Part shown: positions 1 through 64,000 of the stretch, one piece after another | Layout of the letters: every line of letters begins with the position of its first letter | Numbering within the stretch: the first letter of the stretch is position 1 | NCBI RefSeq assembly: GCF_056712565.1 | Contig: NZ_CM160072.1 | DNA length: 64,000 bases | Reading direction: 5' to 3' (one strand) | Notes under the pieces: generated by a model | Databases searched by the model: none | Told to the model about the DNA's origin: nothing | The model's input: only the letters and a program-made list of their open reading frames with translations | Translations under genes and position numbers: made by a program

Positions 1-748
1 CGCGATCGGTGTTCTGCACCATGTGCAACGGCACCCGGAACAGACGACAGATTTCTTCAAGCTGAAACTTGCGGGTTTCCAGGAACTGGCTGTCCTCGGC
101 GTTCAGCGCCATCGACTTCCAGTCCAGCCCCATCTCAAGGATCATCGGGCGGTGAGCATTACCAAGCCCGGTGTGACGCTCCTCAAAATCTTTCTTCAGG
201 CGCTCGTAAGCCTGATCTGACAGCGTCTGCTCTGTACGCAACACACCCGACGTCACCGCACCATTGCTGAACAGTCTGGCCCCGTGCTCTTCGGTCGCAG
301 CTGCCAGCGATATTGCCTCGCGGGCATAGGCGATGGGATTCAGCCCCACCAGACCGTCCAGCGTCAGCGTGCGCACATGCCAGATATCTTCCTGGCTCAG
401 CACATCCGTGGAGCCGTCCGAGAATGTGACCTGATAGACCGGCTCCCAGCTACTGTTAAGCTTCGGTACCACACAGCCAGGATCGACGGGCAGCAGTTCA
501 GCCACTTCGCCAAATGCTTTCACTTTGTAGGCGTAAAAGTTTCCCCGCAGGCACAGACAGGTGACCACCAGCTCCCAGAACTCCTGCGGCGTCATATAGC
601 CATTGGGATGCGTGGAGATCAGCTTATGCAGACGTTCGCCGGTGGCCCTCTGTTTCAGGCTGCCGTTCAGGTGATACAGATTGCAGGGCAACATCCCGAC
701 CGACTCTGCCAGCACCCTGACGCAGGAAAAAACCGCCGTCAGTCGCAT
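1..748 (-). CDS. Phage portal-like protein, partial (3' end beyond window start)
   Basis: Minus-strand reading frame opening at ATG 748..746; I hand-translated the first ~50 codons (MRLTAVFSCVRVLAESVGMLPCNLYHLNGSLKQRATGERLHKLISTHPN...) without a stop. Sits immediately downstream of terminase large subunit, the usual portal position. Family assignment is positional inference only. Confidence 0.4.
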   Translation of the reverse strand, partial: MRLTAVFSCVRVLAESVGMLPCNLYHLNGSLKQRATGERLHKLISTHPNGYMTPQEFWELVVTCLCLRGNFYAYKVKAFGEVAELLPVDPGCVVPKLNSSWEPVYQVTFSDGSTDVLSQEDIWHVRTLTLDGLVGLNPIAYAREAISLAAATEEHGARLFSNGAVTSGVLRTEQTLSDQAYERLKKDFEERHTGLGNAHRPMILEMGLDWKSMALNAEDSQFLETRKFQLEEICRLFRVPLHMVQNTDR

Positions 749-873
749 GGCCCGCTGGCTGCTGATCTGCTTTCCGGTATAGGTGTCGTATGACAGCCCG
801 ATAGCCTCCGCCAGCTCTGCTGGCGTGGTCACCGGCGCGTCACTTTTTCGTTGAAATAATCCCGAAAAGAACA

Positions 874-1056
874 CTATTTACCTCCGCCGACAGACAGCTG
901 TGTACGATCGAGATATCGCGCCACCAGCCACGACCAGAACAGGCACAGCGCCCCGGCAACAACAAAACCCGCCGGGGGATAAATCAGCCAGGCACCATAT
1001 GCCAGCAAAAGCGCACCCAGCACGCCCACCAGAGGCGCGAGAATCAGCATGATCAT
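874..1056 (-). CDS. Small hydrophobic protein (60 aa) between terminase and portal-like ORF
   Basis: ORF-track translation is almost entirely hydrophobic (two predicted TM segments); same strand as flanking structural genes. Confidence 0.3.
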
Positions 1057-1067
1057 AATTACCTCAG

Positions 1068-2801
1068 TTAAAGCGAGCGGATCCCGTAGGACTCAATGTG
1101 GTCAGACAGCGTGTCTTCTTTCTCGTACAACATGGCTCTGCCAACCGCCATAATCAGCGCAACTGCACCATCGATTTTGTTTTCCGCCTGCTCTTTGACG
1201 GGTTTCACCACATCATCGTTACCCGGAATGGTTTTGCCGACCACGTTGCCGATACACCAGGTCATGATGGGATTGCCATCATGATGAAAGCGCCCCGATT
1301 CAATTGCCGCTTCCAGCTCTTTCATCGGGTCGGACATGTTGGTGTAGTTCTGAATGATAGTGATGGGGTTCAGGTCTTCATCAGCAAGGTCATGTGACAA
1401 CCCGGTCGCCCCGAAGGGGTCGATGGGTGACTCACTGACCGGGCTGATTTTGTTCGCCGCTTTGGCCTCCTCGAGGATGTAGCGATAATCCACCTCCGCA
1501 CCATCGGTAACGGTCAGAACGCCCATTTCCACCCATTTCTGAAAGCGTTCGGCTGTCCGTCGATCTTCATTTTTCTCGACGCTGTACACCGTGTCATACG
1601 GTACCCAGAAACGCGGGGCCACACTGTAGTAATGCGTTTTACCGTCAATCTCGCGGGTATAAAGTCGCGCCATGCTGTTCATATCCAGCTTACGCGCCAG
1701 GTCAAAGGCCAGAATGCACGGCTGCCCCTCGAACTGCTCAAGGGTCAGTGATTTATCCTCGCAGCTCTGCCAGCTCACCAGGTTGAAATACGCCGAACGC
1801 GCCGACACCCAGATATTGAGGTGTTTTGTTTTAAAGACGTTTGCCAGACGGGCGTTATTTTTCGCACGCTGCTGCTGACTTAACAAAAATTCGCGATAAA
1901 CCGACACGCCAATATTTGGATTGGCTTTTTCCAGCACCTGCGGGTCGGTCCAGTCGTCACCTTCATCAACGGTATAGATGATCCCGAACAGTTCATCGTT
2001 AGGCACCGAGCCATTGAGCATCTCGATGACTTCCCGCCGCTTGTCGTAGCACGGCCCCTCAATGTTGTACCCGGCGGTGGTGATAGCCCACATCAGTGGC
2101 TGACGTCGCGCCCCCATCCCGGTAAGCATCGTGGTGTAAAGCGCATCGGTGGCGTGCTCGTGATATTCATCCACCACCGCACAGTGGGGTGATGAACCAT
2201 CACCGGGGTTACCGATCAGCGGTTCAAACCGCGCGCCATCCTCCGGACGGTTCATGTTTGAGGCGTTAACCTCAATCCCGAACGCTTCCGTCAGCATGGG
2301 TGTGCGTTTACACATCAGTCGAGCCGGGCGAAAGACTTCCCACGCCTGTTTCTCTGTCGTGGCACCGGAATACACTTCCGCGCCAAACTCGTTATCACAG
2401 GCAAAACAATACAGGGCAACACCGGCAGAGATTGCCGATTTGCCGTTCTTACGGGGGATTTCGGTATACACCTCCCGGAAGCGGCGCAGCCGGGAGCCTT
2501 TATTGACCCAGCCAAACGCGCAGCAGATCACAAAGAGCTGCCACGGCTCCAGCGTGATGGGCATCCTCTTAAATGCCCACTCACCCTTGGTGTGCGGCAA
2601 CAGCTGAATAAATTTGGCGGCCCGTTCAGCCAGGTCCTTGTCGAAGCGGTAACGAAACGACTTACTTTTTTCCGCCATCAGGTCATCAAGATGGCGCTGG
2701 CAGGCCTGAATCACAAACTGGCAGGCCACAATCTTTCCGCGCACGACATCCCGGGCATACTGATTGGCAGCATTTACGTTGGGGTAAGATTTCCGGCTCA
2801 T
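1068..2801 (-). CDS. Phage terminase large subunit
   Basis: 577-aa ORF with the characteristic size and ATPase/nuclease organisation of lambdoid terminase large subunits; preceded by small subunit and HNH endonuclease. Confidence 0.85.
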
Positions 2802-3301
2802 GATTCGATGATTTTCAGAAACGGGTTAGTGGCTTTCTTCTGCCCCGCCAGGCCAATCAGACGCTGACGGCTGCTGGGGTCGAGTCCGAGCATTGCCCCC
2901 GTGCTGCTCATCTCGGACTCCTGTTCTTTTTTGGCTGTCAGCTCCGGATTTTTGACCCTGCCGCCCATTGCGCCGGTGATGGTATTGCCCTGTATGGCAA
3001 TATTTTTCACAGCACGTAGCCAGAACTCATAGGCCACGCACCACCGCTCAAGCACCGCGAGGTCAGTCACGCACAGCAGGCCCTGACCGCAGAGTTCTTT
3101 GGTTGTCAGTTGCCACATGATCGTGGCGAGAGGGAGATCTTCTTCAGCGAACCACTCCGGTGGCTCAACACCTTTGATGGGCGTAAAAACAGGTTCATCT
3201 TTGTTCAGGGCTCGCTTGCCGGGGTTTCCGGCCAGCGCCTTGCGCGCCGTTGGCTTGGGGCGACGCCCGGAACGCCCCGCCGTTCCAGCCATATGCGGCA
3301 C
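2798..3301 (-). CDS. Phage terminase small subunit (P27-like)
   Basis: 167-aa basic protein directly upstream of and overlapping the large subunit by 4 bp. Confidence 0.7.
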
Positions 3302-3417
3302 TCCTGGTTAAATTTCATTTTTCGCGGGTATAAAAAAACGATGGGGCGGGCAGTCCGGAAGACGTCAGGTCACAGGGATTTGACCCGCCCCTCCCCTCAG
3401 AAAGTTGAGAATTATTA

Positions 3418-3768
3418 TCACTTCAGTCGTTCACGGGCCGTCTTCGCCTTATGACACGGCCAGCACAGGCTCTGCAGATTGCAGTCTGCATCAGTGCCGC
3501 CATGCGCTTTAGGGATGATGTGGTCAACGGTTTTCGCCTCACGCACCACACCGACATGCAGGCACAACTGACACAGGCCTTTGTCACGCTTCAGCACGCG
3601 CGCGCGGATAACATCCCACTTCGAACCGTAGCCGCGCTGGTGACGGGATTGTCCTGGCTTGTATTGTTTCCAGCCTTCGCTTTTGTGGCTTTCACAATAG
3701 CCTGACGGATCAGTGGTGGTTTGGCGGCAGCCGCGAACGCGGCAGGCTTTTGGGGTTCGTGGGGGCAT
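3418..3768 (-). CDS. HNH endonuclease (terminase-associated)
   Basis: 116 aa with cysteine-rich zinc-finger pairs (CRVRGCR, CQLCLH, CWPCH) and DHIIPKAHGG HNH motif; canonical position upstream of terminase genes. Confidence 0.85.
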   Translation of the reverse strand: MPPRTPKACRVRGCRQTTTDPSGYCESHKSEGWKQYKPGQSRHQRGYGSKWDVIRARVLKRDKGLCQLCLHVGVVREAKTVDHIIPKAHGGTDADCNLQSLCWPCHKAKTARERLK

Positions 3769-3870
3769 TTAAAGTGGGATCTAACTCTAATAATTTAAAA
3801 AATTTAATTGGGTCTTGATATTAATCACATAGACTCAATGCTCTTTAGTTCTTACATAGGTGGTTGTATT

Positions 3871-4311
3871 ATGAGTATCCCCAGTTTAGATGTTCATAAA
3901 GTTGTTAAGTGCGCAGAGCATAAAAAGGCTTTAGATGCAATATCTCTCAAACTTAAGAATAACATTATTGACTCAAGCTCTGAATACGATTTTCTTGGCG
4001 ACACAATAATTTTCAATAAAGATAAAAAAAATAGGTTAACCCTCAAACTTTCAACATATGAACTAGAACTTATTTTCAAAGAAACACTGCTAGTCATTGA
4101 TGAAGCTCCTGTATTGAAGTTTGCTGCCATTGACCCAACCGATGAAAATAACAACGAGCTGATTGATTTATTTTTATCCAAAGGTGGATTTATTTATATT
4201 AGAGAATACAAATCCGAGCCACATTATGAGTATGGCGACACTTCTCTATTTTTACATATACTTGACGCTACTCTTAAAGAGCTTAAATCTGCAAACAAAA
4301 TATCCTATTAA
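3871..4311 (+). CDS. Hypothetical protein, AT-rich moron
   Basis: ORF 3808..4311; likely start ATG 3871 (MSIPSLDV...) preceded by AGGTGG. Very low GC versus flanking phage genes, opposite strand to the structural/lysis genes, no recognisable motif. Confidence 0.45.
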   Translation: MSIPSLDVHKVVKCAEHKKALDAISLKLKNNIIDSSSEYDFLGDTIIFNKDKKNRLTLKLSTYELELIFKETLLVIDEAPVLKFAAIDPTDENNNELIDLFLSKGGFIYIREYKSEPHYEYGDTSLFLHILDATLKELKSANKISY

Positions 4312-4417
4312 ATAAATTTTTGCTAACATAGCCCCGCGCCATGACAAGATTTTCTGTTCTAGATGCAAGGGCTATGTGTGAATATCTATAAACAAAAACC
4401 CCATCCGGTGATTTTTG

Positions 4418-4669
4418 TCATTTTTTAGCCATCTCAATTGCGGCATCAAAAAGTCGTTCAAGAATAAAATCAGGGTACTGTAATTTTTCTTGCTCGATAT
4501 GAAGCTCATAAATTTTCCCTTCCCACTCCCATTTAAAATTAAATCCAGAAGCAGAAGGTGCGAAATGTGTTTTAGCTTTAGGGTTAGCGTAACCAGCAAC
4601 AGTCAACACATCAAACTTAAAATCTTGAGGTTTAATACGCATAATCATATCCTTTGCCAAGTTCATCAT
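4418..4669 (-). CDS. Hypothetical small protein (83 aa), AT-rich moron
   Basis: Intact ORF in the same low-GC island, convergent with 3871..4311; no recognisable domain. Confidence 0.35.
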   Translation of the reverse strand: MMNLAKDMIMRIKPQDFKFDVLTVAGYANPKAKTHFAPSASGFNFKWEWEGKIYELHIEQEKLQYPDFILERLFDAAIEMAKK

Positions 4670-4739
4670 TATTCTTCGCGATTATAAAACAATGAATAAA
4701 ATCATTAAAGCATAGACGTTAAATATCCTCAAAATGTGA

Positions 4740-5177
4740 TTAGTTGGGACATTGCGTCCTGATATACTCCTGCAAGTAATTGACCTGTGAGGTTATCTTG
4801 TCGATTCCACTTCGGAGACGGTAATAATGGAGTTCAGCATCTGCTGTAAGTCTAGGGCTTTCTCCATCGCCCATGCCGCTGGCTCCGGTCGTTGACTTTG
4901 TACAGGTGGCGGCGACTTGCAGGCGCTTATGCCCAGCAGAAACATCAGCACGAAGACTTTCGATAGTCGCATTAGCATCAGCAAGCTCCTTTGTATATCT
5001 GGCATCGAGTTCAGCTACATTACGTTGACGCTTCTGCATATCAGCGATGATGGATGTGGCTTTATCGCGCTGTACTTTGTAGACGATGGCGTCATCACGG
5101 TAATTATCAACAGCCCATGACAAGCAGACGATGATGCAGATAACCAGAGCGGATATAATCACCGTTACTCTGCTCAT
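4740..5177 (-). CDS. Rz-like i-spanin
   Basis: 145 aa with N-terminal TM anchor then coiled-coil-like periplasmic region; overlaps and follows the lysozyme gene; contains an embedded Rz1 frame. Confidence 0.75.
4793..4972 (-). CDS. Rz1-like o-spanin lipoprotein, embedded in Rz in another frame
   Basis: Internal start [18 protein letters not shown] gives a signal peptide with lipobox (ISAC) followed by a proline-rich segment ([14 protein letters not shown]), as in lambda Rz1. Confidence 0.6.
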
Positions 5178-5650
5178 ACCTGAATCTCTTTGACCGTTCC
5201 GCCGGCTTCTTTGAATTTTGCAATCAGGCTGTCAGCCTTATGCTCAAACTGACCATAACCAGCTCCCGGCAGTGAAGCCCAGATATTGCTGCAACGGTCG
5301 ATAGCCTGACGAATATCACCGCGATCAATCATCGGTAAAGCACCACGCTCTTTAATCTGCTGCAGTGCAACAGCATCCTGGCTTTTTGGAGAGAAGTCTT
5401 TCAGTCCAAGCTGTTTACGGTATGCATCCCACCAGCGGGAAAGAAGCTGGTAGCGCCCGGCAGCCGTTGATTTGAGTTTTGGGTTTAGCGTGACAAGTCT
5501 GCGAGGGTGATCGGAGTAATCAGTGAATATTTCTCCGCCCACAATGACGTCATAACCATGATTACGTGTCGGTTGTAGCCCATTATCCGTTCCTTCTGAC
5601 CAGGCCACCATATCGAGGAAAGCTTTACGCTGAGGATTAAGATTTTGCAT
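5174..5650 (-). CDS. Phage endolysin (lysozyme, T4/P21 R-like)
   Basis: 158 aa; N-terminus [24 protein letters not shown]...YDVIVGG is typical of lambdoid R lysozymes; sits between holin and spanin genes. Confidence 0.9.
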
Positions 5651-5942
5651 TTTTCACCCCTGTCAGTCGTTCCCAGAAGTACGTCAGTGCAACCGAACCC
5701 ATCGCACCACTAATCCCCGCAGTTGCGAGAATCATGTAAATACTGAATCCACTTTCGATACTGATTAGGCCACCAATAACACCGGTGAATCCTGATACAA
5801 CTATCTGAGCGAGGGCATTTATCCAGCTCCACGTTGCTTTACTCTGCTTCACATCAATCAGGTAACGGACAAGCCCCCCCCAACCTGCGATGATCAGCAA
5901 AACAAGCCAGAACGCTCCGGCAAGATTCTCTTTTTCGTGCAT
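5637..5942 (-). CDS. Holin (alternative upstream start at 6041)
   Basis: Small multi-TM protein overlapping the lysozyme start; internal start MHEKENLAGAFWLVLLIIAGWGG... gives ~101 aa with about three TM helices. Confidence 0.55.
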   Translation of the reverse strand: MHEKENLAGAFWLVLLIIAGWGGLVRYLIDVKQSKATWSWINALAQIVVSGFTGVIGGLISIESGFSIYMILATAGISGAMGSVALTYFWERLTGVKNAKS

Positions 5943-6051
5943 ATGAATAGCCGCAGTTTCGCCTCCGACAGAAAATCGGAGCGTGAAATGATATGTTGAT
6001 TTATTATTAATTCGAAAATTACATTCTAATTCATCAGGCATTGATGATTTT

Positions 6052-6090
6052 ATAATAATAAAGGCCGTTCGTTACGGCCTTTATTATTGA
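6052..6090 (-). terminator. Hairpin terminator between the late-region moron and the holin
   Basis: Perfect stem AAAGGCCGT / ACGGCCTTT (6060..6082) with 5-nt loop, flanked by A/T runs. Confidence 0.5.
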
Positions 6091-6093
6091 TAT

Positions 6094-6429
6094 TTATTTT
6101 ACATCCCAAGGTAGTTCCTCAAGAGAGAAGACTAATTCATTATCAATAATTTCGTATTCTGCATAACCTTCAACCTCTCCTGAGAAGTTATTGTCAACGC
6201 ATCCTTCATAATAGCTATATGGTGCTATAAAGTGAAACCCATATTCATCTATCTCTGTGATTTCAAAATTGTAGTAATCGTAAGAATATCGAATATCATC
6301 ATCAGAAATAGAACTAAGTACATAGTTATTAAATTTATCGGAATGCTTAACGATAAGTTCTGACAACGCGTCAAGATTCTCTGGAGAGATATTTCCTAAC
6401 GGTAATCTGTACTCAACGGCATTAATCAT
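6094..6429 (-). CDS. Hypothetical acidic protein (111 aa), late-region moron
   Basis: Low-GC ORF rich in D/E/Y, bracketed by two terminator hairpins, between the Q antiterminator and the lysis cassette. Confidence 0.5.
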   Translation of the reverse strand: MINAVEYRLPLGNISPENLDALSELIVKHSDKFNNYVLSSISDDDIRYSYDYYNFEITEIDEYGFHFIAPYSYYEGCVDNNFSGEVEGYAEYEIIDNELVFSLEELPWDVK

Positions 6430-6477
6430 ACAACCTCCTTTTTAACTGATATGAGGTTATATAATGTGTTTCAGTAC

Positions 6478-6510
6478 AAGTAAATAAAAACCCGCTCAAC
6501 AGCGGGTTCG
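6478..6510 (-). terminator. tR'-like rho-independent terminator downstream of Q
   Basis: Minus-strand stem AACCCGCT-GTTG-AGCGGGTT followed by a U-rich tract; about 105 nt downstream of the Q stop, where lambdoid PR'/tR' lie. Confidence 0.5.
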
Positions 6511-6614
6511 TGAAAATTATCAACGGCAGACATACAAAGCCCATCGTTGAGAAAATCTTATCCATATTTTTTGAAAAATGCAAGCTTCATGTCACTATCT
6601 TCGGCGAAAATCAC

Positions 6615-7367
6615 TTATCTCGTCACCTTTCTCAATTGTGTTTCAGCATATGCTTCTTCCTGCCAGCACTTTGTTACTAGTTTATCAATTACGTCTGCAT
6701 ATCCTTTGTACCACTGATAATCAGTCAGGTCTGGAACCAGCTTCTGGACATGACGTCGTGCCAGTGTAGTCGGTAAACGGCTAAACCGGTTTCCATTGCA
6801 ACGCCCACAAGTCTTATAAACAGGCGTGCCATGAAGCCGGGTTCTTTTTTCATCCAGGACAATACCTTTACCCTTACACCCTCTGCACGCCGTGCTGACT
6901 TCTCCCTTGCCATGACAATGCTGACACAGTTCCTTCACCCACTCTTCTTTGATAACGGATTCCCCGCTTCTGGAATGTTTCACCACTTCGCGCAATACAT
7001 TATGAAATCCAGTACCAGTACAATGCTCACAGCGAGCCTTACTTGCCGCAGACCTGGAATAATCAGCAAAGGCAAAATTCACAAGGTAAGGGATGATCTG
7101 TAACCGGGTTTCTTCACTCAATTTGTTCAATGTCGGGTTATCCAGTGCCATCGCGTAATTGAGCAGGCCTTCAATCGCAAACTGAGGATCCTGAACACCA
7201 ACTTTTGCCAGGAATAAGGCAAACCCAAGCGGTGCTTTCGACTGCACCATCCCCTGCGCAGCCATTACATCCGTAATTGTTAAACCACCCGAGCCTGTCG
7301 CCGATGCGTCATCGCTCAATTTTGGAGATTTTGGGGAGTAATATTTCGGTAAGGCTTCAAGGTTCAT
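6615..7367 (-). CDS. Late-gene antitermination protein Q-like
   Basis: Multiple CxxC zinc-binding pairs (CEHCTGTG, CQHCHGKG, CRGCKGKG, CGRCNGN); located immediately upstream of tR' and the lysis cassette. Start may be 7409 or internal ATG 7367. Confidence 0.6.
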   Translation of the reverse strand: MNLEALPKYYSPKSPKLSDDASATGSGGLTITDVMAAQGMVQSKAPLGFALFLAKVGVQDPQFAIEGLLNYAMALDNPTLNKLSEETRLQIIPYLVNFAFADYSRSAASKARCEHCTGTGFHNVLREVVKHSRSGESVIKEEWVKELCQHCHGKGEVSTACRGCKGKGIVLDEKRTRLHGTPVYKTCGRCNGNRFSRLPTTLARRHVQKLVPDLTDYQWYKGYADVIDKLVTKCWQEEAYAETQLRKVTR

Positions 7368-7380
7368 GCTCGTTCTCCAC

Positions 7381-8376
7381 TTACACCAGTACGCCAATTG
7401 CCAGCGCACGATCGATAAAACGAAATATCAGCTCCAGCTGGGAGCCATACATCTCTTCAAATGCCACGGTATCCGCATGCAGCTCGTCGTGATGCTTTCT
7501 GCACAAAGGCAACACAAAAAGGTCATGCGCTTTTGTACCCATTCCACCCTGTCCGTGGCCTATCAGGTGGTGGGGATCATCAGCGGGCTTTCCACAACAT
7601 GCACACGACTGTGTCTTAACCCAGCGCGTGTACTTTTCATTAACCCAGCGGCGACGTTTTGGGCGTAACATAAAAGACTCCGGCGACTCCGGATCCACTT
7701 TCAGCGCCAGCACCTTTTTCGCCTTATCCTGGATGATGCTGGTGGCAGGAACCGAAGGCACAAGGTCACTTTCCCGGGTGACAGACGGCACAACAGGCTT
7801 CGGTAATCTCAGTGCCTTACGGGCTGCACTTTCCGGTAAGGCATCCGCCAGATCATTACGAACCAGCCACCAGCACAGTTCCGGCATTGTCACAACGTGA
7901 CTGTCATCAAAACCGAGATCCCGACGCACAACAGACAACACCCAGCGGGCACAGTTATCCGTTGCCATTGATTCCAGCCGTTCCGTGAACTGATCGCGAA
8001 GCAGGTTATCGCAGTGCCAGCACAGACGGATTGCGCCCGGCGCGTGTCGCATTGTGGTCATGTTCTCGCTGTGCCATCCGGAATGAGGCCACTGACAGCC
8101 CTTTTCACGAAGTAACCAGCTTTCAAGACATTCCACACCCCCCGCACGACGAATAACTGCCTCATTGCGGAACACGGCCCGAATGGCAGGATCATCCGCC
8201 AGCGGTTGTGATGCCGCCGGAACGGCACCACTGGCAAAAGATGAATAACGTTCCGGCTCAGGCTCCAGCAGGACACGCCCCTGCATAAACAGGGGCATCA
8301 GCTCTGAACCGGGCCTGAACAATACGATCCCCATACGCGGGGCAATTTCAGGGGTCAGTAGTGCTCTCACGGTCAC
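7381..8376 (-). CDS. DUF968-family protein (YdfU-like) with C-terminal HNH-like motif
   Basis: C-terminal CACCGKPADDPHHLIGHGQGGMGTKAHDLFVLPLCRKHHDELH resembles the zinc-finger/HNH signature of DUF968 proteins of E. coli lambdoid prophages. Confidence 0.6.
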   Translation of the reverse strand: MTVRALLTPEIAPRMGIVLFRPGSELMPLFMQGRVLLEPEPERYSSFASGAVPAASQPLADDPAIRAVFRNEAVIRRAGGVECLESWLLREKGCQWPHSGWHSENMTTMRHAPGAIRLCWHCDNLLRDQFTERLESMATDNCARWVLSVVRRDLGFDDSHVVTMPELCWWLVRNDLADALPESAARKALRLPKPVVPSVTRESDLVPSVPATSIIQDKAKKVLALKVDPESPESFMLRPKRRRWVNEKYTRWVKTQSCACCGKPADDPHHLIGHGQGGMGTKAHDLFVLPLCRKHHDELHADTVAFEEMYGSQLELIFRFIDRALAIGVLV

Positions 8377-8377
8377 C

Positions 8378-9175
8378 TCAATGAACGGTATCGAGCAGCT
8401 TTAACAGCTCAGGGAATCGGGATTCGAAGAAATGCGGCTGCGTCTCGCGCGGATTTGCAGGACTGGTGATGTTCTTGCCGAACATGCAGCCTTTCGCCGT
8501 CAGCGACCAGAATTTTTTGATGTTGTTAATCGCTGTACGGCTGTATCGTTCGCGCTGTTCGACGATCCCCAGCTTCGCCATCTGGTGATATGCCTGATTA
8601 GCCGTAAGGCGGATACCATACTGTTTCAGCAGTGCACTCAGCGACAGTGTCGGGCGACTTGAGCCATCAGGCGCGTCAGCAGGAGCATCAATGGCATAGC
8701 GCGGTGCCAGATTCGGTAAGCCAACAGCCTCCTGAAGCTTCTGACAGGCTCCAAGCACTGATGAGTTAGACAGGTTTAATTCCCGGCGCATAAAGTCCAG
8801 CAGGATCACGCCAGCCTGCATCTTGTCAGCAGCCTGCCCGGATAATTTTTCCGGTGTGCTGGTTACCATATCGAAAGTACGGATCACCTTCAGATGGAAT
8901 GACGGGCTTATCCACATTGCATAGGCATACACCAGTTCTTTGCAGACATACGTCCCCTGGTTATTTCCGCCACGAATAACGTTAACTGGCTCTATATTGA
9001 CCGAGTTGCAAATCTGCAACTCGCTTATTAAACGTTCAGTTTGCTCATTGCGGAGCCAGAATGCAGGCTTATGCTTATCCAGAGAACCGGCAGCCCTGTG
9101 CAGATCGTTCAGGCTGTAACGCCCATAAGCATCACGACGAACTTCAATACCATCAATAACCATCAGATTATTCAT
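8378..9175 (-). CDS. KilA-N domain protein
   Basis: N-terminus MNNLMVIDGIEVRRDAYGRYSLNDLHRAAGS...KPAFWLRNEQTERL is the KilA-N DNA-binding fold common in prophage early regions. Confidence 0.7.
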   Translation of the reverse strand: MNNLMVIDGIEVRRDAYGRYSLNDLHRAAGSLDKHKPAFWLRNEQTERLISELQICNSVNIEPVNVIRGGNNQGTYVCKELVYAYAMWISPSFHLKVIRTFDMVTSTPEKLSGQAADKMQAGVILLDFMRRELNLSNSSVLGACQKLQEAVGLPNLAPRYAIDAPADAPDGSSRPTLSLSALLKQYGIRLTANQAYHQMAKLGIVEQRERYSRTAINNIKKFWSLTAKGCMFGKNITSPANPRETQPHFFESRFPELLKLLDTVH

Positions 9176-9194
9176 ACTTCGTTTCTCCTCTTAA

Positions 9195-9584
9195 TCAGGC
9201 AGCTGCACCCGCCGTTTTCTCGTACTTACTGATAGTGATCTCGACCTTCCCTTCCGGGATAACCGGTCCCCACTCCACCAGCATTCTTTTCACCTGACTG
9301 TCGTCTTCCCACACACCCGCGTGGGTCAGGGCGTCAAACAGCGCCTTGTTATAGTTGTCCAGATCGCGGATCCGGTTATCCGGAGGAAACAACACGATCT
9401 CCACTGAAGCAGGTGCCGACGTTGGTTTTGGCAGACGACGTAACTGCTCAACTATTGCTGCACACGCCGCGCTCTGGAATTTGCGCCCCGCCGCGCTTAT
9501 CAGGCTCTTACCAGCAAACGCCCCTTTGTTGGGGTGTCGCCAGTACGTGTTCACGCTGGGCGGAAACGGCAGAATCAGCTTCAT
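9195..9584 (-). CDS. rusA: RusA-family Holliday junction resolvase
   Basis: 129 aa, MKLILPFPPSVNTYWRH...DLDNYNKALFDALTHAGVWEDDSQV matches the RusA signature. Confidence 0.85.
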   Translation of the reverse strand: MKLILPFPPSVNTYWRHPNKGAFAGKSLISAAGRKFQSAACAAIVEQLRRLPKPTSAPASVEIVLFPPDNRIRDLDNYNKALFDALTHAGVWEDDSQVKRMLVEWGPVIPEGKVEITISKYEKTAGAAA

Positions 9585-9907
9585 ACTTTCAGGCCCCTCT
9601 CATGTAACCAGTGGGCTGCACGCAGCCTGGCGTTTTCCTTACCGGCAAGCAGTGAGCGGATAATCCCGACCGCCTCGCTGTCGTCGTCCTTCACCGCGGT
9701 ATGAAGAGTGATACCCCGGGCCACGCCACGCTTTATCGTGATGACGCCTTTTTTCTCCAGTGCTCGAAGATGCTCCACCGCTGCATTCACTGAACGGTAT
9801 CCCAGCATGGTTGCCACCTCCTGATTGGTTGGCGGGAAGCCACGTTCTTTCTGATAAGAAATCAGCATATCCAGCACCTGCTGCTGGCATTGAGTTAACG
9901 TCGTCAT
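9581..9907 (-). CDS. LexA-type DNA-binding domain protein (no S24 peptidase domain)
   Basis: 108 aa resembling the LexA N-terminal winged-helix domain (LTQCQQQVLDMLISYQKERGFPPTNQEVATMLGYRSVNAAVEHLRALEKKGVI) but ending before any autocleavage domain. Confidence 0.5.
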   Translation of the reverse strand: MTTLTQCQQQVLDMLISYQKERGFPPTNQEVATMLGYRSVNAAVEHLRALEKKGVITIKRGVARGITLHTAVKDDDSEAVGIIRSLLAGKENARLRAAHWLHERGLKV

Positions 9908-10590
9908 GCCGCCATCTCCCTGAGCAGTTTTTCCGCCTGCTGGCGAACCTGCGCCAGAAACGCCTCACCACATGCCTCAAGTTCATCGCGCCCGATGTAG
10001 CTGATTGCCGGTCCCTTCCAGGTCTTGTCAAAAACAGCAATAGCACCAGCGAAGAAAGCTCCTGTCGGCACCTGCTTCTCGTCTTTCGGGATAAACCAGA
10101 CAGGCAGTTCAAAACCAATACGCCCGCGAATAAAAGCAATATGATCTGCATCTTCCGGCCACCACACTTCGCTGGTGGCAGCTTTGATCAGGAAAACATA
10201 GCGCCCGCCTTTATCACGCATGGCACTGGCATGCTTCATGATGTAACGCATGCCGGTGATGTATTGCCCCTCATGCTGACTGGCGCGGCTGTATGGGGGA
10301 TTACCAAAGGCAGCACCTTTAAGCTCCGCAAGACGTTCTGACCAGTCATGCGCCAGCGCATTGTCTTCCGCCGTGTAATACGCGGCACATTTGGCGTTAC
10401 CACCGTCGGTGAACAGATCCAGAACAAACGGGCCAAACAGGGTGTTAATTCCCCAGAAAATGTTGTCCGGCGTGCGCCACTGATCGCCCACTTCCTTCAG
10501 TTCATGGGCTGGTTTGTTCCGCAGCTCCACCAGCACCTGGCAATATTTATTACTCATTAAGCCCCCACGTAATTCCCTGACAGATACCAC
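9904..10590 (-). CDS. Phage DNA N6-adenine methyltransferase (Dam-like)
   Basis: 228 aa with the amino-methyltransferase catalytic motif NPPY (GAAFGNPPYS). Confidence 0.8.
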   Translation of the reverse strand: MVSVRELRGGLMSNKYCQVLVELRNKPAHELKEVGDQWRTPDNIFWGINTLFGPFVLDLFTDGGNAKCAAYYTAEDNALAHDWSERLAELKGAAFGNPPYSRASQHEGQYITGMRYIMKHASAMRDKGGRYVFLIKAATSEVWWPEDADHIAFIRGRIGFELPVWFIPKDEKQVPTGAFFAGAIAVFDKTWKGPAISYIGRDELEACGEAFLAQVRQQAEKLLREMAA

Positions 10591-11051
10591 TCTTCACCCG
10601 ATGCAGCGCGCTTGCTGCTTTTCCGTAAGCACCGCTCACGACGCGCCAGAAAATTGTTTCGTTCTGGCTGGGAGTGGCTTTCACGGAATGCCGCCATCCA
10701 CACGGTTGCAGCACGACGGTATAAACCCCTGGACTCCAGTTCTTCAGCCTGGCGGGTCAGGCACAAAATCACCCGTGGATCGTTAGTGCCGACATAGAAA
10801 TTGCGCACAGGTCTGGTTTCTCGAACTGGTTGTGGTTCCGGTTCCTGCGCTCTCTCAGTCAGGCGCGGGAAATGTCTGCGTGTATCTCCTTCACAACGGT
10901 GAGCCACACGCCCACTCTGACGTAACTTGCTTGCTGACTGCAGAACGCGCTGTCGTGAGTAACCTGCAAAAGCATCCGCAATGTCACCGGAAGTACACCC
11001 CGGATGGGCTTCAATGAATTTCTGAACGTCATTTAACAGACTCATGATCAC
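10557..11051 (-). CDS. Hypothetical prophage protein, possibly PerC-like regulator
   Basis: 164 aa; central region (LTRQAEELESRGLYRRAATVWMAAF) resembles PerC-family activators; weak assignment. Confidence 0.4.
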   Translation of the reverse strand: MIMSLLNDVQKFIEAHPGCTSGDIADAFAGYSRQRVLQSASKLRQSGRVAHRCEGDTRRHFPRLTERAQEPEPQPVRETRPVRNFYVGTNDPRVILCLTRQAEELESRGLYRRAATVWMAAFRESHSQPERNNFLARRERCLRKSSKRAASGEEWYLSGNYVGA

Positions 11052-11989
11052 CCCCTGAATCCTGCCGGGATCTGGCTGTAGTCCACGTTGTCGTAACTGG
11101 CTTTGAAGTACGGGTCCTCGCGTTTTTCGGTGTACGTACTTACGGACGGCGATAAGCGCAGGGAAAGCTCATCCCATTTTTCCCGCAGCTTCGACGGGCT
11201 GAGCACGTTACGGCACCAGAACGGATCGCGGCTGACGCGGCTGTACATCTCGCAGATTTGTTTGTGAGTACGACCATCCTGCACACACATCAGGCGAATT
11301 TCGTTTGCCCAGGCTGTCCAGTTCGGTTCTTTGGGACGAACCACCTCGCCGTCACATTCGGCAGCCTGCTCGTACAGGGCGATGATTTTTTTCCAGAGCC
11401 ACTGTGCGCAGGTCAAATCATCCTGCGTTCCCCACTGGCGCTTTTTAGGGCTGAATACAACAGCATCAGGATGGCGAGTTAAAAACTCCTGTTCAGCCGT
11501 CTGCGTGTCCGGTTGCGAAGCGTCCGGACGAGAAGTTTTTTTATCTGACGGATCATGTTTTGATTTTACTGACGGATCCCCGCCAGATTCTGACGGGTGA
11601 AAACCCGCTTTTTTGCCAGATTTCGACGCATCAAATTTTGACGGGGCAGATTTTGATGCGTCAGATTTTGACGGGTCAGAATCTGACAGTTGAGAAAATG
11701 CCGCTGCCTGAAGCTTCGCAACGTTAAGCTGATAAACATTCGACGCATTGCGGTTACCCTGGCGACGCGCCTTACGCGTTAACCAGCCTTCTGCTTCCAG
11801 CCGTGCGATAGCCGTTCTGACGGTACTCATCCCCGCGCCAATCTGGCGGGCAATGGTTTCAATTGATGGCCAGCACACACCTTCGTCATTACTGAAATCA
11901 GCCAGGCGGGCCATAATTGCCACGCTGGATAACTTCATGCCTGACGCAGCGCAACCATCCCATACATAGCCGGTTAATTTAGTGCTCAT
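11048..11989 (-). CDS. Phage replication initiation protein (HTH N-terminal domain, repeat-containing linker)
   Basis: 313 aa; N-terminal winged-helix region (CWPSIETIARQIGAGMSTVRTAIARLEAEGWL) typical of lambdoid O-like initiators; internal repeat peptide DASKSAPSKFDASKSGKK encoded by tandem DNA repeats. Confidence 0.65.
   Translation of the reverse strand: MSTKLTGYVWDGCAASGMKLSSVAIMARLADFSNDEGVCWPSIETIARQIGAGMSTVRTAIARLEAEGWLTRKARRQGNRNASNVYQLNVAKLQAAAFSQLSDSDPSKSDASKSAPSKFDASKSGKKAGFHPSESGGDPSVKSKHDPSDKKTSRPDASQPDTQTAEQEFLTRHPDAVVFSPKKRQWGTQDDLTCAQWLWKKIIALYEQAAECDGEVVRPKEPNWTAWANEIRLMCVQDGRTHKQICEMYSRVSRDPFWCRNVLSPSKLREKWDELSLRLSPSVSTYTEKREDPYFKASYDNVDYSQIPAGFRG
11541..11692. repeat. Iteron-like tandem repeats inside the replication gene (putative origin)
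   Basis: About eight imperfect ~15-bp direct repeats with core (c)AGATTTTGACGG, e.g. agattttgatgcgtc / agattttgacgggtc / agaatctgacagttg contiguous at 11648..11692. Confidence 0.5.
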
Positions 11990-12333
11990 GACCGACCTCT
12001 ATTTCCCTGAATTTACGACGAAACTGTTCGAGCGGACTGAAGCATTCATGCTCATAGCCTTCGCGGAGGTAGATAACCCGTTGTGTTTCCGGTTCCCAAC
12101 GAATGACTCTGACGGGCACTCCGTAGTGATCTTTGAACCAGCGGTTAACTTGTCGCAAAGGACTGTCTCCTTCTGCCGGTTGAAATCACCCACAGCCCAC
12201 TCAGCAAAGCTGTGGGTTACAATTTCCCTGTCACCTGGTACATTTACTGCATAGCAATACTCCACCTTCGCTTTTCCACCCGGTACAGGAAGCGCAATCA
12301 GTTGCGAGCGACGGTAGTGTGTTGTTAAACTGT

Positions 12334-12897
12334 TCATGCGTTAGTTTCTCCACAGTCACGACACGCCACGGCGCCCGGAGCTGCACACTCGCGGGCGTCA
12401 CTACTTTCTGAAACGCAAAAGATTTTGTAGACCAGTGCTGCATGCTCCTGCAGCTTCGAAATTGAGAGGTACAGCTCATCGTTAATTGCTGTCTTCTCAT
12501 GCGGTTCCACTACACCGTCTTCAATTGCTGAACGAATCTGTTTTGAATAACTGCCGATCTGTTCAATGACCTCCAGCAGGCGTTGGTTGATATCGGCGTT
12601 GTCCACATCCTCGACGTCAGGAAGAGACACAAAGACGCCATTTGCAGACTGCGCCACAGCATCAGCAATGAAGTGAGTGCCACCAGCACGCTGTAAAACC
12701 ATTGCCCATCCCAGCGGGAAAATCTGATCGCCATCTGCACGAAGGCGGTTGAATAAAGCGTTTTCTGTTACATCGAGCCAGTCAGCCGCTTCAGCGTAAC
12801 CACCCGGCAACGCCGCGATCGTTTTTCTGGCAGCTTTCACGTACCACTCAGGCTGTTTTTCTATTTTCCAGTGATGCTTACCCACGATTAGCCTCAT
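12334..12897 (-). CDS. Prophage regulatory protein, CII-like / YdaT-like
   Basis: 187 aa immediately downstream of the cro-like gene in the rightward early operon; family call is weak. Confidence 0.4.
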
Positions 12898-12928
12898 CGT
12901 TCTGTGGTTAAAAATTGAAAGTGTTCTG

Positions 12929-13129
12929 CTAATCTTTCGGATAGATATCCGGTCTTAAGTCAGATTTCGTAATTGCACCTGACGTGCATTGCTCAAGTTT
13001 TTTAGCCAGCACAAAACTGGCTTTTTTATAGCCATTGAAAACCAGCCGTAAGTAGCCAGGTGTTGAGCCAACTTTTCCGGCCAACTCGCCCTGCTGTTCT
13101 TTGGTTAAAGAGTCCCAATACGCTTTCAT
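12929..13129 (-). CDS. Cro-like HTH regulator (YdaS-like)
   Basis: 66-aa protein transcribed divergently from the CI-type repressor with a palindrome-containing intergenic region between them. Confidence 0.6.
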   Translation of the reverse strand: MKAYWDSLTKEQQGELAGKVGSTPGYLRLVFNGYKKASFVLAKKLEQCTSGAITKSDLRPDIYPKD

Positions 13130-13219
13130 ACAATGTGTACCTCAGGTGTACATATTACATGATTGAAATGAACCTTCAAGATACTTGTACCTTAACGGTA
13201 CAAGGGTTTTAATTTCGTT
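13130..13219. promoter_or_regulatory. Immunity-region operator/promoter between cro-like and cI-like genes
   Basis: Two palindromes sharing a GTAC core: TGTAC-N7-GTACA (13136..13152) and CTTGTACC-N5-GGTACAAG (13184..13204), in a 90-bp AT-rich divergent intergenic region. Confidence 0.55.
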
Positions 13220-13894
13220 ATGAAAACAATCCATGACATCCGGCGGTCTAACGCCAGAAAACTGAGAGATGGTGTTGGCGGGAATTCTTCCTTTGCCACT
13301 ATGATTGATCGCGAGCCAACCCAGACCAGCAGGTTTATGGGAGATGGTGCTACTAAAAATATCGGTGACAGCATGGCACGACACATCGAAAAATGTTTCG
13401 ACCTGCCTGTCGGATGGCTCGATCAAGAACACCAGACAACGAACATCACAAAAAAACCTGATGTTTCAATCACTAATAAACAAATCACATTAGTCCCTGT
13501 CATATCATGGGTACAGGCCGGAGCATGGAAAGAAGTTGGATATTCTGAGGTTGATTTGAGCACAGCAGAAACGTATCCCTGCCCTGTACCCTGTGGGGAA
13601 ATGACTTATATCTTGCGGGTGATAGGTGATTCAATGATTGATGAGTACCGCCCGGGAGACATGATTTTTGTCGATCCTGAAGTACCTGCCTGCCACGGTG
13701 ACGACGTTATTGCATTGATGCACGATACAGGTGAAACCACCTTCAAAAGGTTGATAGAAGATGGGACACAGCGTTATCTCAAAGCGTTAAACCCAAACTG
13801 GCCTGAGCCTTACATTAAGATCAACGGTAATTGCTCTATAATTGGTACTGTGATTTTCTCAGGAAAACCAAGAAGATACAAAATCAAAGCCTAA
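13220..13894 (+). CDS. CI-type repressor with S24 (LexA-like) autopeptidase domain
   Basis: 224 aa; N-terminal HTH region and C-terminal S24 domain with catalytic serine context VIGDSM. Confidence 0.85.
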   Translation: MKTIHDIRRSNARKLRDGVGGNSSFATMIDREPTQTSRFMGDGATKNIGDSMARHIEKCFDLPVGWLDQEHQTTNITKKPDVSITNKQITLVPVISWVQAGAWKEVGYSEVDLSTAETYPCPVPCGEMTYILRVIGDSMIDEYRPGDMIFVDPEVPACHGDDVIALMHDTGETTFKRLIEDGTQRYLKALNPNWPEPYIKINGNCSIIGTVIFSGKPRRYKIKA

Positions 13895-13907
13895 TCAATG
13901 TTTATGA

Positions 13908-13929
13908 ACCTGCTTCGGCAGGTTTTTTT
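13908..13929 (+). terminator. Rho-independent terminator after the repressor gene
   Basis: Stem ACCTGC-TTCG-GCAGGT followed by TTTTTTT. Confidence 0.6.
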
Positions 13930-14046
13930 ATACTTGACAATGTACCTTTGGGATACATAATGTACCCAAGAGAAACAACAAACAGGCAGGACGCCCACGA
14001 AGTAGCCGCCTGGGGCATATGAAGTCCAGGATGATTCGTTAGCAAC

Positions 14047-14075
14047 AAAAAAGCGCCCTATAGGACGCTTCGCTC
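14047..14075 (-). terminator. Terminator hairpin downstream of 14097..14609
   Basis: Minus-strand stem AAGCG-N10-CGCTT followed by a U-rich tract. Confidence 0.4.
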
Positions 14076-14096
14076 TTTAACAATCTGGATGACTTA

Positions 14097-14609
14097 TTAC
14101 TCAGATTTGAACTTTGGTTCTGGCAAAAGAGGAGGAGTTGAGTCCTCGAATCGTAGCCAGTGCTCCCAGATATCGTGGGATTGTAATTCCAGAAGACCAA
14201 TTTGACGTGATGCAACTGCAGTGCCAGCTATAGTTCCTCCTGCATAATCAACCTGGACGGACTTTGACGCTTTCTCAATTAATTCTGTCCAAGCTTCACT
14301 TTCCGCGTTAAAAGAAGCAGTTAATTCCTGCAGACGCTGTGGATCATCCTTGTTGTCTTGTTTCAAACGATTCAGGGCGGCCACCGAATACTTATTCTTA
14401 ACCCAACTAACCTGAGCTAACTGAACTCTCTGACAAGCGTCCATATCAGTAGTTGTTTCCTGAGGCATATCAAAGCAGGAAATAAAAAAAGTCTCAACAC
14501 CATCATTTAGACTACTGCTCGGCTGGTTCAAAGCATCAGAAGCATTGGATGCTATCGGTATTATCAGTGCTACCGACAGAATCAAACGTTTAACATAAAT
14601 CGCTCCCAT
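14097..14609 (-). CDS. Secreted/periplasmic protein with cleavable signal peptide (possible DUF1311/LprI-like)
   Basis: N-terminal KRLILSVALIIPIASNA-SD looks like a Sec signal peptide with an AxA-type site; two cysteines in the mature part; low GC; convergent with the repressor gene. Confidence 0.45.
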   Translation of the reverse strand: MGAIYVKRLILSVALIIPIASNASDALNQPSSSLNDGVETFFISCFDMPQETTTDMDACQRVQLAQVSWVKNKYSVAALNRLKQDNKDDPQRLQELTASFNAESEAWTELIEKASKSVQVDYAGGTIAGTAVASRQIGLLELQSHDIWEHWLRFEDSTPPLLPEPKFKSE

Positions 14610-14896
14610 TTAATTATCCCCTCTAAGAACAGAGTCATCCAGATTAGCCGAATCCTTGTTGTTGGGGAATAACCAGGCCCACCTCGCCTGATGTGGCTAA
14701 AAGCAGGCACATAACAGCTAAGTATTTTCAACCAGAGAGAATCCTTAGCGTTGTGGTGAATGCGGCTCAGCGCACGCGGGTTAAGGTTGAGGCTGACAGT
14801 CGACCTTCTGTGGATACCCACCCGCCTGGTGTGCAACCTTCGCCAGGCACCGGGAGGCACCCGGCACCACAACTTTATGCTGTGTGTAGTCCTGGC

Positions 14897-14940
14897 GGTA
14901 CCAGCTTGTACCCTTGCTTCCGGCTGGTACCGCTCTTTTT
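14897..14940 (+). terminator. Terminator-like hairpin in the noncoding region upstream of the yfdP-like gene
   Basis: Perfect 9-bp stem GGTACCAGC / GCTGGTACC (14897..14905 and 14923..14931) followed by CTCTTTTT; the stem also carries GTAC motifs like the immunity-region operators. Confidence 0.4.
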
Positions 14941-15077
14941 ACAAAACAGAGAAGAGCATCACCGGACGACGGGCTCATAACCCAATCCACCCGGGCGGCT
15001 GCCACCGCAGGTGTTCTTCTCTGTTTTGTGGAGAAACCAACCGACCTTGCAGGGTCGATATGATGAGGAGCAGCAAA

Positions 15078-15440
15078 ATGGCTAGCGAACGCAGTACCAA
15101 CGTGCAGGAATTTATCGGGGAGCTGGACGGCGGCGTATTTGAAACCAAAATCGGCGCAGTTCTCAGTGAAGTCGCTTCCGGTGTGATGAACACGAAAACC
15201 AAAGGTAAGGTCTCGCTCAACCTGGAAATCGAACCGTTTGATGAGAACCGTGTGAAAATAAAACACAAACTCTCATATGTTCGTCCGACTAACCGCGGGA
15301 AAATTTCCGAAGAAGACACCACCGAAACGCCGATGTATGTCAATCGCGGTGGTCGCCTGACTATTCTGCAGGAAGACCAGGGACAATTACTGACTCTTGC
15401 CGGTGAACCTGACGGAAAACTCCGCGCAGCAGGTCATTAA
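15078..15440 (+). CDS. YfdP-like prophage protein
   Basis: ~120 aa starting MASERSTNVQEF..., with GAGGAG RBS 7 nt upstream; directly precedes YfdQ- and YfdR-like genes as in the E. coli CPS-53 prophage. The longer ORF from 14760 is an unlikely extension. Confidence 0.5.
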   Translation: MASERSTNVQEFIGELDGGVFETKIGAVLSEVASGVMNTKTKGKVSLNLEIEPFDENRVKIKHKLSYVRPTNRGKISEEDTTETPMYVNRGGRLTILQEDQGQLLTLAGEPDGKLRAAGH

Positions 15441-15505
15441 TATCGTTCTTAATTAACTGATTATTTATCTCATCACTGAATATCTTTATATAGTGAGGAC
15501 TTATT

Positions 15506-16330
15506 ATGTCTCAGAACTTAGACGCAACCGCAATTAATCAAATCCATGCCCTTATTTCTGCTCAGGGTGTTAATGAAATTATCAGTAAGATTGGTGCCGA
15601 CGCAGTGGCATTACCTGAAAATTTCCGCATTCATGATCTGGAAAAATTTAATTTAAATCGCTTCCGTTTCCGTGGTGCGCTTTCCACTGCCAGCATCGAT
15701 GACTTTACCCGTTATTCTAAAGATCTTGCGGATGAAGGCACCCGCTGCTTTATCGATGCCGATAATATGCGTGCCGTCAGTGTGCTTAACCTGGGTACTA
15801 TTGATGAGCCTGGTCACGCAGATAACACCGCCACTCTCAAACTGAAAAAGACAGCACCGTTCTCTGCTCTGTTGTCTGTTAACGGCGAGCGTAACTCCCA
15901 GAAGTCACTGGCAGAATGGATTGAAGACTGGGCCGACTACCTTGTGGGCTTTGATGCTAATGGTGATGCCATTCAGGCAACAAAAGCGGCTGCGGCAGTC
16001 CGTAAAATCACGATTGAAGCAAACCAGACCGCTGATTTTGAAGACAATGACTTCAGCGGCAAACGCTCCCTGATGGAGTCTGTCGAAGCGAAGACCAAAG
16101 ATATTATGCCAGTGGCATTTGAATTTAAATGCGTTCCGTTTGAAGGCCTGAAAGAACGTCCGTTTAAATTACGCCTCAGCATTATCACTGGCGATCGTCC
16201 TGTACTGGTTCTGCGCATTATTCAGCTGGAAGCAGTGCAGGAAGAAATGGCTAACGAATTTCGTGATCTGCTTGTTGAGAAATTCAAGGACAGCAAAGTA
16301 GAAACCTTTATTGGTACTTTTACCGCCTGA
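15506..16330 (+). CDS. YfdQ-like protein (DUF2303)
   Basis: 274 aa, same length and gene neighbourhood as E. coli YfdQ. Confidence 0.65.
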
Positions 16331-16457
16331 TTTCATTACTGCAAATGCCCCTGCGGGGGCATTTATGGAAACGTAATTGACTCAATAATCGCCGGATGGT
16401 GAGGGCTTTCTTTTACCAGAATTCAGCGCGGTGCAGCGCATATACGTGGAGAACAAA

Positions 16458-16982
16458 ATGTCATTTATTAAAACTTTTTCCGGGAAGCATTTTTATTATG
16501 ACAGGATAAATAAAGACGACATCGTTATTAACGATATCGCGGTTTCTCTTTCAAATATCTGTCGCTTTGCAGGACATCTTTCACATTTCTACAGCGTCGC
16601 CCAACATGCGGTGCTTTGCAGCCAACTGGTACCGCAGGAATTTGCTTTTGAAGCGTTAATGCATGATGCAACAGAAGCGTATTGCCAGGACATCCCGGCG
16701 CCACTGAAACGCCTTCTTCCTGACTATAAACGGATGGAAGAAAAAATAGACGCCGTAATCCGTGAGAAATACGGGTTACCCCCGGTTATGAGTACGCCCG
16801 TGAAATATGCCGATCTCATCATGCTGGCAACCGAACGCCGCGATCTCGGGCTTGATGATGGCTCTTTCTGGCCCGTACTGGAAGGTATCCCGGCAACAGA
16901 GATGTTCAAAGTTATTCCACTGTCGCCAGGCCATACCTATGGGATGTTTATGGAACGCTTTAAAGAGTTAACTGAGTCGTAA
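16458..16982 (+). CDS. HD-domain 5'-deoxynucleotidase, YfdR-like
   Basis: HD motif (ALMHDATEAYCQDIP) and histidine-containing N-terminal region; start MSFIKTFSGKHFYYDR preceded by GGAG. Confidence 0.7.
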   Translation: MSFIKTFSGKHFYYDRINKDDIVINDIAVSLSNICRFAGHLSHFYSVAQHAVLCSQLVPQEFAFEALMHDATEAYCQDIPAPLKRLLPDYKRMEEKIDAVIREKYGLPPVMSTPVKYADLIMLATERRDLGLDDGSFWPVLEGIPATEMFKVIPLSPGHTYGMFMERFKELTES

Positions 16983-17090
16983 AAATCAGCACGTACGAAT
17001 TCAAACTCTGCCATAAAAGAACATATAAGTAATTTATTAACATATAGATATAGGTTATATTACAAATTGAAAAATTATTGGAGAGCAACA

Positions 17091-17957
17091 ATGAATCAAA
17101 ATCCATTCTCATTCTATGACTTTCTTGGATATTTAATACCAGGTGGTTTTTTTATCCTATTAATGTATTTCTGTGGTTTGACATTCGATCTAGATATTGT
17201 TATTGACTTAAGTGAATTGCTCAGAGGTCAAAGTCAAATCTTTGGCATTTTGAACTACGCTTCAATAGTTATTATATCTTATATAGCTGGACATTTTATT
17301 TCTATCACGTCAGCATTTTTTATCGAAAAATACATGAATAAAGAATTAGGATATCCTTCCAAATATCTATTTAAAAAATTGATAGATACCTCAGAAAGCA
17401 TTTGTAGCCCATCATGCGATGAGAGAAGCGCTGATAAAAAAACAAAAATAAAGAATCGCATAATCAAATGCGTATTATGTCCAATAATACTATGGGATTT
17501 TATAACACAAAAACTATGTTATTCTCAATCTCTACCATTTCATTTAGCTAATACAACATGGTTAATGATCAAAGAAGGTTATGAGAAAAAGTTCATAACA
17601 AATCGCCAATTATTACAAGATAAAAACGGACTTGATGATGATCTCTTCAGATTGGCATATCATTATGTTTATGAGTTTTCAAAACAACATCAAACAAAAA
17701 TTCAAAACTATGTTGCATTATATGGTTTTTGCAGAAACATATGTTTAATCTTTATAATTTCATTTTGGGTATCAGTTCCAACCTTTATTTATCGATTATG
17801 TACTCATAGTGATTATCTTTATAGTTTACTTTCAATAATGCTTAGCTTTTTCTTCGTCTATGTTTTCTATGTTGGTTTTGTTAAATTTTATAGAAGATAT
17901 ACTTTAGAAGTATTAATGGCATTTGCTGTACTTCAAAGTAACGACACTATTCGTTAA
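17091..17957 (+). CDS. Integral membrane protein, very low GC (candidate exclusion/abortive-infection moron)
   Basis: ~288 aa from ATG 17091 (RBS GGAGAG); two predicted TM helices at each end with a ~130-aa soluble central region; strongly AT-rich codon usage. Confidence 0.5.
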   Translation: MNQNPFSFYDFLGYLIPGGFFILLMYFCGLTFDLDIVIDLSELLRGQSQIFGILNYASIVIISYIAGHFISITSAFFIEKYMNKELGYPSKYLFKKLIDTSESICSPSCDERSADKKTKIKNRIIKCVLCPIILWDFITQKLCYSQSLPFHLANTTWLMIKEGYEKKFITNRQLLQDKNGLDDDLFRLAYHYVYEFSKQHQTKIQNYVALYGFCRNICLIFIISFWVSVPTFIYRLCTHSDYLYSLLSIMLSFFFVYVFYVGFVKFYRRYTLEVLMAFAVLQSNDTIR

Positions 17958-17998
17958 TAATGTTGCTCCCGTGTGCAGACGGGATAATGGAGAAACGT

Positions 17999-18205
17999 AT
18001 GCTGAACCTCGATTGTGTTCCTATCTCAACTTATTGCAAAGAAACTGGCGAAACTCCTGAAGCAATAAACAAACGTGTACAGCGCGGTGTTTGGCGTGAA
18101 GGTGTTCAGGTTTTAAAGGTTGAAGGCGTTAAGGAGAGGTGGATTGATCTTAGTGAGGTTGCAAAATGGGCCAGACAAAACTGCTCAAACTACCGCGCGG
18201 CGTAA
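17999..18205 (+). CDS. Excisionase-like protein
   Basis: Small basic protein directly upstream of and overlapping the integrase gene; GGAG RBS 8 nt before ATG 17999 (alternative start 17987). Confidence 0.55.
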   Translation: MLNLDCVPISTYCKETGETPEAINKRVQRGVWREGVQVLKVEGVKERWIDLSEVAKWARQNCSNYRAA

Positions 18206-19338
18206 CAATCAGGAAACACCACCAGGGAGAAACGATCAATATAACTTTCACCTACAAAGGAGTTAGATGTCGTGAGCCGCTTTCCAATCTGGAAGTAACA
18301 CCAAAGAACATTAAATACGCCGAGCGTACACTCGGCGAAATCCATAATAAGATCGAAAGGGGAACATTCATTTATGCAGAATATTTTCCCCGTTCTGCTC
18401 GTTTGAAAATTTTTGGTAATGCTGCTGCAAGCAAAACGGTAAAGATGTACCTGGACGAATATCTTGAAATCTGCGAAACAAGAAAACTTTCACCCTCTAC
18501 GATTGGTGGCTATAAAAAATGCCGTAGTGCGTTAGCCTCACTTCACATTTGCCCTGCAAGTGAATTAACACCAGCAACCCTGAAAGCGTGGATTCAAAGC
18601 CAGAAAACAACCTTAAAAACCATTCGCAACCAGTTATCTTTCCTACGGTCAGCACTTGATGAAGCCGTGACCGATGGGGTACTTCAAATTAACCCCGTAT
18701 CGTTAGTAACAGCTTCGCGCTACCAAAGTGATAAGTCAGAAGCAGAAAGCAGCTATGTGGTTGATCCGCTATCACCAGCAGAAGTTGATGCATTACTAGC
18801 AGCAGCCGGAAACAAACAATGGGAAAATCTGTTCCGGTTCGCCATACATACAGGCCTGCGTAGTTCTGAATTATGTGCCCTACGATGGCATGATATCGAC
18901 TTTGTTGGAAAAACAGCCCATGTTCAGAGCGCAAGTGTTGTCGGAGTTATCAAAGGAACAAAGACAAAAGCCGGTACCCGTAAAGTTGAACTGACTGAAG
19001 AAGCAATGTTGGCGTTGATAAACCAGAAGCCATTTACATTCATGAAGGATGCTACTGTCTTTGAAGATCCAAAGACCAATAAACCCTGGGCAAGTGCTGA
19101 TGCAATTAGGAAAAAAGCATGGGTGCCAACATTGCGAAAAGCAGGTATTCGTTACAGAAACCCATATCAAACCAGGCATACATTCGCCACCAGCCATATC
19201 AGCCGGGGAGCAAACCTGTTTTGGCTTGCGGCTCAAATGGGCCATAAAGGGCCTGAAATGTTATTCAGGCACTATGGACAATACTTGAAAGAGTATGATG
19301 GGAGGGCAAGTATCAAGGATAAAAAGGCTTTATTTTAA
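18166..19338 (+). CDS. Tyrosine integrase (phage integrase family)
   Basis: 390 aa with catalytic-domain signatures (LRSSELCALRWHDID; HTFATSHISRGANLFWLAAQMGHKGPEMLFRHYGQY), reading toward the att remnant. Confidence 0.9.
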   Translation: MGQTKLLKLPRGVTIRKHHQGETINITFTYKGVRCREPLSNLEVTPKNIKYAERTLGEIHNKIERGTFIYAEYFPRSARLKIFGNAAASKTVKMYLDEYLEICETRKLSPSTIGGYKKCRSALASLHICPASELTPATLKAWIQSQKTTLKTIRNQLSFLRSALDEAVTDGVLQINPVSLVTASRYQSDKSEAESSYVVDPLSPAEVDALLAAAGNKQWENLFRFAIHTGLRSSELCALRWHDIDFVGKTAHVQSASVVGVIKGTKTKAGTRKVELTEEAMLALINQKPFTFMKDATVFEDPKTNKPWASADAIRKKAWVPTLRKAGIRYRNPYQTRHTFATSHISRGANLFWLAAQMGHKGPEMLFRHYGQYLKEYDGRASIKDKKALF

Positions 19339-19947
19339 GTCATTATGCCAATCGTCTACTGTTTGAAACCAAATTTTTAACCTTTGCATAAAGGTACGAT
19401 CCTTTTTGGGAGGGTGGTACCTTTGAAAAGAAGTATGTAACGCTTCGATAACTCCCATACAAGCATCAATTACTTCTTGTGCTTTAACCGGGCGATCGGC
19501 ATCTGAAAGCTTGTGAGCGACCTCACAATCCAGAGTTGCTTTCTCTAGTACAGATGAGAACACCTCGTCAGGTATATACAGTCCTCTGCTTTCCAAAATG
19601 CAAATCAGTTTGGAAACTTGTTGAGCTTTAGCCAAGATAGTTAACAAGTATGAAACAGAAGCCTTTGTTCTATCCTTTTGCAACCTTAACAATCGATGCT
19701 TTGATGCTCTAATTTTAGGTTGAGTTGTCTGACTGAGCCAATAGTTAGAAGAAATATCAGAAATTTCAATAACTAACTTTGAAATAGCATCAATAATTGA
19801 TTTCGATTCAGAACGTGTCGCCAGTTTTACAGAATTATTGTACGCAACTCGCCATCCAATGAAAACTAAGCAGACGCTAACTACTGTGATACACCACGAA
19901 TACTGTCCTATTTGTGCTACTAATGACATTGGTTCCGTACTGATCAA
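19330..19947 (-). CDS. Membrane-anchored protein, third gene of the integrase-proximal cassette
   Basis: 205 aa; single N-terminal TM helix (YSWCITVVSVCLVFIGW) then a ~170-aa soluble domain with no recognisable motif; 3' end overlaps the integrase 3' end; 10-bp gap to the upstream gene. Confidence 0.5.
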   Translation of the reverse strand: MISTEPMSLVAQIGQYSWCITVVSVCLVFIGWRVAYNNSVKLATRSESKSIIDAISKLVIEISDISSNYWLSQTTQPKIRASKHRLLRLQKDRTKASVSYLLTILAKAQQVSKLICILESRGLYIPDEVFSSVLEKATLDCEVAHKLSDADRPVKAQEVIDACMGVIEALHTSFQRYHPPKKDRTFMQRLKIWFQTVDDWHNDLK

Positions 19948-19957
19948 CTATCGCCTC

Positions 19958-20284
19958 TTATACTCTTTCTGGTTGTGCTAAATCAATAAATTTATCAATC
20001 TGTTCTTTGTAGAACGGAACATCACTTTTTATAATCAAACGTGCTTTAACGTTGGCTTTAGGTATCCCTTCCTTACGGATGAGACCTCCAAACGCCTCTT
20101 CTAAGAAAGAGGAACCAACACCCAGTGCTATACCGCGAAAATCAACCACAATCTCCTGTTCAGTACCCTTCAGCGCAGGCACCAAAAACTCTCTACGAAA
20201 TCTTTCCGCACTGTGTGGGCTATCCGTTGTGTAACGTCCGAAAGGTGTTCTGGAGAACTCCTTCGCTATGACGATATTTCTCAT
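19958..20284 (-). CDS. Small STAS-like protein (DUF4325-like), second gene of cassette
   Basis: 108 aa; segment EIVVDFRGIALGVGSSFLEEAFGGL resembles the STAS-like DUF4325 proteins that I recall pairing with GHKL ATPases; 4-bp gap to the upstream ATPase gene. Confidence 0.45.
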   Translation of the reverse strand: MRNIVIAKEFSRTPFGRYTTDSPHSAERFRREFLVPALKGTEQEIVVDFRGIALGVGSSFLEEAFGGLIRKEGIPKANVKARLIIKSDVPFYKEQIDKFIDLAQPERV

Positions 20285-20288
20285 AAAA

Positions 20289-21200
20289 TCATCTCCTGGG
20301 AACCAGCGACCATTGTAGTAAAGTACCCGGTATGTACTCAGCTAGCTTCTCACATCGAGGACTACTGTCATTAGAATTATAGCTATAACGAGCCCTTCCT
20401 ATTAGTATCAGAAGTGTCTCATTATCCTCACAACCTGCCCCAATAGGTCTCTTGATATCTTCAGAGCCATTTCCCCGTCCGGAACCAACAAAGCGGGATT
20501 CCCCTACTAACATAGCTCTTTCCACAGAAGATACTTCGTTTTGAATGCTATGACCATCACCATTAGGCACGAAACTTCTATAAATCCCCAATCCAAGGTC
20601 ACAAACGATAAAAACGACTTTATTTTCATCACGATTGAACCAAGCGCACTGCCACCATCGTTTACCTTTGAGAAGCTGAATATCTGACTCGAACCCCTCA
20701 TCTTCATACGCATGATGAGAAACATTGAGCAAAGCTTCACTAATCGCTGTCAGCAGTAAGCCTAACTGTTCATTATTAAGCAGAGCACTTTTCTGCAGCA
20801 TGAGTACTGTTTCAACAATATGCTCGTAAGGTTCGACAGCTGACTGAAAGTATCGTTCCTCCCTCGTAAGTGCATTCAGTTTCTCTTCTGTGCCAGCAAG
20901 CAAAGCACGAGCAAGTCCAGTACCAACGATCCATCTATGCCCAGATGGGTTATCATCCTTTTTAGGCCATTTAAAACGTATAAAATTAGGGTCCCGGGTT
21001 AAAAATTGAGCTCTATTTACTATGGCAAAGAACAGTACCGATGCCGCAGCTGAGGCAAATTTTACCTTGGACAAATCAACTATAACTCGACCTTTATTTT
21101 TTACTCCAATCGATTCAATCGAGTTGATGAAGTTCAATGTCCCAGCCCTAGAATCATCTGAGTAAATGCAAAATTTGCTTGGGGGTACCAGTATGGTCAT
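20289..21200 (-). CDS. GHKL (Bergerat-fold, histidine-kinase-like) ATPase, first gene of cassette
   Basis: 303 aa; N-box-like EALLNVSHHAY, G1 box VCDLGLGI (DxGxG), G2-like GSGRGNG; ~130-aa N-terminal extension of unknown fold; AT-rich promoter-like region upstream (21201..21340). Confidence 0.6.
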   Translation of the reverse strand: MTILVPPSKFCIYSDDSRAGTLNFINSIESIGVKNKGRVIVDLSKVKFASAAASVLFFAIVNRAQFLTRDPNFIRFKWPKKDDNPSGHRWIVGTGLARALLAGTEEKLNALTREERYFQSAVEPYEHIVETVLMLQKSALLNNEQLGLLLTAISEALLNVSHHAYEDEGFESDIQLLKGKRWWQCAWFNRDENKVVFIVCDLGLGIYRSFVPNGDGHSIQNEVSSVERAMLVGESRFVGSGRGNGSEDIKRPIGAGCEDNETLLILIGRARYSYNSNDSSPRCEKLAEYIPGTLLQWSLVPRR

Positions 21201-21351
21201 AGCGATGTCATTCTTATACGATGGATTTATAGATTATCTACTATTCATAGTTGGTTATGAAGACTGGGATATAACAGTAAAAGATACGTGTAAGATCCGC
21301 AAGATAGTTAATGTCGAAAAAATCATTAATTACATCAAGTTAGTGATATTT

Positions 21352-21376
21352 GGACTCGGGTTCAACTCCCGCCAGC
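21352..21376 (+). other. Partial copy of the ssrA (tmRNA) 3' end: prophage att remnant
   Basis: GGACTCGGGTTCAACTCCCGCCAGC matches the E. coli tmRNA 3' end (GGACGCGGGTTCAACTCCCGCCAGC, recalled from memory) with one mismatch; upstream sequence does not match the tmRNA body, so this is a fragment. Confidence 0.6.
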
Positions 21377-21506
21377 CAATCATGATTGGACGGTGTAAGG
21401 ACTACACCAACAAAAACAGGAAGTTATAAGTCTCAGCAGGACACCGACCAGACGGTGAGGAGACAAAAAAGGATACGCAACGGAGTCGCGACTCCCTATG
21501 ACATTA

Positions 21507-21531
21507 AAGCCCGCTGATGCGGGCTTTTTTA
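21507..21531 (+). terminator. Rho-independent terminator
   Basis: Stem GCCCGC-TGAT-GCGGGC followed by TTTTTT, about 130 nt beyond the ssrA-like fragment. Confidence 0.55.
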
Positions 21532-21899
21532 TTGGTCCTGACCCGCCCTGAATAGAATTCATCCAATTACAGTCCAGACATATACAGTATCCCTCAGCTC
21601 AGTATCAGCTTCTCGACAAATGGTCACTGTTATTTACCCGTTGCCAGAAAGAGAATAATTTGCCCCCATAGCCAGCCTTCCCGGAATCTGTATATTCATT
21701 AATATTGTTATCGATTCCATCAAGTAACATAGGTTGGATGCGATTGATCTTACTCACATTAGTCGACACGGAACTCAGTAAGTTGAACTCTGAAAAAGCA
21801 GTTTAAATAGCATTTAAACAAATGCCACCAGTTCGAAAAAGAGTATAAGCACACTTAATATATTGTTTTAATTATTCATTTCCTTTCAACCCAATTCTT

Positions 21900-23038
<1,139 letters not shown>

Positions 23039-23057
23039 GCGCAAAGGAATTGAGCGG

Positions 23058-24326
23058 ATGTATGATTTTTTGATTATTGGCGGCGGCATCATCGGCATGT
23101 CGACCGCCATGCAACTAATTGATGTTTATCCGGATGCCCGCATAGCGTTGCTGGAAAAAGAGCCCGGCCCGGCCTGTCACCAGACGGGCCGCAACAGTGG
23201 CGTAATCCATGCCGGGGTCTATTACACGCCCGGCAGCCTGAAGGCGCAGTTTTGCCTGGCAGGAAACCGCGCCACCAAAGCCTTTTGCGATCAAAACGGT
23301 ATTCGCTACGACAACTGCGGCAAGATGCTGGTCGCCACGTCTGAACTCGAAATGGAACGGATGCGCGCCTTATGGGAACGCACGGCGGCGAACGGAATCG
23401 ATCGCGAGTGGTTAAACGCCGAAGAGCTGCGCGAGCGCGAACCAAATATCACCGGGCTGGGCGGTATTTTTGTGCCGTCCAGCGGCATTGTCAGCTACCG
23501 CGAAGTGACGGCGGCAATGGCAAAAATTTTTCAGGCCAGAGGCGGTGAGATTATCTATAACGCCGAAGTCAGCGCCCTCAGTGAGCATAAAAACGGCGTG
23601 GTGATATGTACCCGTCAGGGCGGTGAATATGAAGCATCGACGCTGATTAGCTGTTCCGGGCTGATGGCTGACCGGCTGGTGAAAATGCTCGGCCTCGAAC
23701 CGGGCTTTATTATCTGCCCGTTCCGCGGCGAGTATTTCCGCCTTGCGCCGGAGCATAACCAGATTGTTAACCACCTGATTTACCCCATTCCCGACCCGGC
23801 AATGCCGTTTTTGGGCGTGCATCTCACCCGCATGATCGACGGCAGTGTGACCGTCGGGCCAAACGCGGTGCTGGCTTTCAAACGCGAAGGCTATCGTAAG
23901 CGCGACTTCTCATTTAGCGACACGCTGGAAATTTTGGGCTCGTCGGGGATTCGCCGGGTGCTGCAAAACCATCTACGCTCAGGACTGGGCGAGATGAAAA
24001 ACTCGCTGTGCAAAAGCGGCTATCTGCGGCTGGTGCAAAAGTATTGTCCCCGGCTTTCGTTAAGCGATCTCCAGCCCTGGCCCGCCGGTGTGCGGGCGCA
24101 GGCGGTATCGCCGGACGGCAAGCTGATTGACGATTTTCTGTTTGTCACCACCCCGCGCACGATCCACACCTGTAATGCGCCCTCCCCGGCAGCGACATCA
24201 GCAATTCCTATTGGTGCGCATATTGTCAGCAAGGTACAAACGCTGTTGGCAAGCCAGAGTAACCCCGGACGCACGCTGCGAGCGGCACGTAGTGTGGATG
24301 CCTTACACGCCGCATTTAATCAATAA
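23058..24326 (+). CDS. lhgO: L-2-hydroxyglutarate oxidase/dehydrogenase
   Basis: 422 aa from MYDFLIIGGGIIGMSTAMQ (FAD-binding GxGxxG); the ORF-track extension upstream is unlikely. Confidence 0.9.
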   Translation: MYDFLIIGGGIIGMSTAMQLIDVYPDARIALLEKEPGPACHQTGRNSGVIHAGVYYTPGSLKAQFCLAGNRATKAFCDQNGIRYDNCGKMLVATSELEMERMRALWERTAANGIDREWLNAEELREREPNITGLGGIFVPSSGIVSYREVTAAMAKIFQARGGEIIYNAEVSALSEHKNGVVICTRQGGEYEASTLISCSGLMADRLVKMLGLEPGFIICPFRGEYFRLAPEHNQIVNHLIYPIPDPAMPFLGVHLTRMIDGSVTVGPNAVLAFKREGYRKRDFSFSDTLEILGSSGIRRVLQNHLRSGLGEMKNSLCKSGYLRLVQKYCPRLSLSDLQPWPAGVRAQAVSPDGKLIDDFLFVTTPRTIHTCNAPSPAATSAIPIGAHIVSKVQTLLASQSNPGRTLRAARSVDALHAAFNQ

Positions 24327-24348
24327 CCTTTGAAAACAGGATGTAGCG

Positions 24349-25797
24349 ATGAAACTTAACGACAGTAACTTATTCCGCCAGCAGGCGTTGATTAACGGGG
24401 AATGGCTGGACGCCAACAATGGCGAGGTCATCGACGTCACCAATCCGGCGAACGGCGACAAGCTGGGTAGCGTGCCGAAAATGGGCGCTGATGAAACCCG
24501 CGCCGCTATCGACGCCGCCAACCGCGCCCTGCCCGTCTGGCGTGCGCTCACTGCCAAAGAACGCGCCAACATTCTGCGCAACTGGTTCAATTTAATGATG
24601 GAGCATCAGGACGATTTAGCGCGCCTGATGACCCTCGAACAGGGCAAACCACTGGCTGAAGCGAAAGGCGAAATCAGCTACGCCGCCTCATTTATTGAGT
24701 GGTTTGCAGAAGAAGGCAAACGTATTTATGGCGACACCATTCCCGGTCATCAGGCCGATAAACGCCTGATTGTTATCAAGCAGCCGATTGGCGTCACCGC
24801 GGCTATCACGCCGTGGAACTTCCCGGCGGCGATGATTACCCGTAAAGCCGGTCCGGCGCTGGCGGCAGGCTGCACGATGGTGCTGAAGCCCGCCAGTCAG
24901 ACGCCGTTCTCTGCGCTGGCGCTGGCAGAACTGGCGATTCGCGCGGGCGTTCCGGCTGGCGTGTTTAACGTAGTCACCGGTTCGGCGGGCGCGGTCGGTA
25001 ACGAACTGACCAGCAACCCGCTGGTGCGCAAGCTGTCGTTTACCGGCTCGACCGAAATTGGCCGTCAGTTAATGGAACAGTGCGCGAAAGACATCAAAAA
25101 AGTGTCGCTGGAGCTGGGCGGCAACGCACCGTTTATTGTCTTTGACGATGCCGATCTCGATAAAGCCGTGGAAGGCGCGCTGGCCTCGAAATTCCGTAAC
25201 GCCGGGCAAACCTGCGTCTGCGCCAACCGCCTGTATGTGCAGAACGGCGTGTATGACCGCTTTGCCGAAAAATTGCAGCAGGCGGTGAGCAAACTGCACA
25301 TCGGCAACGGGCTGGAGAAAGGCGTCACCATCGGGCCGCTGATCGATGAAAAAGCGGTAGCAAAAGTGGAAGAGCATATTGCCGATGCGCTGGAGAAAGG
25401 CGCGCGCGTGGTTTGCGGCGGTAAAGCACATGAACGCGGCGGTAACTTCTTCCAGCCGACCATTCTGGTGGACGTTCCGGCTAACGCCAAAGTGTCGAAA
25501 GAAGAGACGTTTGGCCCCCTCGCCCCGCTGTTCCGTTTTAAAGATGAAGCCGATGTGATTGCGCAAGCCAATGACACCGAATTTGGCCTTGCAGCCTATT
25601 TCTACGCCCGTGATTTAAGCCGCGTCTTCCGCGTGGGCGAAGCACTGGAGTACGGCATCATCGGCATCAACACCGGCATTATTTCCAATGAAGTGGCCCC
25701 GTTTGGCGGCATTAAAGCCTCGGGTCTGGGTCGTGAAGGTTCGAAGTATGGCATCGAAGATTACTTAGAAATCAAATATATGTGCATCGGTCTTTAA
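24349..25797 (+). CDS. gabD: Succinate-semialdehyde dehydrogenase
   Basis: 482 aa aldehyde dehydrogenase at the expected position. Confidence 0.95.
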   Translation: MKLNDSNLFRQQALINGEWLDANNGEVIDVTNPANGDKLGSVPKMGADETRAAIDAANRALPVWRALTAKERANILRNWFNLMMEHQDDLARLMTLEQGKPLAEAKGEISYAASFIEWFAEEGKRIYGDTIPGHQADKRLIVIKQPIGVTAAITPWNFPAAMITRKAGPALAAGCTMVLKPASQTPFSALALAELAIRAGVPAGVFNVVTGSAGAVGNELTSNPLVRKLSFTGSTEIGRQLMEQCAKDIKKVSLELGGNAPFIVFDDADLDKAVEGALASKFRNAGQTCVCANRLYVQNGVYDRFAEKLQQAVSKLHIGNGLEKGVTIGPLIDEKAVAKVEEHIADALEKGARVVCGGKAHERGGNFFQPTILVDVPANAKVSKEETFGPLAPLFRFKDEADVIAQANDTEFGLAAYFYARDLSRVFRVGEALEYGIIGINTGIISNEVAPFGGIKASGLGREGSKYGIEDYLEIKYMCIGL

Positions 25798-25810
25798 CTG
25801 GAGAATGCGA

Positions 25811-27091
25811 ATGAGCAGCAATAAAGAGTTAATGCAGCGCCGCAGTCAGGCGATTCCCCGTGGCGTTGGGCAAATTCACCCGATTTTCGCTGACCGCGCG
25901 GAAAACTGCCGGGTGTGGGACGTTGAAGGCCGTGAGTATCTTGATTTCGCGGGCGGGATTGCGGTGCTCAATACCGGGCACCTGCATCCGAAAGTGGTTG
26001 CGGCGGTGGAAGCGCAGTTGAAAAAACTGTCGCACACCTGCTTCCAGGTGCTGGCTTACGAGCCGTATCTTGAACTGTGCGAGATTATGAATCAGAAGGT
26101 GCCGGGCGATTTTGCCAAGAAAACTCTGCTGGTTACGACCGGTTCCGAAGCGGTGGAAAATGCGGTGAAAATCGCCCGCGCCGCCACTAAACGTAGCGGT
26201 ACTATCGCCTTTAGCGGTGCGTATCACGGGCGCACGCATTACACACTGGCGCTGACCGGCAAGGTGAATCCATACTCTGCGGGCATGGGGCTGATGCCGG
26301 GTCATGTTTATCGCGCGCTTTATCCTTGCCCGCTGCACGGCATAAGCGAGGATGACGCTATCGCCAGCATCCACCGGATCTTCAAAAATGACGCCGCGCC
26401 GGAAGATATCGCCGCCATCGTGATTGAGCCCGTTCAGGGCGAAGGCGGTTTCTACGCCGCGACGCCAGCCTTTATGCAGCGTTTACGCGCGCTGTGTGAC
26501 GAGCACGGGATCATGCTGATTGCCGATGAAGTGCAGAGCGGCGCAGGGCGTACCGGCACGCTGTTTGCGATGGAGCAAATGGGCGTGGCACCAGATCTCA
26601 CCACCTTTGCGAAATCGATCGCGGGCGGCTTCCCGCTGGCGGGCGTCACCGGGCGCGCGGAAGTGATGGATGCCGTCGCTCCAGGCGGTCTGGGCGGCAC
26701 CTATGCCGGTAACCCGATTGCCTGCGTAGCGGCGCTGGAAGTGTTAAAAGTGTTTGAGCAGGAAAATCTGCTGCAAAAAGCCAACGATCTGGGGCAGAAA
26801 CTGAAAGACGGATTGCTGGCGATAGCCGAAAAACATACTGAGATCGGCGACGTACGCGGGCTGGGAGCGATGATTGCCATCGAGCTGTTTGAAGATGGCG
26901 ATCACAGCAAACCGGACGCCAAACTCACCGCCGAGATCGTGGCGCGTGCCCGCGATAAAGGCCTGATTCTTCTCTCCTGCGGCCCGTATAACAACGTGCT
27001 GCGCATCCTTGTACCGCTCACCATTGAAGACGCTCAGATCCGTCAGGGTCTGGAGATCATCAGCCAGTGTTTTGCTGAGGCGAAGCAGTAG
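25811..27091 (+). CDS. gabT: 4-aminobutyrate aminotransferase
   Basis: 426 aa from MSSNKELMQRRSQ; class-III PLP aminotransferase. Confidence 0.95.
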   Translation: MSSNKELMQRRSQAIPRGVGQIHPIFADRAENCRVWDVEGREYLDFAGGIAVLNTGHLHPKVVAAVEAQLKKLSHTCFQVLAYEPYLELCEIMNQKVPGDFAKKTLLVTTGSEAVENAVKIARAATKRSGTIAFSGAYHGRTHYTLALTGKVNPYSAGMGLMPGHVYRALYPCPLHGISEDDAIASIHRIFKNDAAPEDIAAIVIEPVQGEGGFYAATPAFMQRLRALCDEHGIMLIADEVQSGAGRTGTLFAMEQMGVAPDLTTFAKSIAGGFPLAGVTGRAEVMDAVAPGGLGGTYAGNPIACVAALEVLKVFEQENLLQKANDLGQKLKDGLLAIAEKHTEIGDVRGLGAMIAIELFEDGDHSKPDAKLTAEIVARARDKGLILLSCGPYNNVLRILVPLTIEDAQIRQGLEIISQCFAEAKQ

Positions 27092-27099
27092 ATCCGTAC

Positions 27100-27240
27100 C
27101 CATGCCGGAGGCGACGCTGCGCGTCTTGTCCGGCCTACGCGAATCCAGGTCGGATAAAGCGTTTACGCTGCATCCGACAATCTGTATGTGAACAGGAATA
27201 AATCTATGTCGGCCGGATAAGGCGGAGCCGCTCTCCGGTA
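27100..27240. repeat. REP/BIME-type palindromic repeats between gabT and gabP
   Basis: GCCGGAGGCGACGCTGCGCGTCTTGTCCGGCCTAC and related imperfect palindromes typical of E. coli REP elements. Confidence 0.5.
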
Positions 27241-27328
27241 AAAAGAATCAATAACAATTACACGCGTGACCCGACGCGGGAAATGTCGGGGCGCTCTCCC
27301 AAGTGACACACTTTCGAGAGGATTCAGG

Positions 27329-28729
27329 ATGGGGCAATCATCGCAACCACATGAGTTAGGCGGCGGGCTGAAGTCACGCCACGTCACCATGTTGTCTATT
27401 GCCGGTGTTATCGGCGCAAGTCTGTTTGTCGGTTCCAGCGTCGCCATCGCCGAAGCGGGCCCGGCGGTATTACTGGCCTATCTGTTCGCCGGATTACTGG
27501 TGGTTATGATTATGCGGATGTTGGCGGAAATGGCAGTTGCCACGCCCGATACCGGTTCGTTTTCCACCTATGCCGATAAAGCCATTGGCCGCTGGGCGGG
27601 CTATACCATCGGCTGGTTGTACTGGTGGTTTTGGGTACTGGTTATCCCACTTGAAGCCAACATCGCCGCCATGATCCTGCACTCGTGGGTTCCAGGCATT
27701 CCCATCTGGTTATTTTCCCTCGTCATTACCCTCGCCTTAACCGGCAGTAATTTATTAAGCGTTAAAAACTACGGCGAATTTGAGTTCTGGCTGGCGCTGT
27801 GTAAAGTCATCGCTATCCTGGCCTTTATTTTCCTTGGTGCAGTCGCAATTAGCGGTTTTTACCCGTATGCCGACGTGAGCGGTATTTCAAGATTGTGGGA
27901 TAGCGGCGGCTTTATGCCCAACGGCTTCGGTGCGGTATTAAGCGCGATGTTGATCACCATGTTCTCGTTTATGGGCGCAGAAATTGTCACCATTGCCGCC
28001 GCGGAATCCGACACGCCGGAAAAACATATTGTCCGCGCCACCAACTCGGTTATCTGGCGTATCTCTATTTTCTATTTGTGTTCTATTTTTGTCGTTGTGG
28101 CATTAATCCCGTGGAATATGCCAGGGCTGAAAGCCGTTGGTTCTTATCGCTCGGTTCTGGAATTGCTCAATATTCCTCATGCGAAATTAATCATGGACTG
28201 CGTGATATTACTTTCCGTAACCAGTTGCCTGAACTCGGCGCTGTATACCGCTTCCAGGATGCTCTACTCCTTAAGCCGTCGCGGTGATGCTCCCGCGGTA
28301 ATGGGTAAAATCAACCGCAGTAAAACCCCGTACGTAGCGGTGTTACTCTCCACCGGCGCGGCATTCTTAACGGTGGTGGTGAACTATTACGCGCCTGCGA
28401 AGGTGTTTAAATTTCTGATCGACAGCTCCGGCGCTATCGCCCTGCTGGTTTATTTAGTCATCGCCGTTTCACAATTGCGGATGCGCAAAATTCTGCGAGC
28501 AGAAGGAAACGAAATTCGCCTGCGGATGTGGCTTTATCCGTGGCTCACCTGGCTGGTAATCGGTTTTATTACCTTTGTGTTGGTAGTGATGCTATTCCGC
28601 CCGGCGCAACAGTTAGAAGTGCTCTCCACCGGCTTATTAGCGATTGGGATTATCTGTACCGTGCCAATTATGGCTCGCTGGAAAAAGCTGATAATGTGGC
28701 AAAAAACACCCATTCATAATACGCGCTGA
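27329..28729 (+). CDS. gabP: GABA permease
   Basis: 466 aa from MGQSSQPHELGGGLKSRHVTMLSIAG; APC-family transporter. Confidence 0.95.
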   Translation: MGQSSQPHELGGGLKSRHVTMLSIAGVIGASLFVGSSVAIAEAGPAVLLAYLFAGLLVVMIMRMLAEMAVATPDTGSFSTYADKAIGRWAGYTIGWLYWWFWVLVIPLEANIAAMILHSWVPGIPIWLFSLVITLALTGSNLLSVKNYGEFEFWLALCKVIAILAFIFLGAVAISGFYPYADVSGISRLWDSGGFMPNGFGAVLSAMLITMFSFMGAEIVTIAAAESDTPEKHIVRATNSVIWRISIFYLCSIFVVVALIPWNMPGLKAVGSYRSVLELLNIPHAKLIMDCVILLSVTSCLNSALYTASRMLYSLSRRGDAPAVMGKINRSKTPYVAVLLSTGAAFLTVVVNYYAPAKVFKFLIDSSGAIALLVYLVIAVSQLRMRKILRAEGNEIRLRMWLYPWLTWLVIGFITFVLVVMLFRPAQQLEVLSTGLLAIGIICTVPIMARWKKLIMWQKTPIHNTR

Positions 28730-28749
28730 TAATGATCAGGAGTCACACC

Positions 28750-29412
28750 ATGACCATTACCTCTCTGGATGGCTATCGCTGGCTGAAGAACGATATTATT
28801 CGCGGCAATTTTCAGCCGGATGAAAAATTACGGATGAGTTTGCTGACATCGCGTTATGCACTTGGCGTCGGACCGTTGCGGGAGGCGCTTTCGCAACTGG
28901 TGGCAGAACGACTGGTCACGGTGGTGAATCAAAAAGGGTATCGGGTGGCGTCTATGTCAGAGCAGGAGCTGCTCGATATTTTCGACGCCCGCGCCAATAT
29001 GGAAGCGATGCTGGTGAGTCTGGCGATTGCCCGCGGTGGCGATGAATGGGAGGCAGACGTTCTTGCGAAGGCGCATCTGCTCAGTAAGCTTGAGGCCTGT
29101 GACGCCAGTGAGAAAATGCTTGATGAGTGGGATCTGCGTCATCAGGCGTTTCATACTGCAATTGTGGCGGGCTGTGGTTCTTACTATTTGCTGCAAATGC
29201 GTGAACGGTTGTTTGATCTGGCAGCGCGTTATCGATTTATCTGGCTGCGGCGAACAGTGCTTTCGGTGGAAATGCTGGAAGATAAACACGATCAGCACCA
29301 GACCCTGACTGCGACGGTACTGGCGCGAGATACCGCGCGCGCCAGTGAGTTAATGCGCCAGCATTTACTGACGCCAATTCCCATTATCCAGCAGGCGATG
29401 GCTGGCAATTAA
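28750..29412 (+). CDS. csiR: GntR-family transcriptional repressor CsiR
   Basis: 220 aa from MTITSLDGYRWLK; position after gabP. Confidence 0.9.
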   Translation: MTITSLDGYRWLKNDIIRGNFQPDEKLRMSLLTSRYALGVGPLREALSQLVAERLVTVVNQKGYRVASMSEQELLDIFDARANMEAMLVSLAIARGGDEWEADVLAKAHLLSKLEACDASEKMLDEWDLRHQAFHTAIVAGCGSYYLLQMRERLFDLAARYRFIWLRRTVLSVEMLEDKHDQHQTLTATVLARDTARASELMRQHLLTPIPIIQQAMAGN

Positions 29413-29862
29413 CTACTCTTCAGGAATACGCAACACTTGCCCCGGGTAAATTTTATCCGGGCTTTTTAGCATCGGTTTATTCGCTTCGAAGATTTTATTG
29501 TACAGATTAGCGTTACCGTAGACCTGTTTGGAAATGGCACTCAGAGTGTCGCCAGACTTAACGGTATAAAACTGGCTGGCAGTGGCTGGTGTCGCCGTTT
29601 TCACCTGATCATCGACACTGGCAATACCGGAAATATTCCCCACCGCAACAAGGATTTTCTCCTTCGCCTCCTGACTTAAGCCGTCACCCGTGACCGTCGC
29701 TTTGCCGTCGGCAATTTGAATGTTCACTTTATCGGCATCAGGTATACCGGTTTTGTTCAGATGCTCCTGCACCTTCTTCGCCTGATCGTCTTTATCGTGC
29801 TGACCTGTAACCGCGTCCCAGAGTTTTTCTCCGGCATCTTTCACAAAATTGAACAGACCCAT
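29413..29862 (-). CDS. ygaU: Potassium-binding protein Kbp (YgaU), BON and LysM domains
   Basis: 149 aa from [16 protein letters not shown]; LysM-like C-terminus. Confidence 0.9.
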
Positions 29863-29945
29863 AGCTACCTCATTCGTTAACGGAAACACTCAGAAAGTGT
29901 AGCAGAGGAACGCGGCGCGTTAACGCCGCGGGGGTGAACACAGGT

Positions 29946-30104
29946 TTAATCGCGGGTTTGCACCCAGAACGCGTGAATCAAACCGGGGATATACCCAAGC
30001 AGTGTCAGCAGAATATTAATAATGAACGCCCAACCGAACCCTTTACCGAGCAGCACGCCGAGCGGCGGCAGAATGATGGTGATGACGATTCTCCAGAAAC
30101 CCAT
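29946..30104 (-). CDS. yqaE: Small membrane protein YqaE (Pmp3/UPF0057 family)
   Basis: 52 aa by reverse-complement translation (MGFWRIVITIILPPLGVLLGKGFGWAFIINILLTLLGYIPGLIHAFWVQTRD); the plus-strand ORF 29934..30119 is its antisense shadow. Confidence 0.85.
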   Translation of the reverse strand: MGFWRIVITIILPPLGVLLGKGFGWAFIINILLTLLGYIPGLIHAFWVQTRD

Positions 30105-30286
30105 ATGTACTCCCTATAAGAAAATTACTCATTGTTTAAAAAGAGATTTTATCTCTTAAGCGTAGTAATTTTAGCGGAGCCTGCCAGTTTCAGCTTACGC
30201 TTTTACTCTCATTTACGCTGCTGAGGCTGGTATATGTTGCATTTTTAGTTTAGAGTTTACTTAATTTAGAAAATACTTAAATATCT

Positions 30287-30586
30287 ATGACTGAACTCGC
30301 GCAATTACAGGCTAGTGCCGAACAGGCAGCGGCCTTATTGAAAGCAATGAGCCACCCTAAACGGTTGCTGATTCTGTGCATGCTTAGCGGTTCCCCCGGC
30401 ACCAGTGCGGGAGAGCTGACGCGCATTACCGGACTAAGTGCCTCTGCAACATCACAGCATCTCGCTCGTATGCGGGACGAAGGGCTTATCGACAGCCAAC
30501 GGGATGCCCAACGCATTCTATATTCCATTAAAAATGAGGCGGTAAATGCCATTATCGCCACCCTGAAAAATGTCTATTGTCCGTAA
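30287..30586 (+). CDS. ygaV: ArsR-family transcriptional regulator YgaV
   Basis: 99 aa HTH protein adjacent to ygaP. Confidence 0.9.
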   Translation: MTELAQLQASAEQAAALLKAMSHPKRLLILCMLSGSPGTSAGELTRITGLSASATSQHLARMRDEGLIDSQRDAQRILYSIKNEAVNAIIATLKNVYCP

Positions 30587-30595
30587 GGAGTCACT

Positions 30596-31120
30596 ATGGC
30601 TTTGACAACCATTTCGCCGCATGATGCACAAGAATTAATCGCACGCGGCGCAAAGTTAATCGATATTCGTGACGCTGATGAATATCTTCGTGAACATATT
30701 CCTGAAGCAGATCTGGCTCCATTATCCGTGCTGGAACAGTCAGGTCTTCCGGCTAAATTACGTCGCGAGCAAATAATATTCCACTGCCAGGCAGGTAAAC
30801 GCACCAGTAATAACGCCGATAAATTAGCAGCGATTGCCGCCCCCGCAGAAATCTTTTTACTCGAAGATGGGATTGATGGCTGGAAAAAAGCAGGATTACC
30901 AGTAGCGGTAAATAAATCTCAACCCTTGCCGTTAATGCGCCAGGTGCAGATCGCTGCGGGTGGTTTAATATTAATCGGCGTTATACTAGGTTATACCGTA
31001 AATAGCGGTTTCTTCTTATTAAGCGGCTTTGTTGGTGCCGGGTTACTGTTTGCAGGAATTAGCGGTTTTTGTGGGATGGCAAGGTTGTTAGATAAGATGC
31101 CGTGGAACCAACGAGCTTGA
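30596..31120 (+). CDS. ygaP: Membrane-anchored rhodanese (thiosulfate sulfurtransferase) YgaP
   Basis: 174 aa; rhodanese active-site region FHCQAGKRT and C-terminal TM helices. Confidence 0.9.
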
Positions 31121-31166
31121 GAAGCGACGCCGGACGCGCCATAGCAGCAACATCCGGCCTCAGTAA

Positions 31167-31571
31167 TTAGATCAGGAAATCGTCGAGAGATTTACCTTCT
31201 GCCAGCGCCTGAGCGATTGGCTTCGGTGTACGGCCCTGACCGGTCCAGGTTTTAGTTTCACCGTTAACATCGATGAATTTATATTTCGCCGGACGCGGCT
31301 GGCGTTTTTTACCAGCGCGTGGTGCCGCAGCAGAGCTATCACCCAATAACTCTTCCGGGTTAATTCCGTCAGCTTTCATCAGCTCCAGCCAGGTGCTAAT
31401 TTTTTCCTGGCGCTCTGCCAGTTCACGCTGCTGTTGTTCTTCTTCTTCACGTCTTTCTTTAGTGACAACCCTGAATTTTTCGAGCATTTCTTCAAGAACG
31501 TCAATGGAGAATTCGCGAGCCATCGCACGGAGGGTGCGAATGTTATTTAAACTTTGTAACATTACGGACAT
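31167..31571 (-). CDS. stpA: H-NS paralogue StpA
   Basis: 134 aa H-NS-like nucleoid protein. Confidence 0.95.
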
Positions 31572-32237
31572 AATAAAGAAAACCTTTTAACGCCAAAACA
31601 AAAAAGTATTTCGTCGCGTAGTGTAAGCGATCACTTATTATATTTCCACAAAATTTAATCTATTTACAGTCCTGCACGAGATTATTTCAGCTGTTATTTT
31701 CTGAAACTCTCAGAATAATTTCAAGATTATATATTAGCCATTTTGATGAGTAATTTAGGTTATTGGTGAACAGAGCGGCGCTCTCTGCTCGCTAATTCCG
31801 CAAGCCCGACAAAACCAAAGTGAATAAAAATGCAACTCAACAGAATAAAAGAAAACATCTATCACTGGTGCTTTCTGCTGTCAATGTACATTATCTGGCA
31901 TAAAAAATGCTGAAAATGACCCGATCACTACATACACCGAATTCTCTACGCTTATAGCGTTACCTCCCCCCAAACCTTCATGAGTGAAAATAAAGGTAAA
32001 CACATATCCAATTGATTTAATTAAAAACAAATCATATCGGCATGTAAAAATCCACAATGTACAAAAAACGCGCCGTTACGGAATATTTTATCTACAAAAA
32101 CAGATTAAATAAAAATTTTTCACTAATTGATTAGTCATAGCCAGCGATATACGCTATGCGAAAATGCAGATGGCAATGAGATCCACTGCTTTCATCTCCA
32201 TTCACATCCCATTACGCTTTTATTAAGGAGCATTAGC

Positions 32238-32687
32238 ATGTTCTCACCGCAGTCACGCTTGCGTCATGCAGTTGCAGATACGTTCGCGATGGTTGTTTAC
32301 TGTTCTGTCGTGAACATGTGTATTGAAGTTTTCCTCTCCGGAATGAGTTTCGAACAGTCTTTTTATTCCAGATTGGTAGCGATTCCGGTGAACATCTTAA
32401 TTGCATGGCCATACGGTATGTACCGCGATCTGTTTATGCGCGCAGCACGCAAAGTTAGCCCGTCGGGCTGGATAAAAAATCTGGCGGATATCATGGCTTA
32501 TGTGACGTTCCAGTCACCGGTGTATGTGGCGATCTTGTTAGTGGTGGGCGCAGACTGGCATCAGATTATGGCGGCGGTCAGTTCAAACATCGTTGTTTCG
32601 ATGTTGATGGGGGCGGTTTATGGCTACTTCCTCGATTATTGCCGCCGACTGTTTAAAGTCAGCCGTTACCAGCAGGTAAAAGCCTGA
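32238..32687 (+). CDS. alaE: L-alanine exporter AlaE
   Basis: 149 aa from [16 protein letters not shown] with AAGGAG RBS; the longer ORF-track start is unlikely. Confidence 0.9.
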
Positions 32688-32723
32688 CCCTTCTTTTCGC
32701 GACTGGCATCGCCAGTCGCGTCT

Positions 32724-33068
32724 TTAACTGGCTTCGCCAAATAAACCATTCAAATAACGTTCAAGCGCAACACGCGAACTAAAGCCATGCGGGATACCGT
32801 AATGCTCGTGTCGCTCGCCTGCTAAATAGAGCGGAAATTGCTGGTAATGATCGCAAGTTTTAATATCGGAAGCGGGTTCAGCCAGTGTGGAACTACGTTC
32901 TTTTAATGTTGGATGAATCACCAGGGCGGTACGTCCCATTCGCGCTTCGCGATTAACATAGACATAATTTTCCCCACGGCGGTAACCATACGCTTTCTGG
33001 GTTACCACATCGACAGTAAAACCGACTTTTTCAAGTACGCGCGCCACCTCGTCTGGTCGTAAATACAT
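32724..33068 (-). CDS. ygaC: Conserved protein YgaC
   Basis: 114 aa at the conserved position. Confidence 0.85.
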
Positions 33069-33219
33069 ATTTGATCCTCGTTATTATCAACCGCGGGCCT
33101 ACCTTACCTGATTGCGCATTCACAACGCTTTCAGAAAAGTCCATAAAGCCGCGATGAACCTCAGTTAAGAAAATTATGGTCTACACTGAAAATTACATCG
33201 AATTCTAATGGGGGATCAT

Positions 33220-33549
33220 ATGTTTAACCGACCGAACCGCAACGACGTTGATGATGGCGTGCAGGATATCCAGAATGATGTCAATCAATTAGCTGATAGT
33301 CTCGAATCTGTATTGAAGTCCTGGGGCAGCGACGCCAAAGGGGAAGCCGAAGCCGCTCGTAGTAAAGCGCAGGCTCTACTGAAAGAAACCAGGGCGCGAA
33401 TGCATGGTCGTACTCGCGTCCAGCAAGCCGCGCGTGATGCCGTTGGCTGCGCGGATTCTTTTGTTCGTGAAAGACCCTGGTGTAGTGTGGGTACAGCGGC
33501 AGCGGTGGGTATTTTTATCGGCGCACTGTTAAGCATGCGCAAATCGTAG
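33220..33549 (+). CDS. ygaM: Ribosome-associated membrane protein YgaM (ElaB/YqjD family)
   Basis: 109 aa from MFNRPNRNDVDDG with C-terminal TM anchor. Confidence 0.85.
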   Translation: MFNRPNRNDVDDGVQDIQNDVNQLADSLESVLKSWGSDAKGEAEAARSKAQALLKETRARMHGRTRVQQAARDAVGCADSFVRERPWCSVGTAAAVGIFIGALLSMRKS

Positions 33550-33605
33550 TGCAAAAATGATAATAAATACGCGTCTTTGACCCCGAAGCCTGGCTTCGGG
33601 GTTTT

Positions 33606-34940
33606 TTAGCTTAAGGCTTTACGTAATTGTTGTGCTACCTGTCGCGCCATACCTTCGTTAACGATATTAGTAAACGAAAGCAGTAATCCACCTTCCCCAC
33701 TTGAACGGATACGCCAGTCGCTAAGTGCCTGCACCGCAAGGCCTGCAGCATTGGCTTTACGCGCATGGGCAATATCATCGCCTATCATTCTGATCACCAT
33801 CTGGATACCACCTTTCTGCGGCACAACCTGAAATCCTTGCTGCGTCAACGCTTGCTCAATCCATTGCCGACGTTGAGCATAATGCTGACGCATTTTCTTC
33901 AGATGCCGCCAGAAATGCCCCTCGCGAAGAAAGTCTGCCAGTGTGTTCTGCCATAGAACAGGTACCGCACATGGAGCCAGTGACGCCTGGTGGCGGAATT
34001 GTGCAATTTGCTTCACCGGCACCACCAGCCACGCACAGCGCAATGCAGGAAATAGCGCTTTGCTGAATGTTCCGGCATAAATTACCCGCTGCGGTGCGTC
34101 GAGACTTTTTAACGCCGGTAACGGCTTACCGTGATAGCGAAACTCACTGTCATAATCATCTTCAATAATCCATGCCTGACTACGATCTGCCCATTCCAGT
34201 ATCTGATGCCTGCGCGCTAAAGAGAGCGCCACACCCAGCGGACTTTGGTGTGCTGGTGTTATCAGGGCAAAACGCGCATCAGGATAATTTTGTATTCCGC
34301 TTGTGATATCCAGTCCATTGTCATCAACCGGCACAGGCAAAATTTCCACATCATGGCGAGTGACAATCGGGCGAATCAGTGGAAAGCCGGGATCTTCTAT
34401 CCACATCCCGTTTCCCGGTTTCGCCAGCGCGTGCAGAATTAAAGCTATTGAGGCCGCATAACCGTGAGTGATAAAGACCTGCTCTGGCTGACAATCAATC
34501 CCACGTGAAACGCGTAAGTAATCAACTATTGCCTCGCGCAACGCCGCCTCACCGCAGACATCGCCTAACGCCAAATCAAAGCGCGTCTGGGTACGAAGGC
34601 GACGCCCCATCACCCGCGCCCACAGCTCTCGCGGAAAGAGATCGAGTGCGGGTAATCCCATTTGAAATGGCAACGGTTGCTGACTTTCACCGGCAAAAGC
34701 TACAACTTGTACAGTAGATTGTTGCGGATATATCCGCTCACTGACAAATGTGCCAGCCTGTCCCCGCCTGATCAGCCATCCTTGCGCCACCAGCTCAGCA
34801 TACGCATTTTCGACAGTGGATCGAGACACCCCCAGCTCCTGCGACCAGGTACGACTTGAAGGCAGCCTTGCGCCGGGTTTCAGTTCCCCTTGCTCAATAG
34901 CCGTTTTTAACTGACGGGCGATATCCTGATAGCGCGGCAT
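33606..34940 (-). CDS. MocR/GntR-family regulator with PLP aminotransferase-like domain
   Basis: 444 aa; N-terminal GntR HTH (MPRYQDIARQLKTAIEQGELKPGARLPSSRTWSQELGVSRSTVENAY) and large C-terminal class-I aminotransferase fold; not part of the K-12 ygaM-nrdH interval as I recall it. Confidence 0.8.
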   Translation of the reverse strand: MPRYQDIARQLKTAIEQGELKPGARLPSSRTWSQELGVSRSTVENAYAELVAQGWLIRRGQAGTFVSERIYPQQSTVQVVAFAGESQQPLPFQMGLPALDLFPRELWARVMGRRLRTQTRFDLALGDVCGEAALREAIVDYLRVSRGIDCQPEQVFITHGYAASIALILHALAKPGNGMWIEDPGFPLIRPIVTRHDVEILPVPVDDNGLDITSGIQNYPDARFALITPAHQSPLGVALSLARRHQILEWADRSQAWIIEDDYDSEFRYHGKPLPALKSLDAPQRVIYAGTFSKALFPALRCAWLVVPVKQIAQFRHQASLAPCAVPVLWQNTLADFLREGHFWRHLKKMRQHYAQRRQWIEQALTQQGFQVVPQKGGIQMVIRMIGDDIAHARKANAAGLAVQALSDWRIRSSGEGGLLLSFTNIVNEGMARQVAQQLRKALS

Positions 34941-35027
34941 ATGGTCTGCTTTTTTAGGTAATTTATGGCTCTCTTTAGCAGTCCATTATAGTGCTACATT
35001 GCGGGCGTTAATAAGAGGAGAAACTGT

Positions 35028-35459
35028 ATGACTACATTACGTCAGCCTTACTACGAACTTAGCCCGGCAGTGTATAACGCACTAGTGCAGGCCAAAACGG
35101 CACTGGAAAATAGCACGCTGGATACCACGTTGATGGAGTTAGTTTATTTGCGCGTCTCGCAAATCAACGGCTGCGCATTTTGTCTGGAGATGCACAGCAA
35201 AGCATTGCGCAAATCCGGCGTGCCACAGCACAAACTGGACGCCCTGGCAGGTTGGCGCGTAAGCCATCATTTTGATGAACGCGAGCGGGCGGCGCTGGCA
35301 TGGGCGGAATCGGTAACCGAAATTGCCAGAACCCATGCGGAAGACGAGGTTTATCAGCCTTTGCTTGAGCATTTCAGCGCAGCAGAGATCAGCGACTTAA
35401 CGTTTGCCATCGGGCTGATGAATTGTTTTAACCGTCTGGCCGTTTCCATGCGGATGTAA
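35028..35459 (+). CDS. Carboxymuconolactone decarboxylase / AhpD-like protein
   Basis: 143 aa with the AhpD-type CxxC-containing motif (NGCAFCLEMH); divergent from the MocR-type regulator. Confidence 0.7.
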   Translation: MTTLRQPYYELSPAVYNALVQAKTALENSTLDTTLMELVYLRVSQINGCAFCLEMHSKALRKSGVPQHKLDALAGWRVSHHFDERERAALAWAESVTEIARTHAEDEVYQPLLEHFSAAEISDLTFAIGLMNCFNRLAVSMRM

Positions 35460-35667
35460 CTTCTTGATGCCGGGTATTTGCCCGGCAAAAAAACACAAAA
35501 TCCCCTACCCCGTTGAGCCATTCATCGGTGGCGTAATCAATCTAAAATTCCCATATCTTGTGTGGTTGAATCTTTTTTCAACTACATCTAGTATCTCTGT
35601 ATCAACAGAGAGACAACCCGACGCGTATCATCGCGCCGTATCTTCATTTTAAACGGAAATACGAATC

Positions 35668-35913
35668 ATGCGCATTACTATTTACACTCGTAACGATTGC
35701 GTCCAGTGCCACGCCACCAAACGGGCGATGGAAAACCGGGGCTTTGATTTTGAAATGATTAATGTCGATCGCGTTCCTGAAGCGGCAGAAGCGCTGCGTG
35801 CTCAGGGCTTTCGTCAGTTGCCGGTTGTGATTGCAGGCGATCTTAGCTGGTCTGGTTTCCGCCCGGACATGATCAATCGTCTGCATCCAGCGCCACACGC
35901 GGCCAGTGCATGA
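35668..35913 (+). CDS. nrdH: Glutaredoxin-like protein NrdH
   Basis: 81 aa with CVQC redox motif. Confidence 0.95.
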
Positions 35914-36320
35914 GCCAGCTCGTCTACTTTTCCAGCAGCTCCGAAAATACGCAGCGTTTTATCGAACGTTTAGGGCTGCCCGCGGTGCGCATCCCGCTCA
36001 ATGAGCGGGAACGGATTCAGGTAGACGAGCCTTACATCCTGATCGTGCCCTCTTACGGCGGCGGCGGTACGGCTGGCGCGGTGCCACGACAGGTCATTCG
36101 CTTTTTAAACGACGAGCATAACCGGGCGTTGCTGCGCGGCGTTATTGCTTCGGGTAATCGCAACTTTGGTGAGGCATATGGCCGCGCCGGAGATGTGATT
36201 GCCCGGAAATGCAGCGTGCCGTGGCTGTACCGCTTTGAACTCATGGGTACGCAAAGCGATATCGAAAACGTTCGTAAAGGAGTAACCGAATTTTGGCAAC
36301 GACAACCGCAGAACGCCTGA
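35910..36320 (+). CDS. nrdI: Flavodoxin-like protein NrdI
   Basis: 136 aa, overlaps nrdH stop. Confidence 0.95.
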
Positions 36321-38437
36321 CGCAGGAAACGATGGATTATCACGCTCTGAATGCGATGCTTAACCTTTACGATAGCGCAGGTCGCATTCAGTTCGATAAA
36401 GACAGCCAGGCCGTAGACGCCTTTATGACGACGCATGTGCGTCCGAACAGTGTGGCCTTCAGTAGCCAGCAGCAGCGCCTGAACTGGCTGGTTAACGAAG
36501 GTTACTATGATGAAAGCGTCCTTAATCGCTACTCTCGCGATTTTGTCATTACGCTGTTTGCCCACGCGCACGCCAGCGGTTTTCGTTTCCAGACATTCCT
36601 CGGAGCATGGAAGTTTTACACCAGCTATACGTTGAAGACATTCGACGGTAAGCGTTATCTGGAAGATTTTGCCGATCGCGTCACGATGGTGGCGCTGACG
36701 CTGGCACAAGGCGATGAAACACTGGCGACGCAGCTCACTGATGAGATGCTGTCAGGACGCTTTCAGCCAGCCACGCCAACATTCCTCAACTGCGGTAAGC
36801 AGCAGCGCGGCGAACTGGTTTCCTGTTTTCTGCTGCGTATTGAAGACAATATGGAGTCGATTGGCCGGGCAGTAAATTCCGCACTACAACTGTCGAAACG
36901 CGGCGGCGGCGTAGCATTTTTGCTGTCGAATCTGCGGGAAGCGGGCGCGCCAATTAAACGTATTGAAAATCAATCTTCTGGCGTGATTCCGGTGATGAAA
37001 ATGCTGGAAGACGCATTTTCCTATGCCAACCAACTCGGCGCGCGTCAGGGGGCTGGTGCAGTCTATTTACATGCTCATCATCCCGATATTCTGCGTTTTC
37101 TCGATACAAAACGGGAAAATGCCGACGAAAAAATCCGCATTAAAACACTGTCGCTGGGCGTGGTGATCCCGGATATCACTTTCCATCTGGCAAAAGAGAA
37201 TGCGCAGATGGCGCTGTTTTCGCCCTATGACGTAGAGCGAGTTTATGGCAAGCCGTTTGCCGATGTCGCCATCAGTGAACACTATGACGAACTGGTTGCC
37301 GATGAACGCATCCGCAAAAAATACCTCAACGCCCGTGATTTCTTCCAGCGACTGGCAGAAATCCAGTTTGAGTCTGGCTATCCGTACATCATGTATGAAG
37401 ACACGGTTAACCGTGCTAACCCTATCGCCGGGCGCATAAATATGAGCAATCTCTGCTCAGAAATTTTGCAGGTTAACAGCGCCTCAGAATATGACGAGAA
37501 TCTCGACTATGCTCGTACAGGACATGATATTTCCTGCAATCTAGGGTCGTTGAATATTGCCCACACCATGGATTCCCCCGACTTTGCCCGCACGGTAGAG
37601 ACTGCCGTACGCGGTTTAACGGCGGTGTCAGATATGAGTCATATCCGCAGCGTGCCGTCCATCGAAGCCGGAAATGCCGCCTCACACGCCATCGGTCTGG
37701 GGCAGATGAATTTACACGGTTATCTAGCACGAGAAGGCATCGCTTATGGGTCGCCGGAAGCACTGGATTTCACCAATCTCTATTTCTATACCATCACCTG
37801 GCACGCACTGCGTACCTCGATGTTGCTGGCGCGCGAACGCGGTGAAACCTTCGCCGGGTTCAAACAGTCACGCTATGCCAGTGGTGAATATTTCAGCCAA
37901 TATCTGCAAGGTAACTGGCAGCCGAAAACGGCGAAAGTTGGCGAACTGTTTGCCCGTAGCGGTATTACGTTACCTACCCGTGAGATGTGGGCACAGCTGC
38001 GCGACGACGTGATGCGCTATGGTATCTACAACCAGAATCTCCAGGCGGTGCCGCCAACCGGTTCTATCTCTTATATCAACCATGCCACGTCGAGTATTCA
38101 TCCGATTGTGGCGAAAGTAGAGATACGCAAAGAGGGCAAAACAGGACGCGTTTACTACCCTGCCCCGTTTATGACTAACGAAAATCTGGCGCTGTATCAG
38201 GACGCTTACGAAATCGGCGCAGAAAAGATCATCGACACCTACGCGGAAGCGACTCGCCATGTCGATCAGGGGCTGTCGCTGACGCTGTTTTTCCCCGATA
38301 CCGCCACCACTCGCGATATCAACAAAGCGCAGATTTACGCCTGGCGCAAGGGTATCAAAACGCTCTATTACATTCGCCTGCGTCAAATGGCGCTGGAAGG
38401 CACTGAAATTGAAGGCTGCGTCTCCTGTGCACTTTAA
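36293..38437 (+). CDS. nrdE: Class Ib ribonucleotide reductase alpha subunit
   Basis: 714 aa. Confidence 0.95.
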
Positions 38438-39406
<969 letters not shown>

Positions 39407-39761
39407 GGGGGTTATTTTCAAAAATATCACTACCCGCTGCAGGGAAATAATTCCCGCCAAATAGCTTTATATCACGTAAATAATTTGTGGTGATCTACAC
39501 TGATACTCTGTTGCATTATTCGCCTGAAACCACAATATTCAGGCGTTTTTTTGCTATCTTTGACAAAAAATATCAACTTTTCTCGATTTGCTCTCAGCCC
39601 TTATATCATGGGAAATTCCGGCGATTTGCTCACATCAATATTCATGCCACATTTGCCCTCAGGGGTTGCCTCAGATTCTCAGTATGTTAGGGTAGAAAAA
39701 AGTGACTATTTCCATTGGGTAATGTATCGACATAAACAAATAACAGGAATCTTTCTATTGC

Positions 39762-40964
39762 ATGGCAATTAAATTAGAAATTAAAAATCTTTATAAAATA
39801 TTTGGTGAGCATCCACAGCGAGCTTTCAAATATATCGAACAAGGACTTTCAAAAGAACAAATTCTGGAAAAAACTGGGCTATCGCTTGGCGTAAAAGACG
39901 CCAGTCTGGCCATTGAAGAAGGCGAGATATTTGTCATCATGGGATTATCCGGTTCGGGTAAATCCACAATGGTACGCCTTCTCAATCGCCTGATTGAACC
40001 CACCCGCGGGCAAGTGCTGATTGATGGTGTGGATATTGCCAAAATATCCGACGCCGAACTCCGTGAGGTGCGCAGAAAAAAGATTGCGATGGTCTTCCAG
40101 TCCTTTGCCTTAATGCCGCATATGACCGTGCTGGACAATACTGCGTTCGGTATGGAACTGGCCGGAATTAATGCCGAAGAACGCCGGGAAAAGGCCCTTG
40201 ATGCACTGCGTCAGGTCGGGCTGGAAAATTATGCCCACAGCTACCCGGATGAACTCTCTGGCGGGATGCGTCAACGAGTGGGATTAGCCCGCGCGTTAGC
40301 GATTAATCCGGATATATTATTAATGGACGAAGCCTTCTCGGCGCTCGATCCATTAATTCGCACCGAGATGCAGGATGAGCTGGTAAAATTACAGGCGAAA
40401 CATCAGCGCACCATTGTCTTTATTTCCCACGATCTCGATGAAGCTATGCGTATTGGTGACCGAATTGCCATTATGCAAAATGGTGAAGTGGTGCAGGTTG
40501 GTACACCGGATGAAATTCTTAATAATCCGGCGAATGATTATGTCCGAACCTTCTTCCGTGGCGTCGATATTAGCCAGGTGTTCAGTGCGAAAGATATTGC
40601 CCGTCGTACACCGAACGGCTTAATTCGTAAAACCCCCGGCTTCGGCCCGCGTTCGGCACTGAAATTATTGCAGGATGAAGATCGCGAATATGGCTACGTC
40701 ATCGAACGCGGTAATAAGTTTGTCGGCGCTGTGTCTATCGATTCGCTTAAAGCCGCGTTAACGCAGCAGCAAGGTCTTGATGCGGCGCTGATTGATGCGC
40801 CGTTAGCGGTCGATGCACAAACGCCTCTTAGCGAATTGCTCTCTCATGTCGGACAGGCACCCTGTGCGGTGCCCGTGGTCGACGAGGACCAACAGTATGT
40901 CGGCATCATTTCGAAAGGAATGCTGCTGCGCGCTTTAGATCGTGAGGGGGTAAATAATGGCTGA
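39762..40964 (+). CDS. proV: Glycine betaine/proline ABC transporter ATPase
   Basis: 400 aa; Walker [11 protein letters not shown]-terminal CBS domains. Confidence 0.95.
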
Positions 40965-42021
40965 TCAAAATAATCCGTGGGATACCACGCCAGCGGCGGA
41001 CAGTGCTGCACAATCCGCAGACGCCTGGGGTACACCGGCGACTGCACCGACTGACGGCGGTGGCGCTGACTGGCTGACCAGTACGCCTGCGCCAAACGTC
41101 GAGCATTTTAATATTCTCGATCCGTTCCATAAAACGCTGATCCCGCTCGACAGTTGGGTCACTGAAGGGATCGACTGGGTCGTTACCCATTTTCGTCCCG
41201 TCTTTCAGGGCGTGCGCGTTCCGGTTGATTACATCCTCAACGGTTTCCAGCAATTGCTGCTGGGTATGCCCGCGCCGGTGGCGATTATCGTTTTCGCTCT
41301 CATCGCCTGGCAGATTTCCGGGGTCGGAATGGGCGTGGCGACGCTGGTTTCGCTGATTGCCATCGGCGCAATCGGTGCCTGGTCACAGGCAATGGTTACC
41401 CTGGCGCTGGTGTTAACAGCCCTGCTGTTCTGTATCGTCATAGGTTTGCCGTTGGGGATCTGGCTGGCGAGAAGTCCGAGAGCGGCGAAAATTATTCGTC
41501 CACTGCTTGATGCCATGCAGACCACGCCCGCGTTTGTTTATCTGGTGCCAATCGTCATGCTGTTTGGTATCGGCAACGTGCCGGGCGTGGTGGTGACGAT
41601 CATCTTTGCGCTGCCGCCGATTATCCGTCTGACGATTCTGGGAATTAACCAGGTTCCGGCGGATCTGATTGAAGCCTCGCGCTCATTCGGTGCCAGCCCG
41701 AGCCAGATGCTGTTCAAAGTTCAGTTACCGCTGGCGATGCCAACCATTATGGCGGGCGTTAACCAGACGCTGATGCTGGCCCTTTCTATGGTGGTCATCG
41801 CCTCGATGATTGCCGTCGGCGGGCTGGGTCAGATGGTACTTCGCGGTATCGGTCGTCTGGATATGGGGCTTGCCACCGTTGGCGGCGTCGGGATTGTGAT
41901 CCTCGCCATTATCCTCGACCGCCTGACGCAGGCCGTTGGGCGCGACTCACGCAGTCGTGGCAACCGTCGCTGGTACACCACTGGCCCTGTCGGTCTGCTG
42001 ACCCGCCCATTCATTAAGTAA
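40957..42021 (+). CDS. proW: Glycine betaine/proline ABC transporter permease
   Basis: 354 aa. Confidence 0.95.
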
Positions 42022-42078
42022 CTCTGCACTTGCCCGGTGACGCCGGGCGTTATCACCCTGCCAAAAAAAGGAATAACA

Positions 42079-43071
42079 ATGCGACATAGCGTACTTTTTG
42101 CGACAGCGTTTGCCACGCTTATCTCTACACAAACTTTTGCTGCCGACCTGCCGGGCAAAGGCATTACTGTTAATCCGGTTCAGAGCACCATCACCGAAGA
42201 AACTTTCCAGACGCTGCTGGTCAGCCGCGCGCTGGAGAAATTAGGTTATACCGTCAATAAACCCAGCGAAGTGGATTACAACGTTGGCTACACCTCGCTT
42301 GCTTCCGGCGATGCAACCTTCACCGCAGTGAACTGGACGCCACTGCATGACAACATGTACGAAGCTGCCGGTGGCGATAAGAAATTTTATCGTGAAGGAG
42401 TATTTGTTAACGGCGCGGCACAGGGTTACCTGATCGATAAGAAAACCGCCGACCAGTATAAAATTACCAACATCGCGCAACTTAAAGATCCGAAGATCGC
42501 CAAACTGTTCGATACCAACGGCGACGGTAAAGCGGATTTAACCGGCTGTAACCCAGGCTGGGGCTGCGAAGGTGCGATCAACCACCAGCTTGCCGCGTAT
42601 GGACTGACCAATACCGTGACGCATAATCAGGGGAACTACGCAGCGATGATGGCTGACACCATCAGTCGTTACAAAGAGGGTAAGCCGGTGTTTTACTACA
42701 CCTGGACGCCGTACTGGGTGAGTAACGAACTGAAACCGGGGAAAGATGTGGTCTGGTTGCAGGTGCCGTTCTCCGCACTGCCGGGCGATAAAAATGCCGA
42801 TACCAAACTGCCGAATGGCGCGAATTACGGCTTCCCGGTCAGTACCATGCATATCGTTGCCAACAAAGCCTGGGCCGAGAAAAACCCGGCAGCAGCGAAA
42901 CTGTTTGCCATTATGCAGTTACCAGTGGCTGATATTAACGCCCAGAACGCCATCATGCATGACGGCAAAGCCTCAGAAGACGATATTCAGGGCCACGTTG
43001 ATGGTTGGATCAAAGCCCACCAGCAGCAGTTCGATGGCTGGGTGAATGAAGCGCTGGCAGCGCAGAAGTAA
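42079..43071 (+). CDS. proX: Glycine betaine/proline periplasmic binding protein
   Basis: 330 aa from [21 protein letters not shown] (signal peptide). Confidence 0.95.
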
Positions 43072-43077
43072 TTTTTA

Positions 43078-43160
43078 TTCGGGCGGATAAGGCGTTTTTG
43101 CCTCATCCGCCGCTCTGTACACAATGCCTGATGCGACGCTGGCGCGTCTTATCATACCTA
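43078..43160. repeat. REP element downstream of proX
   Basis: GCCTGATGCGACGCTGGCGCGTCTTATCA-type imperfect palindrome. Confidence 0.5.
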
Positions 43161-43262
43161 CAAACCACACCGCACATTTCAACAATCTATCTTTCATCCC
43201 ATATTCATCAACATCCGCTATTATTGATTTCCAGCTTAATCATCACCTGATGAACAAAAATA

Positions 43263-44447
43263 ATGACTAAACCTAATCATGAGCTTAGCCCGGCGCTGAT
43301 CGTGCTGATGTCTATCGCCACCGGTCTGGCGGTAGCCAGTAACTATTACGCCCAGCCATTGCTCGACACCATCGCGCGTAACTTTTCCCTTTCCGCCAGT
43401 TCGGCAGGCTTTATTGTTACCGCCGCGCAGTTGGGCTATGCCGCAGGTCTGCTGTTTCTTGTTCCCCTCGGTGATATGTTTGAACGCCGCCGCCTGATTG
43501 TCTCGATGACCTTACTGGCAGCAGGCGGCATGTTAATCACTGCCAGCAGTCAGTCGCTGGCGATGATGATCCTCGGTACAGCATTAACCGGTTTATTTTC
43601 AGTCGTGGCACAAATTCTGGTTCCACTGGCAGCGACGCTGGCTTCACCGGACAAACGCGGCAAAGTGGTTGGCACCATTATGAGCGGTCTGCTATTGGGG
43701 ATCTTACTCGCACGGACCGTTGCCGGATTGCTGGCGAATCTCGGCGGCTGGCGCACCGTCTTTTGGGTTGCTTCGATGTTAATGGCACTGATGGCGCTGG
43801 CATTATGGCGTGGTCTGCCACAAATGAAATCAGAAACCCACCTCAACTACCCACAGTTGTTGGGTTCCGTTTTCAGCATGTTTATCAGCAATAAGATCCT
43901 GCGCACCCGCGCGTTGCTGGGCTGCCTGACCTTTGCCAACTTCAGCATTCTCTGGACCTCAATGGCCTTTTTGCTTGCCGCTCCACCTTTTAACTACAGC
44001 GATGGTGTAATTGGTCTGTTTGGGCTTGCGGGAGCTGCCGGAGCGTTGGGCGCTCGTCCGGCGGGCGGTTTTGCCGATAAGGGCAAATCGCACCACACCA
44101 CAACTTTCGGTCTGCTGCTGCTGTTACTTTCATGGCTGGCAATCTGGTTTGGTCACACTTCCGTACTGGCGCTGATTATCGGCATCCTGGTGCTGGACCT
44201 CACCGTGCAGGGCGTGCATATCACTAACCAGACGGTAATTTATCGAATACACCCTGATGCGCGTAATCGCCTGACCGCAGGTTACATGACCAGCTACTTT
44301 ATTGGCGGTGCCGCTGGTTCGCTAATTTCAGCCTCAGCCTGGCAACATGGCGGTTGGGCTGGCGTGTGTCTGGCTGGCGCGACGATTGCCCTGGTTAACT
44401 TACTGGTCTGGTGGCGAGGTTTTCATCGTCAGGAAGCCGCAAATTAA
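43263..44447 (+). CDS. ygaY: MFS transporter YgaY (intact here)
   Basis: 394 aa with about 12 TM segments; I recall this locus as a pseudogene in K-12. Confidence 0.8.
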   Translation: MTKPNHELSPALIVLMSIATGLAVASNYYAQPLLDTIARNFSLSASSAGFIVTAAQLGYAAGLLFLVPLGDMFERRRLIVSMTLLAAGGMLITASSQSLAMMILGTALTGLFSVVAQILVPLAATLASPDKRGKVVGTIMSGLLLGILLARTVAGLLANLGGWRTVFWVASMLMALMALALWRGLPQMKSETHLNYPQLLGSVFSMFISNKILRTRALLGCLTFANFSILWTSMAFLLAAPPFNYSDGVIGLFGLAGAAGALGARPAGGFADKGKSHHTTTFGLLLLLLSWLAIWFGHTSVLALIIGILVLDLTVQGVHITNQTVIYRIHPDARNRLTAGYMTSYFIGGAAGSLISASAWQHGGWAGVCLAGATIALVNLLVWWRGFHRQEAAN

Positions 44448-44570
44448 GCAATCAGCAACCGTTTTCGTGGCTTTACACTTATAAGGGTGTTAAGAAGCCC
44501 ATCAGTCTGATAAGGTTAAGATATTCATTCAGTCTATTTATAATATTAACAATCGTTAAGCGTACACTCT

Positions 44571-45308
44571 ATGGAAAGCCCTACTCCACAGCCTGCTCCT
44601 GGTTCGGCGACCTTCATGGAAGGATGCAAAGACAGTTTACCGATTGTTATTAGTTATATTCCGGTGGCCTTTGCGTTCGGTCTGAATGCGACCCGTCTGG
44701 GATTCTCTCCTCTCGAAAGCGTTTTTTTCTCCTGCATCATTTATGCAGGCGCGAGCCAGTTCGTCATTACCGCGATGCTGGCAGCCGGGAGTAGTTTGTG
44801 GATTGCTGCACTGACCGTCATGGCAATGGATGTTCGCCATGTTTTGTATGGCCCGTCACTGCGTAGCCGTATTATTCAGCGTCTGCAAAAATCGAAAACC
44901 GCCCTGTGGGCATTTGGCCTGACGGATGAGGTTTTTGCCGCCGCAACCGCAAAACTGGTACGCAATAATCGCCGCTGGAGCGAGAACTGGATGATCGGCA
45001 TTGCCTTCAGTTCATGGTCATCGTGGGTATTTGGTACGGTAATAGGGGCATTCTCCGGCAGCGGCTTGCTGCAAGGATATCCCGCCGTTGAAGCTGCATT
45101 AGGTTTTATGCTTCCGGCACTCTTTATGAGTTTCCTGCTCGCCTCTTTCCAGCGCAAACAATCTCTTTGCGTTACCGCAGCGTTAGTTGGTGCCCTTGCA
45201 GGCGTAACGCTATTTTCTATTCCCGTCGCCATTCTGGCAGGCATTGTCTGTGGCTGCCTCACTGCGTTAATCCAGGCATTCTGGCAAGGAGCGCCCGATG
45301 AGCTATGA
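44571..45308 (+). CDS. ygaZ: L-valine exporter subunit YgaZ (AzlC family)
   Basis: 245 aa. Confidence 0.9.
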
Positions 45309-45633
45309 GGTTCTGCTGCTTGGGTTACTGGTTAGCACGGCGAATTATTGCTTCCGCTATTTGCCGCTGCGCCTGCGTGTGGGTAATGCCCGCCCAACCA
45401 AACGTGGCGCGATAGGCATATTGCTCGACACCATTGGCATCGCCTCGATATGCGCTCTGCTGGTTGTCTCTACCGCACCAGAAGTGATGCACGATACACG
45501 CCGTTTCGTGCCCACACTGGTCGGCTTCGCGGTACTGGGTGCCAGTTTCTATAAAACACGCAGCATTATCATCCCAACACTGCTTAGTGCGCTGGCCTAT
45601 GGGCTCGCCTGGAAAGTGATGGCGATTATATAA
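45298..45633 (+). CDS. ygaH: L-valine exporter subunit YgaH (AzlD family)
   Basis: 111 aa, overlaps ygaZ stop. Confidence 0.9.
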
Positions 45634-45723
45634 CCCACAAGAATCATTTTTCTAAAACAATACATTTACTTTATTTATCACTGTCGTTACTATATCGGCT
45701 GAAATTAATGAGGTCATACCCAA

Positions 45724-46254
45724 ATGGATAGTTCGTTTACGCCCATTGAACAAATGCTAAAATTTCGCGCCAGCCGCCACGAAGATTTTCCTTATCAGGA
45801 GATCCTTCTGACCCGTCTTTGCATGCATATGCAAAGCAAGCTGCTGGAAAACCGCAATAAAATGCTGAAGGCTCAGGGGATTAACGAGACGTTGTTTATG
45901 GCGTTGATTACGCTGGAGTCTCAGGAAAACCACAGTATTCAGCCTTCTGAATTGAGTTGTGCTCTTGGATCATCCCGTACCAACGCGACGCGTATTGCCG
46001 ATGAACTGGAAAAACGCGGTTGGATCGAACGTCGTGAAAGCGATAACGATCGCCGCTGCCTGCATCTGCAATTAACGGAAAAAGGTCACGAGTTTTTGCG
46101 CGAGGTTTTACCGCCGCAGCATAACTGCCTGCATCAACTCTGGTCCGCGCTCAGCACAACAGAAAAAGACCAGCTCGAGCAAATCACCCGCAAATTGCTC
46201 TCCCGTCTCGACCAGATGGAACAAGACGGTGTGGTTCTCGAAGCGATGAGCTAA
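45724..46254 (+). CDS. mprA: MarR-family repressor MprA (EmrR)
   Basis: 176 aa upstream of emrAB. Confidence 0.95.
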
Positions 46255-46380
46255 CGCGTCATCTCGCTCAAAAATCCAGATTTATAAAAGAAAAAATGAC
46301 TGGCCAGCATCGCAACATGCTGGCCTTTTTGGCAAGCAGGTCGGCTCAGCCGATGAGTTAAGAAGATCGTGGAGAACAAT

Positions 46381-47553
46381 ATGAGCGCAAATGCGGAGAC
46401 TCAAACCCCGCAGCAACCTGTAAAGAAGAGCGGCAAACGTAAGCGTCTGCTCCTCCTTCTCACCTTGCTCTTTATAATTATTGCCGTAGCGATAGGGATT
46501 TATTGGTTTTTAGTACTGCGTCATTTCGAAGAAACCGATGACGCATACGTGGCAGGGAATCAGATTCAAATTATGTCTCAGGTGTCTGGCAGCGTGACGA
46601 AAGTCTGGGCTGATAACACCGATTTTGTAAAAGAAGGCGACGTGCTGGTCACTCTCGACCCGACAGATGCTCGCCAGGCATTTGAAAAAGCCAAAACTGC
46701 ACTGGCTTCCAGCGTTCGCCAAACCCACCAGCTGATGATTAACAGCAAACAGTTGCAGGCGAATATTGAGGTGCAAAAAATCGCCCTCGCGAAAGCACAA
46801 AGCGACTACAACCGCCGTGTGCCGCTGGGCAATGCCAACCTGATTGGTCGCGAAGAGCTGCAACACGCCCGCGACGCCGTCACCAGTGCCCAGGCGCAAC
46901 TGGACGTCGCTATTCAACAATACAATGCCAATCAGGCGATGATTCTGGGGACGAAACTGGAAGATCAGCCTGCCGTACAACAGGCTGCCACCGAAGTACG
47001 TAACGCCTGGCTGGCGCTGGAGCGTACCCGTATTGTCAGTCCGATGACCGGTTATGTCTCCCGCCGCGCGGTACAGCCTGGGGCGCAAATTAGCCCAACG
47101 ACGCCGCTGATGGCGGTCGTTCCAGCCACCAATATGTGGGTGGATGCCAACTTTAAAGAGACGCAGATTGCCAATATGCGTATCGGTCAGCCGGTCACCA
47201 TCACCACCGATATTTACGGCGATGATGTGAAATACACCGGTAAAGTGGTTGGTCTGGATATGGGCACAGGTAGCGCGTTCTCACTGCTTCCGGCGCAAAA
47301 CGCCACCGGTAACTGGATCAAAGTCGTTCAGCGTCTGCCTGTGCGTATTGAACTGGACCAGAAACAGCTGGAGCAATACCCGCTGCGTATCGGTTTATCC
47401 ACGCTGGTGAGTGTCAATACCACTAACCGTGACGGTCAGGTACTGGCAAATAAAGTACGTTCCACACCGGTCGCGGTAAGCACCGCGCGTGAAATCAGCC
47501 TGGCACCTGTCAATAAACTGATCGACGATATCGTAAAAGCTAACGCTGGCTAA
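46381..47553 (+). CDS. emrA: Multidrug efflux membrane fusion protein EmrA
   Basis: 390 aa from MSANAETQTPQQP. Confidence 0.95.
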   Translation: MSANAETQTPQQPVKKSGKRKRLLLLLTLLFIIIAVAIGIYWFLVLRHFEETDDAYVAGNQIQIMSQVSGSVTKVWADNTDFVKEGDVLVTLDPTDARQAFEKAKTALASSVRQTHQLMINSKQLQANIEVQKIALAKAQSDYNRRVPLGNANLIGREELQHARDAVTSAQAQLDVAIQQYNANQAMILGTKLEDQPAVQQAATEVRNAWLALERTRIVSPMTGYVSRRAVQPGAQISPTTPLMAVVPATNMWVDANFKETQIANMRIGQPVTITTDIYGDDVKYTGKVVGLDMGTGSAFSLLPAQNATGNWIKVVQRLPVRIELDQKQLEQYPLRIGLSTLVSVNTTNRDGQVLANKVRSTPVAVSTAREISLAPVNKLIDDIVKANAG

Positions 47554-47569
47554 TCCAGAGGTGCGTGTG

Positions 47570-49108
47570 ATGCAACAGCAAAAACCGCTGGAAGGCGCAC
47601 AACTGGTCATTATGACGATTGCGCTGTCACTGGCGACATTCATGCAGGTGCTGGACTCCACCATTGCTAACGTGGCGATCCCCACTATCGCCGGGAATCT
47701 GGGCTCATCACTCAGTCAGGGAACGTGGGTGATCACTTCTTTCGGGGTGGCGAATGCCATCTCGATCCCGCTTACCGGCTGGCTGGCAAAGCGCGTCGGG
47801 GAAGTGAAATTGTTCCTCTGGTCAACCATCGCCTTTGCTATTGCGTCGTGGGCGTGTGGTGTCTCCAGCAGCCTGAATATGCTGATCTTCTTCCGCGTGA
47901 TTCAGGGGATTGTCGCCGGGCCGCTGATCCCGCTTTCACAAAGTCTATTGCTGAATAACTACCCGCCAGCCAAACGCTCGATCGCGCTGGCGTTGTGGTC
48001 GATGACGGTGATTGTTGCACCAATTTGCGGCCCGATCCTCGGCGGTTATATCAGTGATAATTACCACTGGGGCTGGATATTCTTCATCAACGTGCCGATT
48101 GGCGTGGCGGTGGTGTTGATGACACTGCAAACTCTGCGCGGACGTGAAACCCGCACCGAACGGCGGCGGATTGATGCCGTGGGGCTGGCACTGCTGGTTA
48201 TTGGTATCGGCAGCCTGCAGATTATGCTCGACCGCGGTAAAGAGCTGGACTGGTTCTCATCACAGGAAATTATCATCCTCACCGTGGTGGCGGTGGTGGC
48301 TATCTGCTTCCTGATTGTCTGGGAGCTGACCGACGATAACCCGATAGTCGATCTGTCGTTGTTTAAGTCGCGCAACTTCACCATCGGCTGCTTGTGTATC
48401 AGCCTCGCGTATATGCTCTACTTCGGCGCGATTGTTCTGCTGCCGCAGTTGTTGCAGGAGGTCTACGGTTACACGGCGACGTGGGCAGGGCTGGCCTCTG
48501 CGCCGGTAGGGATTATTCCGGTGATCCTGTCGCCGATTATCGGCCGCTTTGCGCATAAACTGGATATGCGCCGACTGGTAACCTTCAGCTTTATTATGTA
48601 TGCCGTCTGCTTCTACTGGCGTGCCTATACCTTTGAACCGGGTATGGATTTTGGCGCGTCGGCCTGGCCACAGTTTATCCAGGGTTTTGCGGTGGCCTGC
48701 TTCTTTATGCCGCTGACCACCATTACGCTGTCCGGTTTGCCACCGGAACGACTGGCGGCGGCATCGAGCCTCTCCAACTTTACGCGAACGCTGGCGGGGT
48801 CTATCGGCACGTCGATAACCACGACCATGTGGACCAACCGCGAGTCACTGCACCATGCACAGTTGACTGAGTCGGTAAACCCGTTCAACCCGAATGCTCA
48901 GGCGATGTACAGTCAACTGGAAGGGCTTGGTATGACGCAACAGCAGGCATCAGGCTGGATTGCCCAGCAGATCACCAATCAGGGGCTGATTATTTCCGCC
49001 AATGAGATCTTCTGGATGTCAGCCGGGATATTCCTCGTCTTGCTGGGGCTGGTGTGGTTTGCTAAACCGCCCTTTGGCGCAGGTGGCGGCGGAGGCGGTG
49101 CGCACTAA
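47570..49108 (+). CDS. emrB: Multidrug efflux MFS transporter EmrB
   Basis: 512 aa from MQQQKPLEGAQL. Confidence 0.95.
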   Translation: MQQQKPLEGAQLVIMTIALSLATFMQVLDSTIANVAIPTIAGNLGSSLSQGTWVITSFGVANAISIPLTGWLAKRVGEVKLFLWSTIAFAIASWACGVSSSLNMLIFFRVIQGIVAGPLIPLSQSLLLNNYPPAKRSIALALWSMTVIVAPICGPILGGYISDNYHWGWIFFINVPIGVAVVLMTLQTLRGRETRTERRRIDAVGLALLVIGIGSLQIMLDRGKELDWFSSQEIIILTVVAVVAICFLIVWELTDDNPIVDLSLFKSRNFTIGCLCISLAYMLYFGAIVLLPQLLQEVYGYTATWAGLASAPVGIIPVILSPIIGRFAHKLDMRRLVTFSFIMYAVCFYWRAYTFEPGMDFGASAWPQFIQGFAVACFFMPLTTITLSGLPPERLAAASSLSNFTRTLAGSIGTSITTTMWTNRESLHHAQLTESVNPFNPNAQAMYSQLEGLGMTQQQASGWIAQQITNQGLIISANEIFWMSAGIFLVLLGLVWFAKPPFGAGGGGGGAH

Positions 49109-49365
49109 GGTTGTCAAAGGGAGCTGCGGCTCCCTTTTTATTTGCTCATACTGTAAACGGTTGTTTAATCCACTCATTCGGTGTATCTTTTCGCCGCCCC
49201 AAACTCTTCCATTCACCATTAACCGGTTCTGAGCATTCGCTCAGGTTGTTAATTCTCTTTTTCCTTCGCCCTCGCTTTCGCGGGTGATACTCACATTTTT
49301 CTTTTAACCCCATAACTCGCACCCTCGCGGGCGTACATTTATTACACACAAAATAATGGATTATT

Positions 49366-50073
49366 ATGAATACCCAACGGAAATACGGGAGAACCTGGCA
49401 TTATCCTTTCTCCCCTGGCACCACCAGCGATGACCGCATTAACGCCGATTACTGGCAGGATTTACAGGCCATCACGCAACTGGTGCACACAGAAAAACTC
49501 GACGGCGAAAATAACTGCCTTAACCGCTACGGCGTGTTTGCCCGTTCCCATGCTGCGCCTACGCAGTCGGCATGGACTTATAAAATTCGCCAGCGTTGGC
49601 AACTGCTGAAAAACGATCTCGGCGATCTGGAACTGTTTGGTGAAAATCTCTACGCCGTTCATTCCATTGAATACCGCGCGCTGGAACAGGACTTTTACCT
49701 GTTTGCCGTTCGCTGCCAGGATATGTGGCTGAGCTGGGAAGAGGTGCAGTTTTACGCCGCTCTGTTTGATTTCCCCTGCGTTCCCGAAATCTCCGGCCCG
49801 CAGCCGGGGAATGATGAAAAAAGCTGGCAACGTGATTTTCTGGCGCTGACCAATGCGCGCGGCACATTCGATCCCTGGGATACGCAAACCTGTCAACCCT
49901 GTACGCTGGAAGGCATTGTCAGCCGAAATCATGATGCGTTTTCTGTCGCTGACTTTTCGCATAACGTCTTCAAGTATGTGCGCAAAAATCATGTCAAAAC
50001 CACTGTGCACTGGAAACGCCACTGGCAACGGGCGCGGATGGCCCATGAGTTCGTTTATGGAGAACAGTCATGA
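49366..50073 (+). CDS. Putative ATP-dependent RNA ligase-like nucleotidyltransferase
   Basis: 235 aa with a covalent nucleotidyltransferase motif-I-like sequence ([10 protein letters not shown], KxDGxN); overlaps the next gene by 4 bp (ATGA); not in the K-12 emrB-luxS interval as I recall it. Confidence 0.55.
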
Positions 50074-51182
50074 TTTGGCAACTTACCGACGATAAACGCT
50101 GGTCGGCGCTACGTCAGCGTTTTAGCTGGGTTGAGGAGATGCATCACACGCCACAAGACCCTGAGCATCATGGTGAAGGCGACGTCGGCGTACATACCGA
50201 AATGGTGCTTAACGCCCTCATTACTCTGCCAGAATTCCAGCAACTCCCCGCTCAACAGCAGGAAGTTTTATGGGCGGCGGCGTTATTGCATGATGTTGAA
50301 AAGCGCAGCACTACCGTGCAGGAAAACGGACGTATTCAGTCTCCTGGTCATGCTCGTCGGGGCGAACTGACGGCCCGACAAATTTTATGGCGCGATATCC
50401 CAACGCCGTTCGTGCTGCGCGAGCAAATTGTTGCACTGGTGCGTCTGCATGGGTTACCGCTATGGTTACTGGAACGCCCGGAACCGGAGCGTTTGTTGCT
50501 CACGGCTGCAATGCGCATCGACACGCGTCTGCTCGCTTTGCTTGCTCGTGCCGATCTGCTTGGTCGCCAAAGCCCGGATCAGCAATCAATGCTGGAACGC
50601 ATCGATCTGTTCGAGCTGTTTTGCCATGAGCAACAATGCTGGGGAAAAATGCGCCCGTTCGTTTCTGATTCCGCACGCTGGCATTACCTGACCCATGAGC
50701 AAAGTTCTCCTGATTTTGTTCCCTGGGAGGCTGAACCTTTTGAGGTCATTTTGCTGTGTGGCTTACCGGGTATGGGCAAAGATCGCTATATCAATGAACA
50801 GTGCCAGGGAATGGACGTTATCAGCCTTGATGATATGCGGCGGCGAATCAATGCCAGTCCGGACGACAAAACCGCTACCGGGCGTATTGTGCAACAGGCA
50901 AAAGAAGAGGCGCGCGTTTTTTTACGCCAGAAAAAGCCGTTCATCTGGAATGCAACGAACATTACCCGCCAGCTACGCAGCCAGCTCATCAGTCTGTTTA
51001 CGGCTTACGGCGCACGAGTAAAAATCGTTTATCTGGAAGTGCCATGGGCGCAATGGAAGCAGCAAAATGCCAGACGCGAGTATGCAGTTCCTGAAGCGGT
51101 CATGATGCGGATGGCCTCAAGGCTGGAAGTTCCTCAACTTGATGAAGCACATAGCGTGGAATATCGGATGACTGACAGGTAA
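50070..51182 (+). CDS. HD-domain phosphohydrolase fused to a P-loop kinase-like domain
   Basis: 370 aa; N-terminal H...HD signature ([21 protein letters not shown]) and C-terminal Walker-A-like GLPGMGKD (lysine followed by D rather than S/T). Confidence 0.55.
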
Positions 51183-51232
51183 CAAAAGCCGGGCGGTGTT
51201 TTCACCAGCCCGGCCTCTTCTGCTTAAACTGA

Positions 51233-51748
51233 CTAAATGTGCAGTTCCTGCAACTTCTCTTTCGGCAGCGCCAGTTCTTCGTTGCTGTTGATGCGCACGT
51301 CACGTTCCAGAATGCTACGCGCAATATCCTGCGCTTCCTGCAACGAGTGCATCTGGTAAGTGCCACACTGGTAGACGTTCAGTTCCGGGATCTGATTCTG
51401 ATCCTGCACTTTCAGCACGTCTTCCATTGCCGCTTTCCAGGCATCAGCGACACGCTGCTCATCTGGCGTACCAATCAGACTCATATAAAAACCGGTGCGG
51501 CAGCCCATTGGCGAGATATCGATAATCTCTACGCCATTACCGTTAAGATGGTTACGCATAAAACCAGCAAACAGGTGCTCCAGGGTATGGATCCCTCTTT
51601 CTGGCATCACTTCTTTGTTCGGCACGCAGAAGCGCAGATCGAACACGGTGATTGCGTCGCCATGCGGGGTGTTCATTGTTTTTGCCACCCGAACTGCAGG
51701 CGCTTCCATCCGGGTATGATCGACTGTGAAGCTATCTAACAACGGCAT
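51233..51748 (-). CDS. luxS: S-ribosylhomocysteine lyase (AI-2 synthase)
   Basis: 171 aa. Confidence 0.95.
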
Positions 51749-51816
51749 TTAGCCACCTCCGGTAATTTTTTTAAAAATTTTCTGAACTCTTTGTTCCCAG
51801 GCGAGTCTGAGTATAT

Positions 51817-51889
51817 GAAAGACGCGCATTTGTTATCATCATCCCTGAATTCAGAGATGAAATTTTGGCCACTCACGAGTGGCCTTTTT
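51817..51889 (+). ncRNA. micA: Small regulatory RNA MicA (SraD)
   Basis: GAAAGACGCGCATTTGTTATCATCATCCCTGAATTCAGAGATGAAATTTTGGCCACTCACGAGTGGCCTTTTT matches the MicA sequence I recall, including the terminator hairpin; lies between luxS and gshA. Confidence 0.85.
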
Positions 51890-51898
51890 CTTTATCTG

Positions 51899-53482
<1,584 letters not shown>

Positions 53483-53527
53483 TTAATTAGCATAACTGTA
53501 ATGGTGACCATATGTGCAGGCCTACAA

Positions 53528-53956
53528 TTAGTGCCACCACATCATGCCCTGAACGGTAGCTGCTGCAACTGCAACATAGCGTAACGCTTTACCAAGGCAC
53601 AAAAAAAAGATTACCGGTCCCCACGAGATGCGCATCCATCCCGCTAACAGACACAGTAAATCGCCAACCACGGGCATCCAGCTTAATAATAGCGTGACTG
53701 CACCATAGCGTTTCAGCCAGCCGGTAGCTTTCTCTTGCCAGCGCGATGTTTTACGCAATGGAAAGAAACGCCCAAGGATAACGTTAGTTAACCCTCCAAG
53801 GCTATTACCCATTGTTGCTGTTAAAACTAAAACCCAGGGATGACTCACTCCGGAAAGCAACATTGCCACCAGCACGACTTCGGAGTTGCCGGGTAATAGT
53901 GTAGCGCTGAGAAAACTACTGGCAAACAACGAGAAAAGCGATAACACTTCACTCAC
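53528..53956 (-). CDS. yqaA: DedA/SNARE-associated family membrane protein YqaA
   Basis: 142 aa. Confidence 0.9.
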   Translation of the reverse strand: MSEVLSLFSLFASSFLSATLLPGNSEVVLVAMLLSGVSHPWVLVLTATMGNSLGGLTNVILGRFFPLRKTSRWQEKATGWLKRYGAVTLLLSWMPVVGDLLCLLAGWMRISWGPVIFFLCLGKALRYVAVAAATVQGMMWWH

Positions 53957-54519
53957 AGCAAGCGAACATCCACGGCGTCCATGCCTGCTGCACGGGCCGC
54001 CTGAATACCGAAATCGGCATCTTCAAAGACCACACACTGCGTCGGTTGCACGCCCATACGCTGCGCGCACAACAAAAATGTGTCTGGCGCGGGTTTATGG
54101 TGTTTGACGTGATCGGCAGCGACGACGGCGTCAAAATAACGGCGTAATCCCAGGTGTGCCAGCAATGCCTCAGCGATGGCGCTTTCACTCCCCGTTCCTA
54201 CAGCCATTGGGCGACGACCATGCCAGCTTTTCACCACTTCAACAAGAGGAAGCGGCTCGACACTATCCAGCAGCATACTTCTTACTGCTTCTGTTTTTTC
54301 ACGCGCTAACGCATGCGGGTCGAGATCGGCCTGATTCAGCTCAATAATCGCCTGAGCAATACGCCAGGTGGGCGAGCCATTAAGCGCAATCATCGCCTGA
54401 ACATCGTACTGAAGACCGTAGTGCCCTAATACTTCGCGCCACGCTTTACGGTGCGTAGGCTCGGTATCCAGGATGGTGCCATCCATATCAAAAATTAAAC
54501 CTGCATAACGCTCGTACAT
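53953..54519 (-). CDS. yqaB: HAD-family sugar phosphatase YqaB
   Basis: 188 aa; HAD motif I FDMDGTILDTEPTH. Confidence 0.9.
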   Translation of the reverse strand: MYERYAGLIFDMDGTILDTEPTHRKAWREVLGHYGLQYDVQAMIALNGSPTWRIAQAIIELNQADLDPHALAREKTEAVRSMLLDSVEPLPLVEVVKSWHGRRPMAVGTGSESAIAEALLAHLGLRRYFDAVVAADHVKHHKPAPDTFLLCAQRMGVQPTQCVVFEDADFGIQAARAAGMDAVDVRLL

Positions 54520-54666
54520 GGTCTTCTCGCAAGTCGAAAAATATGACGTTACTTTAGCGTAATTGCTTGATTTTGTCGCTGATGGCGAAGGAGAAGAAAA
54601 TTCAGGAAATGGATAAAGTAGTTATTTAGAAATGAGATATTTTTGAAGGAAATTTTTTGGAGAATA

Positions 54667-54683
54667 TGGTGCATCCGGGAGGA
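54667..54683 (-). pseudogene. Truncated tRNA-Arg 3'-end fragment
   Basis: Plus-strand tggtgcatccgggagga duplicates the 3' acceptor/T-arm end of the adjacent tRNA-Arg genes (with 6 nt of shared flank) and then diverges into a GGGAGGAT...ATCCTCCC hairpin. Confidence 0.4.
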
Positions 54684-54799
54684 TGACTCACTGGCGTTCG
54701 CCCTTCGGGCCGCTGCTGGCGCAACGTTATCCTCCCTGGTGCCTGCGGTTAATACCGCTACCTCTTCGATACCTTCATTGCTGAAGGTTACGGAGAATA

Positions 54800-54876
54800 T
54801 GGTGCATCCGGGAGGATTCGAACCTCCGACCGCTCGGTTCGTAGCCGAGTACTCTATCCAGCTGAGCTACGGATGC
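54800..54876 (-). tRNA. tRNA-Arg (anticodon ACG)
   Basis: 77-nt reverse complement gives GCATCCGTAGCTCAGCTGGATAGAGTACTCGGCTACGAACCGAGCGGTCGGAGGTTCGAATCCTCCCGGATGCACCA. Confidence 0.9.
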
Positions 54877-54939
54877 ATCGGGAAAATTTATTTTACTACT
54901 GATATTGATATCGCTACTAAAGCCATATCAAGTAAGAGA

Positions 54940-55016
54940 TGGTGCATCCGGGAGGATTCGAACCTCCGACCGCTCGGTTCGTAGCCGAGTACTCTATCCA
55001 GCTGAGCTACGGATGC
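54940..55016 (-). tRNA. tRNA-Arg (anticodon ACG)
   Basis: Identical 77-nt copy. Confidence 0.9.
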
Positions 55017-55080
55017 ATCGGGAAACTTACTTTACTGCAGATTTTTTGATACCGCCACTAAAGCCGTATCAAGTAAGAGA

Positions 55081-55157
55081 TGGTGCATCCGGGAGGATTC
55101 GAACCTCCGACCGCTCGGTTCGTAGCCGAGTACTCTATCCAGCTGAGCTACGGATGC
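55081..55157 (-). tRNA. tRNA-Arg (anticodon ACG)
   Basis: Identical 77-nt copy. Confidence 0.9.
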
Positions 55158-55160
55158 AAA

Positions 55161-55253
55161 TGGCGGTGAGGCGGGGATTCGAACCCCGGATGCAGCTTTT
55201 GACCGCATACTCCCTTAGCAGGGGAGCGCCTTCAGCCTCTCGGCCACCTCACC
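55161..55253 (-). tRNA. serV: tRNA-Ser (anticodon GCU)
   Basis: 93-nt reverse complement gives GGTGAGGTGGCCGAGAGGCTGAAGGCGCTCCCCTGCTAAGGGAGTATGCGGTCAAAAGCTGCATCCGGGGTTCGAATCCCCGCCTCACCGCCA, with the long variable arm of a class II tRNA. Confidence 0.9.
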
Positions 55254-55568
55254 ACACGCCTCTTACGAGTGCTTCGAAGAACTTGTTTATCGCTCATCGT
55301 CGCTGCGTGGCGCACATATTACTTTCTGAGACTTATAAGTCAAACAATTTTTCCCACACTTTTATCGTTTGCACACTTCACGCTCAATTAGTCTGTAAAA
55401 ACGTCAAAAAGAGTGTTTTATCAACAGAAAAACGGAGGTCTGACAGATAGCAGTAATGCAAAAAAATGGAGACTTAAGTTGAATGAACGGGAGTAAAGCG
55501 AAAAGACAATGGAGTGAAAGAGAAATTTTGAGGGTGCGTCTCACCGATAAAGATGAGACGCGGAAAGA

Positions 55569-55754
55569 TTAGTAACTGGACTGCTGGGATTTTTCAGCCT
55601 GGATACGCTGGTAGATCTCTTCACGGTGAACAGAAACTTCCTTCGGGGCATTTACGCCAATACGTACCTGGTTGCCCTTTACCCCTAAAACTGTCACGGT
55701 GACCTCATCCCCAATCATGAGGGTCTCACCAACTCGACGAGTCAGAATCAGCAT
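55569..55754 (-). CDS. csrA: Carbon storage regulator CsrA
   Basis: 61 aa, [48 protein letters not shown]. Confidence 0.95.
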
Positions 55755-55988
55755 TCTTTGCTCCTTGAAAGATTAAAAGAGTCGGGTCTCTCTGTATCCC
55801 GGCATTATCCATCATATAACGCCAAAAAGTAAGCAATGACAAACACATTACATCTAAGCAGTCATGGCATTACATTCTGTTAAACCTAAGTTTAGCCGAT
55901 ATACACAACTTCAACCTGACTTTATCGTTGTCGATAGCGTTAATGCGAATGCCGTGAAGCGAGTCCACGGCATTGCCTGACGCTTATA

Positions 55989-58619
55989 TTATTGCAATTT
56001 CGCGCTGACCCAGCCTTTCACACTGGCTAACGCTGCAGGTAAGGCCGCAGCATCCGTACCACCGGCTTGCGCCATGTCAGGACGTCCACCACCCTTGCCG
56101 CCCACCTGCTGAGCGACCATACCAATCAGTTCCCCTGCTTTCACACGATCTGTGACGTCCTTAGATACGCCTGCAATCAGAGAAACCTTACCTTCGGCTA
56201 CCGTTGCCAGCACGATAATTGTCGACCCCAGCTGATTTTTTAAATCGTCAACCATGGTACGCAACATTTTCGGCTCAACACCGCTAAGCTCGCTAACCAA
56301 CAGCTTAACACCATTAACATCAATTGCCTTACTGGAAAGATTTGCGCTCTCCTGTGCGGCAGCTTGTTCTTTAAGCTGTTGTAACTCTTTTTCCAGCTGA
56401 CGCGTACGTTCCAGTACTGAACGCACTTTATCAGCCAGATTATTGCTATCGCCTTTCAGCAGATGCGCGACTTCGCTTAAGCGATCGCTGTCTGCATGAA
56501 CGGTGGCGATAGCGCCTTCTCCGGTTACCGCTTCGATACGACGAACGCCTGCAGCAGTACCCGATTCAGAGATGATGCGGAACAGACCAATATCACCAGT
56601 GCGGCTGGCGTGAGTACCGCCACACAGCTCGGTGGAGAAATCGCCCATGCTCAGCACGCGTACGCGCTCATCATACTTCTCGCCGAACAGTGCCATCGCA
56701 CCTTTCGCTTTTGCCGCTTCGAGATCCATGATGTTGGTTTCGATCGGCAAGTTACGGCGAATCTGTGCGTTCACCAGGTCTTCGACCGCACGAATCTCTT
56801 CTGGTTTCATCGCTTCGTTGTGTGAGAAGTCGAAGCGCAGCACTTTGTCGTTAACCAGTGAACCTTTCTGCGATACATGAGTACCCAGAACCTGGCGCAG
56901 CGCAGCGTGCATCAGGTGCGTTGCGGAGTGATTCAGACGAATACGGGCGCGACGAGCCTCATCAACATCAGCCTGCACAGCGTCGCCCACTTTCAGAGAA
57001 CCCGCAGCAAGTTTACCGATGTGACCAATCGCCTGGCCGTATTTCTGCGTATCTTCCACCGCGAAGGAGAAGTTAGCGCCTTTCAGTTCGCCTTTATCAC
57101 CAACCTGACCGCCGGATTCCGCATAGAATGGCGTTTGATCCAGCACGACCACAGCTTCCTGGCCTGCATTGATGGCATCAACCGCTTTACCATCAACAAA
57201 CAGCGCGGTCACTTTGCCGTTCAGTTCCAGATGGTCATAGCCTTTAAATTCAGATGCACTGTCAACACGGATCATTGCGTTGTAATCGGCACCAAAGCCG
57301 CTGGCTTCGCGCGCACGACGACGCTGCTCTTCCATTGCTGCGTCAAAACCAGCTTCGTCAACTTTGATGTTGCGCTCACGGCAAACGTCAGCCGTCAGGT
57401 CAACCGGGAAGCCGTAGGTGTCGTACAGGCGGAAAGCAGTTTCACCATCCAGCGTATCACCAGAAAGTTTTGCCAGCTCTTCATCCAGCAGCGCCAGACC
57501 GCGCTCCAGAGTACGGGCAAACTGCTCTTCTTCAGTCTTCAGCACCTGCTCAACCTGCGCCTGCTGTCGTTTCAGGTCTTCACCCGCAGAGCCCATAACG
57601 TCGATCAGCGGACCAACCAGTTTGTAGAAGAAGGTTTCTTTCGCGCCGAGCATATTACCGTGACGCACTGCGCGACGAATGATACGACGCAGTACATAAC
57701 CACGGCTTTCATTGGACGGCATTACGCCATCCGCGATCAGGAACGCACAAGAACGAATGTGGTCTGCGATTACGCGCAGCGATTTATTGCTCAGATCGGT
57801 CGCGCCAGTGACTTTCGCTACCGCCTGGATCAACGTGCGGAACAGGTCGATGTCATAGTTAGAGTTAACGTGTTGCAGCACCGCAGCAATACGCTCCAGA
57901 CCCATACCGGTATCTACAGACGGTTTCGGCAGCGGTTCCATCGTGCCATCGGCCTGGCGGTTGAACTGCATGAAGACGATGTTCCAGATCTCAATGTAGC
58001 GGTCGCCGTCTTCTTCCGGACTTCCCGGAGGGCCGCCCCAAATGTGGTCGCCGTGATCGTAGAAGATTTCGGTGCACGGGCCGCACGGACCAGTGTCACC
58101 CATCTGCCAGAAGTTGTCAGATGCGTATGGCGCACCTTTGTTATCGCCGATGCGAATAATACGTTCGCGCGGGATCCCTACTTCTTTCTCCCAGATTTCG
58201 TAGGCTTCGTCGTCGCTTTCATAGACGGTAACCCACAGACGCTCTTTCGGCAGGGCAAACCATTTTTCGCTGGTCAGCAGTTCCCATGCAAACTGAATGG
58301 CATCGTGTTTGAAATAGTCGCCGAAGCTGAAGTTGCCCAGCATTTCGAAGAAGGTATGATGACGCGCGGTGTAACCGACGTTTTCCAGGTCGTTGTGTTT
58401 ACCACCCGCACGCACGCAGCGTTGGGAAGTGGTAGCGCGGGAATAATTACGCTTGTCGAGCCCAAGGAACACATCCTTGAACTGGTTCATCCCGGCGTTG
58501 GTAAACAACAAAGTTGGGTCGTTATGGGGTACCAGGGAGCTGCTGGCAACTACCTGATGTCCCTTACTATGGAAAAAGTCGAGAAACGCCTGACGGATCT
58601 CAGCGGTGCTCTTGCTCAT
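55989..58619 (-). CDS. alaS: Alanyl-tRNA synthetase
   Basis: 876 aa. Confidence 0.95.
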
Positions 58620-58746
58620 AATTATCCTGAAATCAAGCTAACGAAATATCGCCACCAGCTCCAGCGTGTCTTAACCGCCGGGCTGGTAACTGAAAAGTGG
58701 GAATAAGATAAGTTTTCTTGACTGGGAAGTAAAATACCGTATGCGT

Positions 58747-59247
58747 TCAGTCGGCAAAATTTCGCCAAATATCCTGGATATCTTCCATCAGATAGCCACG
58801 ATAGAGCAGAAAACGCTGGATCTTAACTTTTTCTGAAAAGACAGTTGGCAAAGGTTCGCCATATTTTCGCGTCGCCTGATCGCGCGCCAGTGCGCACCAG
58901 TCGATGTCACATTCACGCATCGCTTTTTCTGTCGCTTCGCGGGAAATACCTTTCTGATTCAGTTCCTGACGAATACGCGCAGGTCCATAACCTTTGCGGC
59001 TACGGCTGGCGATAAAGCGCGCAACAAATCGGCTGTCATCAAGATAGCCATGTTCGTGGCACCAGGCAATAACGCGCTCGTAATCTTCTGCCGTGGCATC
59101 AATCTCTTCCGGGCCATTTTTGCCCATAATAGGTGCCGCGAGTTTACGTCGCAGTTCTTGCTCACTGTGATCGCGCACCGCCAGAATGCGTACCGCACGA
59201 TCCAACAGGCGAGCATATGCCGGGCGACGGGATGTTGATTCTGTCAT
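58747..59247 (-). CDS. recX: RecA regulator RecX
   Basis: 166 aa immediately downstream of recA. Confidence 0.95.
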
Positions 59248-59315
59248 GGCATATCCTTACAACTTAAAAAAGCAAAAGGGCCGCAGATGCGACCCTTGTG
59301 TATCAAACAAGACGA

Positions 59316-60456
<1,141 letters not shown>

Positions 60457-60954
60457 TCAAGTGTTTTGTAGAAATTGTTGCCACAAGGTCTGCAATGCAT
60501 ACGCAGTAGCCTGACGACGCACCGCATCACGGTCACCGCTGAAACATTCCCGCCGGGTAATGCCTTCACCACGGGCAGTGGCAAAAGCAAACCAGACGGT
60601 GCCGACAGGTTTCTCTTCACTGCCGCCATCCGGCCCGGCGATACCACTAATAGACACGGCGTAATCAGCACGAGCCGCTTTCAGTGCGCCTATCGCCATT
60701 TCCACCACGACAGGTTCGCTCACCGCGCCATGCTGTGCCAGCGTCTCTTCGCGTACACCGATCATTTGCGCTTTTGCTTCGTTACTGTAGGTGACAAATC
60801 CGCGTTCAAACCAGGCGGAACTGCCGGCAATATCGGTAATCACTTTCGCTACCCAACCGCCGGTACAAGACTCAGCAGTTGTTACGGTTGCGCCACGGGC
60901 TTTCAGCGACTGCCCAACCTGTTCGCTTAACTGCATCAGTTCACTGTCAGTCAT
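60457..60954 (-). CDS. pncC: NMN amidohydrolase PncC (YgaD)
   Basis: 165 aa from MTDSELMQLSEQVGQ. Confidence 0.9.
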   Translation of the reverse strand: MTDSELMQLSEQVGQSLKARGATVTTAESCTGGWVAKVITDIAGSSAWFERGFVTYSNEAKAQMIGVREETLAQHGAVSEPVVVEMAIGALKAARADYAVSISGIAGPDGGSEEKPVGTVWFAFATARGEGITRRECFSGDRDAVRRQATAYALQTLWQQFLQNT

Positions 60955-61098
60955 CACAACCTCTGTCAGTCAAAAATTTATGCCGGACAAGATAACACTT
61001 TCGTCAGGAAGATGGTGTTGGCGTTGCAATTTTACGAGGAGGATTCAGAAAAAAGCTGATTAGCCAGAGGGAAGCTCACGCCCCCCTCTTGCAAATAG

Positions 61099-62184
61099 TT
61101 ACTGTACGCGCGCCAGCGCCACGGCTTGTCCTAACTGCCAGACCGCCATTGCGTAATGGGTGCTGTGGTTATAACGGGTGATGGTGTAGAAGTTCGGCAG
61201 ACCGTACCAGTACTGGTAGCCGGTGCCAACATCCAGACGCAGCAGGCTGGCTTGTTGATGGTTGCCCAGCGGCTGCTGTGGCGTTAAACCTGCCGCGGCA
61301 AGCTGCGAAATGCTGTACCTGGTTTTGAAGCCATTTGGCAAGCCTGGAGCCTGACCGTTTGCCATTACCGCGACCTGATCGCCTTTCACCCAGCCGTGCG
61401 CTTTGAAATAATTCGCCACGCTACCGATCGCATCAACCGGATCCCACAGGTTGATATGCCCGTCGCCGCTGAAATCTACCGCATATTGTTTGTAAGACGA
61501 CGGCATAAACTGTCCGTAGCCCATCGCCCCGGCAAAGGAACCTTTCAGATTGAGCGGATCGTCCTGCTCGTCGCGCGCCATCAGCAGGAAGGTTTCCAGC
61601 TCGCCAGAAAAATACTCCGCGCGGCGTGGGTAGTTAAATGACAGCGTTGCCAGCGCATCGAGGATGCGAGTTTTCCCCATCACGCGCCCCCAGCGGGTTT
61701 CAACGCCGATAATCCCGACGATAATTTCCGGCGGTACACCATACACCTGCCACGCGCGATTCAACGCATCTTCATACTGATTCCAGAAAACCACACCGTT
61801 CTGCACGTTGTCCGGCGTAATAAATTTTTTGCGATAACGCAGCCATGCGCCGTTCGGACCTGATGGCGGTTTCACCGATGTGGTTGGTGCCTGGTTATCC
61901 ATCAGCCGCAGTACCGAATCCAGACGTTTCGCCTGGGAGAGAATTTCCTGCAACTGCTGACGATCGAAACCGTGTTTGTTCACCATTTTGTCGATGAACT
62001 GCTGGGCATTCGGGTTATTGGCGAAGTCACCGCCCATCTGCATCACATTGTGCTGCGGCTCAAGCAGGAAGCCGCCAGACGGCGTTCCGGTGGTCGTTTC
62101 AGTCTCAGTAGGTTTTGGCTTGCTGCTACAGGCGGCAAGCAACACAAAAAGGGGAAGCAATGTTACATAACGACGCTTGAACAT
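61099..62184 (-). CDS. mltB: Membrane-bound lytic murein transglycosylase B
   Basis: 361 aa from MFKRRYVTLLPLFVLLAACSS (lipoprotein signal and lipobox LAAC); the ORF-track upstream extension is unlikely. Confidence 0.9.
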   Translation of the reverse strand: MFKRRYVTLLPLFVLLAACSSKPKPTETETTTGTPSGGFLLEPQHNVMQMGGDFANNPNAQQFIDKMVNKHGFDRQQLQEILSQAKRLDSVLRLMDNQAPTTSVKPPSGPNGAWLRYRKKFITPDNVQNGVVFWNQYEDALNRAWQVYGVPPEIIVGIIGVETRWGRVMGKTRILDALATLSFNYPRRAEYFSGELETFLLMARDEQDDPLNLKGSFAGAMGYGQFMPSSYKQYAVDFSGDGHINLWDPVDAIGSVANYFKAHGWVKGDQVAVMANGQAPGLPNGFKTRYSISQLAAAGLTPQQPLGNHQQASLLRLDVGTGYQYWYGLPNFYTITRYNHSTHYAMAVWQLGQAVALARVQ

Positions 62185-62422
62185 GAGGGGTCCATTTAAC
62201 AGATTCAACCAGGGGCAAGTATGGTAAAGCATCCCGCCCCGCACAAGGAAGCGGTAGTCACTGCCCGATACGGACTTTACATAACTCAACTCATTCTCCT
62301 CACTACCTTCTTTATACAAACTTTCAAAATAAAATATTTATCTTTCATTTTGCGATCAAAATAACACTTTTAAATCTTTCAATCTGATTAGATTAGATTG
62401 CCGTTTGGTAATAAAACAATAA

Positions 62423-63960
<1,538 letters not shown>

Positions 63961-63970
63961 AGGCTGAAAC

Positions 63971-64000
63971 ATGACCGTTATTTATCAGACCACCATCACC
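63971..64000 (+). CDS. srlB: Sorbitol PTS EIIA component, 5' fragment at window edge
   Basis: ATG at 63971 (MTVIYQTTIT...) at the expected position after srlE; truncated by the window. Confidence 0.6.
   Translation, partial: MTVIYQTTIT

Follow-up and report, generated by a model that had tools for sequence, protein, structure and literature searches.

Evidence for an apparently intact SfV-like prophage at the 3' end of ssrA in an extraintestinal Escherichia coli lineage

SfV-like phages have been defined as lambdoid Myoviridae (PMC3603311). Phages of this kind arrange their regulatory, replication, lysis and integration genes in the lambda style, and have heads of the HK97 type and contractile tails of the Mu type. 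A second point of reference is the Citrobacter rodentium phage PhiNP, which inserts at the last 25 bp of ssrA and leaves the gene reconstituted (PMC6456863). We analysed one 64-kb stretch of E. coli DNA, referred to here as the window, and conclude with high confidence, taking identity, type, boundaries and attachment site together, that its positions 1-21376 make up the right-hand 21.4 kb of an SfV-like temperate prophage, 43.1 kb in total, that is integrated at the 3' end of ssrA. The prophage is apparently intact, and its host apparently belongs to an extraintestinal (ST95-type) lineage.

The prophage shares its overall architecture with SfV, including the position of cargo beside attP, and much of its sequence. 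Amino acid identity to SfV is 97-100% in the tail module, 98% for TerS and TerL, 94% for the HNH endonuclease, 98% for Q and Dam, 99% for RusA, 88-99% between the nin-like region and SfV orf40-45, and 94-99% between yfdPQR and SfV orf30-32. CI (99.6% identical) and Cro (100%) indicate the same immunity type. By contrast, the portal and major capsid proteins are only 25-28% identical, indicating another allele of the HK97-type head; the match to the SfV replication protein spans just 33 residues, and tblastn returned no match to SfV Int, Xis, holin, Rz, Rz1 or gtrABV. The integration genes are instead close to those of PhiNP (Int 91%, Xis 93% amino acid identity), and the two elements have the attachment core in common as well as a cargo slot between int and attP, although DNA similarity to PhiNP is confined to the xis-int segment. 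The SfV-like group also includes SfIV and related E. coli prophages, among them a full-length relative at icd, vB_EcoM-689R6. The latter is the best 'phage' record for this region, but it was rejected as evidence of a virion, being a predicted prophage region with host genes included; records of isolated phages cover 66% of the region at most.

ST95-type E. coli chromosomes match the window at 100% identity, and at least 80% of the region is present in about 102 of 5426 complete genomes. Carriers of the prophage among ST95-type extraintestinal E. coli include S88 as well as ATCC 11775, the type strain of the species. Strain SF-468 is 100% identical to window positions 1-19500, and S88 differs from the window at 6 positions in an ungapped alignment of 21.8 kb. 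The gene list, order and strands given by the first-pass annotation were all recovered by Pfam and PHROGs searches and agree with the RefSeq annotation of S88, which lists the same genes (Table 1). The prophage is already known: about a hundred public genomes contain it in annotated form, and elements of this ordinary kind have been catalogued before. The gain here is to define precisely of what type one prophage is, where it ends and where it is attached, which carries little weight beyond bookkeeping; the sole mildly novel part is an uncharacterised cargo cassette at 19330-21200.

Table 1. Features of the prophage arm within the window (positions in the 64-kb stretch)
Feature	Position	Strand	Basis and remarks
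Portal protein gene, N-terminal 291 codons	1-874	-	PF04860, E=3e-77
ymfR-like small membrane protein	874-1056	-	phrog_502; hydrophobic 60-aa sequence
TerL	1068-2801	-	Pfam
TerS, P27/Terminase_4 family	2798-3292	-	Pfam
Packaging-associated HNH endonuclease	3418-3768	-	Pfam
Low-GC ORF, 146 aa	3871-4311	+	no family match
Low-GC ORF, 74 aa	4418-4642	-	no family match
Rz i-spanin	4740-5177	-	lysis cassette; N-terminal TM segment
Rz1 o-spanin, embedded in Rz	4793-5005	-	lipobox ISAC, proline-rich stretch
Endolysin	5174-5650	-	phrog_90
Holin	5637-5942	-	lysis cassette
Low-GC moron between late terminator and holin gene	6094-6429	-	phrog_13663, function unknown; GC 0.33
Strong intrinsic terminator	6509-6488	-	consensus scan; just downstream of Q
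PR'-like promoter	6595-6566	-	consensus scan; just downstream of Q
Antiterminator Q	6615-7367	-	PF03589, E=3e-54
DUF968/HNHc	7381-8370	-	nin-like region (7381-11051); Pfam, PHROGs
KilA-N	8378-9175	-	nin-like region; Pfam, PHROGs
RusA	9195-9584	-	nin-like region; Pfam, PHROGs
LexA DNA-binding-domain protein	9581-9907	-	nin-like region; Pfam, PHROGs
Dam methylase	9904-10557	-	nin-like region; Pfam, PHROGs
PerC-like activator	10557-11051	-	nin-like region; Pfam, PHROGs
O-like initiator	11048-11989	-	phrog_391 'replication initiation O-like', E=6e-135
DUF4222	11979-12158	-	replication module
CII-like activator (Phage_CP76)	12334-12885	-	PF06892, phrog_101
Cro-like repressor	12929-13129	-	phrog_35
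CI repressor with S24 peptidase domain	13220-13894	+	PF00717
Secreted or lipoprotein-like moron	14097-14609	-	phrog_7681; weak LprI match; N-terminal signal-like segment
yfdP	15078-15440	+	early-left; Pfam, PHROGs
yfdQ (DUF2303)	15506-16330	+	early-left; Pfam, PHROGs
yfdR (5'-deoxynucleotidase)	16458-16982	+	early-left; Pfam, PHROGs
Multi-TM moron, 28% GC	17091-17957	+	phrog_12528, function unknown; four to five hydrophobic segments
Excisionase Xis	17999-18205	+	phrog_2917
Tyrosine integrase Int	18166-19338	+	PF12167, PF00589
199-aa protein, N-terminal TM	19330-19929	-	cargo cassette between int and attR
108-aa DUF4325 STAS-like protein	19958-20284	-	cargo cassette; Pfam
303-aa STAS-like and GHKL-ATPase protein	20289-21200	-	cargo cassette; Pfam
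attR core	21357-21376	+	CGGGTTCAACTCCCGCCAGC, copy of ssrA T-arm/acceptor 3' end; next 5 bp (TCCAC) of 25-bp core deleted

Alignments with the empty ssrA-glaH site, the SF-468 attL and the attR sites of strains F8 and R6 locate the right end of the prophage. Homology to the empty site, found in other strains, begins at about 21341-21348 in the window, and native ssrA-downstream DNA extends to the right of attR up to glaH at 22061. The prophage therefore ends at the attR core, past the three-gene cassette and about 2 kb beyond the int stop codon at 19338, where the right boundary had originally been drawn. The 25-bp core from the 3' end of ssrA (GGTTCAACTCCCGCCAGCTCCACCA) is perfect at attL in both SF-468 and S88, forming part of an intact ssrA in the former and a perfect copy of the ssrA 3' end in the latter; in SF-468 the prophage lies directly between intact ssrA and glaH. 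At the attR of the window 18 contiguous bp of the core are kept before the 5-bp deletion, whereas F8 carries a matching prophage arm with the full 25 bp.

The best explanation is that a PhiNP-type tyrosine integrase inserted the phage at the 3' terminus of ssrA, the tmRNA gene; the replacement ssrA 3' end and terminator at attL come from the phage, and the native 3' end that it displaced stays at attR adjoining glaH. Homology of ~170 bp downstream of the attL core was considered as a bacterial duplication and rejected; the segment carries several SNPs relative to the native flank, it is followed by phage cargo, and it matches the annotated tmRNA pseudogene and attP of the ssrA phage LLS. An Rfam scan of window positions 1-23000 and the S88 left flank returned nothing at the gathering threshold, the ssrA remnants being too short for Rfam and hence recognised by alignment to intact ssrA; ARAGORN likewise detected neither a tRNA nor a tmRNA close to the prophage in the window. 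The interval between ssrA and glaH is a hotspot for tandem integration, and both att-flanking ends of the prophage are cargo slots.

The portal gene and the remaining head and tail genes run past the start of the window, where the first-pass annotation had placed them while proposing that the upstream sequence be searched for missing structural genes or a missing second att site. Structural genes and a second att site are both present to the left of the window in window-identical genomes. S88 and SF-468, in which the portal protein is annotated at 413 aa, contain a prohead protease, a major capsid protein, connectors, sheath, tube, tape measure, baseplate and tail fibres, comprising an HK97-type head and a Mu-type contractile tail (sheath, tube and gp43-48 homologues) read outside the window itself. 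The earlier view that the lysis, immunity and integration genes are intact also held, as these and Q are full length with expected motifs. Family matches of the lysis cassette (4740-5942) in Pfam and PHROGs were PF03245, phrog_3198, phrog_90 and PF16083. Downstream of Q, the promoter and terminator (6488-6595) are presumably the target of Q antitermination; SfV has an annotated terminator at the equivalent position.

CI has the sequence attributes of an SOS-inducible CI/LexA-type repressor: beside its S24 domain it contains an Ala-Gly cleavage site (VQAGAW), a predicted catalytic dyad (serine in GDSM, lysine in FKRL) and, flanking its gene, putative operators. The latter are TGTAC-N7-GTACA palindromes at 13136-13152, 13186-13202 and 13941-13957, the only 3 matches to this pattern within the 64-kb window. 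In the lysogen, CI of the SfV immunity type would occupy operators on both sides of its gene until SOS-activated RecA triggered its self-cleavage. Rightward transcription would then reach cro, the cII-like gene, the O-like initiator with its internal origin iterons, and Q, while leftward transcription would express yfdPQR, xis and int. Q would read through the terminator into holin, endolysin and spanins, followed by HNH, TerS, TerL and the structural genes, and Int together with Xis would cut out the prophage by joining its two ssrA-derived cores.

The prophage is somewhat more probably still inducible than not. Literature searches (ATCC 11775; ST95 with ssrA; SfV with ssrA) returned no induction, excision or virion report specific to it. 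The main competing explanation, of rather low probability, is that the prophage is grounded (cryptic): despite its complete appearance it would have lost the ability to excise or to form infective particles, and would persist for the sake of its cargo. The 5-bp deletion inside the attR core points this way, given that F8 has the same arm with its core intact, as do the fragmentary tail-fibre invertase and DinI-like pseudogene in S88, a frameshift by a single indel in the SF-468 baseplate J gene (relative to S88, and outside the window), and the defence genes at the left end. The best-matching genomes are, moreover, essentially 100% identical across 19.5 kb and across 501 bp including the attR deletion, which fits descent by vertical inheritance rather than a recent infection. 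On the other hand, S88 has every essential gene for regulation, lysis, packaging, head and tail at full length. The attR deletion begins about 10 bp past the T-loop and leaves untouched the CGGG/CCCG inverted arms around that loop, which we infer to be the crossover region, and Int and Xis closely resemble those of PhiNP, a phage shown to be functional.

Both ends of the prophage, which would flank attP in the circular phage, carry exchangeable cargo. SfV carries O-antigen glucosylation genes as cargo, whereas the cargo here is of defence type. At the left end, outside the window, it consists of defence genes, among them PD-T4-3 and one for a type IV restriction enzyme of the GmrSD type; a DpnII-like gene lies at this end. 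At the right end, the three cassette genes match nothing in PADLOC 2.0, and a literature text search found no paper on the cassette and none assigning DUF4325 a function. The three genes overlap and are conserved together in prophages of Salmonella, in an insertion in Photobacterium and, beside NERD-domain genes, in an island of Rheinheimera. In the 303-aa protein the STAS-like part is the N-terminal half, and candidate GHKL N-box and G-box residues are E155/N159 and D201-G205. An AF2 model of this protein (pLDDT 87) gave only weak GHKL-fold matches in Foldseek against the PDB (E about 1e-3, TM about 0.2-0.3), which support a predicted GHKL fold but no specific function. We tentatively raise the possibility, which we consider rather unlikely, that the operon is an undescribed phage-defence or abortive-infection system; it might act by partner switching, in which the kinase/ATPase and its STAS antagonist would control a membrane effector.

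The cargo at both ends has a different GC content, and it varies at the same site from one related prophage to another (R6, PhiNP, the icd-site relative); this could suggest three juxtaposed elements, namely a prophage core with an independent defence islet at each end lying outside the phage genome. In the int-attR slot itself the cargo differs in strain R6 and in PhiNP, the latter having a single AAA ATPase unlike the three genes found here. We regard this arrangement as improbable. SF-468 has only two ssrA-derived cores, which enclose everything, with no further integrase between them; the homologous Salmonella cassette likewise lies between the same int type and an ssrA core, and the gtr cargo of SfV occupies the equivalent att-flanking position.

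The ORFs at 3871-4311 and 4418-4642 (GC 0.32-0.36) had no Pfam, PHROG or PADLOC match, the secreted or lipoprotein-like moron had none in PADLOC, and the multi-TM moron matched Csx27 weakly in PADLOC. PADLOC also returned no match for the emrB-luxS insertion.

With lambda the prophage shares the order of the integration, immunity, replication, Q and lysis modules, a CI with an S24 self-cleavage domain, an O-like initiator with iterons inside its gene (15-bp repeats at 11581-11696), a promoter and terminator following Q, and an embedded Rz1. The original description as 'lambdoid' is apt only in the SfV-like sense of lambdoid Myoviridae, a placement made here on gene content (lambda-like order, Mu-like contractile tail, HK97-type head with P27-type TerS, TerL and HNH), and does not extend to a lambda-like siphovirus. 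In the strict sense of the term, Q and an O-like initiator are present, but the tail is contractile and Pfam and PHROGs scans of the examined ORFs returned no member of the lambda P-type helicase-loader family. A canonical lambda-like siphovirus prophage, suggested by the lambda order int-xis-...-cI-cro-cII-O-...-Q-lysis-terminase-portal, has next to no probability and is refuted by the tail gene content, since the sheath, tube, DNA circulation protein and Mu gp44-48-type baseplate upstream are 97-100% identical to those of SfV, and the P27-family TerS with its adjoining HNH is as in HK97 and SfV.

RefSeq gives several of the prophage genes K-12 names (ymfK, ymfT, ymfL, ymfQ, ymfR, tfaE, yfdN, yfdR) and two others the family names YfdP and YfdQ. 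We take the ymf and tfaE names to be those of e14 genes and the yfd names those of CPS-53 (KpLE1) genes, both elements being cryptic prophages of E. coli K-12. These are decayed elements located at icd (e14) and argW (CPS-53), unlike the prophage described here, a full-length 43-kb element at ssrA.

The element, which the first-pass annotation took for a lambdoid prophage, is of an ordinary, well-catalogued kind and was correctly recognized; its type, boundary and attachment site can now be refined. Every gene listed in that annotation, strands included, was matched by the ORF list, Pfam, PHROGs and the RefSeq annotation of Escherichia coli S88, from which we took gene identities (see table). 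With all proteins of Shigella flexneri phage SfV as tblastn queries, the tail module is 97-100% identical, TerS/TerL 98%, HNH 94%, and Q, Dam, RusA and yfdPQR 94-99%; cI (99.6%) and cro (100%) indicate SfV immunity. Portal and capsid differ, with only 25-28% identity, and SfV Int, Xis, holin, Rz/Rz1 and gtrABV have no tblastn match in the prophage. The best phage-collection record covers 66% of the region and is a predicted prophage at icd, host genes included. A 19.5-kb region is 100% identical to ST95-type E. coli chromosomes (SF-468, ExPEC XM, type strain ATCC 11775, S88, others), and at least 80% of it is present in 102 of 5426 complete genomes; the window aligns to S88 ungapped over 21.8 kb with 6 mismatches.

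Sequence left of the window was taken from genomes identical to it, S88 and SF-468, and contains the head and tail genes that had been presumed to lie there: left of portal are prohead protease, HK97-type major capsid protein, connectors, tail terminator, sheath and tube, then tape measure, DNA circulation protein and a Mu gp44-48-type baseplate, and tail fibres with assembly proteins followed by a truncated invertase. The structural genes thus exist, and they specify a contractile tail, so 'lambdoid' holds only in the sense in which SfV-like phages are defined as lambdoid Myoviridae (PMC3603311). Every structural gene is intact in S88; SF-468 differs from it by one indel over 21.8 kb, and its baseplate J gene is annotated as frameshifted.

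A direct repeat of ~180 bp, beginning with the ssrA 3' end, joins the S88 left flank with window 21357-21530. Some strains have an empty site, in which ssrA is followed directly by ~680 bp and then glaH, and their homology to the window starts at about 21341-21348; in SF-468 the 43.1-kb element directly abuts an intact ssrA on one side and the native ssrA remnant on the other. The expected second att site, attL, is present at the ssrA side with a perfect 25-bp core, followed by a slightly diverged, phage-borne copy of the ssrA-downstream sequence with terminator. Int and Xis share 91% and 93% identity, respectively, with their counterparts in Citrobacter rodentium phage PhiNP, for which experiments established the terminal 25 bp at the 3' end of ssrA as attP/attB (PMC6456863). 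At attR the window reads ...GGACT / CGGGTTCAACTCCCGCCAGC / CAATCATG..., phage-derived up to the T, then core, then native flank. On these grounds the prophage end lies at 21376, and not at 19338 as first proposed.

Compared with the 25-bp ssrA/PhiNP core, the attR core (window 21357-21381) is short of 5 bp (TCCAC); the 501 bp around this deletion are 100% identical in the best-matching genomes, and the same phage arm adjoins a complete attR core in strain F8. This deletion, the reduction of the tail-fibre invertase to a remnant and the strain-specific baseplate frameshift (seen in SF-468) would favour a grounded prophage, a reading we hold to be possible but rather unlikely. Judged from sequence, prophage activity is plausible. 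CI carries an Ala-Gly cleavage site (VQAGAW), GDSM serine and FKRL lysine; TGTAC-N7-GTACA occurs three times in the whole 64-kb window, twice in the 90-bp cro-cI spacer and once 47 bp past cI; five to six 15-bp iterons lie inside the O-like gene; a promoter-like site and strong terminator follow Q, as they do in the SfV annotation; and an N-terminal TM segment is present in Rz, while Rz1 combines a lipobox with a proline-rich stretch. Together these features point to a lytic programme of the standard kind, SOS-inducible and Q-dependent, each step of which is predicted from sequence.

The right-end cargo cassette is the sole lead with some novelty. Its 303-aa protein combines STAS-like and GHKL ATPase regions (the HATPase_c_2 match is weak; the AF2 model has pLDDT 87 and weak GHKL-fold matches). 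The other two products are an STAS-like DUF4325 protein of 108 aa and a 199-aa protein whose N terminus carries a TM segment. In the text covered by a literature search, DUF4325 occurs in three papers, once in each. Since the operon has no PADLOC match and is kept as a unit in distant gammaproteobacteria (Salmonella, Rheinheimera, Photobacterium) in variable contexts, we regard it as a candidate defence system. In Salmonella the trio is once more flanked by an int of this type and by the ssrA core, the Rheinheimera trio adjoins NERD genes, and related phages carry different genes at this cargo position.

Prophage modules and other loci (window positions unless S88 is named; L001 and L003 label S88 stretches left of the window)
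Feature	Position	Strand	Content
Left-end cargo adjoining attL, outside window	L001 6961-12055 (S88)		Defence cargo cluster: DpnII/MboI-type nuclease-domain protein, PD-T4-3 (GIY-YIG; E=7e-137), DinI-like pseudogene, GmrSD-type type IV restriction enzyme; truncated tail-fibre invertase next
Packaging side		-	Portal, TerL, TerS (P27/Terminase_4), HNH, two low-GC ORFs without family
Lysis to Q		-	Rz with embedded Rz1, endolysin, holin, moron, Q
Beyond Q		-	DUF968, KilA-N, RusA, LexA DNA-binding-domain protein, Dam, PerC-like
Replication/early		-	O-like initiator, DUF4222, CII-like, Cro-like
Plus-strand genes		+	CI, yfdP/Q/R, multi-TM moron (28% GC), Xis, Int
226-aa ORF	14760-15440	+	Continues in frame into yfdP
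RefSeq reading of same	14753-15440	+	Frameshifted pseudogene 14753-15063, then yfdP 15078-15440
Multi-TM protein gene	17091-17957	+	288 aa; GC is prophage minimum
Right-end cargo	19330-21200	-	Three-gene operon between int and attR
emrB-luxS unit	49366-51182	+	RNA ligase (PF09414), AAA_33 kinase-like ATPase
tRNA array	54800-55253		Three tRNA-Arg(ACG), tRNA-Ser(GCU)
P2-like prophage, ~34 kb	L003 12285 to L001 6381 (S88 2798285-2832380)		Replication endonuclease gene frameshifted

Phage-family matches of the 226-aa ORF are confined to its C-terminal 125 residues. The multi-TM protein matches phrog_12528 (function unknown) and, weakly, a Csx27 membrane protein model. In S88 the additional P2-like prophage, absent from SF-468, lies between ssrA and the SfV-like element, forming a tandem array. 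The two-gene unit between emrB and luxS has no PADLOC match and looks like an RNA-repair pair. At the tRNA locus S88 has four tRNA-Arg copies to the window's three, and one repeat unit has therefore been lost or gained.

Follow-up and report, generated by a model that had tools for sequence, protein, structure and literature searches.

The interval between the lysis cassette and the packaging genes of the prophage studied here is occupied by a low-GC island with two open reading frames, ORF146 and ORF74. The question raised by this locus is whether the two were inserted together as one module or reached the site separately, and what each of them may do for the phage or its host. The original prediction, made from the sequence of the window (the whole stretch of 64,000 nt that was analyzed, from contig NZ_CM160072.1), had regarded the island as a two-gene insertion, for instance a toxin/antitoxin-like pair or a gene, also small, for defence or anti-defence.

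The low-GC island in its prophage setting

The host element is an HK97-like lambdoid prophage of E. coli, in which the minus-strand late operon runs in the order Q, holin, lysozyme, Rz, HNH, terS and terL (Table 1). The GC content across 3769-4739 was 0.330; the mean for the window is 0.502 (sd 0.060 in 500-nt windows; z = -2.9), and the surrounding phage genes have values of about 0.50-0.58. Eight segments of the 64 kb, the island among them, fall below 0.40 GC. According to the ORF list and the PHROGs matches, its edges are exactly the HNH endonuclease gene and the Rz-like spanin gene. An AT-rich stretch of about 1 kb between these two genes, with two convergent ORFs (3871-4311 on the plus strand and 4418-4669 on the minus strand), had been predicted and was found. 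The prediction had also held that both ORFs are transcribed independently of the late operon. This may apply to ORF146, which alone is antisense to it; the small ORF shares the minus strand with the late operon, and for ORF74 the claim is therefore untenable as written.

The 1.1 kb around the island matched the type strain of E. coli, ATCC 11775, and many other isolates at 100% identity, and further carriers include UTI89, S88 and avian pathogenic strains. No match was obtained in an Rfam scan of 3300-5300, and a repeat search at the island returned short chance-level repeats only, with no flanking insertion-site duplications or inverted ends.

Table 1. Features of the island and of the neighbouring late genes, with positions in the window.
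Feature	Position	Strand	Basis or remark
Low-GC island, variable-cargo site of the prophage type	3769-4739		Composition; presence/absence across E. coli genomes; alternative cargo in relatives
Candidate weak sigma-70 promoter of ORF146, TTGATA-N16-AATGCT	3815-3842	+	Pattern match only
Shine-Dalgarno-like AGGTGG, 7 nt 5' of the ORF146 ATG	3858-3863	+	Read from the sequence
ORF146, WP_000026993.1, soluble acidic protein of 16.7 kDa	3871-4311	+	ORF list and RefSeq annotation; antisense to the late operon
A8 homopolymer inside ORF146, codons about 52-54	4024-4031	+	Allele comparison across carriers
Long GC-rich hairpin, ACAUAGCCC...GGGCUAUGU, in the convergent intergenic region	4326-4378		RNA fold
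A-tract / short stem / U-tract hairpin, directly 3' of the ORF74 stop	4392-4418		RNA fold
ORF74 (most likely extent), WP_001220676.1, soluble protein of 8.7 kDa	4418-4642	-	RefSeq/PGAP and homologue lengths; starts about 100 nt after the Rz stop
TATAAT box, candidate own promoter of ORF74, about 39 nt 5' of the start	4681-4686	-	Pattern match only
HNH endonuclease gene, packaging module (flank)	3418-3768	-	phrog_144, E 3e-44
Rz-like i-spanin gene (flank)	4740-5177	-	phrog_13, E 3e-67
Rz1-like lipoprotein ORF, embedded in the Rz-like spanin gene	4793-5005		
Lysozyme, late operon	5174-5650	-	
Q-type antiterminator, late operon	6615-7409	-	
P27-family small terminase subunit (terS), late operon	2798-3301	-	
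Large terminase subunit (terL), late operon	1068-2801	-	

The reading frames of ORF146 and ORF74

ORF146 encodes 146 amino acid residues from its ATG, and its homologues begin at the same methionine. A version of 167 residues with a TTG extension was rejected, given that the homologues offer it no backing. For the small ORF a length of 83 residues had been proposed, and an open frame of this length (4418-4669) does exist; however, the true gene most likely has 74 residues (4418-4642), because all the homologues are 72-74 residues long and start at the inner methionine, the motif AAAGGA (4650-4654), invariant among the relatives, lies 7 nt upstream of the inner ATG, and the RefSeq/PGAP call is likewise 74 residues.

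The relatives of ORF146 (30-94% identity) gave full-length alignments with almost no gaps, and pairwise dN/dS, for the pairs with unsaturated dS, was 0.33-0.43. The relatives of ORF74 (33-78% identity) gave dN/dS values of 0.03-0.18. On the basis of these conserved homologues and dN/dS values, ORF146 and ORF74 are genuine genes under purifying selection and not chance ORFs. The ORF146 family is tiny and enterobacterial: six representatives, of which three are fragments, were recovered when 1.84 billion representative proteins were searched exhaustively by HMM. For the ORF74 family, fifteen clusters, several truncated or frameshifted, were returned from 5.8 billion by a word-indexed profile search. 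The GC content of the family members was 0.30-0.35 for ORF146 and 0.36-0.43 for ORF74, compared with 0.46-0.55 in the flanks.

Upstream of ORF146, the strict consensus promoter scan reported no site; at the position aligned with its candidate promoter, a perfect TATAAT was found in two diverged relatives (L012 and L024). The TATAAT box upstream of ORF74 was kept in three of four aligned relatives. Overall, the promoter-like and terminator-like sites of the strict consensus scan were no more frequent than in shuffled sequence. Judged from these motifs, promoters belonging to ORF146 and ORF74 themselves are plausible as candidates.

The convergent spacer between the two genes measures 106 nt and contains two hairpins. 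The RNA fold of 4305-4425 on the minus strand reached -32.5 kcal/mol (z = -4.0), and none of 200 shuffles was as stable; on the plus strand, z was -2.3. The hairpin at 4392-4418 looks like a weak bidirectional terminator common to both genes, and it was not reported by the strict terminator scan. In the ORF74 relatives, a canonical GCCGCC...GGCGG-T6 terminator occupies the same place. Canonical terminators also follow the stop of the ORF146 family members in L012/L013 and L016, and in L002 and L008 a hairpin without a T-run is found there.

The A8 run inside ORF146 was shortened to A7 in 44 of the 101 carriers, UTI89 among them; this shifts the frame at about codon 53, and the ORF146 of the A7 allele is left unannotated by RefSeq. 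Two database variants (P0024 and P0002) were truncated or lacked one codon at this run, and an avian pathogenic strain has the gene interrupted by IS1 near codon 29. In view of the frequency of the A7 frameshift, ORF146 is dispensable in at least one successful lineage, and the gene may be decaying. ORF74 was intact and highly conserved where ORF146 was frameshifted or absent.

Searches for a known function were performed with profiles, structures, phage genomes and the literature. The two proteins and diverged members of their families gave no significant match to the Pfam, PHROGs, NCBIfam and PADLOC profiles, the sole PADLOC match being an insignificant one to 31 residues of ORF146 (E 0.016), in agreement with the prediction that neither ORF has a known motif. 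Profile searches against the PDB sequences gave chance-level matches only (E >=0.05), no match at E up to 1 was obtained by tblastn against 50,697 deposited phage genomes including phi80, and no paper mentioning either gene was found in a literature search with the RefSeq accessions. Signal peptides, which the prediction had also denied to both ORFs, and transmembrane segments were absent from the two proteins, with maximum 19-residue Kyte-Doolittle values of 1.12 for ORF146 and 0.44 for ORF74.

The AlphaFold2 model of ORF146 (pLDDT 84.8, pTM 0.76) predicted an N-terminal helix of 30 residues, a seven-stranded antiparallel sheet and a C-terminal helix. A Foldseek search of AFDB50 with ORF146 returned about 28 similar structures of ~145 residues from Enterobacterales and Pseudomonas (E <=0.001), all of them uncharacterised; A0AA94H2N6, A0AAX1WE32 and A0A836NGK2 are examples. 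Alpha-beta sandwiches of the Frataxin/CyaY-like and type III secretion chaperone-like kinds resemble ORF146 at the level of the fold only, and membership in Frataxin/CyaY was rejected, as neither sequence-profile membership nor a strong fold match was found. The invariant residues of ORF146 belong mostly to the hydrophobic core and include no catalytic-looking motif, so that binding of another protein appears likelier than an enzymatic role. For ORF74, the model (pLDDT 67.7) predicted a helix, a three-stranded sheet and a helix.

Separate distribution of the two gene families

The genomic contexts of the relatives were collected from NCBI, ENA, JGI, Logan and IMG/VR, and homologues of the window proteins were located by tblastn in all loci. 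Relatives of ORF146 were found in about 17 other loci (L002, L008, L012-L016 and L018-L026), where they always adjoin the HNH gene, followed by terS and terL, and always lie on the strand opposite to the late operon; an ORF74 relative was present in none of these. Relatives of ORF74 were found in about 17 other loci (L005-L007, L009-L011 and L027-L034), none of which contained an ORF146 relative. They share the strand of the lysis cassette and lie 3' of it, in most loci with the spanin gene as the immediate neighbour; an ORF intervenes in L007, L032 and L034, and the relative in L031 has no lysis genes nearby. The phages that carry ORF74 represent at least three unrelated terminase types, and the genes 3' of ORF74 vary by locus (antisense small ORFs, co-oriented small ORFs and one Tai homologue). 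In the comparison of the antisense neighbours with known defence genes, one weak Cas6-like match (E 8e-4) was obtained, as well as the Tai homologue in one locus.

ORF146 and ORF74 were found together only in this prophage lineage, that is, in 101 of 5,426 complete E. coli genomes, the number with the full island. A related HNH gene (>=80% nucleotide identity) was present in 1,083 of the 5,426, compared with 101-105 for the island. As far as the genomic contexts indicate, ORF146 has moved along with packaging modules of the HNH type and ORF74 along with lysis modules, at their 3' end, and the island is the place where these modules abut; the separate travel follows from the fact that the families meet only in this lineage. 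We consider it probable that two independent accessory cassettes of one gene each (morons) meet in the island, at a known variable site. The predicted two-gene insertion module did not hold, given that ORF146 and ORF74 did not co-occur across more than 30 other loci.

In lambdoid prophages, genes that benefit the lysogen are known to land between the lysis and packaging genes; examples are bor/iss, which provides serum resistance, and Tai, which provides anti-phage defence. Four sister prophages have a near-identical HNH-terS-terL module and hold other cargo between the lysis cassette and the HNH gene. In two of the four, iss (a bor homologue) occupies the site, antisense like ORF146; the other cargo consists of two other antisense hypothetical genes and of a DUF6979 gene with a small hypothetical gene. 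The identification of this junction as the site where lambda carries bor was thus confirmed by iss/bor in the sister prophages, and its description as a place for accessory cargo by the unrelated alternative genes.

The moron concept is reportedly due to Hendrix and Juhala and refers to lambdoid/HK97-like phages. Like morons, the island genes are present in some closely related prophages and absent or replaced in others, between conserved late genes; they have a nucleotide composition distinct from that of the surrounding phage genes, and hairpins or terminators lie 3' of the gene. Unlike in a simple moron, two different cassettes abut here, and the promoters are candidates only. The absence of co-occurrence elsewhere is, as a separate matter, compatible with a functional link between the two genes in this one phage.

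Possible roles of the two proteins

Given its antisense orientation to the late operon, ORF146 would need a promoter of its own. Its expression in the lysogen is probable by analogy with bor/iss and with taiEcA of phi80, which occupy this site, and the product is a soluble, non-enzymatic-looking alpha/beta protein that would most likely act by binding another protein. During lytic growth, Q-modified RNA polymerase would pass through the shared hairpins and across ORF146 in antisense, and the expression of ORF146 would be damped. The late transcript would include ORF74, for which the TATAAT box may serve as an additional promoter, and the gene product may be a small late-phase accessory or anti-host protein.

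A layout of this kind has been described in phage phi80. There, a moron locus 5' of the packaging module carries the defence gene taiEcA (orf63, 204 aa), whose product inhibits tail assembly. This gene is transcribed against the Q-dependent late operon; the lysogen expresses it, and Q expression lowers its level. TaiEcA is neutralised by the product of atiEcA (orf64, 76 aa), a gene transcribed together with the late operon, and the authors term this arrangement a 'noncontiguous operon'. For phi80 lacking ati, a loss of titre with escape mutants in the defence gene is reported, and among 57 Tai systems a recognisable Ati partner was seen in 5 (He et al., 2024, PMC11364771). The resemblance of the island to this layout is striking: an antisense gene of a moron locus likewise breaks up the Q-controlled late operon of a lambdoid phage immediately 5' of the packaging genes, and an adjoining gene of about 75 residues is read with the late operon. 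In contrast to phi80, where tai and ati are divergent, ORF146 and ORF74 are convergent; TaiEcA has 204 residues and ORF146 has 146; and the island genes do not co-travel. BLASTP of ORF146 against TaiEcA gave an E value of 3.4, and ORF74 gave no alignment with AtiEcA. Tai/Ati is the closest precedent for the layout and for what the locus may work like, and not for family membership, because of the absent sequence similarity, the convergent order and the lack of co-travel.

Four explanations of what the pair may do were weighed against the reading of the island as two independent cassettes. The predicted toxin/antitoxin-like pair, taken as a type II system, would fit a prophage in which two small genes of foreign composition adjoin each other, but it is essentially excluded: the genes are convergent and not co-transcribed, they are distributed independently (no co-occurrence in more than 30 loci outside this lineage), no toxin, antitoxin or defence model in Pfam, NCBIfam or PADLOC was matched, the ORF146 frameshift is tolerated in 44 of 101 genomes with ORF74 kept, and ORF74 stands alone in many phages. 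A noncontiguous operon of the Tai/Ati type, in which ORF146 would be an anti-phage protein expressed in the lysogen and ORF74 a late antidote protecting the phage's own lytic cycle, agrees with the phi80 layout, and the weak co-occurrence would not be fatal to it, as most Tai systems have no recognisable Ati; moreover, in L034 about 400 nt separate a distant relative of ORF74 from a Tai homologue. It is nevertheless improbable in view of the missing similarity to TaiEcA and AtiEcA, the convergent rather than divergent order, the two sets of about 17 loci that each hold one gene without the other, the different flanking module that each gene tracks, and the conservation of an intact ORF74 where ORF146 is frameshifted or absent.

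ORF146 might instead be a lysogenic-conversion or host-fitness factor like bor/iss that aids the bacterium in its niche and is not anti-phage. Its position and antisense orientation are those of iss in the sister prophages, and most of the listed carriers belong to the extra-intestinal pathogenic and avian pathogenic E. coli. However, ORF146 has no hydrophobic N-terminus, lipoprotein signal or membrane segment, and therefore could not act at the surface as Bor/Iss do; it shows no similarity to Bor/Iss (no Lambda_Bor homology in Pfam or NCBIfam), and it is frameshifted in the UTI89 sublineage, itself a successful pathogen. This role is rather unlikely, and it is our next best guess after defence. 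That the island is inert, decaying cargo, with ORF146 becoming a pseudogene and neither gene mattering to phage or host, would account for the A8-to-A7 frameshift in 44 of 101 genomes, the IS1 insertion in another and the truncated ORF146 variants that are common in databases; purifying selection in both families across genera, the reading frames, ribosome-binding sites and terminators conserved in diverged relatives, and the strong constraint on ORF74 (dN/dS 0.03-0.18) argue against it and leave it with little probability.

For ORF146, as the cargo of one of two independent cassettes, superinfection exclusion or anti-phage defence of the lysogen is our best guess at a role, and a tentative one. 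The fuller proposal is rather unlikely: that ORF146 would be a new single-protein, prophage-expressed anti-phage or superinfection-exclusion factor with an uncharacterised alpha-beta sandwich fold, turned off via antisense late transcription, with ORF74 perhaps as its late antidote in a second, unrelated noncontiguous operon of the Tai/Ati style. The locus is ordinary hot-spot cargo, and current understanding is not challenged by it. Two very small uncharacterised protein families were defined that live only at the lysis-to-packaging junction, each with its flanking module, and ORF146 and ORF74 are clean, modest candidates for a defence or anti-defence screen. The A8 and A7 alleles form a natural on/off pair for ORF146 in well-studied strains, for example ATCC 11775 and UTI89.

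Cargo between the lysis genes and the HNH gene

The sister prophages of E. coli DFL.5, S56, O157:H7 BB24-1 and MS 57-2, which have the same HNH-terS-terL module, were compared across the interval between the lysis genes and the packaging-module endonuclease gene (HNH). An antisense iss, the bor homologue, was found in two of the four prophages; another one carried a pair of hypothetical genes in antisense orientation, of 111 and 189 aa, and a DUF6979 gene with a 67-aa gene was found in the remaining one. In L002 and L008, two loci holding ORF146 relatives, the position of ORF74 was taken by a 76-aa ORF that was unrelated and of normal GC. This ORF lay 3′ of the spanin genes, just downstream of the ORF146 relative and convergent with it, and gave no match in PADLOC. 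The lysis-to-HNH interval is a genuine hot spot for variable cargo.

Features of the window and of the comparison loci
Feature	Location	Strand
A8 homopolymer in ORF146	window 4024-4031
Counterpart of the A8 run	L004 (UTI89) 1750-1756
76-aa ORF	L002 4579-4809	minus
IS1B element	L003 (E. coli APEC E18006, NZ_CP126942.1) 4097-4894
ORF74 relative	L034 (IMGVR_UViG_2648501357_000002) 5001-5219
TaiEcA homologue	L034 5619-6137
206-aa ORF, antisense	L011 2211-2831	minus
Second low-GC cassette gene	window 6094-6429	minus
Low-GC segment containing it	window 5751-6800
Other low-GC segments (< ~0.40 GC)	window 16701-18300; 19251-22200; 31351-32450; 39301-40000

Disruption of ORF146

ORF146 was frameshifted in 44 of the 101 carrier genomes, where the run of eight A residues was replaced by A7, and other databases contain variants in which this run is the site of a truncation or of the loss of one codon. 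The A8/A7 difference could reflect one clonal event, or it could reflect on/off switching by a slippage-prone run. In the APEC strain, ORF146 was interrupted by IS1B at about codon 29. Past this element ORF74, the lysis genes and Q were all absent, and early-region and integrase genes directly followed; this prophage has therefore been rearranged or deleted.

Antisense neighbours of ORF74 relatives

Of the ORF74 relatives, the one in L034 was the most diverged, with 33% identity. It was placed some 400 nt upstream of an antisense gene whose product is homologous to the phi80 defence protein TaiEcA (E 1e-17; 30% identity across 182 aa), and no gene resembling AtiEcA, the counter-defence partner of TaiEcA, was detected in that locus. 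As this single anecdote indicates, a known defence gene can lie near ORF74-like genes. The 206-aa ORF after the ORF74 relative of L011 was unrelated to TaiEcA; its only identification was a weak PADLOC match to a Cas6 model (E 8e-4).

Other low-GC DNA in the window

A second low-GC cassette (GC ∼0.31-0.35) was observed between the Q antiterminator and holin genes, the site occupied by stx in Stx phages. Its gene, oriented with the late operon, encodes an acidic protein of 111 aa, which matched only phrog_13663 (E 9e-54), a family annotated as of unknown function, and gave no match in PADLOC or NCBIfam. The other low-GC segments may represent extra foreign cargo, within or beyond the prophage.

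Follow-up and report, generated by a model that had tools for sequence, protein, structure and literature searches.

A mEp460/SfII-like lambdoid prophage carries two adjacent accessory genes in its "nin" operon, one for an orphan adenine methylase and one, directly downstream, for a 108-aa protein, here named LexN, that retains the DNA-binding domain of LexA, is devoid of its protease, and is inherited independently of the methylase. Both are ordinary, already annotated prophage accessory genes, named by RefSeq and PHROGs and present in thousands of genomes, and as such are routine prophage content; the point of interest is the role of a protease-less LexA domain that is under strong purifying selection in about two-fifths of E. 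coli genomes. Tentatively, and with clearly less than even confidence, we favor an explanation in which the methylase acts on its own during the lytic phase, while LexN would serve as a LexA-like repressor insensitive to RecA, with targets among the SOS genes of the host.

Operon context

The window analyzed is a stretch of 64,000 nucleotides, and the positions of all features within it are collected in Table 1. The order from the replication genes to Q is the same as in the annotated prophage of E. coli APEC O1, which is 100% identical over the 2-kb stretch compared and whose annotation places the antiterminator Q, for late transcription, in this prophage. The operon comprises the replication genes, PerC, the methylase (Dam), LexN, RusA, KilA-N, DUF968, and Q, with overlapping codons at successive junctions: the TAA of PerC with the ATG of the methylase (TAATG), the TGA of the methylase with the ATG of LexN (ATGA), and the TGA of LexN with the ATG of RusA (ATGA). 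LexN also has its own ribosome-binding site ahead of its coupled start codon. Scanning the minus strand from 9900 to 11100 did not reveal a promoter-like site, and the layout is best explained by a delayed-early operon, with translational coupling of both genes to their neighbors and rightward transcription from the immunity region toward Q. The listing of open reading frames bears out the first-pass annotation in placing both genes here; they lie on the minus strand.

Table 1. Positions in the window of the two genes, their motifs, and their operon neighbors
Feature	Position	Strand	Basis
Rest of the nin-like module before Q	7381..9175	-	
DUF968/HNH-like protein	7381-8376	-	
KilA-N protein	8378-9175	-	
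RusA Holliday-junction resolvase, downstream neighbor	9195..9584	-	
LexN gene, 108 aa: LexA-type winged-helix domain and two-helix tail, no S24 peptidase	9581..9907	-	
LexN residues 75-103, two predicted amphipathic helices (75-88, 93-103)	9599..9685	-	
LexN residues 1-68, winged helix-turn-helix	9704..9907	-	Pfam, AlphaFold, Foldseek
LexN residues 39-45 (S V N A A V E), DNA-contact positions of LexA helix III	9773..9793	-	Alignments
Phage N6-adenine DNA methyltransferase, orphan, 217 aa (PF05869/TIGR01712)	9904..10557	-	
NPPY codons, catalytic motif IV of amino-methyltransferases, methylase residues 86-89	10291..10302	-	
DLFTDGG codons, likely AdoMet-binding glycine-rich motif, methylase residues 47-53	10399..10419	-	Read from sequence
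PerC/YfdN-family regulator, 164 aa, upstream neighbor, same operon	10557..11051	-	

LexN retains the DNA-binding domain of LexA without its protease

LexA binds the SOS box CTGT-N8-ACAG and represses the SOS genes; its C-terminal S24 domain contains a Ser119/Lys156 dyad and also forms the dimer interface, the C-terminal dimer sets the operator spacing, and the protein is cleaved in the hinge region around Ala84-Gly85. The first-pass annotation had described the 108-aa protein as the N-terminal fold of LexA without the S24 peptidase, and this description stands. Residues 1-65 match Pfam PF01726 (LexA_DNA_bind; E 2.9e-19) from position 1 to 65 of the 65-position model, and the Pfam scan returned no Peptidase_S24 match in LexN, which ends at residue 108. 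The best solved structure for LexN is the DNA-binding domain of E. coli LexA (1lea; E 6.9e-16), and Foldseek superimposes the AlphaFold model on DNA-bound LexA (3jso) at ~1.0 A rmsd over 67-68 residues with 50-51% identity; the predicted secondary structure consists of helices at 6-22, 28-35, and 40-52 followed by a beta-hairpin wing at 56-68. Over residues 1-69 of E. coli LexA, 35 of the 69 positions are identical (51%). TIGR00498 scores LexN at 69.3 bits, under its cut-off of 110.95, and aligns only at model positions 1-91 of 203. In the databases, the protein is WP_000210172.1 ("LexA family transcriptional regulator") in RefSeq and belongs to phrog_362, which PHROGs labels "transcriptional repressor."

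Unlike E. coli LexA, LexN has no S24 domain, no Ser/Lys dyad, and no homologue of the Ala-Gly cleavage loop, and ends instead in a tail of its own. This tail is family specific, ~40 aa long, predicted by AlphaFold to be helical, and kept across the LexN family, in which A97 and L101 never vary; six variants of the tail were scanned against Pfam, and none matched a known domain significantly. A MAFFT alignment and the extension of the NCBIfam match to position 91 had hinted that the tail might be a remnant of the LexA cleavage loop. When a profile of the tail was compared with a LexA alignment in hhalign, however, the probability of a match was 0.4%, and this candidate was rejected. The window allele does contain an A88-G89 dipeptide, which is not conserved across the family. 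Given the missing S24 domain and the lack of a detectable hinge or cleavage region, RecA-stimulated self-cleavage would not be expected, as the first-pass annotation had anticipated in calling the protein non-cleavable, and LexN should be subject neither to RecA-dependent inactivation nor to dimerization through a LexA-type interface. An AlphaFold run of LexN fused to itself through a 30-residue linker, with a paired alignment, gave, as judged from the scores alone, no confident dimer (pTM 0.34, with the pLDDT of the tail below that of the monomer).

The residues through which LexA contacts DNA are mostly kept. Among the five contact residues listed for helix III of LexA (PMC3091678), LexN retains S39, N41, A42, and E45 and has V in place of E44, and the wing residues R64-G65-I66 are also conserved with LexA. 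Within the LexN family, S39, K53, R64, G65, and I66 are among the invariant positions, and N41 is conserved in at least 90% of members. No family member has Glu at position 44, although most of the LexA sequences aligned keep it; at position 45, most alleles have E or D and the remainder L, T, A, G, or I. From the alignments, this pattern suggests that specificity has shifted or diversified instead of being held to a single host target. The free N-terminal domain of LexA retains some SOS-box binding and repression (PMC10584840), and binding of SOS-like boxes by LexN is, judging by the residues conserved, plausible.

LexN is widespread and under purifying selection

LexN is encoded in 2222 of 5426 complete E. 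coli genomes (41%), and full-length relatives with 40-56% identity are found in prophages of Salmonella, Citrobacter, Cronobacter, Klebsiella, Enterobacter, and Atlantibacter. Its resemblance to a truncated LexA and its score under the NCBIfam LexA cut-off might be taken to mean that LexN is a functionless, decaying fragment of a captured lexA gene, a reading that we find hardly credible. None of the 81 copies examined is disrupted, and the polymorphisms among them comprise 58 synonymous and 9 nonsynonymous changes (pN/pS 0.05), with just 1 of the latter in the DNA-binding domain. LexN is thus under strong purifying selection; its full length, including the tail that is foreign to LexA, is conserved across genera at the level of identity given above, and the gene has its own ribosome-binding site and a coupled start codon. 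The selection and conservation data together refute decay. Conservation within E. coli is accompanied by rapid divergence between genera, where LexN (41-55% identity) diverges faster than either RusA (69-80%) or Dam (73-81%).

The adjacent methylase is an orphan

The methylase matches both PF05869 (Dam; E 5.9e-45, 153.4 bits against a cut-off of 28.1) and TIGR01712 (phage_N6A_met; 253.9 bits against a cut-off of 97.05), its NPPY motif is intact, and the DLFTDGG motif, as read from the sequence, likely contributes to AdoMet binding. The first-pass annotation had drawn the interval out to 10590, which is where revision is needed. The open frame extends from 9904 to 10590, and the GTG at 10590 is simply the most upstream GTG in it; the real start is likely the ATG at 10557, giving 217 aa, in view of the TAATG overlap with PerC, the 654-nt length of the RefSeq gene in APEC O1, and an end-to-end match to the PADLOC MTase_II profile (217 positions, 1-217 against 1-217). 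The neighbors are PerC, LexN, RusA, KilA-N, and DUF968, with no adjacent restriction endonuclease, and a PADLOC scan of three of them (LexN, KilA-N, and DUF968, with PerC and RusA outside the scan) returned no match to a restriction enzyme. The label "orphan," which the gene had been given from the outset, is therefore correct.

A comparable enzyme is M.EcoVT2Dam, reported to be GATC specific (PMC6602927). This enzyme is most likely the product of orf32 of VT2-Sakai, as no other methyltransferase gene is annotated in the 32 kb examined from that phage. Like the window methylase, orf32 is an orphan PF05869 protein encoded in the nin region of a lambdoid phage, but the two share only 31% identity over 143 aa and differ in length (217 aa versus 175 aa). 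GATC is most likely the target of the window methylase as well, although at this level of identity its specificity is an extrapolation. GATC sites are not depleted in the prophage (observed/expected 0.94). Identity with the non-specific enzymes M.EcoGI and M.EcoGII was rejected, as those are beta-class methylases with a different order of motifs (PMC5778455). A methylome of lysogens, which had been suggested as a check, is unlikely to be informative, as the gene lies in a lytic nin operon in which we found no internal promoter and as other E. coli prophage methylases have been found not to be expressed in lysogens (PMC4659465; PMC5778455). If the specificity is indeed GATC, methylation by the phage enzyme would, moreover, be masked in lysogens by host Dam.

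LexN and the methylase are inherited independently

The first-pass annotation had pointed out the adjacency of the two genes, and the comparative data do not support any functional meaning of it. A functional pair could be envisaged in which LexN acts as a controller resembling a C protein or as a reader of methylated DNA, and a methylase gene does lie immediately 5' of LexN in four lineages, with representatives of three unrelated families (PF05869, PF02086, and PF00145). Some prokaryotic winged-helix domains also sense 6mA (PMC11037411). However, Dam is cleanly missing from 12 of 80 near-identical loci in which LexN is 98-99% identical, and at these loci the stop codon of PerC overlaps the start of LexN directly. 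Complete E. coli genomes with LexN outnumber those with this Dam by ~500. In other genera, the Dam slot is filled by other methylase families or is empty, LexN occurs without any methylase in three lineages (L002, L092, and L093), and the nin region of VT2-Sakai has a methylase without LexN. In addition, LexN lies downstream of the methylase, and intergenic space for an operator is absent. We therefore regard such a pair as very improbable, and functional coupling of LexN to this Dam in particular is rejected, being largely refuted by the loci and genome counts in which Dam is missing. The Dam gene is a presence/absence cassette that occupies a swappable slot independently of LexN, and its polymorphism neatly illustrates how cassettes are exchanged where stop and start codons overlap. 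Steadier neighbors of LexN than the methylase are RusA, DUF968, and Q.

Among these, RusA is encoded downstream of LexN in five of the seven lineages compared and directly abuts it in four (the window, Salmonella, Atlantibacter, and L093), while another gene lies between the two in Cronobacter and Enterobacter. This arrangement would fit a DNA-binding accessory of recombination or replication that works with RusA in the manner of NinH and Rap and is not a transcription factor, and at the equivalent place in VT2-Sakai, NinG/Rap precedes NinH, which is a small helix-turn-helix protein. NinH of the lambda type indeed resembles LexN in being a small helix-turn-helix protein encoded beside a Holliday-junction resolvase in the nin region before Q, but it belongs to the PF06322 fold family, shares no homology with LexN, and is encoded downstream of NinG/Rap, whereas LexN is upstream of its resolvase. 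Klebsiella prophages have LexN without RusA, and the recognition residues retained from LexA point to binding of a particular DNA sequence rather than of a DNA structure. The gene order of nin regions is also mosaic, so that the adjacency of LexN and RusA is weak evidence, and we consider an accessory role of this kind improbable.

Candidate targets and function of LexN

The operator search that the first-pass annotation had proposed came out against LexA-type targets within the prophage itself. Neither a scan with a weight matrix of E. coli SOS boxes nor a search for CTGT/ACAG pairs found an SOS-like box in the prophage, and the sole strong SOS box in the window is that of the host recA gene, at 60437-60456. 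Across 30 kb of the prophage, CTGT-Nx-ACAG at spacings of 0-16 in both orientations occurred at chance level, without any excess, and an inverted-repeat search of the Q-to-lysis and immunity regions yielded neither a recurring half-site nor a CTGT-type palindrome. Any LexA-type targets would therefore be located in the host.

These considerations shape the explanation that we tentatively favor. The phage would have captured its LexA DNA-binding domain from a host among the gammaproteobacteria, and a new tail of two helices would have been added to this domain. The methylase would be made during lytic development and methylate phage DNA as it replicates, with GATC, the site of M.EcoVT2Dam, as the most likely target, while LexN, which we infer to be expressed in the same phase, would bind CTG-type half-sites, as expected from the retention of S39, N41, A42, and E45 and of the wing residues R64-G65-I66. 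As it lacks both the S24 protease and the cleavage loop, it could not be inactivated by RecA*. Its targets would most likely be the SOS operators of the host, or else genes under LexA control in co-resident elements, which it would repress again once host LexA has been destroyed. The absence from LexN of the C-terminal dimer that fixes operator spacing in LexA counts against this explanation, as do the differences at positions 44 and 45, the fast divergence between genera, and the lack of a confident dimer in the AlphaFold run. In its most specific form, which we consider doubtful on present evidence, LexN would be a RecA-proof off-switch that reoccupies the host SOS operators vacated by cleaved LexA after induction. 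If so, it would be expected to silence SOS functions harmful to the phage, namely the antirepressors that LexA controls in rival prophages, the genes for colicins and lysis, toxins induced by the SOS response, and mutagenic repair, and, being present in 41% of complete E. coli genomes, would be a widespread and overlooked modifier of the SOS and antibiotic responses. More generally, binding to SOS operators would make LexN a brake on the SOS response that is supplied by the phage and insensitive to RecA, with a bearing on prophage competition, Shiga-toxin phage induction, and antibiotic-induced mutagenesis.

Alternatively, LexN could be a transcription factor directed at the phage itself, with a specificity that has drifted away from the SOS box toward an operator in its own genome, and with a role in timing. 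The closest characterized analogue of LexN is gp6 of the Bacillus tectivirus GIL01, a truncated LexA homologue with only the DNA-binding domain that recognizes a distinct palindrome and activates transcription from the late promoter P3 (PMC6182141). Like LexN, gp6 is a phage-encoded LexA DNA-binding domain without the protease, and it is among the early genes of the phage. Allele-specific operators would fit both the variability of residues 44 and 45 and the speed at which LexN diverges relative to its neighbors, and the PHROGs family label is in keeping with a regulatory role. However, the searches described above found no repeated or CTGT-type palindrome in the late-promoter and immunity regions, although an operator of unknown sequence would escape them, and late transcription is already served by the antiterminator Q. 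The comparison with gp6 also has its limits: gp6 consists of 66 aa without a tail and LexN of 108 aa with a conserved one, gp6 reportedly diverged from the specificity for the host LexA box whereas LexN keeps most of the host-type contact residues, and gp6 belongs to a linear tectivirus and LexN to the nin region of a lambdoid prophage. Furthermore, BLASTP gave no alignment of LexN with gp6 at E <= 100, so that the two would be independent captures from different host LexA lineages and the precedent is one of architecture, not orthology. On balance, we view a phage-directed role as somewhat unlikely; if LexN does have an operator of its own, it would represent a second, independently evolved reuse of a captured LexA domain of the gp6 type.

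A full-text literature search found no published experimental work on the LexA-domain protein of the nin region. Stx2-converting phages are among the carriers of LexN, and the term "LexA family," where it appears in papers on Stx phages, refers to CI-type repressors.

Genomic context

LexN, the 108-aa LexA-domain protein, and the adjacent adenine methyltransferase (Dam) are encoded in a run of co-oriented genes on the minus strand at 7.4-12 kb of the window (Table). Over the 2 kb compared (9100-11100), the sequence is 100% identical to Escherichia coli APEC O1 and several other ExPEC genomes and 97-98% identical to phage mEp460 and Stx2a- and Stx2c-converting phages, and the methylase protein is 98% identical to its Shigella phage SfII counterpart. 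In the RefSeq annotation of APEC O1, the same genes are followed by antiterminator Q, lysis genes, terminase, and head and contractile-tail genes, while the opposite side carries a CI-type S24 repressor, Cro/CII-like genes, and an integrase beside glaH. This gene order and the phage matches identify the locus as the nin region of a lambdoid prophage, the segment from the replication genes to Q. Strict identity to APEC O1 does not hold for the whole window: its first 200 bases map to position 10903 of the APEC O1 locus L001, but the 9100-11100 match implies 10902, indicating a 1-bp indel within 1-9100.

The gene boundaries overlap at TAATG (PerC/Dam), ATGA (Dam/LexN), and ATGA (LexN/RusA), and a consensus scan of the minus strand at 9900-11100 found no promoter-like sites. 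From this we infer that the PerC, Dam, LexN, and RusA genes are part of a delayed-early lytic transcript that would be silent in lysogens. The PerC/YfdN-family gene is a constant companion upstream of the Dam position; prophage-borne members of the PerC family regulate virulence genes of the host in EPEC and EHEC. At the end of the prophage, the three cargo genes between the integrase and host glaH had no matches in PADLOC and could constitute an uncharacterized defense or regulatory module.

Table. Features of the window, with coordinates and strand
Feature	Coordinates	Strand	Remarks
DUF968/HNH-like protein	7381-8376	-	
KilA-N protein	8378-9175	-	
RusA	9195-9584	-	
LexN	9581-9907	-	LexA-domain protein, 108 aa
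Adenine methyltransferase (Dam)	9904-10557	-	PF05869/TIGR01712
PerC/YfdN-family regulator	10557-11051	-	N-terminal half with weak MarR/BilQ-type winged-helix matches; C-terminal PerC/ANR-like segment
O-like replication initiator	11048-11989	-	
Cargo protein, 303 aa	within 19330-21200	-	weak histidine-kinase-like ATPase match (HATPase_c_2)
Cargo protein, 108 aa	within 19330-21200	-	DUF4325, STAS-like
Cargo protein, 205 aa	within 19330-21200	-	no family
Host recX and recA	58747-60456	-	
Canonical recA SOS box	60437-60456		TACTGTATGCTCATACAGTA

The LexN family

The first-pass annotation described LexN as a LexA N-terminal fold lacking the S24 peptidase domain, and Pfam, solved-structure, and model matches agree on this. 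LexN covers the entire Pfam LexA_DNA_bind model (E 2.9e-19) with no other match of note, and it has no S24 domain. Among solved structures it is closest to the N-terminal domain of E. coli LexA, with 35 of 69 residues identical over LexA residues 1-69, and its score of 69 bits against the NCBIfam LexA equivalog does not reach the cut-off of 111. AlphaFold modeling from 40 family members (pLDDT 81) predicts a winged helix-turn-helix (1-68), a low-confidence linker, and helices at 75-88 and 93-103, and the model superposes on DNA-bound LexA (3jso) at ~1.0 A. The tail had no match in Pfam, nor did profile comparison detect similarity to the LexA hinge/cleavage region. Judging from its sequence, LexN should not be inactivated by the RecA pathway, because both the S24 domain and the cleavage loop are absent.

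Exhaustive HMMER and profile searches recovered family members of ~105-135 aa in prophages of Escherichia, Salmonella, Citrobacter, Cronobacter, Klebsiella, Enterobacter, Atlantibacter, Kosakonia, and Hafnia. All comprise the LexA domain and a tail with the consensus EAVxLLRALLAGEExARxRAxxxLxxRG; Q8, P26, E30, S39, L50, K53, I56, R64, G65, I66, A97, and L101 are invariant, and N41 is kept in at least 90%. The open reading frame is intact in 81 of 81 E. coli-type copies, which carry 58 synonymous and 9 nonsynonymous polymorphisms (pN/pS 0.05), and of these replacements K20Q alone is in the DNA-binding domain, the other eight being in the linker or tail. These substitution patterns argue for a real gene family under selection and refute the idea that LexN is a dead gene fragment, to which we give virtually no chance.

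RefSeq already lists these proteins as "LexA family transcriptional regulator" (LexN) and "phage N-6-adenine-methyltransferase" (Dam), with phrog_362 named "transcriptional repressor," and protease-less phage LexA domains are known as a kind from gp6 of Bacillus phage GIL01. What sets LexN apart is a conserved tail of two helices, recognition residues of the host type, a place in the nin operon, and a very high frequency among complete E. coli genomes (2,222 of 5,426 at ≥80% coverage). Our literature searches for this protein or the methylase found no experiments on the enterobacterial nin-region family.

The methylase and its adjacency to LexN

The methylase open reading frame proposed in the first-pass annotation is real, but its start is not at 10590, where a GTG merely bounds the open frame. 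The start is instead the ATG at 10557 (217 aa), as indicated by the 654-nt RefSeq gene and a 217-position PADLOC profile matching end to end. Its description as an orphan with an NPPY motif was borne out (residues 86-89; no endonuclease gene nearby), and with scores far exceeding the curated family cut-offs, it is by family assignment an ordinary orphan adenine methylase of phages. Within this family, M.EcoVT2Dam reportedly targets GATC (PMC6602927) and is most likely VT2-Sakai orf32, the sole methyltransferase annotated in the examined 32 kb of that phage. Since orf32, a PF05869 protein, is only 31% identical to the window methylase, GATC would be the default expectation for the latter rather than something shown. 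GATC sites show no depletion across the prophage (observed/expected 0.94). Expression in lysogens was found to be lacking for other methylases of E. coli prophages (PMC4659465; PMC5778455), making a lysogen methylome a poor test of this one. The Dam homologs of Cronobacter (locus L005, 4826-6004) and Salmonella (locus L088, 1599-2921) have an extra N-terminal region (392-440 aa), and short 217-aa Dam genes are named "phosphoadenosine phosphosulfate reductase" in RefSeq phage records and PHROG, which looks like annotation carried over from fused forms.

A functional pairing of LexN and Dam did not survive comparison. Of 80 IMG/VR loci encoding a LexN 98-99% identical to that of the window, 12 have no methylase at all, and there the stop codon of PerC directly overlaps the start codon of LexN (TAATG in locus L009, 4990-5005). 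Dam thus behaves as a clean presence/absence cassette, with TAATG and ATGA junctions when present and TAATG when absent, which suggests cassette exchange at overlapping stop/start codons. The window's Dam occurs in 1,724 of 5,426 complete E. coli genomes (≥80% coverage), compared with 2,222 for LexN. Among full-length LexN relatives of 40-56% identity in other genera, the gene directly upstream is a longer PF05869 Dam in Cronobacter (392 aa), a PF05869 Dam (440 aa) with a C5 methylase (696 aa) in Salmonella, an unrelated PF02086 (D12-class) methylase in Atlantibacter, a replication gene in locus L093 and a hypothetical gene in Enterobacter (neither with a methylase), and DinI with a hypothetical gene in Klebsiella. 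Conversely, the VT2-Sakai nin region has a PF05869 methylase and no LexN. Taken together, these neighborhoods indicate that the methylase slot is a swappable cassette and that the adjacency is positional, the pairing incidental. They also largely refute LexN as a methylase controller or methylation reader, which we consider very improbable.

Constant across LexN lineages are the nin-region position, DUF968 downstream in all, and Q wherever the locus extends that far. RusA lies downstream in five of seven lineages and directly abuts LexN in four; by analogy with NinH beside Rap, LexN might be a RusA-associated DNA-binding accessory, although we regard this as quite unlikely.

The Klebsiella LexN allele (loci L002-L004, 5425-6393; 130 aa, helix III S-S-N-A-V-L-L-H) sits two genes after a DinI-family gene, with neither RusA nor a methylase nearby. 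The DinI family comprises RecA co-protease inhibitors, and the shared SOS theme is suggestive; nin regions are, however, mosaic.

Possible role of LexN

LexA helix III contacts DNA through Ser39, Asn41, Ala42, Glu44, and Glu45 (PMC3091678). LexN has S39, N41, A42, V44, and E45 at these positions and keeps the wing R64-G65-I66; given the retained residues, the most economical reading is that LexN binds DNA sequence-specifically at a LexA-like (CTG-type) half-site. A weight matrix built from E. coli SOS boxes found none in the prophage, the single strong site in the 64-kb window being the host recA operator, and CTGT/ACAG pairs at spacings of 0-16 were about as frequent as expected by chance in the 30 kb of prophage scanned. 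If LexN specificity is LexA-like, its targets would thus lie in the host or co-resident elements. Once freed, the N-terminal domain of LexA can still bind SOS boxes and repress, hence the need for its removal by ClpXP (PMC10584840), and a stable protein consisting of such a domain could therefore plausibly hold SOS genes off. The model we prefer, tentatively and by deduction from DNA binding onwards, is that LexN may be a RecA-insensitive LexA-like repressor that would be produced after prophage induction and would re-silence LexA-controlled genes; that it acts as an SOS off-switch as such we consider unlikely.

Several observations hold down confidence in this repressor model. No family member has Glu at position 44, whereas Glu44 is kept in most LexA sequences aligned, and at position 45 most alleles carry E or D and others L, T, A, G, or I. 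LexN also diverges faster across genera (41-55% identity) than RusA (69-80%) or Dam (73-81%), and these patterns are more in keeping with specificity that has diversified than with one unchanging host target. LexA operator spacing is set by the C-terminal dimer, which LexN lacks, and an AlphaFold run on a LexN self-fusion gave no confident dimer.

The main rival to the repressor model, somewhat unlikely in our estimation, is that LexN serves as a phage-specific regulator acting through an operator of its own. Its precedent is gp6, a 66-aa truncated LexA homolog that binds a distinct palindrome and activates a late promoter (PMC6182141). The two share an architecture but no pairwise similarity, pointing to independent captures. 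An inverted-repeat search of the Q-to-lysis and immunity regions gave no candidate operator for such a regulator, although one of unfamiliar sequence would have escaped our searches.

Many proteins in the representative library (P0131, P0148, P0151, P0152, P0155, P0159, P0161, and P0163) carry a tandem pair of LexA DNA-binding-domain stretches in one chain of ~140-350 aa, apparently lacking S24. They represent a further LexA-domain architecture devoid of the protease and may be pseudo-dimers in a single chain.

Follow-up and report, generated by a model that had tools for sequence, protein, structure and literature searches.

Is an array of short repeats that lies inside the replication initiator gene of a prophage maintained for the peptide that it encodes or for the DNA itself and, in the latter case, what does the DNA do? 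This question is raised by a locus within the window, i.e., the complete stretch of 64,000 nucleotides that was analysed, for which an earlier note had reported about eight tandem ~15-bp repeats (11541-11692) and likened them to the origin iterons of phage lambda. The lambda origin is situated in the middle of gene O and comprises iterons bound by O as well as an AT-rich tract (PMC7466680). The lambda iterons have a length of roughly 20 bp, and lambda, P22 and L possess distantly related origin-binding proteins, each with different iterons in the coding region; in phage L, these are six imprecise copies of an 11-bp sequence, TGTCCAACGGA (bioRxiv 10.1101/2020.10.05.325894). The lambdoid arrangement as such is well known, and the member of it described here had not been characterised before. 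A search of the literature, including papers on SfI, SfIV and Sf101, returned no description of the origin of SfII, SfIV or their relatives, and the literature searched contained no binding, footprint or replication assays for this initiator family.

The initiator gene and its repeat array

The locus represents a lambdoid early region. A LexA-like repressor gene (ymfK) is followed by a cro-like gene (ymfT), a cII-like gene (ymfL), a DUF4222 gene and the initiator gene, and then by a PerC-like gene (yfdN), the gene for a Dam-family methylase (9904-10590), a LexA-family regulator gene, RusA, an antiterminator gene, lysis genes and HK97-type head genes. The early operon of the prophage showed neither a helicase nor a loader gene. 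The initiator gene occupies positions 11048..11989 on the minus strand and encodes a protein of 313 aa, whose residues 23-70 match the Pfam family HTH_36 (E=4e-11) and which, over its whole length, matches PHROG 391, 'replication initiation O-like' (E=6e-135), a name that is purely functional and does not imply membership in Phage_rep_O. The latter family is indeed absent from the Pfam scan matches of the protein, which comprise HTH_36, GntR, HTH_29 and PaaX as well as weak matches to RP-C and DnaD_N (E=0.0013 and 19.4 bits for DnaD_N, under the 27-bit cut-off). A further match was obtained to PHROG 2514, 'DnaD-like helicase loader' (E=3e-29), so that the signals for a relationship with DnaD-like replisome organisers of the SPP1 G38P type are mixed. 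An identity of 98-99% links the gene to the one that is annotated as replication, primosomal or O protein in the Shigella phages SfIV and SfII and in several E. coli phages. The earlier assignment of the array to the interior of a replication gene is thus confirmed by HTH_36 and PHROG 391. The gene is present at a coverage of at least 80% in 1575 of 5426 complete E. coli genomes, in which its RefSeq label is only 'helix-turn-helix domain-containing protein'.

A sequence search of the PDB with the initiator returned nothing useful, and its domain organisation was deduced from an AlphaFold2 model together with a fold search and comparisons of mosaic genes. The N-terminal part (aa 1-97; 11699..11989, minus strand) is predicted to form a DNA-binding winged-helix domain, the only one in the model, which spans residues 7-104 at a pLDDT of 70-86, shows three helices followed by a strand-strand wing and presumably reads the repeats. 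Its best fold matches in the PDB are dimeric winged-helix proteins of the MarR type, several of them solved on DNA, at a weak level of similarity (E~1e-3, TM~0.5). The C-terminal part (aa 167-313; 11051..11491, minus strand), for which Pfam contains no match, is predicted to be helical (aa 189-278, pLDDT 80-92) and presumably contacts the replication machinery. Between the two lies a segment (aa 98-166; 11492..11698, minus strand) that carries all of the repeats and is predicted to be disordered, with residues 103-166 modelled without secondary structure at a pLDDT below 50 (about 30). Since the repeats fall into the codons of this unstructured segment, they encode the inter-domain linker. The translated reading frame contains the sequence ...SDSDPSKSDASKSAPSKFDASKSGKKAGF..., in agreement with the previous suggestion that the repeats specify a repetitive linker peptide.

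The tandem nature of the array was borne out by Tandem Repeats Finder, which reported repeats at 11617-11680 with a period of either 15 (4.3 copies, 77% matches) or 30 (2.1 copies, 85% matches). Although it obtained the higher score, we rejected the period of 30 as the true unit; it corresponds to an alternation of CCG and GCR in the window allele and is, by eye, absent from homologues such as L004. A repeat search detected six copies, starting at 11581, 11614, 11629, 11644, 11659 and 11674 and thus spaced by 33, 15, 15, 15 and 15 bp, and two further half-like copies, 'TTTATCTGACGGATC / TTTTACTGACGGATC', at 11540 and 11564, which can be written as T(3-4)A(T/C)CTGACGGATC. The array is therefore located where it had been reported (in plus-strand coordinates), but its proposed size needs to be qualified, because only five copies are strictly tandem and a count of eight is reached only by adding the one spaced copy and the two degenerate, half-like ones. 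When the 12-mer AGATTTTGACGG was searched with at most two mismatches, 13 matches were found in the 64-kb window, five of them within 11585-11674 and the other eight scattered, compared with a chance expectation of 5.7 +/- 2.2 for the whole window.

The five contiguous 15-bp iterons, which were delimited by the repeat searches and a sequence logo from 22 clusters of homologues, span positions 11615..11687 (without strand assignment), with their 13-bp cores at 11675-11687, 11660-11672, 11645-11657, 11630-11642 and 11615-11627. On the coding strand, their consensus reads NNN-TCA-RAA-TCT-GAC, so that the five codons specify [P/A]-S-K-S-D and the iterons are in frame with the pentapeptide repeats of the encoded linker. 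Each core is a 13-bp palindrome, GTCAGAWTCTGAC, in which two 6-bp arms flank one central base (6+1+6), and the period of 15 bp gives rise to a second point of symmetry at the unit junctions (TCTGAC-GC-GTCAGA). The sixth, isolated iteron (11582..11594, without strand assignment; CCGTCAGAATCTGGC on the coding strand) is located 33 bp from the array, from which it is separated by an 18-bp spacer, downstream in the direction of the gene. Together, the repeats correspond to codons 101-150 of the 313-codon gene. The 15-bp spacing is found in every member of this initiator subfamily, the copy number ranges from five to nine, and in most of the 22 clusters an isolated in-frame copy follows 11-21 codons past the last tandem match.

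Adjacent to the iterons lies a conserved A/T-rich block of 42 nt (11537..11578, without strand assignment; GATCCGTCAGTAAAATCAAAACATGATCCGTCAGATAAAAAA on the coding strand), which we propose to comprise a DNA-unwinding element and half-sites. It contains two CTGACGGATC boxes (CCGTCAG) that are 24 bp apart and two GATC sites, at 11551 and 11575. Within the gene, duplex stability is lowest at 11530-11570, with -47.5 kcal/mol per 40 bp compared with a mean of -58.7 (sd 3.2), and the minima of 30-, 40- and 50-bp stability windows across the gene all fall within 11528-11578. Its A+T content is modest, at 61% for 11533-11583 as against 47% for the gene, and intergenic regions nearby are less stable than the block. 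Inspection by eye revealed no convincing match to DnaA, IHF or LexA boxes.

The array might conceivably be maintained for an overlapping product, either a structured RNA or a small ORF in another frame or on the antisense strand. Two open reading frames do cross the array, one of 55 aa on the plus strand (11560-11727) and one of 60 aa on the minus strand (11566-11748), but their existence follows from the lack of a stop codon in these frames of the unit, and their products would contain repeats such as QILTG. Similarly, a single strand of the array folds better than shuffled sequences (z=-4.7), a score that follows from the palindromic nature of the iterons, and an antisense terminator-like hairpin is present at 11594-11607, which by eye is lost in homologues. 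No sigma-70-like promoter was found in 11000-12400. An Rfam scan of 9000-14500 returned at the array only a sub-threshold match to a eukaryotic miRNA family (27.7 vs 97 bits), which we attribute to chance; a weak Phe-leader match elsewhere in the same interval was likewise taken as chance. We therefore regard an overlapping product as extremely improbable.

Conservation of the repeats as DNA

Whether the repeats matter as DNA or as protein can be judged from divergent homologues, which were collected from phage GenBank records and IMG/VR. A first IMG/VR scan with an alignment query yielded near-identical alleles only, and diverged queries then supplied divergent homologues, giving 22 clusters, in which the N-terminal domain is 54-100% identical to its counterpart in the window gene. 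A competing view is that the segment is a low-complexity Ser/Lys/Asp pentapeptide linker that is prone to slippage, with the likeness of its DNA resulting from recent duplication and concerted evolution. In line with this notion, the units measure exactly five codons and are in frame, their copy number varies among alleles, the segment is predicted to be disordered, and uniform codon usage within a single array could stem from recent duplication.

The pattern of codon choice speaks against this explanation. Among eight homologues, serine is encoded by TCA or TCT in 105 of 115 cases (91%) within the linker, compared with 44 of 176 (25%) elsewhere in the gene, whereas AGC is never used in the linker (0/115) and accounts for 46 of 176 serine codons elsewhere. 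Lysine is encoded by AAA in 49 of 50 cases in the linker versus 91 of 136 in the remainder of the gene. When synonymous codons were shuffled such that the protein was kept, the motif count fell in all eight homologues, and, according to gene and mismatch level, between 0 and 41 of 500 shuffles reached the observed count; the consensus used was derived from the window allele, so that the value for the window gene itself is biased. Across pairs of homologues, the two genes share the codon of a conserved residue 32-53% of the time in the N-terminal domain, where synonymous sites are thus saturated, compared with 56-95% in the linker block, with the near-identical pair L002/L004 excluded from both ranges. 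Similarly, the synonymous codons near the sixth iteron are 60-95% identical between homologues in which the synonymous sites of the N-terminal domain are saturated. The same choice of codons (TCA then TCT, AAA) thus recurs across lineages that have otherwise diverged to this extent, which is difficult to reconcile with recent duplication within individual arrays.

The positions at which the units vary point in the same direction. With at most two mismatches, motif matches in the 22 clusters are confined to codons 95-200, except for a single one in L116, and almost all of them keep to frame 0. Both third-codon bases within the core are nearly invariant (A in 106 and T in 100 of 109 units) and more conserved than the first-codon bases of the unit, a contrast between positions that is unaffected by the selection of units by their similarity to the consensus, even though this procedure inflates the absolute degree of conservation. 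Conversely, first-position changes that alter the residue are frequent, including TCA/CCA (S<->P) and AAA/GAA (K<->E), and D, E and G also replace each other (D<->E<->G), without the third-position bases changing. In a linker subject to neutral drift, an identity of about 0.39 would be expected at all three codon positions. The N-terminal domain has mean pairwise identities of 0.72/0.78/0.39 at the first, second and third positions, the ordinary pattern of protein-level selection. The 42-nt block next to the iterons, which is non-repetitive and whose DNA aligns across the 22 clusters, instead shows values of 0.71/0.68/0.65 and is hence about equally conserved at all three positions. Among 80 near-identical alleles, finally, length differences comprise whole 15-bp units (+1 or +2), and most point changes spare the core and convert the CCG of the spacer codon to ACG, CAG or GCA.

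These comparisons show the repeats to be under purifying selection at the level of nucleotides, not residues. The earlier note had named conservation as protein only as an outcome that would speak against its proposal, and codon choice, shuffling, third positions and the flanking block all reveal the opposite. We consequently consider it very unlikely that the array is merely a low-complexity linker.

Co-inheritance with the DNA-binding domain and exchange of C-terminal modules

Comparisons of mosaic phage genes suggest a partner for the conserved DNA. The Citrobacter phage phiNP has only the N-terminal half and the repeats in common with the window gene, whereas phage mEp460_4F5 shares only the C-terminal half. 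Moreover, the same combination of N-terminal domain and linker precedes C-terminal domains of at least three unrelated kinds (window, Phg_2220_C and phiP27 types), and the downstream partner varies as well, with a DnaC-like protein and DnaB in phiP27, a DnaB-like protein in ZF40, P in RAH1 and none in the window prophage. The N-terminal domain and the repeats are thus co-inherited, and the C-terminal domain is exchangeable between phages. A conserved ...IP.GFRG tail is nevertheless common to all variants of the C-terminal domain, and the mEp460 and ST64B proteins end in the same ...YSQIP.GFRG tail as the window initiator.

The flanks of the palindromes provide a more specific link to the DNA-binding domain. 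Half-sites are flanked by GTCA...TGAC in genes whose recognition helix and wing read STVRTA / GNRNASNVY and by TTCA...TGAA in those with STVIT / GQRS.TN.Y. Matched flank pairs were counted 20 and 30 times, as opposed to 5 and 6 mixed ones, numbers that reflect few independent evolutionary events and include mixed flanks in phiP27-like genes. Symmetric covariation of this kind is the pattern that would be expected of a dimer reading two half-sites.

A sister subfamily of initiators, represented by Min27, mEp460 (SfV-like), SfV, ST64B, ZF40, RAH1 and the Vibrio phage D75, has N-terminal domains that belong to the same fold family and are 30-45% identical. Its members carry repeats of their own directly after this domain, a placement like that in the window gene. 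These repeats are present in two to four copies per phage, are mostly 21-24 bp apart or wider, and differ in sequence from phage to phage, as exemplified by GGGGCAGGAGCTGCCC, TATGCCATCTGATGGCA, TAGTGACAAAATGTCACCA and CCTGTGCCACCAAAAAGCACAG, several of which are visibly dyad-symmetric. In the six phages examined, they precede a shared block, AGAACCAGTCACTCTTTTGAACCAGTCAATGAACC, which is strongly conserved as DNA, contains a duplicated box and stands in place of the GATC-containing block of the window gene. The sister subfamily also bears on the possibility of a linker selected for its residues, because the encoded peptides are very different (GGAGAA, PPMPSDGT, PSDKMSP), yet the DNA repeats are always palindromic.

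Conservation at the nucleotide level indicates that the DNA matters, not what it does, and other cis-acting roles therefore need to be considered. The array could be an autoregulatory operator, at which the initiator or another phage regulator would limit transcription through the initiator gene, or a conserved recombination 'linker' that promotes the exchange of N- and C-terminal modules. Palindromic sites are typical of operators, the N-terminal fold resembles that of MarR-type repressors, and the mosaic breakpoint lies directly after the A/T-rich block, so that conservation at this module junction could partly reflect repeated recombination there. A pure recombination junction, however, would be near-identical throughout, whereas the block is moderately diverged and its conservation is specific to the motifs. 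The protein falls into phage replication-initiator families, repeats at the same position in lambda, P22 and L are taken as the origin, and the presence of multiple iterons beside a low-stability tract corresponds to the layout of an origin. Autoregulation and origin function are, in addition, compatible with each other. A cis-acting role other than that of an origin accordingly strikes us as unlikely.

A candidate origin within the initiator gene

Because it is the DNA of the repeats and not the encoded peptide that is conserved, we favour the interpretation, at a probability of roughly three in four, that they constitute the replication origin of an SfII/SfIV/e14-like lambdoid prophage, located inside the linker-coding part of its initiator gene. 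The resemblance to the lambda origin proposed in the earlier note gains support from the comparative evidence and also from the layout, with the position of the repeats in the linker, the dyad symmetry of the units and the least stable duplex just downstream of them. We infer that the initiator binds the array, that the A/T-rich block is unwound, that a helicase is recruited and that the segment has origin activity. In this scenario, dimers of the N-terminal winged-helix domain would bind the 13-bp palindromic iterons GTCAGAWTCTGAC, five of them at 15-bp spacing plus the isolated copy, and perhaps also the two CTGACGGATC half-sites. The resulting nucleoprotein complex would destabilise the A/T-rich GATC block at 11537-11578, which follows the iterons in the direction in which the gene is transcribed, an order also found in lambda, and the exchangeable C-terminal domain would then bring in the replicative helicase. 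Since no loader or helicase gene was seen in the early operon, the helicase would presumably be supplied by the host DnaB-DnaC system.

The likeness to the lambda origin extends to several levels. In both cases, the repeats lie in the initiator gene between the regions for a DNA-binding N-terminal and a partner-recruiting C-terminal domain; they are direct repeats, present in several copies, with internal dyad symmetry and an A-rich centre, and a low-stability tract is found on their downstream side. In both cases, too, the N-terminal domain is inherited together with the repeats, whose downstream side encodes a C-terminal domain that fits the downstream partner. However, the window initiator is an HTH_36 protein without a match to Phage_rep_O, and its gene is not followed by a P-like loader gene. 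Moreover, lambda has four iterons of ~20 bp at wider spacing, whereas the subfamily of the window gene has five to nine units of 13-15 bp that are contiguous at 15 bp, and the A/T tract of the window, at only 61% A+T, is weaker than that of lambda and contains two conserved GATC sites. The origins in gene 18 of P22 and gene 18 of phage L are similar to the window array in that each has its own short and numerous iterons inside the coding region; they differ in the repeat sequences (TGTCCAACGGA in L) and in being accompanied by a DnaB-type helicase of the phage itself, gene 12.

A second point of reference is provided by iteron plasmids such as pPS10, R6K, RK2 and P1 (oriR), in which direct repeats bound by the initiator are positioned beside a DNA-unwinding element and, in the case of P1 oriR, GATC sites are functionally important. 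Plasmid iterons usually measure 17-22 bp, are spaced by about two helical turns and lie outside the rep gene, and the Rep proteins contain two winged-helix domains. By contrast, the repeats of the window are inside the gene and have a period of 15 bp, and the initiator, as modelled, has one winged-helix domain and is not of the WH1-WH2 type.

The spacing of the iterons counts against the origin interpretation. With 15 bp from centre to centre, neighbouring units are separated by ~1.4 helical turns, rather than the approximately two turns (roughly 20-24 bp) of lambda-type arrays, and the 21-24 bp of the sister subfamily is wider as well. Adjacent dimers would therefore be turned to different sides of the helix, and simultaneous binding of all of them may not be possible. 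A more elaborate design, which we consider doubtful, would turn this geometry into a functional feature. As a palindrome with a 15-bp period is also symmetric between units, the array might form an unbroken lattice of alternating half-sites on which dimers could bind in two registers. Its copy number might be tuned by in-frame slippage, and origin firing might be gated by Dam methylation of the GATC sites, through either the host Dam or the Dam-family methylase that the phage encodes in the same operon. The design would require no phage loader, with the ...IP.GFRG tail docking the host helicase machinery.

An origin within the initiator gene, as favoured above, would leave the established picture of lambdoid replication unchanged and add to it a member with unusual features, in particular the 15-bp lattice, the conserved pair of GATC sites and the shared C-terminal tail. 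If the origin is indeed located here, these prophages would have a defined origin-plus-initiator cassette, and the tendency of the N-terminal half and the linker to travel together in mosaic phage genomes would be explained. The serotype-converting Shigella phages SfII and SfIV use the same initiator as well. The array would, moreover, illustrate neatly how a binding site in the DNA, and not the encoded protein, can dictate the sequence of a coding segment.

Variation and RNA-like signals in the iteron array

The third unit of the iteron array in the window (11645-11657) carries TCTGCC in place of TCTGAC, a change that replaces Asp with Ala and disrupts one arm of the palindrome. This variant is found in only two of the 80 IMG/VR alleles (L022 and L068), the majority having an intact core. 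In two otherwise near-identical IMG/VR alleles, L022 and L050, a single additional A in the origin-region A-runs (window equivalents 11536-11542 and 11609-11614) causes a frameshift that cuts off the initiator after the linker. These alleles may represent defective prophages or reflect homopolymer sequencing errors. A different type of variation is seen in the IMG/VR locus L116 (IMGVR_UViG_2791354942_000002), whose linker is greatly expanded (codons about 105-200) by at least four copies of the repeat unit GLKTGPSEPQGPKSGLSESE (~20 residues, 60 bp), an expansion that gives rise to its nine motif matches.

An antisense hairpin resembling a terminator, CGGGTGAAAACCCG with CTTTTTTGCC after it (11594-11616, plus strand), is located in the spacer that separates iteron 6 from the array. 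Inspection by eye showed that this hairpin is not kept in the homologues, and it is therefore probably fortuitous. The array itself (11614-11688, minus strand) produced an Rfam match to the eukaryotic mir-5880 family, which at 27.7 bits remained below the gathering score of 97 bits and is an artefact of the palindromic repeats.

Conserved elements of the probable origin region

The A/T-rich block adjoining the iterons includes two GATC sites (11551-11554 and 11575-11578) that are 24 bp apart. Most of the 22 clusters of homologues retain both sites (GAT-CC, not GAC-CC). The operon that contains the initiator gene also encodes a Dam-family methylase (9904-10590, minus strand; Pfam PF05869, E=6e-45), and it is possible that initiation is under methylation control. 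In phiNP, LLS, 733R5, YeP2, mEp460 and ST64B, too, a methylase gene lies either downstream of the initiator gene or separated from it by a single gene.

In the sister subfamily (L008-L013: Min27, mEp460, ST64B, ZF40, RAH1 and Vibrio phage D75), each initiator gene contains, at about nt 330-400, the block AGAACCAGTCACTCTTTTGAACCAGTCAATGAACC (peptide RTSHSFEPVNEP), which includes a duplicated GAACCAGTCA box. While the remainder of these genes has diverged, the DNA of this block is almost identical across phages of Vibrio, Pectobacterium, Klebsiella, Salmonella and E. coli, and it probably constitutes the common core of their origins.

The early operon and the initiator C-terminus

The early-right operon of the prophage (9195-13894) comprises, in this order, genes for cro-like, cII-like, DUF4222, initiator, PerC-like (yfdN), Dam methylase, LexA-family regulator and RusA proteins. 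Start and stop codons overlap at both ends of the initiator gene, with DUF4222 at 11979-11989 and with the PerC-like gene at 11048-11051, which suggests translational coupling to both neighbors.

The initiator in the window ends in ...NVDYSQIPAGFRG (11048-11095). A short tail, approximately [DY]-Y-S-x-[IV]-P-x-G-F-R-[GS], terminates several unrelated types of initiator C-terminal domain, including those of the window, L001, L003, L007, L009, L010 and many IMG/VR loci; the phiP27-type C-terminus lacks it. The C-terminal end of E. coli DnaT probably resembles this tail, which would explain why such initiators are annotated as 'primosomal protein'. The common tail may be a peptide by which the initiators dock onto replication proteins of the host. 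The early-right operon (9195-13894) contains no gene for a helicase or helicase loader, so that, as judged from its gene content, replication of the prophage must depend on host DnaB/DnaC.

Follow-up and report, generated by a model that had tools for sequence, protein, structure and literature searches.

Positions 14610-15077 of the window, the whole 64,000-nucleotide stretch of DNA that was analysed (NCBI RefSeq assembly GCF_056712565.1, contig NZ_CM160072.1), very probably form the distal half of a long untranslated leader of the early-left (PL) operon, a leader assembled from separable RNA modules of which one, a three-way-junction RNA designated M6, is conserved. M6 is a real RNA of the plus strand whose structure is backed by covariation, and it is a leader element found nearly always after a terminator and before the first gene of a phage operon, whichever gene that is. 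It is apparently undescribed: no Rfam family was found for it (including a scan of 161 nt at E up to 10), a literature search gave nothing on an RNA element upstream of yfdP, and full-text searches that included the hairpin sequence returned no account of M6. The explanation considered best joins this leader anatomy to an action of M6 on translation initiation, and as a whole it is judged to lie slightly on the probable side.

The early-left leader and its modules

The host element is a lambdoid prophage of the SfV/e14/ST64B type without an N gene. Its early-left operon contains yfdP, yfdQ, yfdR, a hypothetical gene, an excisionase-like gene, and int (PGAP annotation), and no N-like gene is annotated by PGAP among the genes of the PL operon. 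The original prediction had suggested that the OL/PL region itself might lie in 14610-15077, and had likened GGTACC/TTGTACC motifs in the terminator-like stem to the cro/cI operators. The operators and an 11/12 match to the promoter consensus are instead located at 13934-13978, roughly 0.7-1 kb upstream of the terminator hairpin and the inverted repeat, and are oriented toward the region, into which the transcript from PL extends (Table 1). An operator scan gave 6 matches against 1.8 expected, with 0 inside 14610-15077. The motif likeness is coincidental, since full operator dyads (TTGTACC N5 GGTACAA type) are confined to 13135-13203 (OR) and 13940-13978 (OL) and the same terminator sequence is retained in phages with differing operator regions.

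The leader is about 1 kb long and untranslated on the plus strand. Its promoter-proximal half includes a conserved PL-proximal RNA at 13977-14042, for which a covariance model (R2) is backed by covariation, a putative terminator at about 14050-14071, a boxA consensus at 14076-14087 (outside 14610-15077), and a minus-strand moron, the gene for a secreted 170-aa protein (14097-14609). Searched with R2, the prophage showed no second copy of this RNA in its PR operon or its late operons. The same RNA was considered as a put RNA on the basis of GAAC...GGAUGA strings shared by eye with HK022 putL/putR, and this was rejected because R2 finds nothing in HK022.

Within the region, the spacer on the promoter side of the moron includes TTGTTGTTGGGGAATA, which is kept upstream of differing minus-strand morons. 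Module M1 also occurs in SfV, phiES15, LLS, and several IMG/VR contigs; in LLS it is located immediately 3' of PL, and in some of the IMG/VR contigs it runs straight into the seed-like linker and the terminator. At the right end of the leader, relatives carry a hairpin of different sequence at the position equivalent to 15040-15059. In CPS-53 of K-12, everything upstream of the yfdP ribosome-binding site is lost, for which reason K-12 transcriptome data were set aside.

Table 1. Coordinates of features in and upstream of the region (positions in the window).
Feature	Position	Strand	Basis or remark
PL promoter, TTGACA-16-CATAAT	13934-13961	+	11/12 consensus match; outside 14610-15077
OL operator dyads	13940-13958, 13960-13978	+	Dyad scan; outside 14610-15077
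Putative 5' untranslated/promoter-side spacer of minus-strand moron	14610-14674	-	Position and conservation
Leader module M1, CCACCTCGCCTGATGTGGCTAAAAGCAGGCAC	14675-14712	+	Conserved in other phages/contigs
Predicted sRNA 5' hairpin (GCUAAG.../...CUUAGC)	14717-14749	+	Inverted-repeat scan and fold; sequence varies among relatives
Predicted STnc100-family prophage sRNA module	14720-14942	+	Rfam RF02076, whole extent
Multi-hairpin core closed by GUUGUGGUG / CACCACAAC	14750-14873	+	9-nt closing arms, 100% complementary
Single-stranded linker UUUAUGCUGUGUGUAGUCCUG	14874-14894	+	Unpaired in predicted fold
Intrinsic (Rho-independent) terminator	14895-14940	+	Stem 14895-14905/14923-14933, T-run 14934-14940
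Three-way-junction leader RNA M6	14941-15029	+	Alignment A1, RNAalifold, covariation
M6 P1 basal helix	14941-14960 / 15010-15029	+	20 bp; contains the 15-bp inverted repeat
M6 P2	14962-14966 / 14990-14994	+	Alignment A1, RNAalifold
M6 apical hairpin GGGCUCAUAACCC	14971-14983	+	Same as anticodon stem-loop of E. coli initiator tRNA-fMet
M6 P3, variable hairpin	14995-15008	+	Alignment A1, RNAalifold
Small hairpin ACCGACC UUGCAG GGUCGAU	15040-15059	+	Between M6 and yfdP ribosome-binding site
Shine-Dalgarno GAGGAG	15065-15070	+	yfdP ribosome-binding site
yfdP	15078-15440	+	Start codon 15078-15080

A prophage-encoded small RNA had been offered as one possible identity of the region, and for 14720-14942 this appears to be right: judged by its signatures, this segment is a divergent module of the STnc100 family. 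Rfam scans of the region and of the whole window matched the full RF02076 model (1-206) with 45.4 bits (E=1.2e-7), slightly under the gathering score of 47 bits, and relatives score 35-41 bits. The signatures of STnc100 (RF02076; EcOnc27/sRNA103 of E. coli O157; PasD relative) are all present, namely the closing helix common to both, UGGUGAAU with a hairpin at the 5' side, the CCGGGAGGCACCCGG hairpin with CACCA at the 3' side, and an intrinsic terminator at the 3' end, and the lambdoid prophage setting is also the same. A 228-nt fold of the module reaches -94.5 kcal/mol (z = -3.8). The closing helix and the 3' hairpin are common to 27 sequence clusters with differing interiors, among them one with the canonical STnc100 interior (contig L312), and the core measures 101-162 nt in homologues, with inserts that are not multiples of three.

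Members of the STnc100 family have been described as prophage sRNAs that bind Hfq and whose role is unclear (PMC12711010, PMC12370729, bioRxiv 10.64898/2026.05.13.724894). Compared with canonical STnc100, the module at 14720-14942 has another interior and another linker, the latter a candidate seed region, and it is located in the PL leader upstream of yfdP, rather than downstream of stx2B or near Q. Part of the linker, UUGCUGUGUGUAGUC, is kept in ST64B, phiES15, LLS, and phiNP despite their different terminators. The sRNA part of the leader seems ordinary, probably a diverged member of a prophage sRNA family already known, at a new position. No convincing sigma-70 promoter for the sRNA was found on the plus strand of 14610-14720, the only candidate being a weak 9/12 site at 14590-14617.

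The terminator-like hairpin with a T-run that was seen originally is real, would be the terminator of this sRNA, and is stronger than described, with arms of 11 nt that are 100% complementary and a minimum-free-energy fold in which the stem extends to 13 bp and is followed by CUCUUUUU. A G+C-rich stem is here followed immediately by a U-run on the transcribed strand, the arrangement of an intrinsic terminator, and a consensus terminator scan missed 14895-14940 solely because the loop is longer than 8 nt. The terminator is 97-98% conserved in many phages with unlike upstream sequence.

Structure of M6 and its statistical support

The perfect 15-bp inverted repeat reported earlier, ACAAAACAGAGAAGA (14941-14955) and TCTTCTCTGTTTTGT (15015-15029), consists of exact complements and is the core of the P1 helix of M6. 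The repeat reaches 25 nt at 84% complementarity, and it is one of only two perfect inverted repeats of at least 15 nt with a loop of at most 100 nt in the window, where dinucleotide shuffles average 0.02. As RNA, P1 is a 20-bp helix that includes two G-U pairs, and M6 folds with -54.7 kcal/mol (z = -4.3).

RNA folding and covariance analysis across related prophages, which had been proposed as a check on the repeat, identified it as a conserved RNA helix with covariation. In the M6 alignment 97.7% of the cells are paired, compared with 40-52% (about 45%) in slid controls; 8 pairs are changed on both sides and the covariation score was matched by 0 of 500 shuffles, many of the aligned sequences being closely related, so that the counts are not counts of independent events. 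Compensatory changes are found in P1 (CG/AU, GC/CG, AU/GC), in P2, and in P3. Many of the G-U pairs of M6 would become A-C on the opposite strand, and the M6 covariance model (R1) scores 117.7 bits on the plus strand and 38.3 bits on the minus strand. Homologues of M6 are 104-131 nt long, again with inserts that are not multiples of three.

These data bear on the notion that the region encodes a protein (the PGAP frameshifted hypothetical or an N-terminal extension of YfdP), or that the repeat is a protein-binding palindrome at the DNA level, which is considered extremely improbable. An open frame at 14760-15440 is in phase with yfdP, PGAP places a pseudogene here, and 'hypothetical protein' calls overlap the region in some phage records. 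Against this, lengths differ by numbers not divisible by three, as noted above, and one element interior can replace another; the nucleotide changes compensate one another in RNA pairing, with G-U pairs among them that are valid on the plus strand only; every frame is closed in most relatives; and the strand asymmetry of R1 disfavours a DNA site, which would be symmetric. Read from the 3' end of P1, the three frames all close within a median of 10-16 codons. The earlier observation that the region has no convincing coding signal holds, the PGAP call being only a 'frameshifted hypothetical protein' pseudogene at 14753-15063, and recognition of M6 would correct thousands of 'hypothetical protein' and pseudogene calls.

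A leader peptide starting from the conserved (G/A)UG-GAG-AAA beside P1 was also considered and rejected as unsupported. The start triplet is GUG in 85 sequences, AUG in 44, and ACG in 2; the open reading frame spans anything between 3 and 230 codons, runs into yfdP in some sequences, and does not exceed the other frames in length; and a 1-nt indel divides near-identical relatives.

Distribution of M6 and its place in phage operons

M6 is present in 2517 of 5426 complete E. coli genomes, at up to five places per genome, and in more than 100 viral contigs, its carriers including Shigella phages SfV, SfII, and SfIV and Salmonella ST64B. There is one copy per phage, and a search of this prophage with R1 detects no further copy in its PR operon or its late operons. 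At the studied locus M6 begins directly 3' of the terminator U-run, and a T-run lies immediately upstream of it in 181 of 200 unique contexts. In L047 it is located about 25 nt after PL. The following gene is yfdP at 100 of 121 loci and otherwise yfdR, an rdgC-like gene, or xis-int; M6 and yfdP as an RNA-protein pair were rejected because yfdP is missing at 21 of the 121. The distance from M6 to the start codon ranges from about 40 to 250 nt, with hairpins intervening. In Pantoea and Raoultella prophages M6 is located between a gene for the antiterminator Q, upstream, and the genes for holin and endolysin, downstream, and at the Pantoea locus a terminator sits between the Q gene and M6. M6 is found at the head of early operons, which are first expressed after induction, or of late operons.

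The suggestion of a nut-like or attenuator RNA of the OL/PL region survives in part. A structured early-left leader RNA is indeed present, on the PL transcript and with a conserved helix, but it is not a nut site, the operon having no N gene and the region no boxA-plus-boxB pair. More broadly, the region is very unlikely to be the control region at OL/PL or to serve the early-left operon as an antitermination site, whether of the nut or of the put type. Such a site would suit a region on the PL transcript before the first gene of a phage without N, in which polymerase must somehow pass the terminators of the leader, and in L047 M6 is the sole element between PL and the first gene. It is contradicted by the absence of operator dyads from the region, with PL at 13934-13961, by the lack of a second copy in the PR operon, by R1 and R2, which give nothing at HK022 putL/putR, and by the position of M6, which is downstream of the terminator that would need suppression. 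M6 is also present in late leaders after Q genes, where antitermination would be carried out by Q.

The put RNAs of HK022 (putL/putR) are cis-acting antiterminators in the early leaders of a lambdoid phage without N, with terminators following them (PMC9378689). M6 is similar in being a structured RNA in the early leader of a lambdoid phage without N. It differs in lacking sequence or model similarity (R1 finds nothing in HK022, for which reason M6 was rejected as a put RNA), in being a three-way junction where put, of about 70 nt, has two stem-loops, in occurring once in the window and not in the PR operon, where put has one copy in each early operon, and in following the terminator rather than preceding it. 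The put RNAs make RNA polymerase resistant to terminators by way of the zinc-binding domain of beta'. The leader of lambda N contains nutL and a long RNase III-sensitive hairpin before N. In it, as in the present leader, a long imperfect helix lies downstream of the early-left promoter and ahead of the first cistron; here, however, there is neither an N gene nor a boxA-plus-boxB pair within the region, and the conserved apical structure of M6 indicates more than an RNase III substrate.

The apical hairpin and its possible functions

At the level of sequence, the tip of M6 reproduces the anticodon arm of the initiator tRNA, and the hairpin is conserved. It contains three G-C pairs and the loop CUCAUAA with the anticodon CAU, and it matches E. 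coli tRNA-fMet (sequence from PMC8887418) at 13 of 13 nt, or at 17 of 19 nt with flanks. The identity takes in only the upper three pairs of the stem, positions 27-28/42-43 being mismatched, and ends at 19 nt. By a rough estimate, the chance of a 13/13 match to one specific tRNA arm is about 1e-5. A tRNA gene or an attP remnant was rejected as the source of the likeness, both from the extent of the identity and from ARAGORN, which reports no tRNA or tmRNA in the region and 14 related loci.

Conservation of the hairpin was judged on 72 sequences found with search anchors that excluded it. The anticodon positions are kept (C34 in 72, A35 in 69, and U36 in 72 of the 72 sequences), and the GGG/CCC stem hardly changes, in contrast to the variable P1 and P3. 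Loop positions 32, 33, 37, and 38 vary and CAU is constant, with U33 replaced by C in 7 of 72 sequences and A38 by C in 10 of 72. The flanks of the hairpin, GAC (14968-14970) and AAUCC (14984-14988), are near-invariant.

A search with the exact 21-nt core extended the motif to at least five other bacterial groups, with phage-like contigs assigned to Acidobacteriaceae, Planctomycetaceae, Phycisphaeraceae, Deltaproteobacteria, and Alphaproteobacteria among the matches listed. In these distant groups the cores are flanked by different, mutually complementary arms; the neighbours that could be annotated are phage genes, with a portal gene in the contig assigned to Planctomycetaceae and, in a contig from a metagenome, an Erf-like gene; and in minimal versions an open reading frame starts within about 40-65 nt of the 3' end of the motif. 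The most conserved part of M6 matches the one tRNA arm that defines bacterial translation initiation.

The CUCA loop is a generic YUNR U-turn loop, of the type used in RNA-RNA recognition, and the likeness to tRNA-fMet could for this reason be convergent. M6 would then be a purely structural leader element, with a U-turn loop on a G-C clamp that resembles the initiator arm by coincidence or convergence, which is thought rather unlikely. It could stabilise the 5' end once the transcript is processed, be cut by RNase III like the hairpin of the lambda N leader, shield the long untranslated leader against Rho, or pair through its loop with start regions that contain AUG. The 20-bp basal helix, a leader whose roughly 1 kb would be exposed to Rho, the variation of the loop around a fixed CAU, and several downstream genes that begin with AUGAG or UAUGAG, complementary to loop CUCAUA, are all consistent with such roles. 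However, start-codon contexts are not consistently complementary to the loop beyond AUG, and a 13/13 match to one tRNA arm (17/19 with flanks) is improbable by chance on the above estimate. Across distant bacterial groups, moreover, the hairpin and its unpaired GAC and AAUCC flanks are best conserved while the helices vary freely, which argues for a specific ligand rather than bulk structure.

The reading preferred here, put forward tentatively and itself still on the doubtful side, makes M6 a cis-acting element that affects how translation of the downstream operon is initiated, through its initiator-arm mimic. Polymerase halting at the terminator would release the short sRNA, and on transcripts that read through, the first cistron, in this prophage yfdP, would have M6 in its 5' leader. 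M6 would then show a mimic of the initiator anticodon arm (CAU on three G-C pairs) to the initiation machinery, in the form of IF3 and the P site of the 30S subunit, and the mimic would capture or compete for 30S subunits beside the first ribosome-binding site. Several observations weigh against this mechanism: the match to only three upper stem pairs with the mismatches at 27-28/42-43, the presence of C at U33 in some sequences and the variability of 37/38, the wide range of spacing between M6 and the start codon with hairpins between, and the generic nature of the loop.

Alternatively, M6 might serve early in expression as a decoy, or as a sensor, for nucleases directed at the anticodon loop of the initiator tRNA, such as VapC-type PIN toxins. 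A copy of the tRNA-fMet anticodon arm on a plentiful early transcript would then blunt an abortive shut-off of translation initiation; this is regarded as unlikely. The conserved identity of the hairpin to the tRNA-fMet anticodon stem-loop would serve a decoy equally, the carriers include the Shigella and Salmonella phages named above, and M6 heads operons expressed first upon induction, or late operons. PIN toxins occur across distant bacterial groups, as does M6. A decoy, however, has no need to adjoin the first open reading frame or to follow a terminator, whereas 181 of 200 contexts show M6 in just such a place; a single copy per transcript would face thousands of tRNA-fMet molecules; and A38, which adjoins the reported cleavage site, is the position replaced by C in 10 of 72 sequences.

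M6 might represent a widespread, so far undescribed kind of phage leader RNA whose likeness to the initiator anticodon arm is functional, used by temperate phages to steer 30S/IF3-dependent initiation on their first cistrons or to disarm tRNA-fMet nucleases; this is a serious possibility that falls somewhat short of probable. If the mimicry is functional, it would represent a new phage route to the initiation machinery or against tRNA-fMet-directed defence, and it would explain the order of terminator, junction RNA, and first gene common to early-left and late operons. A literature search on bacteriophage mimicry of the initiator tRNA anticodon stem-loop surfaced only reviews and unrelated papers.

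Anticodon-arm mimics carried by mRNA are known from other systems. Pseudoknot I of the dicistrovirus IGR IRES is an anticodon-arm/codon mimic that enters the ribosome. The likeness to M6 is one of idea only, that of an mRNA-borne anticodon-arm mimic addressing a tRNA site of the ribosome; M6 has no supported codon-pairing pseudoknot, and the short open reading frame at the (G/A)UG beside P1 is not conserved. The thrS operator of E. coli is a mimic of a tRNA anticodon arm in an mRNA leader and is bound by ThrRS. Like M6, it is a 5'-leader hairpin that copies the anticodon arm of one specific tRNA near a ribosome-binding site, but M6 copies the initiator, its candidate partners are 30S/IF3, MetRS, or a nuclease, and the genes downstream of it are unrelated phage genes rather than a cognate synthetase.

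Prophage setting and the PL leader

The chromosomes of E. coli ATCC 11775, APEC O1, S88 and other strains match the 13000-16400 segment of the window at 100% identity, and the element hosting the region under study (14610-15077) is an SfV/e14-type lambdoid prophage. The repressor gene ymfK and the cro-like gene are divergent, and operator dyads of the TTGTACC-N5-GGTACAA type (6 matches in an operator-dyad scan vs 1.8 expected) are confined to the rightward (OR) and early-left (OL) operators, with none within 14610-15077. An 11/12 match to the sigma-70 consensus (TTGACA-16-CATAAT), overlapping OL just behind the repressor terminator, is on its sequence the rightward-firing early-left promoter, PL. 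The PL transcript crosses a minus-strand moron in antisense and continues through the region to yfdP, yfdQ, yfdR, two small genes and int. Because the OL dyads and PL lie upstream and the transcript reads into it, the region is the distal part of a ~1.1 kb PL leader, not the OL/PL operator region of the original prediction; the nut-like site proposed there is not supported either, no N gene being annotated in the PL operon.

Features in and around the PL leader (window coordinates)
Feature	Position	Strand	Remark
cro-like gene	12929-13129	-	divergent from ymfK
OR operator dyads	13135-13203		TTGTACC-N5-GGTACAA type
ymfK (repressor)	13220-13894	+	divergent from cro-like gene
PL promoter (predicted)	13934-13961	+	overlaps OL
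OL operator dyads	13940-13978		TTGTACC-N5-GGTACAA type
PL-proximal RNA	13977-14042	+	conserved structure
Hairpin	14050-14071	+	AAAAAGCGCCCUAUAGGACGCUU
boxA	14076-14087	+	GCUCUUUAACAA
Moron	14097-14609	-	antisense to PL transcript
Conserved module	14675-14712	+	CCACCUCGCCUGAUGUGGCUAAAAGCAGGCAC
STnc100-family module	14720-14942	+	Rfam RF02076 match
Pseudogene call	14753-15063	+	RefSeq/PGAP
Terminator arms	14895-14905 / 14923-14933		100% complementary
Junction RNA	14941-15029	+	three-way junction
yfdP	15078-15440	+	PL operon

A conserved RNA beginning a few bases behind the PL start (the PL-proximal RNA) consists of a closing helix (RCGAA/UUCGY), a small hairpin (GGC-AGGAC-GCC) and a main stem whose pairing is preserved by compensatory change in at least six versions (CCUGG/CCAGG, CCGGU/ACCGG, CCCGG/CCGGG, CCCCA/UGGGG, CCGAU/AUCGG and CCUUG/CCAAG), and 94.2% of its cells are paired vs 20-44% when slid. 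It is present in SfV, ST64B, phiNP and phages of Yersinia and Pectobacterium, behind differing operators, and absent from several relatives; it gave no thermodynamic signal (z = -0.2) and no match to an Rfam family. Its model detected neither putL nor putR, the cis-acting antiterminator RNAs of HK022. Further along, the moron's terminator, read on the PL strand, forms a hairpin followed by a perfect consensus boxA, a conserved junction that several different minus-strand moron cassettes have at their left edge. This arrangement suggests that Nus factors (rrn-type) may help PL transcripts across the moron cassette. As means of terminator passage, the PL-proximal RNA and boxA are leads, not findings.

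An STnc100-family module and its terminator

The perfect stem with T-run described earlier was confirmed; it lengthens to 13 bp in the fold and is followed by CUCUUUUU. A full-length match to STnc100 (RF02076; 45.4 bits, E=1.2e-7), just below the gathering score of 47 bits, carries the family signatures on the 5' side (UGGUGAAU and a hairpin) and the 3' side (CACCGGGAGGCACCCGGCACCA, then the terminator) of a long-range helix. Since both match and signatures end in the terminator, the hairpin is the terminator of this sRNA module. The GGTACC/TTGTACC strings in it, previously likened to operators, are not operators, as phages whose operator regions are different retain this terminator at 97-98%.

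The relatives form a superfamily in which the helix GUUGUGG.../...CCACAAC surrounds at least 27 different interiors, one of them the canonical STnc100 interior. A linker, UUGCUGUGUGUAGUC, unpaired in the fold immediately 5' of the terminator, is conserved ahead of terminators differing in sequence and is not the linker of canonical STnc100. In the Pas sRNA preprint a canonical seed is proposed for this position. STnc100/EcOnc27 has been described as an Hfq-binding, PasD-related prophage sRNA of unclear role (PMC12711010, PMC12370729, bioRxiv 10.64898/2026.05.13.724894). The proposal of a prophage small RNA accordingly holds for 14720-14942, a new variant of the STnc100 family present in 2082 of the complete E. 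coli genomes. No convincing promoter for it was found in a promoter scan, and the sRNA may arise from PL transcripts by termination or processing.

Upstream of this core, the conserved module at 14675-14712 lies directly behind PL in LLS; in some contigs the STnc100 core is missing and the module adjoins the seed-like linker and terminator directly. In relatives with another version of the leader (L010 1750-1850, L007, L005 and L068) a larger domain replaces the hairpin upstream of an STnc100-type core and contains two hairpins that resemble tRNA T-loops in sequence (GUCCG-UUCGAUU-CGGAC and CUGG-UUCAAUU-CCAG); ARAGORN called no tRNA in the L010-type domain. RefSeq/PGAP annotates a 'frameshifted hypothetical protein' pseudogene over 14753-15063 and several phage records place 'hypothetical proteins' there; these calls are most likely spurious, over structured RNA.

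A junction RNA with an initiator-tRNA-like tip

The 15-nt inverted repeat is exact and as RNA forms a 20-bp helix; perfect inverted repeats of such size number only two in the 64 kb window (0.02 expected), and both RNA stretches of the region fold better than 200/200 shuffles (z = -3.8 and z = -4.3). The sole other perfect 15-nt repeat (6054-6088, AATAATAAAGGCCGT...ACGGCCTTTATTATT) resembles a bidirectional terminator; it separates this prophage's holin gene from a small gene of the late region.

Viral contigs were searched with the most conserved string between the repeat arms, resulting in at least 120 loci and 49 distinct element versions. Alignment with MAFFT and folding with RNAalifold gave a three-way junction of a long basal helix containing the repeat (P1), a helix topped by an apical hairpin, with an asymmetric internal loop below it (P2), and a hairpin of very variable length (P3). 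In alignments where many sequences are closely related, the refined structure has 97.7% of 1334 cells paired (40-52% with partners slid), 8/29 pairs with changes on both sides, and a covariation score reached by 0/500 shuffles. A second, larger set, collected with a different anchor, has CG in 37 and GC in 33 sequences at P1 position 14/150, AU in 48 and GC in 22 at 20/144, and covariation also in P2 and the base of P3. The repeat, predicted to be structured RNA, is thus the stem of a conserved, covariation-backed junction RNA, which belongs to the + strand because G-U pairs are frequent and its covariance model scores 117.7 bits there vs 38.3 on the - strand. It matches no Rfam family, including in a permissive 161-nt scan.

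A full-text search with the hairpin sequence returned papers on E. coli tRNA-fMet, which reads ...CGUCGGGCUCAUAACCCGA... (PMC8887418). The junction-RNA tip reads CGACGGGCUCAUAACCCAA, identical at 13/13 positions across the loop CUCAUAA (anticodon CAU) and the three G-C pairs that close it (17/19 with flanks). Because the first pattern contained the hairpin, collection was repeated with two hairpin-free anchors. The P2 flanks recovered the exact 13-mer in 137/151 matches; the 3' strand of P1 recovered 72 distinct sequences with C34 in 72, A35 in 69 and U36 in 72, an almost invariant GGG/CCC stem, and C32 in 69, U33 in 65, A37 in 57 and A38 in 62. Judged by this identity, the tip is a copy of the initiator tRNA anticodon arm, and a junction RNA so tipped appears to be undescribed. 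A tRNA gene was ruled out (ARAGORN negative). A tip that is targeted by MetRS, or simply pairs with AUG, would also fit: CAU alone is strictly kept, and positions 32, 33, 37 and 38 vary.

Placement and proposed role

The junction RNA is present in 2517/5426 complete E. coli genomes, at one copy per phage; in most cases it carries no annotation or lies under 'hypothetical protein'. It is typically right behind a terminator and ahead of the first gene: a T-run ends immediately before P1 in 181/200 distinct contexts, and yfdP follows in 100/121 loci; in others yfdR, rdgC-like genes or xis-int follow directly. One contig has it ~25 nt behind PL with nothing else between. Divergent versions occupy the leader of a late operon in Pantoea (L245, a MAG) and Raoultella (L256) prophages, with a Q-like antiterminator gene upstream and the holin and endolysin genes downstream, and in the Pantoea locus a terminator separates Q gene and RNA; the RNA or its core is in the same position in L279, L281 and L312. 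These placements identify it as a leader element of phage operons.

On the PL transcript the order is sRNA core, linker, terminator, junction RNA, small hairpin and ribosome-binding site. Termination at ~14940 would release the small RNA, and read-through would make the junction RNA part of the first cistron's 5' leader. A cis role in operon expression is favoured by its constant placement ahead of the first ORF, in early-left as in late operons, and conservation of an initiator-type arm points to the initiation machinery as partner. We tentatively prefer, as a possibility, that the RNA acts on 30S subunits, by capturing them or competing for them, via the P site and the IF3 checkpoint, where CAU-AUG pairing and the three G-C pairs would be read. 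Two main rivals are somewhat less probable still: the RNA could serve as decoy or sensor towards nucleases that attack the tRNA-fMet anticodon (VapC in Shigella and Salmonella, for instance), or its role could be structural, the U-turn loop having arisen by convergence.

A scan of one genome per species placed the full element, among the matches listed, in many Enterobacterales genera. Searches requiring the exact 21-nt core (hairpin and near flanks) found it, among the matches listed, in contigs assigned to Acidobacteriaceae, Planctomycetaceae, Phycisphaeraceae, Deltaproteobacteria and Alphaproteobacteria and in an unclassified MAG. Outside Enterobacterales the surrounding arms differ and are mutually complementary (e.g. 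CUCCAAUC/GAUUGGAG, GCGAUCGC/GCGAUCGC and GCCGCGGGC/GCCCGCGGC), and the annotatable neighbours belong to phages (the Planctomycetaceae contig has a portal gene downstream, a metagenome contig an Erf-like gene). In metagenome contigs L292 and L295 the core lies ~10 nt behind a good promoter match (TTGACC-18-TAGACA) and is followed at 90-200 nt by a large gene that has replication-initiator-like motifs (HPHAHG); the 21-nt motif is therefore not confined to lambdoid phages.

In K-12 CPS-53 (L131 3240-3620) an immunity-region deletion ends just before the yfdP ribosome-binding site, so K-12, which lacks both sRNA module and junction RNA, offers no transcriptome data informative on either. The sequence upstream in L131 carries GATTTTGA(C/T)G-type direct repeats.
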